Source: Prevotellaceae bacterium
GTDB taxonomy: Bacteria; Bacteroidota; Bacteroidia; Bacteroidales; UBA932
Length of the DNA stretch: 44,464 bases
Reading direction: 5' to 3'
Assembly: GCA_031258415.1 (NCBI GenBank)
Contig: JAIRMW010000136.1
Coordinates: 1 to 44,464, forward strand
Shown: piece by piece, positions 1 to 44,464 of the stretch
How the letters are laid out: each line of letters begins with the position of its first letter
Position numbering within the stretch: the stretch's first letter is position 1
Notes under the pieces: generated by a model
Seen by the model: the letters and a program-made list of their open reading frames with translations, nothing else
The model's database searches: none
Told to the model about the DNA's origin: nothing
Position numbers and translations under genes: made by a program

Positions 1-203
1 TCCTTGAGCCATGCGATATAATGCTCCATCCCGCCGGCCCAGCGGTCTTGAAAACTGCGCACCTCGCCCGCGTCGCCCCAGATCACCTCGTAATTGCGGT
101 TCGAGAAAAACGGCGGATCGAGGTAGATCAGGTCTACCGTCTCGTTGGCCATCCCCTTCAGGATTTCGAGATTGTCGCCCAGGATAAGTTTATTTACAGA
201 CAT
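1..203 (-). CDS. DNA methyltransferase (N6-adenine/N4-cytosine amino-MTase family), N-terminal 67 codons only; gene runs off the window start
   Basis: Not in the ORF track because it is open at the edge. The reverse complement of 1-203 reads MSVNKLILGDNLEILKGMANETVDLIYLDPPFFSNRNYEVIWGDAGEVRSFQDRWAGGMEHYIAWLK. A DPPF motif IV close to the N-terminus is typical of beta-class amino-methyltransferases. ATG is at 203-201. Confidence 0.7.
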   Translation of the reverse strand, partial: MSVNKLILGDNLEILKGMANETVDLIYLDPPFFSNRNYEVIWGDAGEVRSFQDRWAGGMEHYIAWLK

Positions 204-226
204 CGTCCCAAAAATTTAGTGCATCG

Positions 227-234
227 CAAAGGTA
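227..234 (-). promoter_or_regulatory. Bacteroidota -7 promoter box (TAccTTTG on minus strand) for the methyltransferase gene
   Basis: Plus strand reads caaaggta, which is TACCTTTG on the minus strand, 24 nt upstream of the ATG at 203. It matches the TAnnTTTG consensus. Confidence 0.45.
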
Positions 235-300
235 CAAAAATAATGGATAATGGCGTTAAGCGCACCAAACGGCGCGTTGAAAAGCCTTCGCATGTCGCAG

Positions 301-357
301 TCGCGCATCGCATGTCGCAAAGTCGAGTATCGAACATCGAGTATCGCGCATCGCGCC
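301..357. repeat. Degenerate heptamer tract TCGNNNA (about 8 units); inverted-orientation relative of the GAYRCTC array
   Basis: tcgcgca tcgcatg tcgcaaag tcgagta tcgaaca tcgagta tcgcgca tcgcgcc. TCGAGTA is the reverse complement of TACTCGA, a rotation of GATACTC. Confidence 0.6.
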
Positions 358-362
358 GGGCT

Positions 363-1853
363 CTATCCGCAGTGGAAATAGCGTTTGATAAGCGCCTGCA
401 TCCGGTCGGGCTGCTCGGCTATCTCCTGCCGGAGCCGGCGGTCGTCGAACGCCCGCAGCCCGGCGACGATCCCGTCGATCATGCCCGGCGAGAACACGCG
501 GTGCTGCTCATAAACCTCCCGCTGACGTTCCAGCGCATCGGCCGATTCGGCGCACGAAGCGGGCAGGCGCTCGAACGGCATGGCGGCGCGACGGTCGCCG
601 GCGCCGGCGACGTCGGAACAGGTGCGATCGGCAACCTCCAGCGCGTTGTCCATCGTCAGTCCGTGGCGGGCGGCTACGGCCAGTCCGGCGAGCAGCCGGT
701 AAACGTCGGCCGACCCGTCGGAGCACCGAAACTCAACGGTCTGTTTCCGGGAGAAGTCGACGTCCTGCGGCGGCTCCAGCGGATTGACCCTCCTCGACAT
801 CCCGCCGCCCGCCGACCACCCCAAGGGGACGCGCACCAGCGCCGCCCGGTTGCGCTCGCCCCAGCAGATACCCGTAGGCGCTTCCTGATCGGGCACCAGC
901 CGGAAATAGGACGTCGGGTTGGTATTCCCGAAAGCCGTCAGCGAGGGCGCCAGCGACAGGTAGCCGGCGATAGCCCGTTTCGCGACAGCGCTCAACTGTC
1001 CGTTCTCAATCAGCGCATTTCGATCCTCCTTCAGCAGGCGCGTATGAATGTGCATACCGCTGCCGGCCTTGCCGGACGTAATCTTGGGCGCGAAGGTGAT
1101 CGGTAGCCCGTAGCGGCGTGCCATCGTGCGCATAATCCATTTGGCAATCACCAGCTGGTCGGCGGCGTCTTCGAGGCGGATGGGGAGAAACTCGATCTCA
1201 TGCTGTTCATACAGTTGGCCGTCGAGCGTAAAATGCCCCACTTCGGAATGCCCGTATTTCAGCTGGCCGCCGGCCTGCGCGATAGCCCGCATCGCGGCGG
1301 TACGGAAGGGCGCCCCCTTGCAGAACGGCTCCGACTCGTGGTAGCCGCGCTGGTCGGCGCCGGCAAACAGCTCGTCGACAGGGCTGATCGTATAGTATTC
1401 CAGCTCGCCCATCGCCTCGAAAGTCAGGCCTGTGGCGTCGGTCAGCGCCCGGTGCGCTTTATGCAGCAGGCGCTCGGGCGCATCGTCGTAGGGCGTGCCG
1501 TCCTTGTCGAAAAAGGCGCAGAGCAGGTCGATCGCAGGGACTTCGCTAAAAGGATTGAGGAACGCCGTCGCGAAACGCGGAATGACGTAGAGGTCGCTCG
1601 CCCCCGCCTGAATATGGGAAAACAGGCTGGAGCCGTCGACCCGCTCGCCGCTGCTAAGGATCGTATCTAAATACCGAAAATCGTTAATCACGAAATTAAG
1701 GGTCTTCAACCGCCCGTCGCTGCCGGCGTAGCGGAAGTTGACCATCCGTACGCCGTTGTTTTCAATAAATTTCAGAATATCGGCTTTGGTAAAGTCGCCG
1801 GACGGCTTTTGTAAATATTGTACTAATGGATTTGCATTCAGTTTTGTAGTCAT
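363..1853 (-). CDS. glnA: Glutamine synthetase (about 500-aa GlnA type)
   Basis: 496-aa ORF with GS signatures KYGHSEVG and GSGMHIHT. The opposite-strand ORF 21..1106 is a high-GC shadow. Confidence 0.9.
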   Translation of the reverse strand: MTTKLNANPLVQYLQKPSGDFTKADILKFIENNGVRMVNFRYAGSDGRLKTLNFVINDFRYLDTILSSGERVDGSSLFSHIQAGASDLYVIPRFATAFLNPFSEVPAIDLLCAFFDKDGTPYDDAPERLLHKAHRALTDATGLTFEAMGELEYYTISPVDELFAGADQRGYHESEPFCKGAPFRTAAMRAIAQAGGQLKYGHSEVGHFTLDGQLYEQHEIEFLPIRLEDAADQLVIAKWIMRTMARRYGLPITFAPKITSGKAGSGMHIHTRLLKEDRNALIENGQLSAVAKRAIAGYLSLAPSLTAFGNTNPTSYFRLVPDQEAPTGICWGERNRAALVRVPLGWSAGGGMSRRVNPLEPPQDVDFSRKQTVEFRCSDGSADVYRLLAGLAVAARHGLTMDNALEVADRTCSDVAGAGDRRAAMPFERLPASCAESADALERQREVYEQHRVFSPGMIDGIVAGLRAFDDRRLRQEIAEQPDRMQALIKRYFHCG

Positions 1854-1873
1854 CGTATAAAAATTTTATATAA

Positions 1874-1881
1874 CAAATATA
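1874..1881 (-). promoter_or_regulatory. -7 promoter box (TATATTTG on minus strand) for glnA
   Basis: Plus strand reads caaatata, 21 nt upstream of the glnA ATG at 1853. Confidence 0.45.
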
Positions 1882-1919
1882 CATAATTTAAATGAATAAT
1901 GTGCGATGTGCGACTTTGC

Positions 1920-2129
1920 GACGCTCGACGCTCGATACTCGATGCTCGACGCTCGATACTCGATGCTCGATACTCGATACTCGATACTCGATGCTCGACG
2001 CTCGACGCTCGATACTCGATGCTCGATACTCGATGCTCGACGCTCGACGCTCGATACTCGATGCTCGACGCTCGACGCTCGATACTCGATGCTCGACGCT
2101 CGATGCTCGATGCTCGACGCTCGACGCTC
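1920..2129. repeat. 30 perfectly phased 7-bp tandem repeats, unit GAYRCTC
   Basis: Hand-split into exactly 30 heptamers with no indel. Only three variants occur: GACGCTC (C), GATACTC (A) and GATGCTC (T). Their order is CCATCATAAATCCATATCCATCCATCTTCC. Confidence 0.95.
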
Positions 2130-2143
2130 GACCCGCGCCGCCA

Positions 2144-2178
2144 GTCGAAAATCGAAAATCGAGTATCGAAAATCAATT
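2144..2178. repeat. Short heptamer tract (G/A)TCGAAA / ATCGAGT, 5 units
   Basis: gtcgaaa atcgaaa atcgagt atcgaaa atcaatt. ATCGAGT is complementary to units of the 1920-2129 array. Confidence 0.7.
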
Positions 2179-2270
2179 ACCGATTCCTTCAAAGGAATTA
2201 CCGATCCTTCAGGGGGATTGTTGTTTCCTTGAAGGGAGTTGTCATTTCCTTCAGGGGGATTGATTAATGC
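2175..2270. repeat. Tandem array of about 21-bp units (4 full units plus a partial) with TCCTTCA/GAAGG core
   Basis: aattaccgattccttcaaagg / aattaccgatccttcaggggg / attgttgtttccttgaaggg / agttgtcatttccttcaggggg / attgattaatgc. Unit 1 has TTCCTT..AAGGAA inverted arms. Confidence 0.8.
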
Positions 2271-2305
2271 GCAGGGTATTTTGACGTTGGGCGTTCGGGG
2301 GGGCG

Positions 2306-4339
2306 CTAAAAAGCGACGCCGAAGCCGGCATGAAAGCTGCCGAAGACCGAGTCGCTGCCTGTGAGCGTGAGCAGATGGTAGCCGACCGAAAAATACAAGT
2401 AGCTGAACGAATAGCTCAGGCCTCCTTCTAATTCCAGTCCCTGTTGCAGGTCGGGGCAGAAGTAGCTGTCGAAGTCGTACAGTTCCGAGTCGAGCGGGCG
2501 CTCTGCGTAGGCGACGTCGGGCGTTTTGAGGCGGAAGGCTTCCCCGTAGACGCCGTAGCCGGCGCCGGCATGGAGGTAGAAGCCGCCGGCGAGGTAGAAC
2601 ATCACGCCTGCGGTGAAGGCTTCGCGGCGGACTTCGCGGGAGTCTTTATTGAGGTCGCTGTCGGTAACGTCGGGGTAGTCGTTGGCGGTATAGAGGGTGC
2701 GGGAGTCGGATTCGTCGTTGGCGATGAGCGAGAAGAGGCGATCGGCCTTGTATCGGAGGTAGGCGCCCCAGCGTTTGCAGTAGCCTATCGATACGCCGAA
2801 GGGCGACGCCGGGGCGTAGAGGTATTCTGCGAATGCGCGTCCCTTGACGGGGGGCATCGTCCATTTTTCCTTCAACTGGCCGTAGAGTTCGTTCGCGCCC
2901 GGGCGGAGGGTGACGGTTTGGGTGAGGGGTTTGTAGCGGTAATGGCTGAAGGCGACGGTCGCCTTGCCGGGCTTGAGGTCGGTCTGGGTAAGGGGCGTCG
3001 TTCCGGCATACGCGCCGTTGATATTGACGGTTGCGCCGGCGGCGTTGGCGTCGACGGTTAGCGTGGCCGTTTTGGGTTTTTCCCGCAGGGTGGCCTGTAG
3101 CGTAGCCATTCGGCCTTCGGCGATCTGTATTTTTTCCGTGTAGGGTTCATAGCCGTCGGCGGTGAGGGTGATTTCGTGTTCGCCGGCCAGTATTTCGTTT
3201 ACGACCATCGGCGTCGCGCCCGGCTGCCGTTTGCCGTCGACGAGTACGGCGGCTTCGATATGTGCCGCAACGGTTACGTCCAACATGCCGTACATGGGTT
3301 TGGGGGGGTCGAGGTTGATCGTGCGCTGTTCGCCGTTGCGTGCCTCGATGGTCGCAAACGACGAGCGGTGCGAGGGTTTTCGCACTTCGACGTTGTAGAG
3401 CCCCGGCGTCAGGCGATCGTTCCATGTGCCGGCGGCTTTGCGCTCGTTGTTGATATAAATGTCGCCGTCGGCGCGGAAGGCGAGCGTGGCAAAGTTGGAG
3501 GGCAGGGTCAGCTGCGCCGTCGTGGCCTGCCCGTCGTGTACGACGCAGTCTTCCGTTACGGGAATGAAGAGGTTTTTGAAGGCGCGGACGGTATGTTTGC
3601 CGCTGCGTAGCGTATCGACGGTCAATGGCGTAACGCCGCGCCATTCGCCGTCGATCAGTACTTCGGCGCCTTGTTCGGGCTGCGTATGTATGGTTAATTT
3701 GCCGAACGCCGGTCGCAACGTCGCATGGATGGGTTCCGGCTTGCCGGCGGTGATTTCCACCAGCCCGCTTACCGGATGGTGCAACGGCGCTTCTACGGTA
3801 TACGCATGTTTGCCGTAGGGGAGGGGTTTGCTGAATTTTCCGCTGAGGAACATTTCGGGCGCGGCGTCGTCGATTTTGACGGTCGCTCCCTTGAGGGCGC
3901 AGTGGATGACGAGGTACTGGAATGCGGGCGTTTCTTCGACGACCGTCCGCACCGTTCCCGACCGGAGTTTCATAATGTATACGGTCGCTTCGCGCAACGG
4001 TTCGCTAAATTCATAGTCGCGCAATACGCCCAGATGCGCGTGTTTGAGGGTCAGTCGCCGCGTGCCCGGCGAGAGGTAGAGCCATATTTCGCCTGTGCGC
4101 GGCTCGGAATGCTCAATGCCCGCCATGCCGGCTTCGAACGTGAAGTCCGACCATGCCAGCGGCGTTTCAATTTTCACAATCGCGCAGGTTTTATTGTTCC
4201 GGTCTGTGCGGCGGTCGGTGATACGCGCCGACTGGTCGGCTCCGTTTGCGTAAAATTCCACGACCGAGAGTTCCTGCGCGGCAGCCGGCAGTCCGGCGGC
4301 GAGGCAGCAGGCTACGACGAGGGGGAGGATGCGTTTCAT
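2306..4339 (-). CDS. Outer-membrane PEGA-repeat protein with C-terminal small beta-barrel-like domain
   Basis: Signal peptide MKRILPLVVACCLAAGLPAAAQ. Several PEGA-like segments, for example GAEVLIDGEWRGVTPLTVDTLRSGKHTVRA and ATVNINGAYAGTTPL. The Gly/Tyr/aromatic-rich C-terminus ends in ...HAGFGVAF, an OMP-type terminal Phe. Confidence 0.7.
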   Translation of the reverse strand: MKRILPLVVACCLAAGLPAAAQELSVVEFYANGADQSARITDRRTDRNNKTCAIVKIETPLAWSDFTFEAGMAGIEHSEPRTGEIWLYLSPGTRRLTLKHAHLGVLRDYEFSEPLREATVYIMKLRSGTVRTVVEETPAFQYLVIHCALKGATVKIDDAAPEMFLSGKFSKPLPYGKHAYTVEAPLHHPVSGLVEITAGKPEPIHATLRPAFGKLTIHTQPEQGAEVLIDGEWRGVTPLTVDTLRSGKHTVRAFKNLFIPVTEDCVVHDGQATTAQLTLPSNFATLAFRADGDIYINNERKAAGTWNDRLTPGLYNVEVRKPSHRSSFATIEARNGEQRTINLDPPKPMYGMLDVTVAAHIEAAVLVDGKRQPGATPMVVNEILAGEHEITLTADGYEPYTEKIQIAEGRMATLQATLREKPKTATLTVDANAAGATVNINGAYAGTTPLTQTDLKPGKATVAFSHYRYKPLTQTVTLRPGANELYGQLKEKWTMPPVKGRAFAEYLYAPASPFGVSIGYCKRWGAYLRYKADRLFSLIANDESDSRTLYTANDYPDVTDSDLNKDSREVRREAFTAGVMFYLAGGFYLHAGAGYGVYGEAFRLKTPDVAYAERPLDSELYDFDSYFCPDLQQGLELEGGLSYSFSYLYFSVGYHLLTLTGSDSVFGSFHAGFGVAF

Positions 4340-4345
4340 AGTGCG

Positions 4346-6139
4346 TTAAAAATGGGTGATGTCATACAATCCGAAATCGGGGTCTTTCTCCGGCTGCCAA
4401 GTGCGGATATGGATCAGCGGCTCGGTCGTTCTGTTGAGATCGACCATCAGGAAAAGGTAGCCGGTATCGCCGTAGTTAGTCGAAAAATAATCCTGCTTGA
4501 GCTGAATCCCGTATATCTCGCCGCCCGCGCCTGCCTGCTTGACGCTGATGTCGGTAAAGTGGAGGTTGACGTATTCGTTGCTGCGGAAGACCGTCCCGAG
4601 CTGTCGGATATACTGTTCTTTTTTGTATTGCGTGAGCCGGACGGTATTGGGCGCCAGCCGCTGTTCGGCGCCCGTATAGTTTTTCACTACTTTTCCTACA
4701 ATAATCAGCGCGTTTTCCGAAAATATCGATTCGATAAAATCGAGGCGTTTCAGGGCGTAGGCTGTTTTGTAGGTTTCGATAAAATCGATGATGGCTAAGC
4801 GCGAATATTCGCCCCAGCGTCCGTGCTGCACGATTTCTTGACAGACGTTGTCGGGCAGCGCAAACGACAGGGAGCGGATTTTGCCGTCGGCCTGCGCAAT
4901 ATTGAATACGACGTTTTCGATAAACTGCCGCCGGTTATTGGAAAAATTGAAGCGCATAGGCAGCGCCCGCGCCATGACGCCGTCTTCAAACGCCATAAAC
5001 CGGTAGGTCGGCGATGCGAGGACTACCGCATTGCCGTATTGCACTAATCGGGTAAACATCTCGTAGCCTTCGTCGGTGAAGCAGTCGCGTACCGATTCGT
5101 AGCGCTTTGTCCGTATCGCCTTTTCGACCCGTTCGAGCATCGGTAGATAGGCGCCGCCGTCGGCCTCCTGCAGGAGGGGCGTTTCGTCTGTCGTGGGCGT
5201 GGCGGCGGGAGTGGCGGGGGGCGGCGGCGGCGTAAGAAGCGGCACATCCATATAGCTCTTTTTGAAAATAACCGGCTCCACTTTGCGCAGCACGTCGTCT
5301 ACTTCCTTATCGATGTGCCATTCGTTTTCAAAGGCGTATTCTATTTTGATGCGCAGGTTTTCGTGCAGCCGGCTGTCGCCGGTCATTTCGGCCACGCCTT
5401 TTCCGTCGCGTGCGGCAATCGTTTCCGACCAGTTGCGTCCGTCGAAAAACGAATAGTCGCCATTGACCACCGGCTGGCCGTCATAGCGGATGTCGAGCAG
5501 GTAGCGCGTGATAGCGCCGTCGTCGGACTGTTTACCGGCCACAGCGAACGACAGGTTGTCGAGCAGCGCATTGATCCGTTCCGGGATATGGACGTCTAAC
5601 CGGCGCGGCTCGCCGTTGATTTCCGTCGTGATCTCGGTCGCGTCGGGATGGCTTTGCAGCAGCAGCAAGGCCCAATAATAATAACGGAGAGCGTCGGCCA
5701 CCCGCCATTGTGTCTCGGCGCGGACGGCTATCGCGACAAATTCTTCGATTTTAGCTCTGCGGTCGGTGAAAATCTTATAGATTTCCGCCCGCTTGACAAA
5801 CCGGAATACATGCACTTCCGGCTCTTCGCCCCAACTGAGGATTTCGGTGTTTTTGATAGCCGCGCTCGAATAGGTTTGCACCAGCGAATGGACATATTGT
5901 GTATGCTGCGCCTTTCCGTCGTGCAGCGCTTCGCTGCTTTGCACGCTGAACTTGCTTTCCACCGTCGTCGAAATACTTCCGATAAGCATCGACAGCGCTT
6001 CCTTGTCGGCCTGCGTCGTGGTTTTACCCACGCCCTCGCCCCAATAGTAGTGATTATTGTTTTTGACCTGTTCGACGGTCTGTGCGGACACGGTGGTCGC
6101 CGCTGCTGTTAAGAGAAACCCTATAGCCAAGCGTTTCAT
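4346..6139 (-). CDS. Secreted protein of unknown function, LPP20-like N-terminal segment, Pro/Thr linker
   Basis: Signal peptide MKRLAIGFLLTAAATTVSAQ. YYWGEGVGKTTTQADKEALSMLIGSIS resembles LPP20-type lipoproteins; this comes from memory and was not searched. Linker is PPPPPATPAATPTTDE. A 6-nt gap to the downstream PEGA gene implies an operon. Confidence 0.55.
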   Translation of the reverse strand: MKRLAIGFLLTAAATTVSAQTVEQVKNNNHYYWGEGVGKTTTQADKEALSMLIGSISTTVESKFSVQSSEALHDGKAQHTQYVHSLVQTYSSAAIKNTEILSWGEEPEVHVFRFVKRAEIYKIFTDRRAKIEEFVAIAVRAETQWRVADALRYYYWALLLLQSHPDATEITTEINGEPRRLDVHIPERINALLDNLSFAVAGKQSDDGAITRYLLDIRYDGQPVVNGDYSFFDGRNWSETIAARDGKGVAEMTGDSRLHENLRIKIEYAFENEWHIDKEVDDVLRKVEPVIFKKSYMDVPLLTPPPPPATPAATPTTDETPLLQEADGGAYLPMLERVEKAIRTKRYESVRDCFTDEGYEMFTRLVQYGNAVVLASPTYRFMAFEDGVMARALPMRFNFSNNRRQFIENVVFNIAQADGKIRSLSFALPDNVCQEIVQHGRWGEYSRLAIIDFIETYKTAYALKRLDFIESIFSENALIIVGKVVKNYTGAEQRLAPNTVRLTQYKKEQYIRQLGTVFRSNEYVNLHFTDISVKQAGAGGEIYGIQLKQDYFSTNYGDTGYLFLMVDLNRTTEPLIHIRTWQPEKDPDFGLYDITHF

Positions 6140-6332
6140 AGTTGGGTTACGTATATTAGTTAGTTATTTATTGCGCGCGTTCTCCAGTCGCCCTCCGCTA
6201 CGGAGCGCGGAGGGGCGTTTGAAGGGACAAAATTACAGGAAAAACATCGCTTTTCCAAGCGCGTACAACTAAAAATGACGCGATAGGGCATTTTGTGACA
6301 AATGCGGCGTAGGCCGATGGCCGCAAAATAGC

Positions 6333-6340
6333 TACCTTTG
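6333..6340 (+). promoter_or_regulatory. -7 promoter box TACCTTTG immediately before mnmD-like ATG
   Basis: gctacctttgcaccATG. Only 4 nt lie between the box and the start codon at 6345. Confidence 0.5.
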
Positions 6341-6344
6341 CACC

Positions 6345-7034
6345 ATGAACAGCCAGTTGATTACTACTGCCGACGGGGCGCACAGCCTCTACGTGCCGGC
6401 CTTGAACGAGCACTACCATTCGGTAAACGGAGCGGTGCAGGAGTCGCGGCATGTGTTTATTGAAGCGGGATTTCGCTATAGCCGTCAAAATACGGCACAC
6501 ACTCCGCTGCGCATCCTCGAAGCGGGTTTCGGGACGGGGTTGAATGCGCTGCTTACATGGCTCGAGGCCGACCGCGACCACGACGGCGACCACGACAGCG
6601 CCGGCGTATACTACGAAGCGATTGAAAAATACCCGCTACCGGCCGACGTCGTCGCCCGGTTGAATTACAGTACGGTATTAGGCTTGCCCGACAACGGCCG
6701 GCTGGAGCGCCTGCACAGCCTGCCATGGGAACGAACGACGCGCCTGTCGCCCCGTTTTTCGTTGTGCAAACGTTGCATCGACCTGCGCGACTATCAGCCG
6801 GCGTCCCGGTTCGACCTGATCTACTTCGACGCTTTCGCTCCCGACGTCCAGCCCGATTTGTGGACGGAAGCCCTGTTCCGTACCCTCTACGCCGGTCTCT
6901 ACCCCGGCGGGGCGCTGGTAACCTATTCGGCCAAAGGGAGCGTTAAAACAGCCCTGCGGCAGGCCGGGTTTGAGCTCCGTCGCTTGCAGGGCGCCGCCGG
7001 AAAGCGGCACATGCTGCGAGCGGTAAAGCCTTAG
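6345..7034 (+). CDS. mnmD: tRNA (mnm5s2U34) methyltransferase, MnmD / MnmC methyltransferase-domain-only protein
   Basis: SAM-binding ILEAGFGTGLN and DLIYFDAFAPDVQPDLW, typical of the MnmC C-terminal domain/DUF752 family. 229 aa. Confidence 0.75.
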   Translation: MNSQLITTADGAHSLYVPALNEHYHSVNGAVQESRHVFIEAGFRYSRQNTAHTPLRILEAGFGTGLNALLTWLEADRDHDGDHDSAGVYYEAIEKYPLPADVVARLNYSTVLGLPDNGRLERLHSLPWERTTRLSPRFSLCKRCIDLRDYQPASRFDLIYFDAFAPDVQPDLWTEALFRTLYAGLYPGGALVTYSAKGSVKTALRQAGFELRRLQGAAGKRHMLRAVKP

Positions 7035-7807
7035 TGCGCCCGATCCCTCTCGAATAACGTCGTCGACGCCTGCGCCGCAGGCACTATTAACACATCGGCA
7101 ATATTGACGTGCGGCGGACAGCCGATCATATAGGCGATGAGGTCGGCCACGTCGGCGGCGTGCAACGGTTCAAAGCCGCTATACACCGCATTGGCGCGTG
7201 GCCGGTCGCCTTTGAAGCGCACGATTGAAAATTCGGTCTCTACCGCGCCCGGCGCTACCTGCGATACGCGAATGCCGAAGGGCAGCAATTCCATCCGCAA
7301 GCCCTTAGTGAGTGCATCAACGGCCTGCTTGGTGGCGCAATATACGTTGCCGTTGGGATACACCTCGCGGCCGGCAATAGAGCCTATATTAATAATGTGT
7401 CCCGTTCGCCGGGCGATCATGCGGGGCGCCACGAGGCGCGTCATATAAAGCATCCCTTTGAGGTTGGTGTCGATCATCCGTTCCCAATCGTCTAACAGGC
7501 CGTCGTGCACAGGCCTGAGTTCGACGGCTAAGCCGGCATTGTTCACTAACACGTCGATAGCCTGCCAGCGTTCGGGCAGGCGGCCGATATGGGCTTCGAC
7601 CTGCTGCGGATCGCGCACGTCGAAACATAACGGCAAGGTCGCCACGCCGCAGTCGGTCGATAATTGCTCCGCCAGCGCCGTCAGGCGGTCGTGGCGGCGA
7701 CCGGTCATAATTAAATCATAGCGGTCGGCCGCTAATCGCCGCGCCACAGCCTCGCCAATGCCCGACGTGGCGCCGGTAATGCAGACTGTTTTGTTCTCGC
7801 TTGACAT
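7031..7807 (-). CDS. SDR-family NADP-dependent oxidoreductase (YdfG-like)
   Basis: TGATSGIG cofactor motif, NNAG, and catalytic YCATK. Confidence 0.85.
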   Translation of the reverse strand: MSSENKTVCITGATSGIGEAVARRLAADRYDLIMTGRRHDRLTALAEQLSTDCGVATLPLCFDVRDPQQVEAHIGRLPERWQAIDVLVNNAGLAVELRPVHDGLLDDWERMIDTNLKGMLYMTRLVAPRMIARRTGHIINIGSIAGREVYPNGNVYCATKQAVDALTKGLRMELLPFGIRVSQVAPGAVETEFSIVRFKGDRPRANAVYSGFEPLHAADVADLIAYMIGCPPHVNIADVLIVPAAQASTTLFERDRAH

Positions 7808-7825
7808 TGTTCACCGTTCATTAAT

Positions 7826-8230
7826 TTAAAATACGAATGTAATTTCCGTTTCAATATCAGGATGCAGACTGTGCCCGACGGGACAGTTGCGGGGTACGGC
7901 TTCGATGATGCGCCGTTCCCGCGCGGAATACGTATTGGGCGGCATGGTGATGACGATGTTGATTTTTGCCACGCGACGCGGATGGTCGGCCATCACTTTG
8001 GTGGTCTCGGCGGTCATGCCGTCGATGGCGAACCCGTGCGTTTCGGCCGCAATCCCCATGATGGTGAAGATACAGCTGGCGAATGACGCCGTAAAAATAT
8101 CCGTAGGCGAAATAAACACGCCCTTGCCGTGATTGTCGAGCGGCGCGTCGGTCATGATTTGTTGTCCCGACGCTACGTGCAGTATCTCGGTGCGTAGCTG
8201 TCCGGTGTACGTTGTTTTAATTGTTGTCAT
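7826..8230 (-). CDS. OsmC-family protein
   Basis: Family-level resemblance (MTTIKTTYTGQLRTE...SFASC...). I place the start at the ATG at 8230 rather than the ORF-track 8269, because the -7 box at 8259-8266 lies downstream of 8269. Confidence 0.65.
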   Translation of the reverse strand: MTTIKTTYTGQLRTEILHVASGQQIMTDAPLDNHGKGVFISPTDIFTASFASCIFTIMGIAAETHGFAIDGMTAETTKVMADHPRRVAKINIVITMPPNTYSARERRIIEAVPRNCPVGHSLHPDIETEITFVF

Positions 8231-8258
8231 AATGAATGAAATAAAATAAAATATAGAA

Positions 8259-8266
8259 CAAATATA
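8259..8266 (-). promoter_or_regulatory. -7 promoter box (TATATTTG on minus strand) for OsmC-SDR operon
   Basis: Plus strand reads caaatata, 29 nt upstream of the ATG at 8230. Confidence 0.45.
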
Positions 8267-8282
8267 CAAAAATATTTTTAGT

Positions 8283-8290
8283 TACCTTTG
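8283..8290 (+). promoter_or_regulatory. -7 promoter box TACCTTTG for mltG
   Basis: gttacctttgcacg. It overlaps the ORF-track TTG start at 8288, which argues for the ATG at 8318. Confidence 0.5.
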
Positions 8291-8317
8291 CACGACAAAT
8301 GCGAACCCAAACATCCG

Positions 8318-9364
8318 ATGAGTTATAAAGCCAAACGTTATTTATTACTGATAATCCTGCTGGTATCCCTGCTGTGTATCGGTTATATTGCCGAGGGGGT
8401 TATCCGTATCTACACGACGTTCTATACCCGCAATGTAACGTCCGACGCGGCGTTGCATATCCCCACCGGCGCCGGATTCGACGGCGTGCTCGACAGCCTG
8501 CGGAGCGCCCGCGTGCTACAGAACGAAAACACTTTTGTCCGCGCCGCGCAGGACGAAAACTATGTGCAGAAAGTGCGTCCGGGACGCTACAAAATCGCCG
8601 CCGGCATGACCAACAAACAACTGATACGTAAACTGAAAACCGGCACGCAGGATGCGGTTAATATCGTCATCGCCGGCCATATCAGGGATAACGGCAAGCT
8701 GGCCGCCATCCTTGCGCGATCCATCGAAATCGACTCCGCCACGCTCTACCACGTACTGTCCGACACCCTCCTGATACGGCGCCTCGGCTACACGCCGGCT
8801 ACGATCCCCGCCATGATTATCCCCAATACCTATCAGGTCTACTGGACGATTTCTGCCGAACAACTCTTGCAGCGCCTGCAAAAGGAGTCGCAGGCATTCT
8901 GGAACGACACGCGCCTCCGGCAAGCCGCTGCCGCAGGCCTGACGCGCGACGAGGTAACGACGCTGGCGTCTATCGTCAATGAGGAAACCAACAAAATCGA
9001 CGAAATGGCTCGCGTCGCCGGCGTCTACATCAACCGGCTGCACCGGCGCATGCCCCTACAGGCCGACCCTACGCTTAAATACGCCTGTCGCGACTTCGCT
9101 ATCAAACGGGTGCTCGACCGCCATAAGGCGATCGAATCGCCCTATAATACCTATAAATACGCGGGACTGCCGCCGGGGCCTATCTGCATCCCGTCGATTG
9201 CCGCTATCGACGCCGTACTCCGGTACGAGCATCACAACTACCTCTATTTTTGCGCCAAGGACGATTTTAGCGGCTACCATCTGTTTGCCGCCACCCTTGC
9301 GCAACACAACCGAAACGCGGAGCAGTACCGGCAGGCACTGAACAGAGAGCGTGTTTTTCGGTGA
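8318..9364 (+). CDS. mltG: Endolytic murein transglycosylase MltG (YceG-like)
   Basis: N-terminal TM helix (YLLLIILLVSLLCIGYI) and the conserved YNTYKYAGLPPGPICIPS block. Confidence 0.85.
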   Translation: MSYKAKRYLLLIILLVSLLCIGYIAEGVIRIYTTFYTRNVTSDAALHIPTGAGFDGVLDSLRSARVLQNENTFVRAAQDENYVQKVRPGRYKIAAGMTNKQLIRKLKTGTQDAVNIVIAGHIRDNGKLAAILARSIEIDSATLYHVLSDTLLIRRLGYTPATIPAMIIPNTYQVYWTISAEQLLQRLQKESQAFWNDTRLRQAAAAGLTRDEVTTLASIVNEETNKIDEMARVAGVYINRLHRRMPLQADPTLKYACRDFAIKRVLDRHKAIESPYNTYKYAGLPPGPICIPSIAAIDAVLRYEHHNYLYFCAKDDFSGYHLFAATLAQHNRNAEQYRQALNRERVFR

Positions 9365-9370
9365 TTTTCC

Positions 9371-9378
9371 TATATTTG
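9371..9378 (+). promoter_or_regulatory. -7 promoter box TATATTTG for relA/spoT
   Basis: cctatatttgcagc, 23 nt upstream of the ATG at 9401. Confidence 0.5.
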
Positions 9379-9400
9379 CAGCGTTTTAATCCCGAGCAAC

Positions 9401-11590
9401 ATGGTAGAACGAAATGAACAATGGTTATTGGATGCGTGCGCTCATTTTGCGGCGCAGGAGCGGGCGCTGATAAGCCGCGCCTGCGGAGAAGCGGCCGCTG
9501 CGCTGGAAGGCGAACGGCGCGAAAACGGCGATCCCCTCCTGTATCACGCCCTGACGGTCGCACGGATGACGGTCGAGGACGTCGGACTGATGGCCGCATC
9601 GGTGGTGGCGGTGCTGCTGCACGAGGCGACGAGGCTCGAGGAAAAAAAAGGAAGCGGAAAAACGCCGAAAGAAATCGCCGCGCTGCAAAAAAGCAGGGAA
9701 GCTGGAATGCGTAAAACGTACGGCGACGAAACGACCGACATCGTCATCGGGCTAAACCGCATTGCGGCCATCGACATCAAGCAGACCAGCCTACAGGCCG
9801 ACAATTTCCGCAAGCTCATCGTCTCCTATTCGACCGATCCGCGCGTGGCGATCATCAAGCTCATCGACCGGCTGGAGGTGATGCGCTCGCTCGATTTTTT
9901 TCCCAAATCGAAACAGCATAAGAAGGCGACCGAGACCCTGCTGCTCTACGCGCCGCTGGCACACCAGTTGGGGCTCTACAATATCAAGTCGGAGATGGAA
10001 GACCGGTCGCTGAAATTCACCGAACCCGAAGCCTACCGGCATATTACGAATAAACTGAAAAGCACGTCGGGCGAGCGCGAGAAGTTTTTGCAGGAAATCA
10101 TCCGCCCTATTGAACTCGCGCTGCAACAGGAAGGAATGCGCTATGAAATCAAAAGCCGGACAAAGTCCGTATATTCCATCTGGAAAAAAATGCAAGTGCA
10201 GAAAATTGATTTTGAAAAAGTCTACGACGTGTTCGCCAGCCGGATCATCATCCACACGCCGCCCCACAGGGAGACGGAAGACGCCGCCTGCTGGAAGGTC
10301 TATTCGCTGGTCGAGAAATATTACGACACCGACATAAGCCGGCTCCGCGACTGGATCAGTAAGCCTAAAAGCAGCGGCTACCGGTCGTTGCATACGACCG
10401 TCAAAACCCGCGACGGCCATGCGCTGGAAGTGCAAATCCGCACCACCTCTATGGACGAGGCCGCCGAGCGCGGCGTGGCGGCGCACTGGAAATATAAGGG
10501 CGTGCAGGATTTGGGGAGCATGCAGACATGGCTCGATCAGGTTCGCCGGCTGCTCGAGGCGCCCGGCGAAGCCGATGAGCAAGCCCTTACTACTATTACG
10601 CTGAATGAAATAATCGTGCTCACGCCTGCCGGCGATTTACGCCGTTTGCCGACAGGCGCTACCGTTCTGGATTTTGCGTTCGACCTGCATACCAATCTGG
10701 GGCTGCACACCGCCGGCGCCAAAGTCAACGGGCGGATGGCGTCCATCAAGGAAGTCCTCCATACCGGCGATATGGTCGAAATCGCCACCGCCAAAAACCA
10801 GCAGCCCACGAGCGACTGGCTCAACCACGTGGTAACGTCGAAAGCGCGGGCTAAGATCAAACAGCGGCTGCGCGAAGAAGAGACCAAACGGGCGCGGGAA
10901 GGCCGCGAACTGCTCGAACGCCGGTTGAAAAACTGGAAGCTCGTCCTCTCCGACGAGGCGCTGAACAAACTGCTGAAGCATTATAAATTGAAAACGATCA
11001 CCGAGCTGTATGCCGGGCTGGCCGGCGCCAAGATCGATATTGCACAGGTGAAGGAAATCATCACGGCGGCGCCGGCCGGCGAGCCGCAGCCCGACCGGAC
11101 TGTGGCCGCAGCCCTCGACGAACGCCCGGCGGCCGACGGCGACTACCTCATTATCGACGAAAAACTGCACAGCGCCGACTATAAACTCGCCAAATGCTGT
11201 AATCCGATCTATGGCGACGACGTCTTCGGGTTCGTTACCGTCGCCGACGGAATTAAAATCCACCGCCACTCGTGCCCCAATGCGGCGCGGCTGCTGGAAA
11301 AGTATCCCTATCGCGTGCTCCGGGCCAAATGGCGGGCGGCGACGCTGGCGACCAACTTTCCGGTCAACCTGCGCATCAGCGGCGACGCCGAACCCGGGCT
11401 TATACCCACCATCACCGAGACCATCACCCGGCTCCACTGCGTCCTGCGATCCGTCAATCTGGCCGACAACGGCAGCGGCGCGTTCAGCGGGCAGGTGCAG
11501 GTGATGGTCAGGGACAACAAGCAACTCGATATGCTCATTCACCACTTGAAGCAATTGCGGGGCGTCGACAGGGTCGGGCGGATCCATTGA
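9401..11590 (+). CDS. relA: RelA/SpoT-family bifunctional (p)ppGpp synthetase/hydrolase
   Basis: 729 aa. N-terminal HD-type region, synthetase block GYRSLHTTV, TGS-like VLTPAGDLRRLPTGATVLDFAF, and an ACT-like C-terminus. Confidence 0.9.
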   Translation: MVERNEQWLLDACAHFAAQERALISRACGEAAAALEGERRENGDPLLYHALTVARMTVEDVGLMAASVVAVLLHEATRLEEKKGSGKTPKEIAALQKSREAGMRKTYGDETTDIVIGLNRIAAIDIKQTSLQADNFRKLIVSYSTDPRVAIIKLIDRLEVMRSLDFFPKSKQHKKATETLLLYAPLAHQLGLYNIKSEMEDRSLKFTEPEAYRHITNKLKSTSGEREKFLQEIIRPIELALQQEGMRYEIKSRTKSVYSIWKKMQVQKIDFEKVYDVFASRIIIHTPPHRETEDAACWKVYSLVEKYYDTDISRLRDWISKPKSSGYRSLHTTVKTRDGHALEVQIRTTSMDEAAERGVAAHWKYKGVQDLGSMQTWLDQVRRLLEAPGEADEQALTTITLNEIIVLTPAGDLRRLPTGATVLDFAFDLHTNLGLHTAGAKVNGRMASIKEVLHTGDMVEIATAKNQQPTSDWLNHVVTSKARAKIKQRLREEETKRAREGRELLERRLKNWKLVLSDEALNKLLKHYKLKTITELYAGLAGAKIDIAQVKEIITAAPAGEPQPDRTVAAALDERPAADGDYLIIDEKLHSADYKLAKCCNPIYGDDVFGFVTVADGIKIHRHSCPNAARLLEKYPYRVLRAKWRAATLATNFPVNLRISGDAEPGLIPTITETITRLHCVLRSVNLADNGSGAFSGQVQVMVRDNKQLDMLIHHLKQLRGVDRVGRIH

Positions 11591-11620
11591 CGCAACGGCG
11601 GCGGGGACGGTCGGGAGGCC

Positions 11621-12619
11621 TCAGGCCTGATCGCGGCCCGGACGCTTCCGACCGACCCACAAGACCGAAATCCACGAGACGACGCCGAAGACAATCATCA
11701 CCAGCGACTGCGTTTCGTGCGAAATCGTAGCGAAGACCACGCCGTTGTGGACGCCGTAGATCAGCAGCGCACACTTGATGAGGAAATGATAGGCGCCGAT
11801 GCCGGCATTCACCGGCGCGACCCAGCCCAATCCGCCGACCACCATCAAAAAGAGGGCGTCGACGGGGCCCAGGTGCATTGTCTCGGGCATGGCAAGCATT
11901 ACGGTAACGGCCTGCAACCAGTAGGCCACCCACAGCAGGGCGGTATAGGCGAAGAATGCGCCCCGCCGCTGTAGGCGGAAGCCGGCTTTCAGTCCGTCGA
12001 GCAGCCCGCGCCAAAGATGCTTGAGCTTACCCGCCGGCGATGTCCGGCGGCGGCGGAACGCCACCACCGCACCGGCAACGACGACCGCCACGCCCGCGGC
12101 GACGTACAGCCAGCCCGCCACGCCGCCGCCGCCGCCGGACGTTTCGACCGGCACGGTCGGCGCCGCCGACACCTCGTGCCAGATCGCGAGGAACACTTCA
12201 AAACGCAACGCCAGCACGCTGGCCGCAATCAGCAGCAGGCATACGGCGTCGAACGCCCGTTCCATCAAAACCGTCCCGAGAAGCGATTCGAACGGGATCT
12301 TTTCCGTCTTCCGCAACGCCCCGCACCGGACGACTTCCCCCATTCGCGGCATCGCAAAGTTGGCGAGATACGTGAGCATCACCGCGTCGTAGGTGTTGCG
12401 GAACGACGGGCGGTAGCCCAGCGGGTGGATAATAAACTGCCAGCGCCGGGCGCGGATCAGGAACGCCGCAAACCCCGAGGCCATCGACGCGGCGATCCAC
12501 CACCCGTTGGCCTGCCCGACGCCCGCAAGCAATTCGCCCCACGAAACGTCCCGGAACGCAAAGTACAGCAACACCCCGCTCAGCGTCAGGACAAGCATAT
12601 ATTGGCCAATTTTTTTCAT
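11621..12619 (-). CDS. Flippase-like / lysylphosphatidylglycerol-synthase transmembrane-domain family membrane protein
   Basis: Polytopic 332-aa protein. N-terminal pattern FRDVSWGELL...RARRWQFIIHPLGYRPSF...MPRMGEVVRCGAL resembles the LPG_synthase_TM/UPF0104 family, recalled from memory. Confidence 0.6.
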   Translation of the reverse strand: MKKIGQYMLVLTLSGVLLYFAFRDVSWGELLAGVGQANGWWIAASMASGFAAFLIRARRWQFIIHPLGYRPSFRNTYDAVMLTYLANFAMPRMGEVVRCGALRKTEKIPFESLLGTVLMERAFDAVCLLLIAASVLALRFEVFLAIWHEVSAAPTVPVETSGGGGGVAGWLYVAAGVAVVVAGAVVAFRRRRTSPAGKLKHLWRGLLDGLKAGFRLQRRGAFFAYTALLWVAYWLQAVTVMLAMPETMHLGPVDALFLMVVGGLGWVAPVNAGIGAYHFLIKCALLIYGVHNGVVFATISHETQSLVMIVFGVVSWISVLWVGRKRPGRDQA

Positions 12620-12679
12620 ATCAGATACCTTCTTGGTGGCCGGTTCACCCTACAGGCAGGGCGCCGTCCGGCACGCATG

Positions 12680-13996
12680 TTAATAAAAAATCCATTTCCA
12701 CAGTTCTTTGAACCCGGGCTTTTTGCCATACATCAGCACCCCGACGCGATAAATCTTGCCCGCGATCCACGCGATCCCCACGAACGTAACCAGCAGCAGC
12801 GACAGCGACAGCGCGACCTCCCGGAACGGTACGCCGAACGGGATGCGGGCCATCATCACCATCGGCGACGTAAACGGGATCATCGAACACCAGAACGACA
12901 GCGGGCTGTTGGGATATTGGAACGTATGGATCATAATCAGCAGCCCGATGATGAGCGGGATCGTAATCGGAACCACTAATTGCTGCGTATCGGTTTCGCT
13001 TTCGACCGCCGACCCGATCGCCGCAAACAGCGACGCATATAGAAAATACCCGAACAGAAAATAACAGATAAACGCCCCGATGATCGCCGCGAAATTCACG
13101 CTCTCGAGCATCGCCCGGAGGTCGGGCGACGCCCCGAGACCTGCCGTCGACGCCCCGGCCACGTCGCCCGGCACCCCGGCCACCCCCGCCGCCGACACCG
13201 CCTCCGGCACGAGGAACCCCTGCATCACCGCGAGGTAGAGCGCCGCCGTCAGCACGACCCAGATACAGAACTGTAGCAGCCCGACGGAGGCGATCCCGAC
13301 GATTTTACCCACCATCAACTGGAATGGCTTAATCGACGACAGGATGATCTCGACAATCCGGCTGGTCTTCTCCTCGATCACGCCCCGCATCACCAAGCTG
13401 CCGAACATCGTGATAAACATATAAATCATCAAACTGAACACATAGGCCACCCCCATATACAGCAGCGTAAAACTCGCTTTCTCCTGCCCCTCGTCGTCCC
13501 AAAGATACGTCTGGACGCTCAGCGGCGTTTTGATAGACGCCAGAATTGCCTCGAGCCCCGGAATAGCATACGACGCTAATTTACGGGCTTCGACCGCCTG
13601 CTCCATCCGGCTCCGAATCCGGTTTTGCACGTCGAGGTTAGTCTGACGGAACGAATACACCCCGATAGCCGGCGGGCGCTCCTCGTCGAGCCGTCCGATA
13701 TCGACGATCGCATACCAGCCCTGCGCCCGAAAAACGCCCTTCAGCGAATCGAGCGACGCCCCGGGGAAGAACACGAACGTCAGCTCGTCGCTATCCGTCA
13801 GCGCCTGAGCCGCCAGCCCCGACCGGTCGATCACCGCCAGCGTCTTTGCCTCGACGTCTTTGAGCGACTGTATCAGAAACGGCACCACCATCAGCGCCGC
13901 CATCAGCACGGGTACCAGAATCGTAGTCAGAATAAACGATTTTTTCCTCACCCGTATGGAAAATTCGCGTTCGATAATTAAAAAAATCTTTTTCAT
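12680..13996 (-). CDS. ABC-2 family transporter permease (NatB-like), no adjacent ATPase
   Basis: Start is at MKKIFLIIEREFSIRVRKKSF (ATG 13996, preceded by a -7 box). One N-terminal TM helix, a large loop, then five or six C-terminal TM helices. The ORF-track extension to 14392 reads through the promoter region. Confidence 0.7.
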   Translation of the reverse strand: MKKIFLIIEREFSIRVRKKSFILTTILVPVLMAALMVVPFLIQSLKDVEAKTLAVIDRSGLAAQALTDSDELTFVFFPGASLDSLKGVFRAQGWYAIVDIGRLDEERPPAIGVYSFRQTNLDVQNRIRSRMEQAVEARKLASYAIPGLEAILASIKTPLSVQTYLWDDEGQEKASFTLLYMGVAYVFSLMIYMFITMFGSLVMRGVIEEKTSRIVEIILSSIKPFQLMVGKIVGIASVGLLQFCIWVVLTAALYLAVMQGFLVPEAVSAAGVAGVPGDVAGASTAGLGASPDLRAMLESVNFAAIIGAFICYFLFGYFLYASLFAAIGSAVESETDTQQLVVPITIPLIIGLLIMIHTFQYPNSPLSFWCSMIPFTSPMVMMARIPFGVPFREVALSLSLLLVTFVGIAWIAGKIYRVGVLMYGKKPGFKELWKWIFY

Positions 13997-14019
13997 CTCC
14001 GGTTGTCTAAAATTGGTTA

Positions 14020-14027
14020 CAAAGATA
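14020..14027 (-). promoter_or_regulatory. -7 promoter box (TATCTTTG on minus strand) for ABC-2 permease
   Basis: Plus strand reads caaagata, 24 nt upstream of the ATG at 13996. Confidence 0.45.
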
Positions 14028-14126
14028 CATTTATTAATGACACCGGCAAAATTGCCCCTCCGCGTGTCGCCCGTGCGCATTTCCCCTCCGGGAATGTAAA
14101 TGCCCTTTTCGAAAATGCCGATTTTC

Positions 14127-14211
14127 TCGCTCCGAGCGAGCTCGACCTCGCTCGGAGTGACAAAATTGTCGCTCGGAGCGACAAAAATCCTCGCTCGGAG
14201 CGACAAAATGG
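14127..14211. repeat. 4 tandem units of about 21 bp carrying TCGCTC-N-GAGCGA palindrome
   Basis: tcgctccgagcgagctcgacc / tcgctcggagtgacaaaattg / tcgctcggagcgacaaaaatcc / tcgctcggagcgacaaaatgg. The array sits between divergent promoters. Confidence 0.85.
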
Positions 14212-14278
14212 CAGTCGGCGACGCCGGACCTCCGGCCGGGTTGAACACCCCCGTGATGCAGAAACCACTATTTTTTTC

Positions 14279-14286
14279 TATCTTTG
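14279..14286 (+). promoter_or_regulatory. -7 promoter box TATCTTTG for acetyl-CoA synthetase (ADP-forming)
   Basis: ttctatctttgtgc, 39 nt upstream of the ATG at 14325. Confidence 0.5.
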
Positions 14287-14324
14287 TGCAAAAAAAAGAT
14301 AAAACCGGCACATATAATTTTACG

Positions 14325-16418
14325 ATGATTACACAGCAGTTGTTGATTCCCAAAAGTATTGCCGTCATCGGCGGCTCGGACGACCTGAGCAAGCCCGGCG
14401 GAAAAGTAGTAAAGAACCTCGTCGACTATGGCTTCCAAGGCGATTTGCATATCGTCAACATAAAGGCCGACAGCGTACAGGGACTCCCCGTGTTCCGCAC
14501 GGTCGAGACCCTGCCGGCGGTCGATCTGGCGATACTGGCCATCCCGGCCCCCCTATGCCCGGCGGCGGTGGCAGTGCTGGCTGAAAAGAAAAAAACCCGG
14601 GCGATCATCGTCTTCTCGGCCGGCTTCCGCGAACAGAGCCCCGACGGCGCGGCGCTGGAAAAACAACTCGTCGATACGGCCAACCGGCACGGCGTCTGCC
14701 TGATAGGACCCAACTGCATCGGCGTGCTCACCCCCCATTATGCCGGCGTATTCACCGCGCCCGTCCCCGAACTCGAACCCGACGGCGTCGATTTTATCAC
14801 CGGCTCGGGCGCCACGGCGGTCTTTATCCTCGACGCCGCCGTGCAAACAGGCCTGCGATTCGCCAACGTCTACTCGGTAGGCAACTGTGCGCAAACCGGC
14901 GTCGAAGACCTGCTCGAACACCTCGACCACTCCTACTGCGACGGCCAAAGCCCCCGCGTCAAAATGCTCTATCTCGAACACATCGACCGGCCGGCGAAAT
15001 TCCTGCACCATGCCTCGTCGCTCGTCCGCAAAGGCGCCCGGATCGTGGCCGTCAAAGCCGGCAGCAGCGAAGCCGGCAGCCGGGCGGCCTCGTCGCATAC
15101 CGGCGCCATGGCCGGCTCCGATACGGCCGTCGACGCCCTCTTCCGAAAAGCCGGCGTCATCCGCTGCCACAGCCGCAACGAACTGATCACCGTCGCCGGC
15201 GTCCTGATGCACCCCCTGCCCCGCGGACGAAACGTCGCCATCGTTACCCACGCCGGAGGCCCCGCCGTCATGCTCGTCGACGAACTCTCGCGCCGCCGAA
15301 TCAACGTCCCGCCCCTCGCCGGCGACAAAGCCCTCGCCCTACAGCAACACCTCTACCCCGGATCGTCGGTCGCCAACCCCATCGACTTCCTCGCCACCGG
15401 CACCGCCCGCCAGTTGCGCTGGATCCTCGACGCCTGCCGCGACGACTTCCCACAGATCGACGCCACGGCGGTGATCTTCGGAAGCCCCGGACTGACGCGC
15501 GTCTTCGACGTCTACAGCGTGATCGACGACCAGATGCGCCGCTCCGACAAACCGATCTATGCCATCATGCCGACCGTAACCAATTCGCGCGAAGAGATAG
15601 CCACGTTTATCGCCCAAGGCCACGTTTGCTTCCCCGACGAGGTACTCTTCGGTCAGGCGCTGGCCAAAGTCGTCGACGCCCAACGCCCCGTCGACGCCCA
15701 ACGCCCCGTCGCCGACCCCGCCGTCGCCGCCCCGCCGCCCCCTCTTCCCGACCCCGCCGCCATCCGCGCCATCATCGCCGCCGCCGCCGACGGCTACCTG
15801 CCCCCCGCCGAAGTCCGGCGCCTCCTCGACGCGGCCGGCATCGCCCGCGCCCCCGAAGCGACCGCCGCCTCGTCGAGCGAGGCCGTCCGCGCCGCCACGC
15901 GCCTCGGATTCCCCCTCGCCATGAAAGTCGTCGGCCCGATCCACAAATCCGACGTGGGCGGCGTCGCCCTGAATATCCCCGACGCTGCCGCCGTCGCCCG
16001 CGAATACGACCGGCTGATGCAAATCCCCGGCGTCGTCGGCGTACTGCTGCAGCCGATGGTCGGCGGTCTGCCCCTGTTTGCCGGCGCCAAACGCGAACCC
16101 CCCTTCGGACATGTCGTCCTCTGCGGATTGGGCGGCGTCTTCGTCGAAGTCCTGCACGACGTCAGCGCCGGCCTCGCTCCCCTCGCCGCCGACGAAGCCC
16201 TCGACATGATCCGCCGGCTCCGAGGCTACCAAATCATCCGGGGCATCCGCGGGCAGCAACCCGTCGACGAAACCGCCTTCGCCGACGTCGTCGCACGAGT
16301 CGCTGCCCTCTGCGACGCCGCCCCCGAAATAGCCGAAATGGACCTCAACCCCCTATTGGGAAATGTCACAAACGTCATAGCCGTCGATGCGCGGATCCGC
16401 ATCCTGCGCGACGCCTGA
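14325..16418 (+). CDS. Acetate--CoA ligase family protein (ADP-forming acyl-CoA synthetase; CoA-binding + SCS-like + ATP-grasp)
   Basis: Start is at MITQQLLIPKSIAVIGGSDDLSKPGG (CoA-binding). GPNCIGV, the phosphohistidine-type SHTGAMAG, and a C-terminal ATP-grasp region (LAMKVVGPIHKSDVGGVALNI). The upstream part of the ORF-track ORF (14100) is promoter and repeat sequence. Confidence 0.85.
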   Translation: MITQQLLIPKSIAVIGGSDDLSKPGGKVVKNLVDYGFQGDLHIVNIKADSVQGLPVFRTVETLPAVDLAILAIPAPLCPAAVAVLAEKKKTRAIIVFSAGFREQSPDGAALEKQLVDTANRHGVCLIGPNCIGVLTPHYAGVFTAPVPELEPDGVDFITGSGATAVFILDAAVQTGLRFANVYSVGNCAQTGVEDLLEHLDHSYCDGQSPRVKMLYLEHIDRPAKFLHHASSLVRKGARIVAVKAGSSEAGSRAASSHTGAMAGSDTAVDALFRKAGVIRCHSRNELITVAGVLMHPLPRGRNVAIVTHAGGPAVMLVDELSRRRINVPPLAGDKALALQQHLYPGSSVANPIDFLATGTARQLRWILDACRDDFPQIDATAVIFGSPGLTRVFDVYSVIDDQMRRSDKPIYAIMPTVTNSREEIATFIAQGHVCFPDEVLFGQALAKVVDAQRPVDAQRPVADPAVAAPPPPLPDPAAIRAIIAAAADGYLPPAEVRRLLDAAGIARAPEATAASSSEAVRAATRLGFPLAMKVVGPIHKSDVGGVALNIPDAAAVAREYDRLMQIPGVVGVLLQPMVGGLPLFAGAKREPPFGHVVLCGLGGVFVEVLHDVSAGLAPLAADEALDMIRRLRGYQIIRGIRGQQPVDETAFADVVARVAALCDAAPEIAEMDLNPLLGNVTNVIAVDARIRILRDA

Positions 16419-16484
16419 CCGCCAACCGCCCTGCGCCCCCGCATCGCCGCCGTAGCCCCTCCCAAACGAACACCCCCCACAGGA

Positions 16485-17513
16485 ATGAAGAAAATACACT
16501 CGCTCAATTTGCCGGACGGACGGGTAGTGCCGGTCGTTACGGGGCTTGCCCCCGACGAACTCGCCGAATACCTCCCCGCGCCCGCCACCGTCGTCGCCCT
16601 TGTCGATAAACAGGTCGAACCGTGGTTCGGACGCTGCTTTGCCGGCATTCCCTATATCACGATGGTCGCCGACGAACGCCTCAAAACCCTGACAACCCTC
16701 GAACAACTGACCGCCGGCCTGCTCGCCGCCGGCGCCGACCGCTCCACCTTCCTGCTGGGCGTGGGCGGCGGCTTAGTATGCGATATGACCGGCTTCCTCG
16801 CCGCCACCTACATGCGCGGCCTCGCCTTCGGACTGGCGCCGACCACCCTGCTGGCGCAAGTCGACGCCGCCCTGGGCGGAAAAAACGGAATCAACGTCCA
16901 AGGCTATAAAAATATGCTCGGCACCTTCACGCAGCCCGCCTTCGTGCTCTGCTCCACCGACGCCCTCGCCTCGCTCAGCGACCGCCTCTACCTCGCCGGA
17001 TTAGCCGAAATCATCAAAATCGCCATAGCCTGCGACGCCTCGCTGTTTGCCCTGATAGAACAGCGCGCCGACGCCATCGCCGCCCGCCGCCACACCACGC
17101 TCGACGAAATCGTCCGCCGCGCCGTAGACCTGAAAATAGCCGTCGTCGAACGCGACGAAAAAGAAAAAGGCGAACGGCGCAAACTGAACCTGGGTCATAC
17201 CGTCGGCCACGCCATCGAACGCGCTGCCGACGACGTCCTGCATGGCGAAGCCGTCAGTATCGGCCTGGCCTACGCCGCCCACTTCTCGCACAAACAGGGC
17301 TGGCTCGCCGCCGACGACCGGGATCGCATTATCGCCCTGCTACGCCGATTCCGCCTGCCGGTTACGTGCGCCATCCCCGCCGCCGACCTGCACGACGCCA
17401 TCCTCCGCGATAAGAAAAAAAGCGGCCTGCGCCTGCACTATATCGCCTTAGAGGCGATAGGCAAAGCCGTAGAGGTGGCCGTCGACCTGTCCGACCGCGA
17501 CGTATTTCTATAA
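16485..17513 (+). CDS. aroB: 3-dehydroquinate synthase
   Basis: GVGGGLVCDMTGFLAATYMRG, LLAQVDAALGGKNGIN, and the metal-site motifs LNLGHTVGHAIE and HGEAVSIG. Confidence 0.9.
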   Translation: MKKIHSLNLPDGRVVPVVTGLAPDELAEYLPAPATVVALVDKQVEPWFGRCFAGIPYITMVADERLKTLTTLEQLTAGLLAAGADRSTFLLGVGGGLVCDMTGFLAATYMRGLAFGLAPTTLLAQVDAALGGKNGINVQGYKNMLGTFTQPAFVLCSTDALASLSDRLYLAGLAEIIKIAIACDASLFALIEQRADAIAARRHTTLDEIVRRAVDLKIAVVERDEKEKGERRKLNLGHTVGHAIERAADDVLHGEAVSIGLAYAAHFSHKQGWLAADDRDRIIALLRRFRLPVTCAIPAADLHDAILRDKKKSGLRLHYIALEAIGKAVEVAVDLSDRDVFL

Positions 17514-17519
17514 TCGGTG

Positions 17520-18209
17520 ATGGAACGCATGATCTCCCCGCACAACCCCGCCGCCGCCGCCCCGCGCCGCCCCGTCCTTTGCACGTCGCTGGCCGGCTAT
17601 GATTATCGGGACTGCCGGCAGGTCGCGGCGCAGAGCGAAATGGCCGAAATCCGCATCGACACCATGACCCTCGCCGTCGAGCAAACGGAAGAGCTTTTCC
17701 AACCGGCGCCCGTCCCGCTCATCGCCGCCTGCCGCGCCGGAAAAATGCCGGACGCCCGACGCGAACAACACCTGCGAACCGCCATACACGCCGGAGCCGC
17801 CTACGTCGACGTGGAAATCGACGCGCCATACAAAGAACGCCTCCTCCGCGACGCCCGAACGCACGGCTCTAAAGTGATCCTCTCGTACCATCATTTCGAC
17901 GGTACGCCGCCGTCCGGCGTATTGCAAACCCTCGTGCGGCAAATGCGTGCATGGAACCCCGACGTGCTGAAAATCGTCCCCTACGCCCGCTCGTCGACCG
18001 ACAGCCTGCGGGTGCTGGCGCTCTACGAAACCGAACCCAACCTGCTGGCCTTCTGTATGGGCGCCGCCGGGCGCTTTTCTCGCATCGCCGCCGGCCTGCT
18101 GGGCGCCCCCTTCGTCTATGCCTTTCCCGACAACGGGAAGCCTTCGGCCGACGGGCAGCTCTCCGTCTCGCAACTGAAAACCCTGTTCCGAATACTGCAT
18201 ACCGAATGA
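17520..18209 (+). CDS. aroD: Type I 3-dehydroquinate dehydratase
   Basis: EIRIDT, SYHHFDGTP, and the Schiff-base lysine context DVLKIVPYA. GTG at 17517 or ATG at 17520 are both possible starts. Confidence 0.8.
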   Translation: MERMISPHNPAAAAPRRPVLCTSLAGYDYRDCRQVAAQSEMAEIRIDTMTLAVEQTEELFQPAPVPLIAACRAGKMPDARREQHLRTAIHAGAAYVDVEIDAPYKERLLRDARTHGSKVILSYHHFDGTPPSGVLQTLVRQMRAWNPDVLKIVPYARSSTDSLRVLALYETEPNLLAFCMGAAGRFSRIAAGLLGAPFVYAFPDNGKPSADGQLSVSQLKTLFRILHTE

Positions 18210-18323
18210 GGAATAATCGACGGTCGGACTGCCCGCAGGAACCCATGCCGTCCCGAAAACAACAGGAAAACAAAATAGCCCATCCTATTTATATAAATCG
18301 TTTAACTACAAAATAAACAAGCC

Positions 18324-19109
18324 ATGATGAAATTTGCACTGACCGGACAACAGATTATGCACAGCAAAAGCCCCGCCCTGTTTGCCGCAGCCTATCACAA
18401 TCACCGGCGATATTCCTACGAACTACTGCCTGCTACAACCATCGGACAGGCCATGAGTTTATTTCATTCATTGTCCCTGCTGGGAATGAACGTTACTGCC
18501 CCCTATAAACAGAAAGTGCTGGTATACCTCGACAAATTTAGCAAGGAGGTCGAGCAGGTAGGCGCCGCCAACGTCGTCCTTCGACAGGGCGGCCAGTTGG
18601 TAGCCTACAACACCGACGTCGTCGGCGTAACCGATGCGTTTATCCAGAACGGCGTGGCCATACAGGGCAAAACCGCCCTTGTGTTAGGCGCCGGGGGAGC
18701 CGGACAGGCGGCTACCTACGCCCTGAAAAAGGGAGGCGCCCGCGTGTTCTGGGCGAACCGCTCAATCGCCGGCATCAAAACGGTAGCAAAACACTATAAG
18801 GTGGACTGCCTGCCGTTAGACGACGTCTCGAAACACCTCGCCGAAGTCAATTTGGTTGTAAACACCCTGCCCGTTATGGCGCCCGCACTGGAAAACCTCC
18901 CCCTGAACGAAACCCACGTGGTGCTCGACGCCGACTACAAACACAACCCGCTGGCCAAACTGTCCGCCGAACGCCATGCTCGCTACATCAGCGGGCTGTC
19001 GTGGCTATTGTGGCAGGCCGTCCCCGCGTTCTTCTATTTCACCGGCGTAATGCCCGATGTGCCGGCGATGAAGCGGGTTTTATTTCCGAGCAACGATTTC
19101 CCATTATAA
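18324..19109 (+). CDS. aroE: Shikimate dehydrogenase
   Basis: HSKSP, NVTAPYKQ, YNTD and GAGGAG motifs. Confidence 0.85.
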   Translation: MMKFALTGQQIMHSKSPALFAAAYHNHRRYSYELLPATTIGQAMSLFHSLSLLGMNVTAPYKQKVLVYLDKFSKEVEQVGAANVVLRQGGQLVAYNTDVVGVTDAFIQNGVAIQGKTALVLGAGGAGQAATYALKKGGARVFWANRSIAGIKTVAKHYKVDCLPLDDVSKHLAEVNLVVNTLPVMAPALENLPLNETHVVLDADYKHNPLAKLSAERHARYISGLSWLLWQAVPAFFYFTGVMPDVPAMKRVLFPSNDFPL

Positions 19110-19121
19110 AATCGTCCGACG

Positions 19122-19856
19122 ATGCGCTACTTTATAAACCTCTCCTATAAAGGAACAAACTACCACGGTTGGCAAATACAGGCCAACGCCTCCACCGTAC
19201 AAAGCGTGCTGAACGACGCCCTGTCGATATTGTTGGGCGAAACAATCCTCACTACCGGCGCCGGGCGCACCGATACCGGCGTCCATGCCGCCCGCTTTAC
19301 GGCGCACTTCGACAGCCTGCGCTTAGCCGACTTCCCGGAAAACCCCGGCGTCGTGCATAAACTGAACGGAATCCTCCCCGACGATATTTGCGTGGCCGAC
19401 GTCGTCCCCATGCCCGACGATGCGCATGCCCGATTCGACGCCGTCAGCCGCACCTATAAATATTATATACATACCCATAAAAACCCTTTCCTGACGGAAG
19501 TCTCTACATGGATCCCCTTTCCCCTCAACCGGCAGGCCATGAACGATGCGGCGCAGATGCTCTCCCAATATACCGACTTTACCAGCTTCGCCAAGCTCCA
19601 TACGCAGACCAAAACAAACCTCTGCCGCATTACGCAGGCCGTCTGGGAACCGACCGACAGCGGGCTGGTCTTTACGATTTCCTCCAACCGCTTTCTTCGC
19701 AACATGGTGCGTGCCATCGTCGGCGCCCTGATTGACGTCGGACGGGGGAAAATCTCCTGCGACGACATGCGCCGGATCATCGAACAAAAAAATCAATTCG
19801 GCGTCGGCTATTCCGTGCCGGCCAAAGGACTCTTCCTGACGGAAATTAGCTATTAA
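19122..19856 (+). CDS. truA: tRNA pseudouridine(38-40) synthase
   Basis: YKGTNYHGWQIQ and the catalytic GAGRTDTGVHA. Confidence 0.9.
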   Translation: MRYFINLSYKGTNYHGWQIQANASTVQSVLNDALSILLGETILTTGAGRTDTGVHAARFTAHFDSLRLADFPENPGVVHKLNGILPDDICVADVVPMPDDAHARFDAVSRTYKYYIHTHKNPFLTEVSTWIPFPLNRQAMNDAAQMLSQYTDFTSFAKLHTQTKTNLCRITQAVWEPTDSGLVFTISSNRFLRNMVRAIVGALIDVGRGKISCDDMRRIIEQKNQFGVGYSVPAKGLFLTEISY

Positions 19857-20038
19857 TGCGTAAGGCGTGCGCACGGCGGACTGCGAACGGAAGATTAGCC
19901 GGTTACGACCCGAAAAAAAGACCGGATTACGAGGCGTCGTAAACGAAATCGCGAACCGCGCCCCATGCACCGATCGCCTTTTTGCAAATCAATCGCCGGC
20001 TGTTATAAAATAAATTTTGTCACCATTTAATAATTGTA

Positions 20039-20046
20039 TACATTTG
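20039..20046 (+). promoter_or_regulatory. -7 promoter box TACATTTG for MFS transporter
   Basis: gtatacatttgcagc, 38 nt upstream of the ATG at 20084. Confidence 0.5.
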
Positions 20047-20083
20047 CAGCGGGTTTTTTAACTTAAACTTTAAATTTTATTGT

Positions 20084-21382
20084 ATGACACAACAAAAACA
20101 GAAAGGCAACATCGTTGCCATCATTATGATGATACTCCTTTTCGGGATGATATCATTCGTTACAAATCTGGCTGCCCCCATGGGCATCGTATTGAAAAAT
20201 CAGTTTGGCGTATCAAACTTTGCCGGACTATTGGGTAATGCAGCCAATTTCATTGCGTATGCGGTGATGGGTATTCCAAGCGGTATCCTGCTCCAGCGGG
20301 CGGGTTACAAAAAAACCGCCTTGATAGCTATTGCCGTAGGTTTTATCGGAGTAGGCGTTCAATACCTCTCCGGGTATGCGGGGCATGAAGCCGCTTTCGG
20401 CATTTACCTGACGGGAGCCTTCATTGCAGGATTTTCGATGTGTTTGCTTAACACGGTGGTTAATCCGATGCTCAACACGTTGGGCGGTAGTGGAAACAAG
20501 GGAAACCAACTCATTCAAATCGGCGGCTCGTTCAACTCCGTAATGGCCACGTTGACGCCGATGATTGTGGGCATGCTGATTGGCGATGCGGCGAAAGCCA
20601 AAATCACGGACATCTTTCCCTTCATGTATGCAGCGATGGGCGTATTCGCCGTTGTATTCATCGTAATGTGGCTGGTCAGCATCCCGGAACCTCACGCCGA
20701 GCAATCGACCGAGCCGCTTGGAAAACTGATGTCGGGCGCCTTGAAATTCCGCCATTTCATATTGGGCGCCATCGGGATTTTCGTATACGTAGGCGTTGAA
20801 GTCGGTACGCCCGGTATTTTAAATCTGTTCCTCGTAGACGCGGCCATCCCGAACCCCCTAAACACCACCACGGCCGGCTTTGTGGCGGGCACCTATTGGC
20901 TGCTGATGATGGTCGGGCGCTTAATAGGCGCGTCGGTCGGCGGAAAAATATCAAGCAAAACGATGCTCGCCGCCGCATCAAGCATCGGCTTGATACTGGC
21001 GCTTTTTGCGATCTTCTTACCCAGCAGGATAGAAGTCGCTTTACCGGTATTGAAAAGCATAGACGGCGTTACCTCGTTTGGCTTCCTCGATGTGCCCATC
21101 AACGCGGCCTTTCTGGTATTGATAGGCTTCTGCACCTCGATCATGTGGGGCAGCATCTTCAATCTCGCGGTAGAAGGATTGGGCAAATACCTTGCCGCGG
21201 CGTCGGGGATATTCATGGTACTGGTATGCGGAGGCGGAGTACTTCCCGCATTACAGGGATTCATTGCCGACGTGGCAGGCTATATGCCCAGCTATTGGGT
21301 AGTGATCGCCGGATTGGCCTACCTCCTGTTCTATGCGCTTGTCGGCAGCAAAAATGTAAATAAAACCATTCCGGTCGACTAA
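20084..21382 (+). CDS. Sugar MFS transporter (FucP / glucose-galactose transporter family)
   Basis: 432 aa with about 12 TM helices. The N-terminal pattern FVTNLAAPMGIVLKNQF...GIPSGILLQRAGYKK is typical of FucP/GluP-type permeases. Confidence 0.8.
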   Translation: MTQQKQKGNIVAIIMMILLFGMISFVTNLAAPMGIVLKNQFGVSNFAGLLGNAANFIAYAVMGIPSGILLQRAGYKKTALIAIAVGFIGVGVQYLSGYAGHEAAFGIYLTGAFIAGFSMCLLNTVVNPMLNTLGGSGNKGNQLIQIGGSFNSVMATLTPMIVGMLIGDAAKAKITDIFPFMYAAMGVFAVVFIVMWLVSIPEPHAEQSTEPLGKLMSGALKFRHFILGAIGIFVYVGVEVGTPGILNLFLVDAAIPNPLNTTTAGFVAGTYWLLMMVGRLIGASVGGKISSKTMLAAASSIGLILALFAIFLPSRIEVALPVLKSIDGVTSFGFLDVPINAAFLVLIGFCTSIMWGSIFNLAVEGLGKYLAAASGIFMVLVCGGGVLPALQGFIADVAGYMPSYWVVIAGLAYLLFYALVGSKNVNKTIPVD

Positions 21383-21395
21383 CGAAAACAACTAC

Positions 21396-21421
21396 AACCG
21401 CCGCAAACCGTTGCGGCGGTT
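21396..21421 (+). terminator. Perfect 11-bp stem hairpin after MFS transporter
   Basis: AACCGCCGCAA accg TTGCGGCGGTT, 14 nt after the stop codon. There is no clear T-tract. Confidence 0.55.
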
Positions 21422-21447
21422 GCGTGGTTCGCACTTTGTCTAGAAGC

Positions 21448-21481
21448 AAACGCCCTGTCAATATCCATTGGCAGGGCGTTT
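21448..21481. terminator. 10-bp stem hairpin between convergent genes
   Basis: AAACGCCCTG tcaatatccattgg CAGGGCGTTT. It lies between the MFS transporter (+) and the response regulator (-). Confidence 0.4.
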
Positions 21482-21551
21482 GTGATGACAGGGGGAGCCG
21501 CCCGTGCGGACGGCAACCGTCGTTTTCGGACGGACGGGGGCGGCGCGGGGC

Positions 21552-22721
21552 TTAGCCCGGGCCGCCCGCCGGGTTCGCATAGCGCTCCACATCGTTCTCC
21601 GTGATCGTTTTGTCGCAAAGAATAATCAGGCGCTCTATCACATTGCGAAATTCGCGAATATTGCCCTTCCATCTCTGCCCTTGCAGCCGGGCGATAGCGT
21701 CGGCGGTAATGACCGGCCGGGCGCGCCCGTAGTCGGCGCATATTTGCGTAATAAAAAAATCGGCCAGCAGCGGGATGTCGTCCCGACGCTCGTCTAAGGC
21801 CGGAACGTGGATGATAATCACGCCTATGCGATGGTACAGGTCGTCGCGGAACGCGCCCCGCTCCATTTCGTCCTGAAGGCGCTTGTTGGTGGCCGCCACC
21901 ACCCGTACATCGACGGACAGATCGGCGTCGCTGCCGATACGGGTGATCCGGTTTTCCTGCAACACGCGCAACACCTTGGCCTGCGCAGCGGGGCTCATGT
22001 CGCCAATCTCGTCGAGAAACAGCGTGCCGCCGTGAGCCTGCTCGAATTTTCCCTTATGCTGCTTGATGGCCGATGTAAACGAGCCTTTTTCGTGTCCGAA
22101 CAGTTCGCTCTCGATCAACTCGCCGGGGATAGCCGCGCAGTTCACTTCGATAAACGGCCCGGCGGCGCGGCGGCTTTTTTCGTGCAGCCAGCGGGCGACC
22201 AGCTCTTTGCCCGTCCCGCTGGGGCCGGTTATCAGGACGCGGGCGTCGGTGGGCGCCACGCGCTCAATCAACTCGCGGATGTGCATAATCGCCGCCGACG
22301 CCCCGATGATCTCCGGCGTTTTACCGATTTGCCGCTTCAGGTTCTTCGTTTCGTTTACTAAATGAGCGCGTTCGCCGGCGTTGCGCACGCAGATAAGAAT
22401 CCGGTTCAGGTCTAACGGCTTTTCGAGATAATCGTAAGCGCCTTTCTTGATGCATTCTACCGCCGTGTCGATACTGCCGTGTCCCGAAATCATCACAACC
22501 GGCAGATCGGGCCGGATGGCTTGCAGCTTTTCCAGCACTTCGACGCCGTCCATGCCCTCCATTTTAATATCGCAGAACGCCATGTCGAACGCCGTTTGCC
22601 GGGCTAACTGCAGGGCGTCGGCCCCGTTGCCGGCCAGCGATACGCTGTATTTCTCATATTCCAAAATCCCCTTCAAAGTATTTCGGATGCTCCGGTCGTC
22701 GTCAATAATCAGAATTTTCAT
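21552..22721 (-). CDS. Sigma-54-dependent response regulator (NtrC-type receiver + AAA+), orphan
   Basis: Start is at MKILIIDDDRSIRN (ATG 22721). Walker A GPSGTGKE, a GAFTGA-variant ESELFGHEKGSFTSA, and RDDLYHRI. No histidine kinase gene is adjacent. Confidence 0.85.
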   Translation of the reverse strand: MKILIIDDDRSIRNTLKGILEYEKYSVSLAGNGADALQLARQTAFDMAFCDIKMEGMDGVEVLEKLQAIRPDLPVVMISGHGSIDTAVECIKKGAYDYLEKPLDLNRILICVRNAGERAHLVNETKNLKRQIGKTPEIIGASAAIMHIRELIERVAPTDARVLITGPSGTGKELVARWLHEKSRRAAGPFIEVNCAAIPGELIESELFGHEKGSFTSAIKQHKGKFEQAHGGTLFLDEIGDMSPAAQAKVLRVLQENRITRIGSDADLSVDVRVVAATNKRLQDEMERGAFRDDLYHRIGVIIIHVPALDERRDDIPLLADFFITQICADYGRARPVITADAIARLQGQRWKGNIREFRNVIERLIILCDKTITENDVERYANPAGGPG

Positions 22722-22762
22722 ATTACTCCATTTAGGGCGCAGGCGCTGATGCCTGTCCTGTG

Positions 22763-22770
22763 CAAAGATA
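22763..22770 (-). promoter_or_regulatory. -7 promoter box (TATCTTTG on minus strand) for response regulator
   Basis: Plus strand reads caaagata, 42 nt upstream of the ATG at 22721. Confidence 0.45.
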
Positions 22771-23048
22771 CGTATTTTAAAAAAATGGAACCCGACGCCC
22801 CCGTCCGGACATTCGCACAACAGTATAGTAAACCCTCGCAATCAACCCTCCGTATGGCCGCTGAAAGGCGGCGACGCGCTGCGAATTTCGTTCGTCCGGC
22901 GAGCTTGCAAGCCTGTTTGCGAGCCGGAAATCCGGTATACCCGACAGGAAATAACAATCCGGAGGCCATCGCCGCTCGCTGCCGACCCGTCGTCGTCGAA
23001 AGCGGCTCGTTTGAATGGCCTTTTTTATCCGGCGACGGCTATTTTTCG

Positions 23049-23111
23049 TTCAATGACACGTGTCATCATTTCAATGACACGTGTCATTACTTCGATGACA
23101 CGTGTCATTCG
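23049..23111. repeat. 3 x 21-bp tandem repeat, each with perfect 14-bp palindrome ATGACACGTGTCAT
   Basis: ttcaatgacacgtgtcatcat / ttcaatgacacgtgtcattac / ttcgatgacacgtgtcattcg, followed by a degenerate acaaatgtcttatgtc. Confidence 0.9.
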
Positions 23112-23392
23112 ACAAATGTCTTATGTCTTTTAGTAAAAAGTCCCCGTCATTAACGCCAAGATGGGGTTGATAAAGAGGTCGATGCAGCACCGCCGGGCGT
23201 CGAACCGTAGAAAAGACCTCGAGGGGCTCGCTGAAGCGCTGTAGACGGGAAGGGCTTGTCCGAACAGGTTTAAAAACCGTCCGGCGGCGGCGGCCTCTCC
23301 CGGCCTGTTGCGGCGCGCCGCCACGTCCTGCCGCCACGTCCCGCTGCGACGTTCCGCTACAGACGGCGAGGCCTGTCGGGGATCGGGGGAGC

Positions 23393-23434
23393 GCGTCCTT
23401 GATGGCCGCCGGCGGAAGGACGACGCCTTTTTTT
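23393..23434 (+). terminator. Rho-independent-type terminator on plus strand with no upstream annotated CDS
   Basis: CGTCCTT gatggccgccggcgg AAGGACG acgcc TTTTTTT. It lies just upstream of the cmk promoter box. Confidence 0.5.
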
Positions 23435-23466
23435 AATCCGTCGGTGCGGGACTGAAAAAAATCCTT

Positions 23467-23474
23467 TACCTTTG
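23467..23474 (+). promoter_or_regulatory. -7 promoter box TACCTTTG for cmk-ispH
   Basis: cctttacctttgcagggaaATG. Confidence 0.5.
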
Positions 23475-23481
23475 CAGGGAA

Positions 23482-24186
23482 ATGAACAGAACCATGCAGG
23501 ATAAAATTATTATTGCCATCGACGGACATTCGTCTACCGGAAAAAGCAGCTTCGCTAAAGCTATCGCCGCCCGTATGGGCTACCTGTACGTGGATACCGG
23601 CGCGATGTACCGGGCGGTTACGCTGTACGCCCTGCGCCACGGGCTGATCACCCGGCAGGGCGAGGTGGAGGAAGACGCGCTGGCCGCCGCGTTGCCCGCT
23701 ATTGATATTCGCTTCGTCAACGACGCCGACGGCCAACGGGCTACGTATCTGAACGGCGAGGATGTAGAACATGAAATCCGCGGTATCCGCGTTTCCGGTC
23801 ATGTGAGCCGTATCAGCGCCATCGCCGCCGTGCGCGAGCGTCTGGTGTATTTGCAGCAGCAAATGGGGCGTCGCAAGGGACTCGTGATGGACGGGCGCGA
23901 CATCGGGACGGTGGTTTTTCCTCAGGCTGAAATGAAAATCTTTATGACCGCCGACGCGCAGGTACGTGCGGAACGCCGATACCGGGAAATGAAAGAGAAG
24001 GGTCGCACCGTAACGTTCGACGACGTGCTGGCCAACGTCAGGCAACGCGATTACGAGGACGAGCACCGGCTCGTTACCCCCCTGCGCCGCGCCCCCGATG
24101 CGCTCCTGCTGGACAACAGCCGCCTCTCGCCGGAAGAGCAAATGGAATGGTTCTTCAATCAGTTAAAAAGACTAAACGAGGCGTAA
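23482..24186 (+). CDS. cmk: (d)CMP kinase
   Basis: P-loop IAIDGHSSTGKSS and YVDTGAMYRA. The start could instead be the ATG at 23494 (MQDK...). Confidence 0.9.
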   Translation: MNRTMQDKIIIAIDGHSSTGKSSFAKAIAARMGYLYVDTGAMYRAVTLYALRHGLITRQGEVEEDALAAALPAIDIRFVNDADGQRATYLNGEDVEHEIRGIRVSGHVSRISAIAAVRERLVYLQQQMGRRKGLVMDGRDIGTVVFPQAEMKIFMTADAQVRAERRYREMKEKGRTVTFDDVLANVRQRDYEDEHRLVTPLRRAPDALLLDNSRLSPEEQMEWFFNQLKRLNEA

Positions 24187-24227
24187 CGCTGCCGCCCGCG
24201 TCGCTCATCCTGTGTAGTATTCACTAC

Positions 24228-25094
24228 GTGTATATAGAAATTGATCATAAATCGGGTTTTTGCTATGGCGTCGTTCGCGCCATACAGACGGCGGAGCAGA
24301 TGCTCGACGCCGGCGAGCTGTTTTCGCTGGGCGAAATCGTGCATAACGACCGCGAACTGGATCGCCTGAAGAAAAAGGGCTTGCAGGTGCTTTCGTACGA
24401 CGGACTGGCGACCCTGCGGGATAAGAAGGTGCTTATCCGCGCGCATGGCGAACCGCCGGAAACCTACCGGACGGCTCGCGACCGGCGCCTGACGATCGTG
24501 GACTGCACCTGCCCGGTGGTGTTGAAGCTACAGGAGCGTATCAAAGCCTGCTATGCCGAACTCAAAACGCAAAACGGCCAGCTGCTTATTTTCGGTAAGC
24601 GCGGCCATGCCGAAGTCAACGGGCTGATCGGGCAGCTGGGGGGCGACGCATTAGTCGTCGAAAACGTCGCCCAGTTGGACGCCGTCGATTTCTCGCGCCC
24701 TGTTCGCCTGTTTTCGCAAACGACCAATAGCCCGCAGGCATTTCGAGCGTTGTGCGAGGCGGTGAAAGCCCGCATGCACCCGGGCGTTTCTTTTGAAGCC
24801 AGCAATACGATCTGCGGACAGGTGGCCGGACGCCAGCCGCAGTTGGCCGCTTTTGCCGCCCGCCATGACGTTGTGTTGTTTGTCAGCGGACGCAAAAGTT
24901 CCAACGGACAGGTGCTGTTTGCCGCCTGCCGGTCGGCCAATCCCCGCAGCTACCTGATTGAAGACGCCGGCGAAATAGAGGCCGGATGGTTTACCGCCTG
25001 CCGGTCTGTCGGCGTCTGCGGGGCTACCTCGACGCCCAAATGGCTCATGGAAGAGGTCGCGGCCACCGTCGCGAATCGGGAAGATATACCATGA
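24228..25094 (+). CDS. ispH: 4-hydroxy-3-methylbut-2-enyl diphosphate reductase
   Basis: YIEIDHKSGFCYGVVRAI, IVHN, and cysteine ligand contexts (DCTCPVV, NTICG). I chose GTG at 24228 as the start because the ORF-track start at 24147 overlaps cmk. Confidence 0.85.
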   Translation: MYIEIDHKSGFCYGVVRAIQTAEQMLDAGELFSLGEIVHNDRELDRLKKKGLQVLSYDGLATLRDKKVLIRAHGEPPETYRTARDRRLTIVDCTCPVVLKLQERIKACYAELKTQNGQLLIFGKRGHAEVNGLIGQLGGDALVVENVAQLDAVDFSRPVRLFSQTTNSPQAFRALCEAVKARMHPGVSFEASNTICGQVAGRQPQLAAFAARHDVVLFVSGRKSSNGQVLFAACRSANPRSYLIEDAGEIEAGWFTACRSVGVCGATSTPKWLMEEVAATVANREDIP

Positions 25095-25414
25095 CCGTGT
25101 AGGCCCCTCGTGCCTGTCGGACGACGTCCCCGTCCGTTTATCGTACGATGTATTGCGAAGCATTTTCGCCCGCCTTCTACCCGTTGCGCCGCTCAAAGCC
25201 TTTACTAAATATTAGCTGATTATACCTAAATATTTAATAGAAGGTTTCGTCGCCGGCGGCGATCGACGTAATATTATTTATTTATTTCCAAAATATTAAT
25301 TCAAGACCCAAAGCCGACGCTCCTTTTTCGGGATTAAAAACGGCCTCATTTTAACCGTGAAAATTCAACGAACGCTTTGTTCAATCCATTTTTTTTGTTT
25401 TTCTTTGTATTATC

Positions 25415-25456
25415 AAATGTGGACGTACACAAATTAAAATGTGGACGTACACAAAT
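25415..25456. promoter_or_regulatory. Two identical 20-bp direct repeats containing LacI-type operator-like half-palindrome TGTGGACGTACACA
   Basis: AAATGTGGACGTACACAAAT at 25415-25434 and at 25437-25456, a 22-bp period. The TGT..CG..ACA architecture is typical of LacI-family operators. A TTTCTTTG box-like element lies just upstream at 25400-25407. Confidence 0.5.
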
Positions 25457-25683
25457 GGAAAAAAGAATGTATAAATTAAAGCTGTTAACCGATATTACCT
25501 AAAGATTAATTTTCAAACCCGACGAATCGCCGTCCCCCCGCCGCCCCCCGGATTGACTTGTATAGCCCGTACAGTCCCGAAAGAAGCCGTGAAGGTCAAT
25601 GTAAGGAGCGCGTACACCGTTTTCGTCAATATGGAATAGCCGCGTAGCATCGGAGTTAAAAAGAGTATACAAAATACCATTAT

Positions 25684-26790
25684 ATGAAAGAAGATATACC
25701 CACCGAAGAAATTCAACGTTTGCGGATCACCGATATCGCGCGGCTGGCCGGCGTGTCGCCCGGAACGGTGGACAGGGTGCTGCATAATCGCGGCCATGTG
25801 TCGCCGGAAAAGCGGGCGAAGATCGAGGCGATCATCGAAAAGTTGGACTATCGCCCGAATGTGTTTGCACGCTCGTTGTCCGTTAAGAAGGCGATGCGCT
25901 TCGTCTCGCTGATCCCCAATTTTGAGACTACCGGTTACTGGGACTATATCCGCAAGGGGATCAACAAGGCGCAAAAGGAAATTAGCGACCACCGGATTAT
26001 CATCGAGCATTATTTTTTCGACCAGTACGACAACCGCTCCTTTCATGACGCCACTAAAAAAGTGTTGGCCAAGCTGCCCGACGCCGTGATCTTTTCGCCG
26101 GTGTTTATTGAAGAGTCCATTGTGTTTGCCCAAAAATTAGAGCAAAAGAATATCCCCTGCGTGCTGGTCGATTCCAATGTAGAAACGATTAACTGTTTGG
26201 CGTACTATGGGCAGCATTCGTTGAAAAGCGGCTATACGGCCGCGCACTTGCTCTTTACAGGCCTGCCTCCGGGCAATGCCGTGTTGCTGACCCGTTCGGT
26301 GCGTCCCGACGGCGTGGGTTCGAATCAGGCCGTTCTTCGCGAACAGGGTTTTATGACGTATGTCAAGGAAAAGAAAATTCGGAAAAACTACCAGATTGTG
26401 CGGTTAGATTTGCATTCGAGCAATACGGAGAACAACCTGAAGCGCCTGAAGACCGTGGTGGGCAAATGTACGGTTCCGGTGTCGGGCGCCGTTATTTTCA
26501 GTTCGAAAGTCTATCGGCTTGTCGACGACCTTGTCAAGTTGAAACTAAAGGGCGTGCGGGTAATCGGCTACGACGAATTGCCGCAAAATGTAGCGGCGTT
26601 GAAAACCGGCCATGTCTCCTACCTGATTGCACAACGCCCCGAGATGCAGGGCTATCTTGTGGTAAAAGATTTGCTTAAACAGTTGGTCTATAAACAGCCT
26701 ACGCATCGTACCAACTATGTGCCGGTGGATATTCTGACCAAAGAAATTGTCGATGAATATTTACAGTTTAATCAGCGGCTGAACGAATAG
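25684..26790 (+). CDS. LacI-family transcriptional regulator
   Basis: HTH ITDIARLAGVSPGTVDRVLHNRGHVS plus a periplasmic-binding-protein-like sugar domain. Confidence 0.9.
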   Translation: MKEDIPTEEIQRLRITDIARLAGVSPGTVDRVLHNRGHVSPEKRAKIEAIIEKLDYRPNVFARSLSVKKAMRFVSLIPNFETTGYWDYIRKGINKAQKEISDHRIIIEHYFFDQYDNRSFHDATKKVLAKLPDAVIFSPVFIEESIVFAQKLEQKNIPCVLVDSNVETINCLAYYGQHSLKSGYTAAHLLFTGLPPGNAVLLTRSVRPDGVGSNQAVLREQGFMTYVKEKKIRKNYQIVRLDLHSSNTENNLKRLKTVVGKCTVPVSGAVIFSSKVYRLVDDLVKLKLKGVRVIGYDELPQNVAALKTGHVSYLIAQRPEMQGYLVVKDLLKQLVYKQPTHRTNYVPVDILTKEIVDEYLQFNQRLNE

Positions 26791-26819
26791 ACGCCGTTTG
26801 GCCCCGTACCCGTAAACAG

Positions 26820-28316
26820 ATGTTAGAATACCTGAAAATAAATGAGGCGGATAATGTAGCGGTAGCGATTGTAGCATTGCCGGCACACAAGGCGATAACG
26901 ATCGATGGCGAACGCATTGTGCTGCGGGAGGACGTCCCGGCGGGGCATAAGTTTGCCCTGATTGATCTGGCAGCCACGGCGCCGGTGGTGAAATATGGCT
27001 ATCCGATAGGCCATACCGTGCGGCCTGTAGCCAAAGGAGAATGGGTAAACGAACGGAATATTAAAACCAACCTCGGCGAACTACAGGAATATAGCTATCA
27101 CCCGCAACGACCGCAGCCCGCTATAGCCCGCCAGCCGTTGACGTTCGACGGCTATCGTCGTGCAAACGGGGACGCGGGCGTGCGTAACGAAATTTGGATC
27201 GTGCCGACTGTCGGCTGTGTAAACGGCATTGTGAACAGGCTGGCAGCCGAATTGCAGGCTGAAACCGGGGGGGAAAAGGTAGACGCTATTGTCGCTTTTC
27301 CACATCCCTACGGCTGCTCGCAATTGGGCGACGACCATGAAAACACCCGCAAGATTTTACGCAAAATCGCGCTGCACCCGAACGCAGGCGGCGTACTTAT
27401 TGTCGGGTTGGGATGCGAGAACAATCAGATTGCGGCGTTTCGCGAGTTGGTCGGGGAGCATGCGCATATCCGGTTTATGGAAACACAAAAAACAGGCGAC
27501 GAGATAGCAGAAGGGATGCGTCTCCTTCGCGAACTCTATGACAGGGCGTCCGCTCATACGCGGGAAGCGATACCGGCGTCCGAGCTGAAAATCGGTTTGA
27601 AATGTGGCGGTTCCGACGGGTTATCGGGGATTACGGCTAATCCGTTAGTCGGACTGTTTTCCGATTTTCTGGTTGCGCAGGGCGGCACGACGGTACTGAC
27701 CGAAGTGCCTGAAATGTTCGGCGCCGAGACGATTTTGATGAACCGCGCCCAAAATAAAGAGGTATTCGACAAAACGGTTCATCTGATTAACGATTTTAAG
27801 GCCTACTTTATAAAGAACGAACAACCGGTGTACGAAAACCCGTCGCCGGGCAACAAAGCCGGCGGCATTTCTACCTTGGAAGAGAAATCGCTTGGATGTA
27901 CGCAAAAAGGCGGCAAGGCGACCGTCATGGATGTGCTGGCGTATGGAGAACGCCTTCGACAGGAAAAAGGGGGAACGGGAGGCCTGTATCTGCTGAGCGC
28001 TCCGGGCAACGATTTGGTAGCCTCTACGGCGTTAGCCGCTGCCGGATGCCACGTCGTCCTGTTTACCACGGGGCGTGGTACTCCTTTCGGGACTTTTGTA
28101 CCGACGATGAAAATTTCGACTAATACTTCCCTGTATCGCCACAAGCCGACGTGGATTGATTTCAACGCCGGAACCATCGTCGAAGACGAAACGCCGGAAG
28201 CGGCTTGCCGGCGTTTTATCCAATATGTATTGCGGGTAGCCGGCGGCGAACCGGTCAATAACGAAAAGAACAGGTATCGCGAGATCGCTATTTTTAAAAC
28301 AGGCGTTACATTATAA
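26820..28316 (+). CDS. uxaA: Altronate dehydratase (UxaA family)
   Basis: N-terminal SAF domain (NEADNVAVA...VPAGHKFAL), GCVNG, GLGCENNQ. At 498 aa the length is typical. Confidence 0.85.
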   Translation: MLEYLKINEADNVAVAIVALPAHKAITIDGERIVLREDVPAGHKFALIDLAATAPVVKYGYPIGHTVRPVAKGEWVNERNIKTNLGELQEYSYHPQRPQPAIARQPLTFDGYRRANGDAGVRNEIWIVPTVGCVNGIVNRLAAELQAETGGEKVDAIVAFPHPYGCSQLGDDHENTRKILRKIALHPNAGGVLIVGLGCENNQIAAFRELVGEHAHIRFMETQKTGDEIAEGMRLLRELYDRASAHTREAIPASELKIGLKCGGSDGLSGITANPLVGLFSDFLVAQGGTTVLTEVPEMFGAETILMNRAQNKEVFDKTVHLINDFKAYFIKNEQPVYENPSPGNKAGGISTLEEKSLGCTQKGGKATVMDVLAYGERLRQEKGGTGGLYLLSAPGNDLVASTALAAAGCHVVLFTTGRGTPFGTFVPTMKISTNTSLYRHKPTWIDFNAGTIVEDETPEAACRRFIQYVLRVAGGEPVNNEKNRYREIAIFKTGVTL

Positions 28317-28455
28317 ACCGAACAGCGAAATGACACAACGCACCTATAAAAAAAGGTACAATAACCCTAAAATCCTTGCCGCAGCGGGTTCGCAAACGAC
28401 GCCCGCGCAATGCACGGAGTTCAGTCGGTTTGCCCCATTGCAAATCCGCATGGCT

Positions 28456-28541
<86 letters not shown>

Positions 28542-28562
28542 TACTGGGGCGGCATATCGCCG

Positions 28563-28576
28563 TTTCGCGCGCGAAA
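28563..28576. promoter_or_regulatory. Perfect 14-bp palindrome TTTCGCGCGCGAAA upstream of SusC
   Basis: Read directly from the sequence. The core is related to ATTCGCGCGAAT of the 37138-37284 array. Function is unknown. Confidence 0.4.
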
Positions 28577-28766
28577 TATAACACAAATCTACTTAATACG
28601 TATTGTGTCTTGCATTCGGATTCCGGAAAGTTATCCGGCATCTTTGCACAATACGCCATCCATTCCTGTGGTCGTAAGCGCCGCTTGCGATCCGTTACAT
28701 GCAACTTACCACTTCATAGTAAGTTTTAAATAAATAAAAAGAATACACAACTTAAAATCATGTTTT

Positions 28767-31700
28767 ATGCAAAAGCAAAAGAACACAATGAGATGTAGAC
28801 GACTGCTGACCCTGATGGCAGTATCGTTGATTTCGCTGTGCATGTATGCACAGACGCAGGTTTCCGGTATTGTCAAGGACGACGCCGGCAGCCCGATTAT
28901 TGGCGCTTCGGTAATAGCTACCGGCTCTGCCGTGGCGGCTATGACTGATGAGAACGGCCGGTACACAATGAATGTGCCGGCCGGAATAAACACACTGACG
29001 GTTTCATTTCTTGGGATGAAAACGGCTACTGTACCCATTACGGGCAGTGTGGTAAATGTAACGATGGAAAGCGATACGCAAGTCCTTGAGGAAGTAGTTT
29101 TCATCGGGTATGGGACGATGAAAAAAAGGGACATTACCGGTTCGATAGCGTCTGTGAGCGGCGAGGATATTGCGGCAACCCCGGTTGCTAATGTCGCGCA
29201 GGCATTGCAGGGCAAACTGCCGGGCGTCAATGTTACGACGCAGGACGGACGCCCCGACGCCACGATTTCTATCCGGGTACGCGGCGGGGGGTCTATTTCG
29301 CAAAGCAATGAACCGCTGTTGTTGGTCGACGGGTTTCCGGTGAGTTCGCTCAGCGATATTCCCGCCGATTTGATTGAAAGCATCGACGTCTTGAAAGACG
29401 CCTCGTCGACGGCTATTTACGGAGCCAGAGGCGCTAACGGGGTCATTATTGTAACCACCAAGTCGTCGAAAGGCGACCGGCTGTCGGTTACGTATAATGG
29501 GTATGTTAAATTCAATACGCCGACGAAATACTTGGAGACCATGAACGCTTACGATTACGTCGCCTACAACTGGGGATACGCCGAAGTCATAGGCGCCGGT
29601 TACAGGGACGCATGGGCGAAGCTGTGGGCTATTGGCGATTATACGAATTTTACATCCAACAACATTACATACAATAACCCGCAGGGGATTGAGCATTATC
29701 GTAATGTGGCGGCTCCGAATATGACGGAACAGGTGTATGGCGATTCGTTCGGGCACAGTCATAACCTGACTATCCGGGGCGGAAGCGAGAAAACCAAATA
29801 CATCTTTGCCGTAAATCATATTGATGAAGACGGGATGAAAGTCAATTCGTGGTTCCAGCGTTCTAATGTGTCGTTCAAACTGAACCAGCAACTGCACAAG
29901 AACCTGACGATGCAAGTCGACGCCCGCTACACCAACGCGCAACGGATAATCGGCGAAAGCACGACGAACGGTACCGGCTCTATCCTGTCGTCGGCATACC
30001 GCTTCCGCCCGATTGCGACAAGCGATGTGATGGGAGAATTAGACTATAATTACAATACCCAGTTGGGGGACTACCTGCTGCTGCTGTCGGACGAATACAA
30101 CCCGATTGCGCGGACGGAGGATTATGTGCCGCATCGGATTAACCAGAATATCCGGGCGAACGCTTCGTTAGACTGGGTGATTATCAAAGGCCTTACGGTT
30201 CATTCCGAATTGGGATTGAGCACCTACTGGAATAAGACCAAAACATGGGCGGGGGCTGTATACCAAAACTACATCGACAAAACCACCGGCGAAAAGACCT
30301 ATGGCGGCGACGCCAGTATCGACCGGTCGGACGGATGGAGCTTGCGGTGGGCTAATACGCTCAGCTACGACGTTCAGGGATTAGGCGAGGATCACAGCCT
30401 GAATATCATGGCGGGGCAGGAGATTTCCAACTCCGGATCGGAGAGCGTGAGCATCAGCGGCCAGTACTATCCGGCGTCGTTCGATGCGGAACGCGCTTTT
30501 GCGATGATGGATCAGTACAATAAAGACATGAGCAGTCCGAACCATGAGTTCAGTTCCTCCATAGGGACGCCCGACCGGATGCTTTCGTTCTTCGGACGGT
30601 TGAACTATGCGCTTCTTGACCGCTATCTGCTGACGGTTACGTTCCGCGCCGACGGTTCGTCCCGCTTTGCGCCGACCAACCGCTGGGGGTATTTCCCGGC
30701 GGCGGCTATAGCTTGGCGTGCGTCCGACGAGCCTTTCCTGCAAGAATTGACGTGGATGGATAACCTCAAACTTCGCCTTTCGTATGGAACGGTGGGGAAC
30801 GACGGCATCAGCGCCGACTTGTGGAAGATGAACTGGGAGTCGTCGGGGCTGTTGGGCTATTCGATAGACGAAGTACGGCAACCCGGCTATCAGCCGGCGT
30901 CTACCACCATGTCGAACCCCGATCTGAAATGGGAAACGACGATCACCCGCAACCTTGGGCTTGATTTCAGCGTCCTGAAGGGAACCCTCTCCGGTACGAT
31001 CGACGCCTACTGGAATACCACCCGCGATTTGTTGATGCTTACGTCCATCTCGGCGCTGTCGGGATTCGGAAGCACGTACGACAATATCGGACAGACGTCG
31101 AACAAGGGGATTGAAATTGCCTTGTCGAGCCAGATCGTGCAGACGAACGATTTTTCGCTGCGGGTAGGGATGAACATCAACTTCAATCGGGGGAATGTCG
31201 ATGCGTTGGCCGAAGGCGTGAACGGCCTGTATAAAACGGAGTGGGGCTCGTCGATGACCCGCCCCAATACGGGCGATTATATCCTGCTGGAAGGCCGGCC
31301 GGTTGGGCTGGTACGCGGATGGGAATATGACGGATGGTATACTACCGACGACTTTACGTTTGATAATGGCGTATATACCCTGAAGGACGGAGTACCCGAT
31401 ATTGCGCCGGGGATCCTGGGGACGGTCTACGGGACCGAAACGGGAAAACCCTCCGGGCAGTCGGCCTATCCGGGGGTGATGAAGCTGAAGGACTCTGACG
31501 GCAGCGGCACGGTCGACGACGACGACGTAGACGTCATTGGCGATATGAACCCCATACATACGGGCGGGCTGACCATCAACGCCTCGTATAAGAACTTCGA
31601 CCTGCTGCTGGGATTCAACTGGAGCTACGGCAACGAGGTATACAACACCAACCGCTTAGGCGCATGGTACGGGAGCAAGCAGGACGGATTGTACCGCAAC

Positions 31701-32120
31701 CGCCTGAGCGAGCTGAGCGGGGCGTATAAAATCTACGATATACGGAACGGGCAACTTACGCGTATCACCCAGCCGGCGGAATTAGACGCCCTGAATGCCA
31801 ATGCGTCGTACTACCTGCCCTACCATGAAAATCCGGTGGTCTCGACCTTCGGGATCGAAGACGGGTCGTTCTTGCGACTGAACAACCTGACGCTGGGCTA
31901 TTCGTTGCCCAAGCCGTTGTTGCAAAAAGTAGGGATCGCCAATCTGCGCCTGTACGGTACGATTTACAACCTGCTTACCCTGACGGGTTATTCCGGCCTC
32001 GACCCGGAAGTGAGCACCAATACCCGGCAGGGGCCGGCGCAATATCCTACGATTGGACTGGACTGGGGAGCCTATCCCCGGGCAAGGTCGTTTGTGATAG
32101 GCGTCAATCTTGAATTTTAA
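28767..32120 (+). CDS. SusC/RagA-family TonB-dependent outer-membrane transporter
   Basis: Signal peptide, CarboxypepD_reg-like VSGIVKDDAGSPIIGASV, TonB-box region DITGSIASV, plug IESIDVLKDASSTAIYGARGANGVIIVTTK, terminal ...GVNLEF. 1117 aa. Confidence 0.93.
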   Translation: MQKQKNTMRCRRLLTLMAVSLISLCMYAQTQVSGIVKDDAGSPIIGASVIATGSAVAAMTDENGRYTMNVPAGINTLTVSFLGMKTATVPITGSVVNVTMESDTQVLEEVVFIGYGTMKKRDITGSIASVSGEDIAATPVANVAQALQGKLPGVNVTTQDGRPDATISIRVRGGGSISQSNEPLLLVDGFPVSSLSDIPADLIESIDVLKDASSTAIYGARGANGVIIVTTKSSKGDRLSVTYNGYVKFNTPTKYLETMNAYDYVAYNWGYAEVIGAGYRDAWAKLWAIGDYTNFTSNNITYNNPQGIEHYRNVAAPNMTEQVYGDSFGHSHNLTIRGGSEKTKYIFAVNHIDEDGMKVNSWFQRSNVSFKLNQQLHKNLTMQVDARYTNAQRIIGESTTNGTGSILSSAYRFRPIATSDVMGELDYNYNTQLGDYLLLLSDEYNPIARTEDYVPHRINQNIRANASLDWVIIKGLTVHSELGLSTYWNKTKTWAGAVYQNYIDKTTGEKTYGGDASIDRSDGWSLRWANTLSYDVQGLGEDHSLNIMAGQEISNSGSESVSISGQYYPASFDAERAFAMMDQYNKDMSSPNHEFSSSIGTPDRMLSFFGRLNYALLDRYLLTVTFRADGSSRFAPTNRWGYFPAAAIAWRASDEPFLQELTWMDNLKLRLSYGTVGNDGISADLWKMNWESSGLLGYSIDEVRQPGYQPASTTMSNPDLKWETTITRNLGLDFSVLKGTLSGTIDAYWNTTRDLLMLTSISALSGFGSTYDNIGQTSNKGIEIALSSQIVQTNDFSLRVGMNINFNRGNVDALAEGVNGLYKTEWGSSMTRPNTGDYILLEGRPVGLVRGWEYDGWYTTDDFTFDNGVYTLKDGVPDIAPGILGTVYGTETGKPSGQSAYPGVMKLKDSDGSGTVDDDDVDVIGDMNPIHTGGLTINASYKNFDLLLGFNWSYGNEVYNTNRLGAWYGSKQDGLYRNRLSELSGAYKIYDIRNGQLTRITQPAELDALNANASYYLPYHENPVVSTFGIEDGSFLRLNNLTLGYSLPKPLLQKVGIANLRLYGTIYNLLTLTGYSGLDPEVSTNTRQGPAQYPTIGLDWGAYPRARSFVIGVNLEF

Positions 32121-32140
32121 CCTTATAATATACTGTAATC

Positions 32141-34252
32141 ATGAAAAAATTCTTTTATACTTTCTGTTGCACCCTGATGTTGACATCGCTTTCGTGCGAC
32201 GCTTATTTAGACGTAGCTTCTCCTTCCAATGTCGACGAGGACTTCGTATTCTCCACCCCGGACGAAGCCTACAAAGTACTGATGAGTTGTTACGAATTGT
32301 TCCGCAGTCCGGGAAACGACTACGGTTCCAATACCGTCCATTCCAACGGGCTGTTTTATGAAGTGATTATCGGCGGGTCGGATTCCGAGACCCACCCCGA
32401 AGCCTACAGCGCCCAACAGAGGCACATTCCCGAAGGGCTGTATGCCGAAGAAATTACCATCGACTATTCTGCGTTTATTTCCGGATGGGGGGCGCTCTAT
32501 ATGCTGGCTAACCGGCTGGCGATAGTCATCAGCCAGATTGAAACCAAAGACGCTTTCAAGACGGCATGGGACAACCAGCAGCCTTCGGAGTGGACGCAGA
32601 TGTACGGCGAGGCCGTAACCCTGCGGGCGATTTGCTACCACGAACTGATCCGGTTCTACGGCGATGTGCCTTACTTCGACGGACCCATTTATACACAGAA
32701 TCAGACCGACGGCGTTACCCTGATTTCCCGCTGGGCTATCTACGACAAGCTGATTGCCTCGGTACAGCGAGTCGAGCCGTTTATGTTCCGGCTGGGCGAA
32801 GGAGGCATTGGCGGCGAGCGGATTTCGCGCACCTTTGCCCAGGCCATGATCGGGCGGATAGCTCTCTACGCGGCCGGCTATCACCTCTGCCGGCTCGATA
32901 TCGACCACGGCGTAGCCCTCGAACGGCATCCGACGATCAACGGGACGAAATGGAACGCCATCTACGCCCGCCATCCTCAATACCGGCAGTATTATGAAAC
33001 AGCCCGGCAGTACCTCGAAGCCTGTATTGCCGCTCCCGGATCGGCGCGGCTGATTACCACCGACGACCGCGCCCATACCAGCAACCCCTTTCAGCGGCAT
33101 TTCCAGTACTCGCTCGACTTGCAGGTCAGCCCCGAAACGCTGTTTGAGGTAGCCGAGACGCAGGGCATCCAGTGCGAACGTCCGTATGCGTTTGGCCGTC
33201 CGTCGAATGGCGGCAACGCCAATGCCTCGCCCTGCAATGCCTACGGGCAAAGCCGGATGCACCCCAGCGTCTACTACGGCGATTTTGCGAACGACGATAT
33301 GCGGCGCGACGTGAGTATTACGGTTACTTCGAGCACCGGCGCGGCGAAGGAACAAATTCAGGAATTTGGGCCGGGCGCCCGCAAATTGGGCGGATTGGTG
33401 AACAACAAATGGGACGAAAACCGCATGAACCCGCCCTACAAAGCCTCGCGGCGGCAGTCCGGCGTGAACGCTCCCTACATGCGCATGGCCGACGCCATCC
33501 TGATGCTGGCGGAAGCCTACGCCGAATTAGGCTCCGAAGGCCCGGCTCGCGCCGAATGGCTCAAAGTGCGCAACCGCGCTTTCCGTACCGACCAGAGCAG
33601 CTATGTCAATGGCTTCTCCGGCGACGCCCTGAAGGAAGCGATTGCGCAGGAGCGAAAACTCGAGTTTGTTGGCGAAGGCCTGCGACGCTACGACCTCATC
33701 CGCACCGGCAAACTGCCCGAAAAGATCATCGCCCTCCGGCAAACGCAGCAGGCGATGGTCGACGCCCTCCGTACGCAGGAGTACTACGCATTCCCGAATG
33801 GAAATGTGATCCCTGCGTATATCTGGACAAAGGCGGTGAATACGGCCGATCTCGGAATGAGCACCATGCTCACCTACGAGTGCGACGTGCCGCCGACCGA
33901 CCCCGCCTATCCCGTAAAATTTCCCGGATGGAGGGGGCAGTACGACGGCTATGGCGCCGGGCTGGATAATACGAACGGCAACCGGAGCATCGCCATACAG
34001 GGGCTGTTCCGCTTTATCGCCGAAGGAAGCGCCGAAGCGAATGCGCTGATTGCGCAGGGCTATGCAAAAACCCCATGGGGCAGTACGATTGTAACGAATG
34101 AAGCCCACTATACGACCGACCTTTTCCGGGGCTATACGCAGGCCGACCTTGCCGCCGGCAATCCGCCGCGCTACCTGTTGCCGCTCTCGAGCGAAACCAT
34201 TGCAAAGTCGAAAGGGCTTATTTCAAACGGCTACGGATTTGCGCAACAATAG
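32141..34252 (+). CDS. SusD/RagB-family nutrient-binding outer-membrane lipoprotein (large, 703 aa)
   Basis: Lipobox LTSLSC. It starts 20 nt after the SusC stop, the canonical susCD pairing. Confidence 0.88.
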   Translation: MKKFFYTFCCTLMLTSLSCDAYLDVASPSNVDEDFVFSTPDEAYKVLMSCYELFRSPGNDYGSNTVHSNGLFYEVIIGGSDSETHPEAYSAQQRHIPEGLYAEEITIDYSAFISGWGALYMLANRLAIVISQIETKDAFKTAWDNQQPSEWTQMYGEAVTLRAICYHELIRFYGDVPYFDGPIYTQNQTDGVTLISRWAIYDKLIASVQRVEPFMFRLGEGGIGGERISRTFAQAMIGRIALYAAGYHLCRLDIDHGVALERHPTINGTKWNAIYARHPQYRQYYETARQYLEACIAAPGSARLITTDDRAHTSNPFQRHFQYSLDLQVSPETLFEVAETQGIQCERPYAFGRPSNGGNANASPCNAYGQSRMHPSVYYGDFANDDMRRDVSITVTSSTGAAKEQIQEFGPGARKLGGLVNNKWDENRMNPPYKASRRQSGVNAPYMRMADAILMLAEAYAELGSEGPARAEWLKVRNRAFRTDQSSYVNGFSGDALKEAIAQERKLEFVGEGLRRYDLIRTGKLPEKIIALRQTQQAMVDALRTQEYYAFPNGNVIPAYIWTKAVNTADLGMSTMLTYECDVPPTDPAYPVKFPGWRGQYDGYGAGLDNTNGNRSIAIQGLFRFIAEGSAEANALIAQGYAKTPWGSTIVTNEAHYTTDLFRGYTQADLAAGNPPRYLLPLSSETIAKSKGLISNGYGFAQQ

Positions 34253-34288
34253 ACGCTTCGACGCTCGACGCTCGACTTTCCGATACTC
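34252..34288. repeat. Short GAYRCTC-family heptamer tract directly after SusD stop
   Basis: gacgcttc gacgctc gacgctc gactttc cgatactc. Same unit and orientation as 1920-2129. Confidence 0.7.
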
Positions 34289-34313
34289 CCCGCCCCGCCG
34301 CAGGGGTGGGGAG
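34286..34313 (+). terminator. GC-rich 11-bp stem hairpin (one G.U) after SusD
   Basis: CTCCCCGCCCC gccgca GGGGTGGGGAG. There is no T-tract, so it may be an attenuator or processing structure rather than a full terminator. Confidence 0.4.
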
Positions 34314-34412
34314 CCCGGAAGGGGGCGCAAAAAGCAGAAATAAAATAAACGAATGACGAAAAGGCGATCGAGCGAACGACCGTATAAACACGATGACAAT
34401 ATGCTACACCGC

Positions 34413-36995
34413 ATGACACAGACCCTAAAAACACGCCTGCCGGCGCTTATCTTCCTGCTGGCGGCGATCGGTTTTGCCGACGTCGTCGGCCGGGACGCCG
34501 TCGGCTACCGGACGCTCGACCCGAGCTGCCCGGTAGAGTGGGAGGGCGACCGGATCGTCTTTCAGGGACGCAGGATCGACCTCTCGCCCCATGCCTTTTT
34601 CGTCGACGGGCGCCTGACGACCGACGAAATAGCCGATCGCCCCTTTGTCTTCAATTCCCTGAACGACGCCCTCGCCCAAGTCGTCGACGGATCGACCGAC
34701 CAGCCGATGACGGTCTATATCGCCCCGTACGTCTACTGGATCGACGACCCCGACGACCCGGCTGTCCGCATCGCCGCCGACGGGCAGGACGCGCCCGTCG
34801 GCTTGACGGTGCGCTGCAACCACCTTACCCTCTACGGGCTTACCGACAACCCGCAGCATGTCGTCCTCGCCTGCAACCGGGGGCAAACATTGGGGGCGCA
34901 AGGCAATTTTACCATGTTCTCGTTCATCGGCGACGACCTGCGGGTCGAAAACCTGACGATGGGCAACTATTGCAACGTCGATTTGGAATATCCCCTGCAA
35001 CCGTCGCTGAGCCGTGCCAAACGATCGCCTACCATCGTACAGGCGCAGCTTGCCTTCTGCCGCGGCGACCGGATTCTCGCTCGCCGGGTGCATTTTATCA
35101 GCCGTCTGAACACCAAGCCCCTGTTAGGCGGCAAAAGGACGCTGTTCGACCGCTGTCATATCGAATGTACCGACGACGCCCTGTGCCCTACCGGCGTATA
35201 CCTGCACAGCTCGTTTACCTTTTTCAGTTCAAAACCCTTTGCCCGAACGGCCGGCACCGGCGCCCTGTTTCTGGACTGCGATTTCGATGTGCGAACGCGC
35301 CACAGGCAGTACCTCGTTAAGGGCGAAGGACGGGTGACGCTGGTCGATGCCCGCTTTCATCATCCGTCCGATTCGCTGTGGATCGGCTGGACGCAAGACC
35401 CGCCCGACGACCTGCGAAACTATCAGTACAACGTAACCCTCAACGGCCAACCGGTAGCGATCAACCGCGACAAACCCGCCCTCGCCGTCGATATGACCGA
35501 CAAACCCCTGCTGGCGGCCTACCGCTTCGAAGACGGGGGCGACGTAGTCTATAACACCTACAACCTGCTCCGCGGCGACGACGAATGGGATCCAATGGGC
35601 GTCAAGACGCGCGTCGAGGCGGCAGAGCGGCGCGCCGGCGTCCGGCTAACGGCGATTCCCGTATCCCTGCAACTGTCGCCGACGCGGGCGTTCGTCGAGG
35701 CGGGCGCCATAGACCTTACGCTCGACGCCGCCTCGTTCCGTTTCGGTAACTACCGCACCGCCTCCGCGCCCTTGACATGGCGGGTATCGCAGGGCGACAC
35801 GTCGCTGGTGGCGCTACAGGCCGACGGCGAGCAGTGCCGGGTTTTGAGCCTGAACGGGCGCGAGGAACCGGAGAACGTAGTGATTACCGTCGCCGACCCG
35901 TCGGGACTGGAAGCGGCGGCGGTGATAGCCGTCGCGCCGGCGCGGTTGCCGCCGCCCGTCTTTACCGCCCCGCCGGCCATCGTCGCCGGAAAAGGATCGC
36001 TGCGGGTCGCTTATACGCTGGCGCTGGACGGACGCCGCGACGAGTCGCTCATTACATGGTACCGTTGCCGCGAGGCCTCCGGCGCCGACGCCATCCCCGT
36101 AGCCGTAACGCGGCGGGGGCGACCGGAATACGTCTATGAACTCTCGCAGGCCGACGCCGGCTATTACATCATGGCCACCGTAGCGCCCAAGCACCTCCGT
36201 TCCCCGTCAGGGAAAATAGAAAAAGCCATCACCGAGGCGCCCATCGTCCCCGAACAAACCGTCTGGCGCAACCTGTATACGGATTTCCATAGCTTTCCGG
36301 TTGACTTCCAGCCTGAAAAACGCCCCGGCTTCTGGACCGTCGACGCCTATAAACCGCTTGAACTCGACGACGAAAACTGGACGCCCGTACCCGAAAACGC
36401 ATGGGAATACGGCCCCGAACTGAACGGCGCCAAAGGCATGGGGCTGGTGCAAACCGGACGGGGCGCGCGCCTGCTATACACCCCCGTCGAACGACCCTAT
36501 GGCGATATGAGCCTCTCCCTACAGGTCGACCCCTGCAAGCAGGCCGGGCAGGGCTTCTCGATCGCCGGAAAGGGGCAGTATATGGACATTTACATCAAAT
36601 TCGACCCCCTCACCCTGACGGGATATGCCCTGCGCATTATCCGCACCCTCAAATTCGACCGGGCGGTAGACTTTTACTTAGTGAAATATGAAAACGGACG
36701 GACGACGCCTCTCTGCGAGCCGGTATCGACCACCTGCTACCGCACCGGATGCACAATCACCCTGCGGATAGAAGGGGATCGCTTCACGGCGCATGCCGAA
36801 AGTCCGACCATCCCGGACGGCGACCCGATCCCCGGCCTTGTGCCGGTCGTCGACCTCTATGCCCTCATTACGCCCAATCCCTTTGGCGGTACGGGCATCC
36901 AGTATGCCGCCTCCGCGCGGGGAACCTCGAATACCTTTGAGTCGGGAAGCGCCATGCTCCACCGCCTCGACGTGCGTTGGAGCAGTGAACAATGA
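34413..36995 (+). CDS. Secreted right-handed beta-helix protein, pectinesterase (CE8)-like / pectin-lyase-fold N-domain plus C-terminal beta-rich domains
   Basis: Signal peptide MTQTLKTRLPALIFLLAAIGFA. Alternative starts are 34353 and 34401. The segment TIVQAQLAFCRGDRILARRVHF resembles the CE8 QAVAL..GDR..F..C block, and repeated hydrophobic beta-helix turns are present. This is inference only. Confidence 0.5.
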   Translation: MTQTLKTRLPALIFLLAAIGFADVVGRDAVGYRTLDPSCPVEWEGDRIVFQGRRIDLSPHAFFVDGRLTTDEIADRPFVFNSLNDALAQVVDGSTDQPMTVYIAPYVYWIDDPDDPAVRIAADGQDAPVGLTVRCNHLTLYGLTDNPQHVVLACNRGQTLGAQGNFTMFSFIGDDLRVENLTMGNYCNVDLEYPLQPSLSRAKRSPTIVQAQLAFCRGDRILARRVHFISRLNTKPLLGGKRTLFDRCHIECTDDALCPTGVYLHSSFTFFSSKPFARTAGTGALFLDCDFDVRTRHRQYLVKGEGRVTLVDARFHHPSDSLWIGWTQDPPDDLRNYQYNVTLNGQPVAINRDKPALAVDMTDKPLLAAYRFEDGGDVVYNTYNLLRGDDEWDPMGVKTRVEAAERRAGVRLTAIPVSLQLSPTRAFVEAGAIDLTLDAASFRFGNYRTASAPLTWRVSQGDTSLVALQADGEQCRVLSLNGREEPENVVITVADPSGLEAAAVIAVAPARLPPPVFTAPPAIVAGKGSLRVAYTLALDGRRDESLITWYRCREASGADAIPVAVTRRGRPEYVYELSQADAGYYIMATVAPKHLRSPSGKIEKAITEAPIVPEQTVWRNLYTDFHSFPVDFQPEKRPGFWTVDAYKPLELDDENWTPVPENAWEYGPELNGAKGMGLVQTGRGARLLYTPVERPYGDMSLSLQVDPCKQAGQGFSIAGKGQYMDIYIKFDPLTLTGYALRIIRTLKFDRAVDFYLVKYENGRTTPLCEPVSTTCYRTGCTITLRIEGDRFTAHAESPTIPDGDPIPGLVPVVDLYALITPNPFGGTGIQYAASARGTSNTFESGSAMLHRLDVRWSSEQ

Positions 36996-37089
36996 ATAAT
37001 GTAGTTAATGGAGTTAGAGTAGTTAATGGAGTTAATGAATAATGAACAACGAACAACGAACAATGAATACGACGAATAATGAATACAAT
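36988..37089. repeat. Composite 7/9-bp tandem array (AAYAAYG heptamers + KAGTTARWG nonamers) beginning in last codons of upstream CDS
   Basis: aacaatg aataatg tagttaatg gagttagag tagttaatg gagttaatg aataatg aacaacg aacaacg aacaatg aatacgacg aataatg aatacaat. The CDS stop TGA (36993-36995) lies inside the array. Confidence 0.85.
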
Positions 37090-37099
37090 AAATACGTAA

Positions 37100-37138
37100 C
37101 CACTTCACGTAAATACGCGCCGGCGTTACGTGAAGTGG
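37100..37138. other. Long hairpin: perfect 13-bp stem CCACTTCACGTAA / TTACGTGAAGTGG
   Basis: The 13-nt loop contains a further CGC/GCG 3-bp stem. The hairpin sits between the 7/9-mer array and the 21-mer array. Confidence 0.8.
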
Positions 37139-37284
37139 CTACGCATTCGCGCGAATTAGCCACGCATTCGCGCGAATTTGCTCCGCATTCGCGCGAATTT
37201 GCTCCGTATTCGCGCGAATTTGCCACGCATTCGCGCGAATTTGCCACGCATTCGCGCGAATTTGCCGCGCATTCGCGCGAAGCC
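37138..37284. repeat. 7 x 21-bp perfectly phased tandem repeat, each unit with 12-bp palindrome ATTCGCGCGAAT
   Basis: gctacgcattcgcgcgaatta / gccacgcattcgcgcgaattt / gctccgcattcgcgcgaattt / gctccgtattcgcgcgaattt / gccacgcattcgcgcgaattt (x2) / gccgcgcattcgcgcgaagcc. Total 147 bp. Confidence 0.95.
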
Positions 37285-37364
37285 AAACAAAAAAGACGCG
37301 CCGCCCGTACGGCGGCCGCCATATTCAATACCTACTTATTCGATAACATCAAAACGAAATCAAA

Positions 37365-38018
37365 ATGTCAGGACGCGCTACATTAAACAGGTCTAACGCC
37401 TCATTTATCGCGCTGGCCGAGGCCCTCCATTCGCAATCGCATCTTCATGCAGACGACTGGAGACTCGACGCCGCGCAACTCGCTACCTTCGACGCCCTGC
37501 TCGACGTCGCCAAAACAGCCTACGACGCCAATAGCAACCGGAGTACGAAAAACGCCGTTTCGACCGCCAACAAAAACGCGGCGTTCGGCGACCTGCGAGC
37601 CTTTCTGAGTCTGTATATCAACACCCTCGTAGGCAACAGCCGCGTGCCCGACGAAGCCCTCAACTACATGGGGCTACGCTCGAGGCATTCGCGCCGGTAC
37701 GCCCCGCTGCCGAGACCCACCGACCCCATCGTCCTCTCCGTCAAGCGGCGGCACGACGAAATGACCGTCCACGCCTCCCGCCCCGAGCATGGACACCCCA
37801 CCGACGGCGTCGGCGTAAAAAAACACTACGGATTTATGCTCCGCTACCGAATCGAAGGCGCCGAACGCGAGGAAATCCTCATCTCTACCCGACTCCGGCA
37901 CACCCTGTTCTTCGACCGCGCCGACGAAGGGAAAAAAATTACCCTCGCCGCCGCATGGGTCAATCCTCGCCTCGAAACAGGCCCTTGGAGCGAAGACATC
38001 AACGAAATCATCGGGTAA
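37365..38018 (+). CDS. Hypothetical cytoplasmic protein (no signal peptide): helical N-half, beta-rich FN3/Ig-like C-half
   Basis: 217-aa ORF, 27 nt upstream of the next CDS, which implies an operon. The C-terminal ...ITLAAAWVNPRLETGPWSEDINEII resembles the last strands of FN3-type domains. I recognise no family. Confidence 0.6.
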   Translation: MSGRATLNRSNASFIALAEALHSQSHLHADDWRLDAAQLATFDALLDVAKTAYDANSNRSTKNAVSTANKNAAFGDLRAFLSLYINTLVGNSRVPDEALNYMGLRSRHSRRYAPLPRPTDPIVLSVKRRHDEMTVHASRPEHGHPTDGVGVKKHYGFMLRYRIEGAEREEILISTRLRHTLFFDRADEGKKITLAAAWVNPRLETGPWSEDINEIIG

Positions 38019-38045
38019 AAAAAACCTTTTTTTAGCACCACTGCA

Positions 38046-41000
38046 ATGAAAAAATACGCAACAAACCGACTGCAACGACTCGCGATCCTCGCAGCAGGGT
38101 GGGGGATAGCCCTGCTCTTCGGGGCGTTCGCCGCGTCGCCGCCGCCCCGCTCGCTACTGATTACGCCCGAGCAAACACTGGTCTATCATACGTATGAAAA
38201 TGGCGACCGAATCCCTGATTTTTCCTTCTGCGGCTATGCTCAATCGGAGCGACCCATCCCCGACGTACCCGGAAAAGTCAGGGTGCGCTACACGGAAGGC
38301 GACGCCACCGAACGCATCCAGCGCGCCATCGACTATGTAAGCGCCCTGCCGGTGGGCGCCGACGGATTTCGCGGCGCCGTCGTGCTGGAAAAAGGGCGAT
38401 ACCGGCTGGCGGGCAGCCTGCGGATTAGCGCCTCCGGCGTCGTATTGCGGGGTAGCGGATACGCCCCCGACGAAACCGTACTGGTCGGCGTCGGCCCGGA
38501 TCGGGCGACGCTGATCCGAATCGCCGGCCTCAATGATCGCACCGTGATCGACAGCATTCCCGTCGTCGGGCGCTACGTCCCGCTGAACGCCACGCATATC
38601 CCCCTGCCGGAAATGCATTCGCTCGCGGCGGGCGATAAAATCATCCTCACCCGCCCCTCCACCGCCGAATGGCTGGCCGCGATAGGCGCGGACAGGATAG
38701 GCTACTACGTCGACTACCAACTGACCCACTGGCTGCCGGGCGATTTCGACATCCGCTGCGAGCGCACCGTCGTAGCGGCCATGCCGGGCGCCATCGAAAT
38801 CGACGTCCCCCTGCCCCAAGCGCTCGACGAGCGCTATGGCGGCGGATGGGTCGGCCGCTACCGCTGGGAAGGGCGCATCAGGCAGGTCGCCGTAGAAAAT
38901 CTGCGTTGCCTATCGGAGGCCGACACCTCCGTAAATCCCAAAGACGAAAACCATCGCTGGATGGCGATTACGGTCGAAAATGCCGAAGACGGATGGGTGC
39001 GTCGCGTCGTCGGCGAACACTTCGTCAGCAGCGTCGTCGCCCTCTGGGAAAGCGCCCGCCGCTTTACCGTCGAAGACTGCAAATGCCTCGCCCCGATTGG
39101 CGAAATGGGCGGATACCGCCGCTATGCCTTTCAGACAACAGGGCAGCAAACACTCTTCCAGCGCTGCTATGCCGAATATGGCTACCACGACTTCTCCGTC
39201 GGATTTACCGCCGCAGGCCCCAACGCCTTTGTCCAGTGCTACGCCCGTCGCCCCTACAATTTCAGCGGAACGCTTGGCGGATGGTCGTGCGCCACCCTGT
39301 TCGACCGGACGACCGTCGACGGGGCGCCCCTGAAAATCACCTATCGCGACGTCGACGGACAGGGCGGCGGGTGGAGCGGCGTAAACGCCCTCTGCTGGGA
39401 ATGCCGAGTGCCGCAACTCCACCTCGCCACGCCCCCCGATGCCCACAATTGGGCTTTCGGAACATGGGGACAGGGCTATGGCGACGGCTCGCACGAAATG
39501 CCCCGCACCTTTCTAAAACCCGAAAGTTTTTATTACGCCCAATGGGAAGCCCGCACCGGAAAAAAATCGGAAGAAACGGCTAAAATCCTATCCCTGAACC
39601 GCCGCCCGCTCGACAAGACCGACCCGCCCTATACCGCCCTGATGAGTCGCCGTTCGGAAATGCCCGAACTCACGATGGACGCATGGATCGACACAATCGC
39701 CGCCCGCTACCCCCTCGCCGTCGCCGACGACGGCCTGCCCGAGCTCGACGACGTAGCCCCGCGCCGCGAAGAAAAGCCCCCCTTGCCTGCCGCCGCGCAG
39801 CCCATCGGCATAGCGAACGGACTGCTCCTGAGGAATGGAATACCCCTGTCGGGAAATGTGCTCCGCACGGCGCTCTGGAGAGGCAATACGCGCCCAAGCG
39901 GTCTACAGGCCGCCGCCCCGCACCTTACCCGATTTGTCCCCGGACGCGAAGGAACAGGATATACCGACAACCTCGACTCCGTCGCCGCCGGCATGATCCG
40001 GCAAAACATCGTCGCGCTAAACCATTTTCCATCCTTATGGTACGAACGACGCCGCGACGACCATGGCCGCTCGCGCCGCGCCGACGCCGACGTTTGGGCG
40101 CCCTTCTACGAACAGCCCTTTAGCCGCAGCGGTGAAGGCGAAGCCTTCGACCGCCTGAGCCAGTACGACCTCCGCCGATTTAACCCTTGGTACTGGATGC
40201 GATTAACACAATTTGCCGACCTCGCCGACCGGCAAGGACTACTCCTGATACAGGATCACTACTTGCAGCATAATATTATCGAAGAAGGAGCGCACTGGGC
40301 GGACTACCCTTGGCGTTCGGCCAATAATCGCAACGCATTGGGATTTCCCGAAAACACCTACTACGCCGGCGACAAACGAGTGTTTATGGCCGACCAGTTT
40401 TATGATACCACCGTCGAACGACGCGCAGCCCTCCATCGCCAATATATCAGAAAACACTTGGACGAACTGGGCGACCACCCGAACGTCATTCACCACTTGG
40501 GCGCCGAATATACCGGCCCACTGCATTTTGTCCGCTTCTGGCTGGACGTGATCCGCCAATGGGAACGAGAGACCGGTCGCCACGTAAAAGTGATGCTCTC
40601 GGCAACCAAAGACGTTACCGACGCCCTGCTGGCCGATGCGCCCTACGCCGCCGGGGTCGATATTATAGAAATTCGTCAGTGGCACTACCGCGCCGACGGA
40701 TCCCTCTACGCCCCCGAAGGAGGTGTAAGCCTCGCCGAACGCCAGTATGCCCGCATTATCGACGCCGGCGACGACAGCCCCGACGCCATATACCGCGCAG
40801 TCACCGAATACCGCCGCGCATTTCCCGATAAGGCGGTCGTCTACAGTTTCAGAAACACTCCCGATAAAGCATGGCCGGCGTATGTCGCAGGCGCGTCCCT
40901 GTGCAATATCCCCGCCGTCGCCGCCCCCCGCTTCTATAGCGACGCCCGGCAAATGACGCCCCTCGAACACCTCGCCCGGCAGGGCGCCCACTGGGGAATG

Positions 41001-41210
41001 GGTAAAGCCGGCGTAGGCTATATCATATATGTGTGCGCCCAAAAGGTTACCGTAGCCCTCGACCACGACAAAACAACCTACACGGCACGTTGGATCAACC
41101 CCCGCACCGGCGAACTGATCGGCAAAAAGCAACCCCTCGCCGGCGGACAACAACAGGTATGCTCCAATCCGATAGACGGCGCAGCCGTTTTATGGCTATC
41201 AAGAAAATGA
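38046..41210 (+). CDS. Secreted 1054-aa protein: N-terminal pectate-lyase-3-like beta-helix domain + large C-terminal (TIM-barrel-like?) domain
   Basis: Signal peptide. DFSFCGYAQSE...TEGDATERIQRAIDYVS...GAVVLEKGRYRLAGSLRISASGVVLRGSG is the typical N-terminus of Pectate_lyase_3/GH55-28-like beta-helix proteins. The C-terminal half is unassigned. Confidence 0.55.
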   Translation: MKKYATNRLQRLAILAAGWGIALLFGAFAASPPPRSLLITPEQTLVYHTYENGDRIPDFSFCGYAQSERPIPDVPGKVRVRYTEGDATERIQRAIDYVSALPVGADGFRGAVVLEKGRYRLAGSLRISASGVVLRGSGYAPDETVLVGVGPDRATLIRIAGLNDRTVIDSIPVVGRYVPLNATHIPLPEMHSLAAGDKIILTRPSTAEWLAAIGADRIGYYVDYQLTHWLPGDFDIRCERTVVAAMPGAIEIDVPLPQALDERYGGGWVGRYRWEGRIRQVAVENLRCLSEADTSVNPKDENHRWMAITVENAEDGWVRRVVGEHFVSSVVALWESARRFTVEDCKCLAPIGEMGGYRRYAFQTTGQQTLFQRCYAEYGYHDFSVGFTAAGPNAFVQCYARRPYNFSGTLGGWSCATLFDRTTVDGAPLKITYRDVDGQGGGWSGVNALCWECRVPQLHLATPPDAHNWAFGTWGQGYGDGSHEMPRTFLKPESFYYAQWEARTGKKSEETAKILSLNRRPLDKTDPPYTALMSRRSEMPELTMDAWIDTIAARYPLAVADDGLPELDDVAPRREEKPPLPAAAQPIGIANGLLLRNGIPLSGNVLRTALWRGNTRPSGLQAAAPHLTRFVPGREGTGYTDNLDSVAAGMIRQNIVALNHFPSLWYERRRDDHGRSRRADADVWAPFYEQPFSRSGEGEAFDRLSQYDLRRFNPWYWMRLTQFADLADRQGLLLIQDHYLQHNIIEEGAHWADYPWRSANNRNALGFPENTYYAGDKRVFMADQFYDTTVERRAALHRQYIRKHLDELGDHPNVIHHLGAEYTGPLHFVRFWLDVIRQWERETGRHVKVMLSATKDVTDALLADAPYAAGVDIIEIRQWHYRADGSLYAPEGGVSLAERQYARIIDAGDDSPDAIYRAVTEYRRAFPDKAVVYSFRNTPDKAWPAYVAGASLCNIPAVAAPRFYSDARQMTPLEHLARQGAHWGMGKAGVGYIIYVCAQKVTVALDHDKTTYTARWINPRTGELIGKKQPLAGGQQQVCSNPIDGAAVLWLSRK

Positions 41211-41259
41211 AACGGAAAAGGAACATAAGCAAACAACTACAGGATTAAAAAGACACCCC

Positions 41260-42882
41260 ATGAAGCATACACGGAAAAATAGTTGGCTAACGAGCGTTCT
41301 TATCCTCGCGATGATCGACGCCGGTTCCCTTTCGGGAATGCCCGATGCGCCGTCGCCGCCGGCAAAGGAACAGGTATTGACGGCAATGAAGCAGGCCTCT
41401 CGCTTTATGGTAGAGAAAGTCGGCTATCGGGGCGCCTATGTATGGGCATACCTCCCCGACCTCTCGCGTCGCTGGGGCGAACTCGAAGCCTATCCCACGA
41501 TGGGATGGGTACAAAACCCCGGCACGCCCTCGATGGGACATCTCTTTCTCGACGCCTACCATGCGACCGGCGATGAATACTACTACGACGCGGCCTGCGA
41601 GACGGCGAGGGCGTTAATTTGGGCGCAACTCCCCTGCGGAGGATGGAACTATATGTTCGATTACGCCGGCGAGCATTCGCTCAAACGCTGGTATGCGACC
41701 ATTGGAAAGCAGGCTTGGCGGATGGAAGAATTTCATCACTACTACGACAACGCCACCTTCGACGACGGAGGCACCGTGGCGGCGGCCGAATTGCTGCTCC
41801 GAATTTATGTGGAAAAAAACGACCCCGCCTTTCGCCCGCCCTTAGAAAAAACAATCCGCCTTATCGTAGAGAGCCAGTACCCTTCCGGCGGCTGGCCGCA
41901 ACGCTATCCGCCGCGCTACGACCCCACGACCCTCGGCAACCCCGACTATCCCTCCTGCATCACCTTAAACGACGACGTGAGCATGCGCAACATCGACTTC
42001 CTCCTGCAATGCTACCAGAGCTTGGGATGGAAAAACGTCCGCGAGCCGATTACCCGGGCGATGAATATCCTGATTGCCCTACAGCACGGAGCCCCCTGTG
42101 CCGGATGGGCCGATCAGTATACCGTCGACGAACTGAAGCCCGCCCCGGCGCGCTCCTACGAACCCTGCGCCATTAACACAGGCACGACGGTTGAAATGAT
42201 TTATTTGATGATGGAATACTACCGCCTCACCGGCGAAACCAAATTCCTGTCGGGGCTCCCGGCCGCGATCGACTTCCTCGCCTCCCTCCAATTGCCCGAC
42301 GACGAAGTGAAGCGTGCCGGGAAAACCCTCCGGCGCCCGGACGACATCCTCATTCCCCGCTACATCGACCCGAAAACAGGACTGCCGCAGTACATCCATC
42401 GAAAAGGGAGCAACGTCGCCAACGGATGCTATTATTTCGACCAAGACATCCGCCATACCGTATCGCACATAGGCTCGACCGCCGCCGTCAATATCGGAGA
42501 ACTGCGCCGCGCCCTCGCCGAATGCCGAAAAACGCCCAACGACTCGCTCCTGAAGCGCTCGCCCCTCTTCAACGGGCGCCCCCTTCGGAAATACTATTCA
42601 GCCCCCTTCCGCTCGACGACCGCCAACCTGCCGGACGCTGCGACAATCATCGACCGCCTCGACCCTGCCGGCTACTGGCCGACGCCGCTCCCGATGATCT
42701 CCGCGCCCTATAAAGCCTGTCCGCCGCTCCCGCCGAGCGAAGACGACACCTATGCGCAAACACGCGCCGGCGACGAGTACGACACCTCGACCCGTCCGCC
42801 CGAAACGCCCGTCGACGGCGTCCATACCGCCGTCTACATCGCCAATATGATGACCCTGATCCACTATTTGAATAATGAATAA
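41260..42882 (+). CDS. Putative polysaccharide lyase, PL10 / PelA-Pel15E (Pec_lyase) like alpha/alpha-toroid protein
   Basis: Signal peptide. The blocks NATFDDGGTVAAAELLLRIY, QYPSGGWPQRYP and ITLNDDVSMRNIDFLL resemble conserved PL10 pectate-lyase blocks, recalled from memory and not aligned. Confidence 0.55.
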   Translation: MKHTRKNSWLTSVLILAMIDAGSLSGMPDAPSPPAKEQVLTAMKQASRFMVEKVGYRGAYVWAYLPDLSRRWGELEAYPTMGWVQNPGTPSMGHLFLDAYHATGDEYYYDAACETARALIWAQLPCGGWNYMFDYAGEHSLKRWYATIGKQAWRMEEFHHYYDNATFDDGGTVAAAELLLRIYVEKNDPAFRPPLEKTIRLIVESQYPSGGWPQRYPPRYDPTTLGNPDYPSCITLNDDVSMRNIDFLLQCYQSLGWKNVREPITRAMNILIALQHGAPCAGWADQYTVDELKPAPARSYEPCAINTGTTVEMIYLMMEYYRLTGETKFLSGLPAAIDFLASLQLPDDEVKRAGKTLRRPDDILIPRYIDPKTGLPQYIHRKGSNVANGCYYFDQDIRHTVSHIGSTAAVNIGELRRALAECRKTPNDSLLKRSPLFNGRPLRKYYSAPFRSTTANLPDAATIIDRLDPAGYWPTPLPMISAPYKACPPLPPSEDDTYAQTRAGDEYDTSTRPPETPVDGVHTAVYIANMMTLIHYLNNE

Positions 42883-42966
42883 TGAAGAATGTAGTTAGAG
42901 TAGTTAGAGTAGTTAATGTAGTTAGAGTAGTTAATGTAGTTAATGAATAATGACCAATGAATAATA
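42871..42966. repeat. Composite 7/9-bp tandem array (AATAATG + TAGTTARWG x6), same family as 36988-37089, starting in last codons of upstream CDS
   Basis: aataatg aataatg aagaatg tagttagag tagttagag tagttaatg tagttagag tagttaatg tagttaatg aataatg accaatg aataata. The CDS stop TAA (42880-42882) lies inside the array. Confidence 0.9.
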
Positions 42967-43069
42967 TATACGAAAAGCATTGCAGACCACAGGCCGACCG
43001 CACAACGGGACTGGACAGGCCGGTGGCCGAATGACTAATATCTAAAAAAAAATGTAAACAAGTAAACGT

Positions 43070-44464
43070 ATGCAAAAACAAGCAGACACCCTAAAAATCG
43101 GACGCTGGCTGGCTATGGCCGCCATGTCGTTCCTTGCGGTGTGCACGTATGCACAGACGCAGGTTTCCGGCGTTGTCAAAAACAATGCCGGCGAACCCAT
43201 TATCGGCGCAACGGTCGTAGCCGAAGGCACTACCGTTGCCGCGATGACTGATGAGAACGGCCGGTACACTATTAATGTATCGGCCGGGATAACCTCGCTG
43301 ACGGTTTCGTTCCTCGGAATGAAAACCCAAACCGTACCGGTTACCGGCAGCGTAGTAGATGTAACGCTTCAGGAAGAAGCGACGATATTGACCGAAGTGG
43401 TCATGATCGGCTATGGCTCGGTGAAAAAACGCGACCTGACCGGCGCGGTTTCATCCGTCGGGGCGAAAACGATTGCGGCAATCCCTATCTCGTCGGCCGC
43501 CGAAGCGCTGGTGGGTAAGATGGCCGGGGTACAGGTCGTTTCGACGGAAGGATCGCCCGATGCGGAAATCAAAATCAGAGTGCGCGGCGGCGGCTCCATT
43601 ACGCAGGACAACTCGCCGCTCTACATCGTCGACGGATTTCCGGTGAGCAATCTGAACGCCATTTCACCCAACGACATTGCGACCGTCGACGTCCTGAAAG
43701 ACGCCTCGTCGACCGCGATCTACGGCGCACGCGGTGCAAACGGCGTAATCATTGTTACCACCAAAACGGGTACGCCGGGACGGACGACCGTCAATTTCAC
43801 CGCCTATGCCGGCGTGAAGAACATCACCCGCTACCTCGACGTATTAAACCCCTACGAGTTTGCGCTCTCGCAGGCGGAAATCATTGGCGCCGACAATAAC
43901 GACTACACGAAGTTCTTCGGCGAATTTGGCGATATTGATCTGTACAACTACCAGCAGGCGATCGACTGGCAAAAAGAACTGTTCGGGCGTACGGCGATTA
44001 CGCAATCGTACAACCTGAGCATCACCGGCGGCAATGAGGCGACGACCTACAACCTGAGCCTGTCGCGCAACGCGGAAGAGGGCGTCATGTTAAATTCCGG
44101 TTTTGAACGAACCAATTTGAATTTTAACATGAAAACCAAGCTGAACGACCGCATGAACGTAACGTTCAACGTGCGGCTGGCCAATACCGGCGTCGACGGA
44201 CCCGGGCTGACCAGTTCCGGATCGGTATCGACAGGGCGCTTGAAGAATGCCCTCCAGTTCCGGCCTACGCTGGGTATTGCGTCGTTTAGCGACAACGTCG
44301 ACCCGTCGTTCCTCGAAGACATGGAGACCTCGAGCCAGCTTTACGACCCGGTGGAAACGGCCAACGACGACTATCAGAGCCAATCCCGTTTGAACACCGC
44401 CTACAACGGCGCGTTCGACTGGACGTTTATCCCCAATCTGAAATACCGTCTGGAAGTCGGTTAT
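43070..44464 (+). CDS. Second SusC/RagA-family TonB-dependent transporter, 5' 465 codons (runs off window end)
   Basis: Not in the ORF track because it is open-ended. Translation from the ATG at 43070 gives MQKQADTLKIGRWLAMAAMSFLAVCTYAQTQVSGVVKNNAGEPIIGATV...DLTGAVSSV...IATVDVLKDASSTAIYGARGANGVIIVTTK. It is a paralogue of 28767..32120. Confidence 0.9.
   Translation, partial: MQKQADTLKIGRWLAMAAMSFLAVCTYAQTQVSGVVKNNAGEPIIGATVVAEGTTVAAMTDENGRYTINVSAGITSLTVSFLGMKTQTVPVTGSVVDVTLQEEATILTEVVMIGYGSVKKRDLTGAVSSVGAKTIAAIPISSAAEALVGKMAGVQVVSTEGSPDAEIKIRVRGGGSITQDNSPLYIVDGFPVSNLNAISPNDIATVDVLKDASSTAIYGARGANGVIIVTTKTGTPGRTTVNFTAYAGVKNITRYLDVLNPYEFALSQAEIIGADNNDYTKFFGEFGDIDLYNYQQAIDWQKELFGRTAITQSYNLSITGGNEATTYNLSLSRNAEEGVMLNSGFERTNLNFNMKTKLNDRMNVTFNVRLANTGVDGPGLTSSGSVSTGRLKNALQFRPTLGIASFSDNVDPSFLEDMETSSQLYDPVETANDDYQSQSRLNTAYNGAFDWTFIPNLKYRLEVGY

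Follow-up and report, generated by a model that had tools for sequence, protein, structure and literature searches.

The stretch of DNA analysed here, below the window, is 44,464 nucleotides long. It carries glnA on the minus strand beside a PEGA gene and, farther along, genes for a sigma-54 response regulator (minus strand), cmk (plus strand), a LacI-family protein, an altronate dehydratase (uxaA-like), SusC, SusD, a PemB-family protein and a pectate lyase. Between genes such as these lie the tandem arrays of Table 1.

Table 1. Repeat arrays and associated features of the window (TRF, Tandem Repeats Finder)
Positions	Strand	Feature	Detection and remarks
288-357		About ten heptamers TCGnnnn (TCGCATG, TCGAGTA, TCGAACA, TCGCGCA)	TRF row 288-356
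1891-1913		Leader AATGAATAATG, then (ATGTGCG)x2	Kept in relative L121
1919-2131		Thirty in-phase heptamers, 3 variants (GACGCTC/GATGCTC/GATACTC)	TRF CGAYRCT x30.4, period 7, no indels
2145-2174		TCGAAAA/TCGAGTA x4.3	TRF
2176-2262		Four 21-mers, ATTCCTTTGAAGGAAT-type core	TRF 2205-2262: 21-mer x2.8, imperfect
14121-14209		Four 22-bp units, core TCGCTC(G/C)GAGCGA plus A-tract	TRF 14146-14208, period 22, x2.9
23045-23111		Three 21-mers, core AATGACACGTGTCATT	TRF 23049-23109, 21-mer x2.9
25415-25456		Two identical 22-mers with TGTGGA-CG-TACACA	TRF 22-mer x1.9; absent from the preliminary description
28458-28540		Perfect (AC)41.5 microsatellite	TRF; between altronate dehydratase gene and SusC
34252-34288		GACGCTC-type heptamers, about five units	TRF 34252-34276, GACGCTC x3.4
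36986-37094	+	Composite: heptamers (AATGAAT type), 9-mers (AATGKAGTT/AGAGTAGTT), heptamers (NAAYGAA)	TRF 36997-37094
37091-37147		Hairpin, 22-nt arms, 13-nt loop	z = -5.8; between heptamer block and 21-mer block
37141-37281		21-mer x6.7, perfect palindrome ATTCGCGCGAAT	TRF, no indels; fold z = -4.0
42866-42966	+	Second composite: TGAATAA x3, (TAGTTAGAG/TAGTTAATG)x6, AATGAAT x3	TRF 42869-42965: 7-mers, 9-mers x6, 7-mers

A preliminary description of this DNA had listed at least nine phased intergenic arrays along with an (AC)41 tract, and all of these were recovered by TRF, to within a few bases. At a TRF score of at least 50, arrays make up 18.0% of intergenic DNA versus 0.48% of coding DNA, and at a score of at least 30 they make up 23.1% versus 1.6%. 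That is, about a fifth of the between-gene DNA of this contig is fast-evolving short tandem repeats. As a model of chance, 200 dinucleotide-preserving shuffles were used, with rows counted from a score of 50 upward; the 14 intergenic rows observed compare with a shuffle mean of 0.06 and a maximum of 1. Array density in the window is exceptional, with short head-to-tail units occurring far above composition expectation, as is the case with prokaryotic long simple sequence repeats (LSSRs), i.e., VNTR-type arrays. These arrays nonetheless are several different kinds of repeat rather than one element type. The bias toward 7-nt units that had been described holds up. The further idea that the longer units represent 21 = 3 x 7, or two helical turns, does not, as two of the supposed 21-mers have a period of 22 and units in relatives have periods of 22 to 24.

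Placement at stop codons, also previously suggested, is borne out, with a gap of 6 nt or less in 9 of the 12 arrays which lie downstream of a gene (window plus relatives). Some arrays themselves supply the stop codon of the upstream gene. The arrays are found outside of ORFs and, where a -7 box is recognisable, upstream of the -33/-7 region instead of within it. With repeats thus neither inside an ORF nor within a promoter spacer, these are not phase-variable contingency loci.

A gap of 5 nt separates the 288-357 array from the stop codon of glnA (363-365, minus strand), and the array recurs unchanged in a separate Logan assembly (L001), the one identical same-strain assembly that was found. 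On the promoter side of glnA, the minus strand reads CATTATTCATT just upstream of the -7 box, TATATTTG, at 1881. Beyond the thirty-copy heptamer array and a 13-nt GC-rich spacer, the 2145-2174 array is inverted relative to its larger neighbour, and together the two arrays form a periodic hairpin on folding (z = -3.9). The adjoining 21-mers then degenerate toward the PEGA stop codon at 2306. Within adjacent modules of the window, TCGnnnn variants form a graded series. Heptamers of the GACGCTC type are seen again at 34252, there taking the final base of the SusD stop codon as their first and followed by a GC-rich hairpin at about 34285-34325.

Nearly all of the 21-24-bp units, this being the range of periods across the window and its relatives, possess a palindromic core. 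The preliminary description had assigned a distinct palindrome to each such array, and that assignment stands: cores ATTCGCGCGAAT, AATGACACGTGTCATT and TCGCTCGGAGCGA were confirmed, ATTCCTTTGAAGGAAT by direct reading, and each palindrome is limited to its own array within the 44 kb. The 14121-14209 array, with three direct units and one inverted, is flanked by divergent -7 boxes, on the minus strand at 14027 and on the plus strand at 14279, and shows the strongest folding, at z = -8.9. The spacer that separates the sigma-54 response regulator gene from cmk measures 640 bp and holds the 23045-23111 array. The 37141-37281 array stops about 80 nt short of the gene that follows (37365). The 25415-25456 pair is found about 230 nt upstream of the LacI-family and altronate dehydratase genes. 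It has the shape of a LacI operator, i.e., a palindrome of roughly 14-16 bp centred on CG and placed ahead of a LacI-family regulon, and as predicted from that motif shape it is probably an ordinary duplicated LacI-family operator.

The two composites each supply a stop codon, that of the PemB-family gene (36993-36995) and that of the pectate-lyase gene (42880-42882), respectively. Both are C-poor on the sense strand, with the leading 50-90 nt free of any C (about 50 nt in the case of the 36986 composite), and neither folds better than shuffles (z = +1.9, i.e., less structured than shuffles, for 36986-37094; z = +0.8 for 42866-42966). They share a leader, AATGAATAATGT, and a tail, ATAWATACG, despite lying beside unrelated genes. 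As this composite thus occurs twice in 6 kb with common leader and tail, dispersal or gene conversion is needed, not local slippage alone. The 9-mers belong to an AGTTARWGK repeat family which is widespread in gut Bacteroidales. The family forms elements of about 180 bp with inverted ends, which are frequent in gut metagenomes and multi-copy in Segatella copri (98-99% identity), where these palindromic elements reach from one stop codon to another. No 9-mer arrays were found in relatives L121, L125 or L246. In L246 an AATGAAT-type leader comes after the same PemB-family stop codon. A common module order had also been proposed for the islands at 1891-2270 and 36988-37284, and this we view as weak and over-read, since the AATAATG part of the first island amounts to only 1.5 copies, just upstream of the glnA -7 box, and since the two islands face opposite ways relative to transcription.

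The source of the window is an uncultured high-GC member of the Bacteroidales, its relatives being labelled as Prevotellaceae MAGs and its nearest homologues coming from termite-gut and JGI metagenomes. High-GC relatives L121, L125 and L246 equal the window in array density, lower-GC relatives L247, L249 and L250 were found to have no arrays, and array richness is a property of the lineage. Most informative as to turnover is L121, whose PEGA protein is 86.6% identical in amino acids to that of the window and whose fourfold-degenerate sites are 0.80-0.87 identical. Its PEGA-glnA island has the same position, module order and flanks. The 21-mer nevertheless is present in 4 copies in the window versus at least 17 in L121, the heptamer in 30 versus about 18, and the L121 heptamer variants (GTCGCAG/GTCGAGC/GTCGAAA) are unlike those of the window. 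Since copy numbers differ this much while fourfold sites remain 80-87% identical, copy number evolves much faster than point substitutions accumulate. The 21-mer consensus matches at 20 of 21 positions, which is the neutral-divergence expectation. At 55% identity, L125 has equally dense arrays, but in spacers that are only 30-36 bp long in the window, while L246 (72%) carries different 23/24-mers. Assemblies L001, L122 and L121 break or gap inside arrays.

Various known systems may be compared. Iteron and partition-centromere arrays, such as the ribbon-helix-helix-bound arrays of the omega protein of pSM19035, ParR centromeres and sopC, likewise involve contiguous 7-bp units, direct and inverted, or tandem palindromic units. 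Those arrays, however, adjoin par or rep genes and employ one motif per system, whereas the window lacks rep and par domains and its unit differs in every array, which rules them out. CRISPR repeats, at about 21-37 bp, are partly palindromic as well, but units here are contiguous, without unique spacers, and no window ORF has a cas domain. Pneumococcal BOX (boxA-(boxB)n-boxC) and enterobacterial BIMEs are mosaic repeat elements, resembling the window in modular order, a variable-copy internal module, intergenic location and hairpin potential; their modules are conserved families dispersed genome-wide, whereas most window modules are locus-specific. With no single palindrome family dispersed, REP/BIME is excluded. 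The preliminary description was right to reject CRISPR, classical REP/BIME and IS ends.

More similar are heptanucleotide LSSRs, of which cyanobacterial STRR heptamers are one example. These, too, consist of head-to-tail 7-nt units, intergenic and often at gene boundaries, with different heptamer arrays side by side, lineage- or strain-specific lengths, and no assigned function. Heptamer-dominated LSSRs have been described in prokaryotes (Mrazek 2007 as summarised in PMC4679880), as has high short-tandem-repeat density in Bacteroidota (PMC12699852). TAACTGA heptamer arrays occur in Beggiatoaceae, Cyanobacteria and five Bacteroidetes, and MacGregor noted in Gramella, Aequorivita and Paludibacter that arrays can be long and have other heptamer arrays beside them (PMC4679880). 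The window differs in its motifs (TCGAYRC, AATGAAT and others), in its very high density of about 20% of spacer DNA, and in combining heptamers with 9-mers and palindromic 21-24-mers. Its arrays also mostly begin at stop codons, whereas those of Beggiatoaceae are just upstream of start codons (PMC4679880). BrickBuilt, a 23-bp minisatellite-containing MITE of Porphyromonas gingivalis with possible promoter effects, shares with the window its Bacteroidales host, intergenic location, spacerless tandem units of about 22-23 nt, leader and tail, and variable copy number (PMC4596501). It is, however, a single family with inverted-repeat ends and 19 copies per genome (PMC4596501), while each window 21-24-mer array has its own unit, no terminal inverted repeats were found, and the heptamer/9-mer/heptamer composite alone recurs, in two copies. 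S. copri and many gut Bacteroidales contigs display stop-abutting heptamers, AGTTARWGK 9-mers and 21-24-bp units with palindromic cores. The suggestion of a single organised system new to Bacteroidota does not hold, and the window is best read as a very repeat-rich case of a known bacterial phenomenon rather than as a new genetic system.

We consider it reasonably probable, though well short of assured, that these spacers are largely hypervariable simple repeats and minisatellites, made in place by slippage and seeded by pre-existing motifs. Arrays would arise and turn over in place via replication slippage and unequal recombination acting on short units. Units of 7 nt are preferred, in line with the LSSRs of many prokaryotes, and across 791 kb of flanking sequence in gut contigs no period is more frequent than 7. 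Neighbouring heptamer arrays are related to one another, e.g., the graded L125 modules ATTCCGC > ATTACGG > CTTACGC > AATTACG/TCTTACG, and new modules may bud from mutated edge units to give such runs. Features already present in a spacer would be amplified, the seeds being stop/start A/T motifs, TCGA heptamers and pre-existing palindromes. Thus the A/T-rich stop/start junction motif TAATGAATAATG could give rise to AATGAAT-type heptamers, and terminator-like or operator-like palindromes to 21-24-bp units. Array growth together with loss of adjoining dispensable DNA might then leave an array that spans from stop codon to next promoter or hairpin. Of the three origins that had been offered, a footprint of slippage best fits the comparative data, since the orthologous island retains its order with very different copy numbers and unit variants, since arrays are gained or lost in other spacers at greater divergence, and since neighbouring modules are mutational derivatives of each other. 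The perfect (AC)41 is itself an extreme slippage signature. Pure slippage has two exceptions, the AGTTARWGK 9-mer family and, probably, the 25415-25456 operator pair. Nor does slippage alone require a palindromic core in almost every 21-24-bp unit, and the inverted unit of the 14121-14209 array is beyond what slippage can produce.

Passive slippage would not obviously bring arrays within 6 nt of a stop codon as often as is seen (9/12), and function or a targeted process could lie behind this. The arrays may, if not very likely, be selected cis-elements of operon architecture, with C-free, unstructured A/U/G arrays serving as spacers, intercistronic or 3', on which Rho does not load and which leave the following start codon open to ribosomes, and with inverted arrays and palindromic 21-24-mers serving as terminators, insulators or RNA-stability hairpins. 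Abutment, as seen in the window, L125, L246, L251 and S. copri, is consistent with such roles, as are the C-poor, unstructured composites, the folding of palindromic arrays, which greatly exceeds that of shuffled sequence (z from -4 to -8.9), and retention of island position and module order in the 87% relative. In gut contigs, moreover, the C-less 9-mer strand is usually the upstream gene's sense strand (29 vs 8, p = 7.5e-4), and the S. copri element fills the gap between convergent genes precisely, one stop codon to the other. Gut 9-mer arrays are strongly biased in orientation (29-36 vs 8-9) and in architecture, with 34 inverted partners downstream and none upstream, and this, like the C-poor composites, also speaks against slippage. 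Part of the 9-mer bias, however, is just the fixed arm order of palindromic elements, and the heptamer bias vanishes upon exclusion of arrays that supply their own stop codon. Hardly any two loci share a unit sequence, close relatives differ in this too, TCGA heptamers face either way with respect to transcription, the same spacers are without arrays in other relatives, hairpins lack T-runs on the transcribed strand, and Rfam yielded no match in the window at gathering score or E <= 0.1, nor in 12 related loci. Binding platforms are an improbable reading, by which heptads would be bound by a ribbon-helix-helix protein (like pSM19035 omega) or nucleoid protein, while dimeric regulators would occupy the 21-24-bp palindromic arrays as phased operators. 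Sequences unique to each array would call for dozens of cognate proteins, and one close relative has at least 17 copies where the window has 4. Periods are not constant either (21 to 24), the neighbourhood offers no genes for partition or replication and no obvious partner, and no sigma-54 promoter was found near the 23045 array. Palindromic cores do come at intervals of roughly two helical turns, at 14121-14209 between divergent promoters, where one unit is inverted, and at 23045-23111 and 25415-25456 upstream of regulator genes; Bacteroides HTCS regulators, furthermore, bind tandem half-sites (PMC13292587). The proposal of regulatory binding sites probably applies to one array, the LacI-type pair.

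The composite, and perhaps other islands, might instead represent a non-autonomous mobile element, either whole copies of it or single arms, i.e., an element that is MITE- or BrickBuilt-like with an internal minisatellite and inserting next to stop codons. This seems to us rather unlikely: window copies show no terminal inverted repeats, inverted partner array or recognisable target-site duplication, the window has no transposase gene, the three relatives named above lack 9-mer arrays, and the remaining arrays are locus-specific. In favour are the two paralogous composites themselves, nine occurrences of AATGAATAATG with at most one mismatch versus 0.6 expected, the inverted-end elements that the 9-mer family forms elsewhere, and the precedent of BrickBuilt (PMC4596501). 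A dedicated templated repeat-generating enzyme, whether reverse transcriptase, primase-polymerase or telomerase-like, that adds units site-specifically could account for very high density, for exact phasing without indels in the largest arrays and for starts at stop codons. It is highly improbable, however, given diverse, locus-specific units, graded mutational transitions between adjacent arrays, the absence of any such gene from the window and related loci, and the occurrence of the same array types across many phyla and in viral contigs; nothing points to the enzyme that had been suggested. TCGAYRC arrays, for instance, were seen in over 119 stretches of genome, spread across many phyla, and those loci carry 94 other heptamer arrays of diverse units. 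A REP-like hairpin is dispersed in L125 only.

The arrays of the window are real and common to the lineage. All of those listed in the preliminary description were recovered by TRF, with coordinates off by a few bases at most, along with an additional 22-mer pair (25415-25456) that is absent from that list. Genes were mapped using Pfam domains in combination with codon-position GC (Table), and the main arrays, as so judged, are all intergenic. At a TRF score of >=50, arrays cover 18.0% of intergenic versus 0.48% of coding DNA, and at >=30 they cover 23.1% versus 1.6%; since approximately 205 nt at the left end, probably a cut gene, were counted as intergenic, true array coverage is slightly higher. 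Strong intergenic TRF rows number 14, versus a mean of 0.06 and a maximum of 1 over 200 dinucleotide-preserving shuffles. The window makes up a complete metagenome contig of 44,464 bp. From the window strain there is also an independent assembly in Logan, L001, in which the 288-357 array is identical to that of the window and which stops within the 30-copy array; copy numbers of long arrays may be lower bounds. Other strains were sought by exact-protein look-up, which returned the same strain alone or no match.

Table. Features of the window and of related sequences, including gaps between stop codons and arrays.
Feature	Sequence	Position	Strand	Remark
glnA	window		minus	gap stop codon to array 5 nt
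PEGA-domain gene	window		minus	gap 36 nt, exception
LPP20 gene	window		minus	
Core block	window			after LPP20 gene; yceG, relA/spoT, aroB, aroD, aroE, truA, others
cmk	window	23482-24186	plus	
Pectin-type polysaccharide utilization locus, beginning	window		plus	LacI-family regulator, altronate dehydratase, SusC, SusD
Pectin-type polysaccharide utilization locus, later genes	window		plus	PemB-family protein, DUF6298, pectate lyase, second SusC
SusD	window			gap 0 nt
PemB-family gene	window			array contains stop codon
Pectate lyase	window			array contains stop codon
Heptamer superfamily, TCGA/TCGC core plus three variable bases	window	288-357		
TCGA/TCGC heptamers	window	1919-2131		30 units, three variants, indel-free
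TCGA/TCGC heptamers	window	2145-2174		inverted
TCGA/TCGC heptamers	window	34252-34288		
A/T-rich heptamers AATGAAT/NAAYGAA	window	1891-1901, 36986-37094, 42866-42966		
9-mers AATGKAGTT/AGAGTAGTT	window	36996-37035, 42888-42945		
Palindromic-core unit ATTCCTTTGAAGGAAT	window	2176-2262		
Palindromic-core unit TCGCTCGGAGCGA	window	14121-14209		period 22, one inverted unit
Palindromic-core unit AATGACACGTGTCATT	window	23045-23111		
Palindromic-core unit TGTGGACGTACACA	window	25415-25456		period 22
Palindromic-core unit ATTCGCGCGAAT	window	37141-37281		
yceG	L125			gap 0-6 nt
relA	L125			gap 0 nt
Lysyl-PG synthase	L125			gap 134 nt, exception
REP-like double hairpin	L125	13254-13279, 13327-13352, 16195-16220, 16269-16294		
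Genes preceding arrays	L246			gaps 2 and 3 nt
Gene preceding array	L251			gap 2 nt
PEGA gene	L121			gap 44 nt, exception
S. copri palindromic element, ~180 bp	L291	10001-10175		NZ_CP085933.1 140676-140850
Palindromic element, ~180 bp, other loci	L202, L205, L212, L223, L155			

The 9-mers, at both of their window sites, are flanked on both sides by heptamers of the AATGAAT type. That is, with 9-mers embedded between heptamers twice over, what is seen are two paralogous composites possessing a common leader and tail. Matches to AATGAATAATG with no more than one mismatch number 9, versus 0.6 expected. The composites do not fold, as RNA, above shuffles (z = +1.9 and +0.8), and their sense strand is C-poor, with the first 50-90 nt lacking C entirely; for the inverted TCGA heptamers, the fold is a periodic hairpin (z = -3.9). 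An initial test of heptamer arrays showed strong strand bias, but this was mostly gone once stop-codon-supplying arrays were left out, and the bias therefore is largely an ascertainment effect. Also rejected was a role of TCGA heptamers as restriction-site decoys or in restriction-site avoidance, as TCGA outside of arrays is not avoided (ratio 1.17). As a separate matter of composition, CTAG is nearly missing from window positions 1-44464 (1 versus 58 expected under a maximal-order Markov model), and GGCC (ratio 0.57), CGCG (0.60), and AGCT (0.64) are depleted, with TCGA not so.

The palindromic arrays display RNA folding that is far above that of shuffles, with z ranging from -4 to -8.9. Their units span 21-24 bp and lack a heptamer make-up, and the proposal that 21 bp represents 3 x 7 thus does not hold for them; a 21-nt period is present, as higher-order structure, in the heptamer arrays of L121, a high-GC, array-dense relative. 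The 22-mer pair is shaped like a LacI-type operator and is located upstream of a LacI-family regulon; going by its sequence, it is probably a duplicated ordinary regulatory site. The 23045 array was considered as a set of sigma-54 enhancer sites, which was rejected given no TGGCAC-N5-TTGC promoter nearby and a window-wide count that is at chance. An ORF at 23071-24141 (minus; 356 aa), considered as a gene ending in that array, was dismissed because of its codon-position GC; the gene actually present is cmk. This spurious ORF crosses a 640-bp non-coding stretch (22842-23481), found between a sigma-54 response regulator gene and cmk, before entering cmk; the stretch contains (CGCCGCCACGTCC)x3.2 at 23316-23357 and showed no match to anything known. 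For the arrays generally, CRISPR, REP/BIME, iteron, and contingency-locus readings each fail on their own defining features, and Rfam (gathering score and E <= 0.1) along with a tRNA scan supplied no matches. In the relative L125, 22 kb of sequence contain 4 copies of a REP-like double hairpin (CCCCTCC-TTCG-GGAGGGG, then TGCCCGCAGGGCGGGGTGG), all within array islands, and a similar GC-rich hairpin follows the post-SusD heptamers of the window (~34285-34325). The best terminator-like site of the 34-44 kb region, a GC hairpin followed by TCTTTTTTGTTT at 37294-37316 on the minus strand, lies immediately past the 21-mer array with two plus-strand genes around it, and might halt antisense transcription.

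The arrays are placed tightly with regard to genes, those downstream of a gene starting at its stop codon in nearly every case. Considering the window, L125, L246, L251, and L121, the gap from stop codon to array is at most 6 nt in 9 of the 12 arrays found downstream of a gene. On their far side, arrays end before a promoter or a hairpin is reached. Just outside of island 1 (the 1891-2270 island between the PEGA gene and glnA) lies the glnA -7 box, TATATTTG at 1881, and the array at 14121 is flanked by a divergent pair of -7 boxes (14027 and 14279). The minus-strand gene truncated by the contig end (window 1-234) probably starts near 205, with a -7 box, TACCTTTG, at 234 to 227. Ahead of this box is CATTATCCATTATT, two heptamers akin to the AATGAAT family, an arrangement that the glnA promoter shares.

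While the observation of these arrays was confirmed, the interpretation offered in the preliminary description is supported in part only. A module order common to islands 1 and 2 (the latter at 36988-37284) is weak, as the 'AATAATG module' of island 1 consists of just 1.5 copies, located in conserved sequence that precedes the glnA promoter, and as the two islands face in opposite directions relative to transcription. Island 1 keeps its position and module order in L121, being found there too between the PEGA stop codon and the glnA promoter. L121 and window PEGA are 86.6% identical in amino acids, with identities at 4-fold sites of 0.80 (PEGA) and 0.87 (glnA). The L121 21-mer, ATTCCTTTGAAGGAATCGGYA, is present as at least 17 copies, interrupted by an N run, versus 4 copies in the window, and its heptamer block consists of approximately 18 units (GTCGCAG/GTCGAGC/GTCGAAA), versus 30 in the orthologous block of the window (GTCGAGC/ATCGAGC/ATCGAGT). 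Over short evolutionary distances, arrays therefore are retained by inheritance at orthologous sites, with copy number and unit composition changing much faster than point substitutions accumulate. The 20/21 match of the window and L121 unit consensus is the neutral-divergence expectation and is no evidence of constraint.

Over longer distances, arrays appear in some spacers and disappear from others. L125 (55% identity) has an equal array density, 45 bp per kb, with its islands occupying the yceG-relA and relA-lysyl-PG-synthase spacers, which in the window are just 36 and 30 bp. An L125 island carries four different heptamer arrays consecutively and then two 21-mer arrays (9 and 15 copies), and neighboring modules grade into one another by single changes (ATTCCGC, ATTCCGA, ATTACGG, CTTACGC, AATTACG, TCTTACG). 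Arrays diversify in place. L246 (72% identity, GC 0.60) has 24-mers and palindromic 23-mers (GGTCACCAGTGACC) immediately past a stop codon, and an AATGAAT-type leader immediately past the orthologous PemB stop codon. Of the lower-GC relatives, L251 carries few such arrays, and L247 (22 kb), L249, and L250 carry none. Nearest homologues of the window PEGA and PemB-family proteins are from JGI and termite-gut Bacteroidia, some of these sources being labeled as Prevotellaceae MAGs.

Across phyla, units of 7 nt are generally preferred. A scan for at least three TCGAYRC units, made on a single genome per species, yielded at least 119 genome stretches, with the matches listed spanning Planctomycetota, Verrucomicrobiota, Actinomycetota, Acidobacteriota, Pseudomonadota, Bacteroidota, and others, many with an inverted partner array or in multi-module islands. 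Among those matches there also are at least 94 additional heptamer arrays, of diverse units, at TCGAYRC loci, and a Paludibacter MAG has 14 arrays within 8 kb. Arrays of this type in Saprospiraceae (L035), Phycisphaerae (L010), Acidobacteriota ('Sulfomarinibacteraceae'; L029), and Paludibacter (L023) often have their inverted partner approximately 40 nt off, or are in multi-module islands, and the architecture of window 1919-2174 in this sense recurs across phyla.

The 9-mer family (scanned as AGTTARWGK x2.5) was found at no fewer than 120 metagenome loci, those among the matches listed being mostly from gut (human, rumen, rhinoceros). An inverted array copy is present 48-273 nt downstream in 34 of 120 of these listed loci and upstream in none. 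Such inverted pairs are palindromic elements of approximately 180 bp, with arms (AGTTAAAGG)n and (CCTTTAACT)n built of 9-mers, inverted outer ends TTCAAGTTTCGCAAGCTCAGA and ACTGAACTTTCGCATATCAGGA, and AAGAC-N4-GTCTT hairpins inside. One is 98-99% identical to sequences found in several places in Segatella copri DSM 18205. The element is multi-copy in S. copri and common in gut metagenomes, and in S. copri it occupies precisely the interval between the stop codons of two convergent genes; it has no Rfam match, and no description of it was found. In the same S. copri stretch (L291), (GAATGTT)5.6 at 9427-9465 takes up an entire spacer, reaching from the TAG of a 'smalltalk protein' gene to within 7 nt of the following ATG, and a palindromic 22-mer (CTATAGTTGTACGACTATAG core) is present as 5 copies in another spacer (7447-7557). 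The same array classes thus are present in a culturable species. Across 791 kb of gut contigs, more than 300 bp away from seeded arrays, array density is 4.0 per 10 kb, with periods of 7 (50 arrays) and 14 (35) commonest, followed by 12, 9, 11, 22, and 21.

Intergenic TAACTGA heptamer arrays have been described in Beggiatoaceae, Cyanobacteria, and five Bacteroidetes (MacGregor 2015, PMC4679880). As related in that article, Mrazek et al. (2007) found that, in most genomes, heptanucleotides are the most abundant of the long simple sequence repeats with 5-11-nt units, and proposed polymerase slippage as cause. A 2025 survey reports high short-tandem-repeat density in Bacteroidota (PMC12699852), a MITE survey has Bacteroidota as MITE-rich, and BrickBuilt of Porphyromonas gingivalis is a 23-nt minisatellite within a MITE (PMC4596501). 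Nearest named relatives of the window arrays are BrickBuilt and STRR. Topical literature searches found no paper describing Bacteroidales arrays of the window type, and searching on the 9-mer sequence gave no matches. The arrays are prokaryotic long simple sequence repeats and minisatellites in a very repeat-rich form rather than a new class of system. The abutment of stop codons and the palindromic 21-24-mer arrays, which recur across Bacteroidales including S. copri, are nonetheless under-described, and are experimentally approachable.

On the best reading, arrays would arise through replication slippage along with unequal recombination, seeded presumably by stop/start junction motifs and by pre-existing palindromes, and would grow until a selected boundary is met, which would explain their abutment of stop codons. 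Slippage does not, however, fully account for how tight that abutment is, or for the paralogous pair of composites. Nor does it fully explain why nearly all 21-24-mers have a palindromic core, why the arms of the gut elements come in a fixed order, and why gut 9-mers show an orientation bias (29 versus 8, p = 7.5e-4, among the matches listed). These points keep alive both a functional reading, with arrays serving as RNA spacers or terminators, and, for the 9-mer family, a mobile-element reading. It is conceivable, if rather unlikely, that Bacteroidales, especially Prevotellaceae, possess an undescribed class of functionally constrained intergenic arrays. In that case the 7- and 9-nt arrays, C-free on the sense strand and running from stop codons, may be unstructured, Rho-proof intercistronic spacers, the array-armed palindromes and 21-24-bp palindromic arrays may be stop-to-stop terminators or insulators, and a lineage-specific, slippage-prone replication or repair background may keep the arrays supplied.

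A clade with one fifth of its spacer DNA in tandem arrays is a natural experiment on simple-repeat evolution. Together with culturable S. copri, it could address the old question of why units of 7 nt prevail among the long simple sequence repeats of prokaryotes, and whether arrays have effects on termination, polarity, or the insulation of promoters. If arrays are purely neutral, then they chiefly are an annotation caution and candidate strain-typing markers. Short-read assemblies break at arrays (L001; L122, another assembly; the N run of L121), and arrays shift stop codons and give rise to spurious ORFs (1892-2263, 37042-37386, 23071-24141, and a 150-aa call in L125).

A perfect (AC)41.5 is present at 28458-28540, 142 nt past the altronate dehydratase gene and 227 nt ahead of SusC. 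So long a pure dinucleotide tract is very unusual for bacteria and is consistent with a slippage-prone background, and it could shift the spacing of a promoter driving SusC. Both TCGAYRC and the 9-mer are present as well in IMG/VR contigs (22 and 17 stretches). In two of these contigs, IMGVR_UViG_3300042988_000801 (L278/L288) and IMGVR_UViG_3300042940_001854 (L280/L290), TCGAYRC arrays are at or near both ends, where they could pass for direct terminal repeats in completeness calls.

Follow-up and report, generated by a model that had tools for sequence, protein, structure and literature searches.

Tandem repeats with dyad symmetry and without intervening spacers have been described before in the Bacteroidales. 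BrickBuilt, a MITE/minisatellite of Porphyromonas gingivalis, consists of 23-nt bricks preceded by a leader and followed by a tail; it is present in 19 copies, possesses promoter activity and contains long stem-loops (Klein et al., 2015; PMC4596501). The PgRS element (MITE464) of the same bacterium is built from 41-nt repeats (PMC4596501). BrickBuilt forms one sequence family with IS5-like terminal inverted repeats, has no linked gene and matched only Porphyromonas (PMC4596501). It is the only published relative that we found for the repeat array reported here, which lies in a 44,464-nt contig (JAIRMW010000136.1, referred to as the window) of a metagenome-assembled genome (MAG; GCA_031258415.1) of a Prevotellaceae bacterium (1.84 Mb in 166 contigs, 68% complete, 54% GC). 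Judged by their published description, BrickBuilt and PgRS resemble this array in their occurrence in the Bacteroidales, in their spacer-less tandem repeats of about 21-23 or 41-42 nt, in their dyad symmetry, in the leader and tail that surround the bricks, in their intergenic position (often near terminator-like hairpins), and in their dispersed copies with a variable number of units. The difference from BrickBuilt is that we encountered dozens of unrelated unit sequences that have only their period and design in common, and that one subset of these is tightly tied to a protein family.

Other well-known systems invite comparison as well. In F-plasmid sopC, in plasmid iterons and in partition sites, phased direct repeats that contain an inverted repeat are bound cooperatively by a dimeric protein encoded next to them. 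The array in the window likewise consists of phased direct repeats, each with an inverted repeat, but it is located in a chromosomal polysaccharide-utilization locus (PUL), belongs to a set of about 19 or more modules per genome, and is accompanied by a protein with a helical and an FN3 domain. No Rep, ParA or ParB genes are present among its neighbors (SusC/SusD, an 880-aa protein, the 217-aa FN3 protein, DUF6298 and a pectate-lyase-like protein), and the array is therefore neither an iteron nor a centromere. The REP/BIME-REPIN elements with their RAYT transposases are likewise extragenic palindromic units that are scattered over the genome, in some cases in clusters, and that come with a protein gene of their own. 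Here, however, the arrays are strictly head to tail, have a fixed period and comprise many unrelated sequences, and no Y1 HUH transposase domain was detected on the linked protein by Pfam and NCBIfam searches. In type III toxin-antitoxin systems (toxIN, cptIN, tenpIN), tandem repeats and a hairpin are found upstream of a small gene; the length of the repeat is specific for the family and its sequence for the locus. The modules described here have these traits in common with them.

The window represents a polysaccharide-utilization region of a member of the Bacteroidota. Genes for a LacI-family protein, an altronate-dehydratase-like protein, SusC, SusD and an 880-aa protein without a family match are followed by the array, the 217-aa gene, and genes for a DUF6298 protein, a pectate-lyase-like protein and a second SusC. 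The features of the locus are compiled in Table 1. Composite 9-mer/7-mer repeats start directly past the stop codon of the 880-aa gene, and the same composite is present at 42869-42965; these repeats are context outside the duplicated module, except for their last ~17 nt.

Table 1. Coordinates of the features surrounding the 21-bp array in the window.
Feature	Position	Strand	Basis
Composite 9-mer (GTAGTTAAT/GGAGTTAGA) and 7-mer (TAATGAA/CAACGAA) repeats	36997..37094		TRF rows 36997-37037, 37033-37085 and 37053-37094
Leader, decayed in-phase units forming a hairpin with a 13-bp stem	37078..37138	+	blastn match to contig C97 starts at 37078
Array of seven 21-bp units, the last one truncated	37139..37284		TRF and repeat alignment
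Tail, A-rich run (CCAAACAAAAAAG) and GC hairpin	37285..37323		Homology to C97 and L008, fold energies
AT-rich promoter and 5'-UTR stretch with CTTATTCGATA	37324..37364	+	Conserved in 78%-identical ortholog
217-aa gene	37365..38018	+	AlphaFold2 with MSA, Foldseek
Short post-gene segment, right end of the duplicated module	38019..38036	+	Common to the C97 and C31 copies

Each unit of the array is composed of the 12-bp palindrome ATTCGCGCGAAT and a 9-bp variable spacer (TTGCCACGC and variants thereof). When applied to the window, TRF reported the repeat at 37141-37281 with a period of 21, 6.7 copies, 93% matches, no indels and a score of 233. Six exact copies of ATTCGCGCGAAT follow each other at a distance of 21 bp (37145, 37166, 37187, 37208, 37229 and 37250), and a truncated seventh copy, ATTCGCGCGAAg at 37271, closes the array. 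In shuffled windows the chance expectation for ATTCGCGCGAAT was 0.5 matches, and no shuffle reached eight. Variation within the array is confined to the spacers (11%), with 0% in the arms of the dyads. These data confirm the existence of the array as given in a preliminary description of this DNA, with a small correction: seven units with a perfect palindrome in each had been reported, and both the phase and six exact palindromes are borne out, but the seventh is truncated. The distance of about 80 bp between the array and the start codon of the 217-aa ORF agrees with the 81-84 nt that we measured up to the ATG at 37365. The array had also been called the largest of its 21-bp class in the window, which is correct according to TRF; in the genome it is surpassed by contig C97, which carries 18.9 units of the same repeat. 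The core of the palindrome had been considered prone to adopt the Z-form, for which (CG)3 is short. The array does not have the structure of a CRISPR locus: its 21-nt units are arranged head to tail with no spacers between them, and the 9-bp 'spacers' within the units are near-identical variants of each other.

A period of 21 nt equals seven codons, and the array might be read as a coding heptad repeat. An ORF of 114 aa (37042-37386) reads ATHSREF seven times, the frame through the array is open on both strands, and metagenome gene callers put small ORFs on such arrays. By our own estimate, however, about 70% of the frames through a random 21-nt repeat are open by chance; furthermore, the unit variants in the window are mostly non-synonymous (T/P/A, H/Y, F/L), periods of 20, 22, 23 and 41 bp are also frequent in the MAG, and the palindromes are identical on both strands. 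We rejected this reading, whose probability we consider to be close to nil.

The sequences on both sides of the array belong to the same element. Upstream, the leader hairpin (37100-37138) pairs CCACTTCACGTAA with TTACGTGAAGTGG in a 13-bp stem that encloses a 13-nt loop; folded as RNA, it has an energy of -29.6 kcal/mol (z = -5.9). Because the leader is 64-75% identical to the array in the 21-bp register (repeat family D1), the hairpin is made of decayed units, and it is degenerate in the C97 copy. The strong hairpin that had been described as abutting the array is real, but it is part of the decayed 5' flank of the repeat and not a separate element. The tail downstream of the array is conserved at L008, the locus of the ortholog, as well as in the copy on C97. 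Its small GC hairpin, previously placed at about 37301-37317, is real as well (~37298-37319) and weak on the plus strand (-14.3 kcal/mol, z = -2.0); in a pattern scan, it was terminator-like on the minus strand only (37299-37316), where it is followed by a T-run. We did not find an exact copy of the Bacteroidetes -7 box (TAnnTTTG) in 37324..37364, and a sigma-70 promoter scan, a type of scan not suited to the Bacteroidetes, yielded no sites.

The ATTCGCGCGAAT palindrome is present at two further places in the MAG, on contigs C97 and C109, and an isolated single site was never found there. While C109 carries a two-unit remnant, the 18.9 units on C97 are flanked by a homologous leader and tail and precede a decayed copy of the 217-aa gene that has lost, by deletion, its promoter together with codons 1-124, and also codons about 151-183. 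The homology between the window (contig C16) and C97, as detected by blastn, covers window positions 37078-37316, 37738-37815 and 37913-38036; hence, the duplicated unit consists of leader, array, tail and gene. The palindromes of the C97 twin array have been kept beside the dead gene, with a variation of 0.9% in the arms vs. 19.8% in the spacers. A scan of a genome collection revealed the ATTCGCGCGAAT unit, including its spacer variant TTGCTCCGT, in the MAG Prevotellaceae bacterium isolate Nc350_bin165, where 4.5 units lie ~80 nt upstream of a gene unrelated to the 217-aa family; by eye, this gene looks Kbl-like (2-amino-3-ketobutyrate CoA ligase). Metagenome contigs scanned for two adjacent units gave 0 matches. 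Set against BrickBuilt, the element in the window has intergenic tandem dyad repeats (21-nt units with a 12-bp palindrome, compared to ~23-nt bricks), and, as seen within this small subfamily, it has a common leader (C16/C97, from 37078) and tail (to 37316, also in L008). BrickBuilt-type inverted ends were rejected for the window module: a search of 36900-38100 for IS5-like terminal inverted repeats (GAGACCTTTGCA, up to 2 mismatches) found none, and there is no inverted repeat between the ends of the module.

To describe the protein encoded downstream of the array, we relied on an AlphaFold2 model computed with an MSA (pLDDT 88; the single-sequence model had a pLDDT of 45). It depicts a three-helix N-domain (residues 11-90) and an FN3 beta-sandwich (about 120-217), and Foldseek matched it only to FN3 domains (E about 1e-5). 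Neither the 217-aa protein nor 30 of its relatives matched any entry in Pfam, NCBIfam, PHROGs or PADLOC, a profile search of the PDB with the family returned nothing below E = 0.09, and no recognizable DNA-binding fold or family emerged from profile search, structure comparison and Pfam. An N-terminal hydrophobic signal segment was not seen by eye. The family is large, with 5,890 clusters at 50% identity (E <= 1e-3). Iterative searches uncovered about 19 paralogs in this 68%-complete MAG, and 10-42 family matches are present in each of 8/8 other genomes of the same genus. The family was found in 0/10 cases when other genera of the same taxonomic family were inspected, and an even sample of 400 Bacteroidales genomes contained eight others that possess it, with 1-3 copies each.

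Array and gene family are closely linked. Each of the 13 paralogs in the MAG with enough upstream DNA is preceded by a 21-bp array at a distance of 45-220 nt, and each of these arrays has a different unit; the remaining paralogs abut contig ends. No other protein family is enriched beside arrays in the MAG. In a pool of 88 modules derived from nine genomes of the genus and from metagenome loci, an array is present at 72/78 family genes with at least 200 nt of upstream sequence. The pooled arrays have periods of 21 (62 arrays) or 42 (18 arrays), and they end at a median distance of 64 nt upstream of the ATG (IQR 51-87); their units differ between genes and in most cases include a dyad. The linkage extends to distant low-copy Bacteroidales (1-3 copies), in which a 21/42-bp array has been kept at 5-6 of 8 loci, and such an array is also found at three metagenome loci that encode proteins with 50-54% identity to that of the window. 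Array and gene together form a conserved module of two parts, with leader, 21-bp dyad array and tail upstream and the helical+FN3 gene downstream. The preliminary description had viewed it as a feature of the head of a PUL enzyme operon, a notion that did not survive: the array travels with the 217-aa gene, and the genes downstream of the paralogs are mutually unrelated (DUF6298, RND pump, LRR proteins, NAD kinase, phosphoglycerate mutase and others). It follows that the module does not belong to the PUL as such, and we rejected a PUL-specific element. There is no support either for a LacI operator; the LacI gene in the window has its own duplicated dyad at 25415-25456.

A second gene family in the same genome shows a comparable arrangement. 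Among the seven DUF6261 genes of the MAG, four or more are preceded by a 42-bp array; we did not find DUF6261-linked palindrome arrays in papers. As in our modules, an uncharacterized gene family is preceded by an array, but the proteins are unrelated and the basic period of the 217-aa family is 21 bp, not 42. The 217-aa family does not match Pfam PF19775 (DUF6261), and homology between the two was rejected since an hhalign comparison of its profile with the seven DUF6261 proteins of the MAG gave a probability of 2.7%. That two unrelated families in one genome each have a characteristic array period is in our view the strongest hint that linked protein and array interact physically.

When TRF was run on the whole MAG, it returned 817 rows that cover 3.7% of the bases. 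By far the commonest period is 21 (168 rows), followed by 7, 9, 42, 18 and 63. After merging, 113 arrays with a period of 20-23 and at least 3.5 copies were obtained from the 1.84-Mb partial genome, and their unit sequences are mostly unrelated among themselves. A 400-kb genome sample from another genus of the same family also contains tandem repeats, but period 21 is not dominant there. Perfect dyads, defined by arms of 5 nt or more, are present in 69/113 arrays vs. about 14 expected from shuffled units, and many of them are perfect palindromes without a loop. Within arrays, the arms vary less than the spacers (5.7% vs. 10.1%; arms below spacers in 26/32 arrays). According to a crude gene map, 54 of the 113 arrays are situated at the ends of contigs; 27 occupy tandem gaps, 17 apparently convergent gaps and 15 divergent ones, so that promoters are not the only places where the class occurs. 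The array in the window genuinely belongs to a class of quantized dyad minisatellites found in the Bacteroidales. Solo arrays might all have been left behind by family genes that died, but this idea was rejected, since clear remnants of such genes were found beside just two of them (C97 and C86).

The sequence of the units turns over rapidly. The ortholog locus L008 (78% identical) has tail and promoter in common with the window, but its array consists of ATTACTACGTAGTAAT units. In one related genome, the three paralogs L019, L028 and L093 (protein 93-96% identical, DNA 93.6%; 31 synonymous vs. 8-9 non-synonymous codon differences) possess a common 50-nt promoter and the different cores GTGAACATGTTCAC, GTAAGTCCACTTAC and GTAAGCATGCTTAC; between L019 and L028, homology starts exactly where the array ends. 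Across modules, unit similarity rises weakly with protein identity (Spearman 0.2). This value and the different cores of 78-96% identical proteins led us to reject the simple form of a cognate operator that tracks overall protein similarity. The preliminary description had counted a copy number that drifts freely among strains among the signs of neutral slippage DNA; units are indeed replaced between 78-96% identical genes, but presence and period of the array are conserved. In related units, the outer arms and the spacer are usually kept while the inner core differs and symmetry is retained. Among dyad-symmetric changes between related units, 82/108 are still complementary, a figure that is confounded because both partners were chosen as palindromes. 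Quasipalindrome template switching is an established mutational mechanism that can yield dyad-symmetric double changes without selection, and core changes that keep the symmetry can come from this mechanism or from selection; we do not take the figure to prove selection.

The fastest-diverging part of the protein in close pairs with different arrays is formed by its N-terminal 14 residues. Between the proteins of the window and of L008, 9/14 of these residues differ vs. 19% elsewhere, and 4/8 differences between L019 and L028 fall into this segment; in pairs with similar arrays (L086/L090 and L005/L011), the N-terminus is conserved. We take this trend as a lead only, because the pairs are few and non-independent.

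Many of these observations could be accounted for by a BrickBuilt-like hairpin minisatellite that is self-propagating or neutral, amplified in place through its stem-loop and homogenized by slippage and template switching. Effects on promoters or terminators would then be incidental at most, and the gene family would do nothing but carry a hot spot. The sheer number of arrays in the partial genome, the share of tandem repeats in its bases, the frequent location of arrays at contig ends and their occurrence in tandem, divergent and convergent gaps all fit such an element, as does the combination of leader, bricks, tail, long predicted stem-loops and flanking terminator-like hairpins, which is the published BrickBuilt architecture. 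The unit sequence turns over much faster than the flanking DNA, symmetric double changes are obtainable by template switching without selection, the C97 twin grew to 19 units beside a decayed gene, and in another MAG the same unit precedes a kbl-like gene that is unrelated to the family. On the other hand, presence, period and position of the array, though not its sequence, have been kept upstream of the family across Bacteroidales genera and families, and an occupancy of 92% is hard to reach by neutral insertion. Variation in the arms of the dyads is 2-fold to 20-fold lower than in the spacers, neither IS5-type terminal inverted repeats nor inverted ends are present at the module, and within one genome the period depends on the linked gene family. 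We regard this explanation, the chief rival of the reading favored below, as lying on the unlikely side.

Whether the array acts at the level of DNA or RNA bears on its interpretation. An RNA-level element might be a transcribed leader or a separate RNA, and it might serve as a structured 5' leader, as an RNase target, or as a repeat RNA that binds the downstream protein in the manner of type III toxin-antitoxin systems. The order of tandem direct repeats, GC hairpin and small gene resembles the layout of toxIN-type loci, and the array RNA is predicted to fold into long inter-unit duplexes (-71.5 kcal/mol, z = -4.4). In module L024, a canonical hairpin+T8 terminator is situated between array and gene. 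We inspected 39 modules for the exact -7 box and found it upstream of the array in 12, so that some arrays may be transcribed (module C136, for instance, has in addition a -33 box at the right spacing); 24 modules have none, five carry the box between array and ATG (at -42 to -60), which speaks against an RNA element, and one array contains it in every unit. The resemblance to toxin-antitoxin loci stops short of the protein, however: no endoRNase of the ToxN/AbiQ/CptN fold is encoded, the model being that of a three-helix bundle plus FN3 with Foldseek matches to FN3 only and no PADLOC match. Further differences from these loci are the palindromic nature of the DNA, of which many dyads are perfect and loopless, and the location of the T-run of the window tail hairpin on the opposite (minus) strand only. 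There is no strand bias either; on the sense strand of the gene, broken dyad pairs are G.T in 47 and A.C in 38 cases (p = 0.39), which means that the dyads have the same degree of symmetry on either strand of the DNA, as would not be the case for a one-strand RNA hairpin. A search of Rfam 15 returned no family (best scores 15-21 bits vs. gathering scores of 50-100). An RNA-duplex or RNase III element, which the preliminary description had offered as an alternative, gained no support from the Rfam search or from the absence of a G.U bias, and we consider an RNA-level function of any kind improbable.

The conserved period could also reflect DNA structure as such. In-phase bends would add up over units of 21 bp, i.e., two helical turns, and a curved or stiff segment might position nucleoid proteins or RNA polymerase irrespective of sequence. 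Conservation extends to the period but leaves the sequence free, the array is located just upstream of the promoter, and A/T tracts are seen by inspection in many units (e.g., GAATTTG in the window). Such a role leaves the enrichment of dyads and the selective conservation of their arms unexplained, however, and the genome also contains many repeats with periods of 22-23 bp; we deem it highly improbable.

The reading that we tentatively favor, with a probability that we put somewhat below even, is that of a phased double-stranded DNA binding platform coupled to the gene and possibly read by the gene's own product. The array would most likely work in double-stranded form. Since its identical dyad sites, about seven in number, follow each other at intervals of exactly two helical turns, molecules of a dimeric DNA-binding factor could line up along the same face of the helix, immediately upstream of the promoter, and the bound array might then set expression of the gene in the role of an operator or activator platform. 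Among candidate readers, the product of the adjacent gene would be the most plausible one; its hypervariable N-terminal 14 residues might provide each paralog with a private code. The loci themselves show that gene and array are linked, where the array lies, that its period is 21/42 bp, that dyads are enriched, that their arms vary less and that units are quickly replaced; binding of a protein, the identity of this protein and an effect on transcription are what the platform reading would add. It is strengthened by the fixed position at 72/78 loci, by the lower variation of arms than of spacers and by the equal numbers of G.T and A.C broken pairs. We also count in its favor the linkage at 13/13 paralogs of the MAG, the excess of perfect dyads over shuffled units (69/113 arrays vs. 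about 14), the 21/42-bp period here vs. the 42-bp period at the unrelated DUF6261 genes of one and the same genome, the divergence of the N-terminus in close pairs with differing arrays, the position of the -7 box at -42 to -60 where it lies downstream of the array (five loci), and the persistence of the linkage in distant Bacteroidales (5-6 of 8 loci). Of the iteron- or operator-array-like layout with identical dyads on one helical face that had been proposed initially, the operator-like variant is in our view the best reading, given the linkage, the low variation of the arms and the strand symmetry of the dyads, while the iteron has been set aside for want of an adjacent Rep or Par gene.

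Several findings count against a binding platform. The protein lacks a recognizable DNA-binding fold or family, and since proteins that are 93-96% (L019/L028/L093) or 78% (C16/L008) identical have different cores, a private code would have to reside in very few residues. The same design is seen in arrays away from family genes, including the 17 in apparently convergent gaps, the twin array on C97 has kept its palindromes perfect over 19 units next to a gene that is dead, and ATTCGCGCGAAT is never a lone site. Moreover, 24/39 modules are without an exact -7 box, and 12 have it upstream of the array. A bolder version of the platform reading regards the helical+FN3 proteins as sequence-specific readers of DNA arrays that form a class of their own, hitherto undescribed, each paralog recognizing its own 21-bp-phased dyads through a few hypervariable N-terminal residues, with dozens of orthogonal, quickly re-coding pairs per genome and with the DUF6261 genes and their 42-bp arrays as a parallel invention; this we think unlikely.

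If the arrays are selfish minisatellites, they are still of practical importance: they break short-read assemblies, as the 54/113 arrays at contig ends illustrate, give rise to spurious gene calls and indicate a compartment beside promoters that evolves fast. If gene and array work together, they would constitute an undescribed regulatory or recognition system in the Bacteroidales that consists of one small protein and an array of identical sites. Should the pairing of gene and array hold true, the family would have thousands of members at 50% identity with different sites and could supply orthogonal protein-DNA pairs; it could also explain why intergenic repeats of the Bacteroidales are quantized at 21-23 and 41-42 bp.

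An open reading frame runs through the seven-unit 21-bp array upstream of the 217-aa gene (Table). We judged this ORF to be spurious and not a true gene; array-spanning ORFs are annotated as genes at related loci in public metagenome annotations. The palindromic array at window 23049-23109, a further member of the 21-bp class found across the MAG to which the window belongs (G000), has no gene of the 217-aa family adjoining it. On contig C86 of G000, a single palindrome is joined directly to the final 15 codons (GEKGPWSEIQSAIIP*) of a 217-aa-family gene, an arrangement resembling the scar of a deletion between array and gene. A more conventional operator candidate for the LacI-family regulator is the duplicated element AAATGTGGACGTACACAAATTA, which includes the dyad TGTG..ACGT..CACA.

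Repeat features in the window, in contigs of its MAG (C-numbers) and in L061, a locus of another MAG
Feature	Position	Remarks
114-aa ORF	window 37042-37386	spans the array; would encode ATHSREF seven times
21-bp palindromic array	window 23049-23109	three units with 14-bp palindrome ATGACACGTGTCAT
28-bp perfect palindrome CGCGTTCCGGCGAGCTCGCCGGAACGCG	C86, about 5480-5560	single copy
Exact 22-bp duplication AAATGTGGACGTACACAAATTA	window 25415-25456	about 230 nt upstream of LacI-family gene
(AC)41 dinucleotide run	window 28458-28540	unbroken; between altronate-dehydratase-like gene and first SusC gene
Heptamer array, consensus CGATGCT	window 1919-2131	about 30 units in phase
Composite 9-mer (GTAGTTAGA/GTAGTTAAT) and 7-mer (TAATGAA) repeats	window 36997-37094 and 42869-42965
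About 37-nt repeats (GTCTCAATGCCGCTTTCGCAGCTATTATCAATCCGAT)	L061:3169-4897	unique stretches between them; period about 75 nt
41-42-bp tandem arrays, unit TGACGGTCGAACAGTGCGCTGTTTGGTTCCCCACAACCTTG	C11:1-467, C12:1-326, C44:22-315	at contig starts
DUF6261-linked 42-bp arrays	C7:3581-3929, C126:6490-6817, C157:17765-18117	coordinates in gene orientation

Repeats of shorter period are also found in the window. Period 7 is the second commonest repeat period in G000 (107 TRF rows, genome-wide), and the composite 9-mer/7-mer repeat, which occurs at two sites, each past the stop codon of a different gene, carries many stop codons in all forward frames. In a related genome (G007), the paralogous loci L019 and L028 carry two 94%-identical copies. 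About 300 nt 3' of the family gene in each copy, conserved GCTGGCGCGCCAGC palindromes enclose heptamer microsatellites, which differ between the two (GAATTAA/G, CAATTAA and GACTTAT versus GGAGTTAAG and CCCTTTAC). Short repeats near these genes likewise change faster than the flanking DNA. At L008, the locus of a 78%-identical ortholog of the 217-aa protein, the array (L008:1424-1666; extent >500 bp) is broken in the public scaffold by stretches of N; short-read assembly fails at arrays of its class.

The L061 repeats are probably a CRISPR array. Such an identity was ruled out for the arrays of C11, C12 and C44, because every unit is alike. Seven DUF6261 (PF19775) genes are present in G000, the same MAG as the 217-aa family, and at least four of them possess 42-bp tandem arrays 50-300 nt upstream. 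DUF6261 is thus a second array-linked gene family within one genome, unrelated to the 217-aa family.
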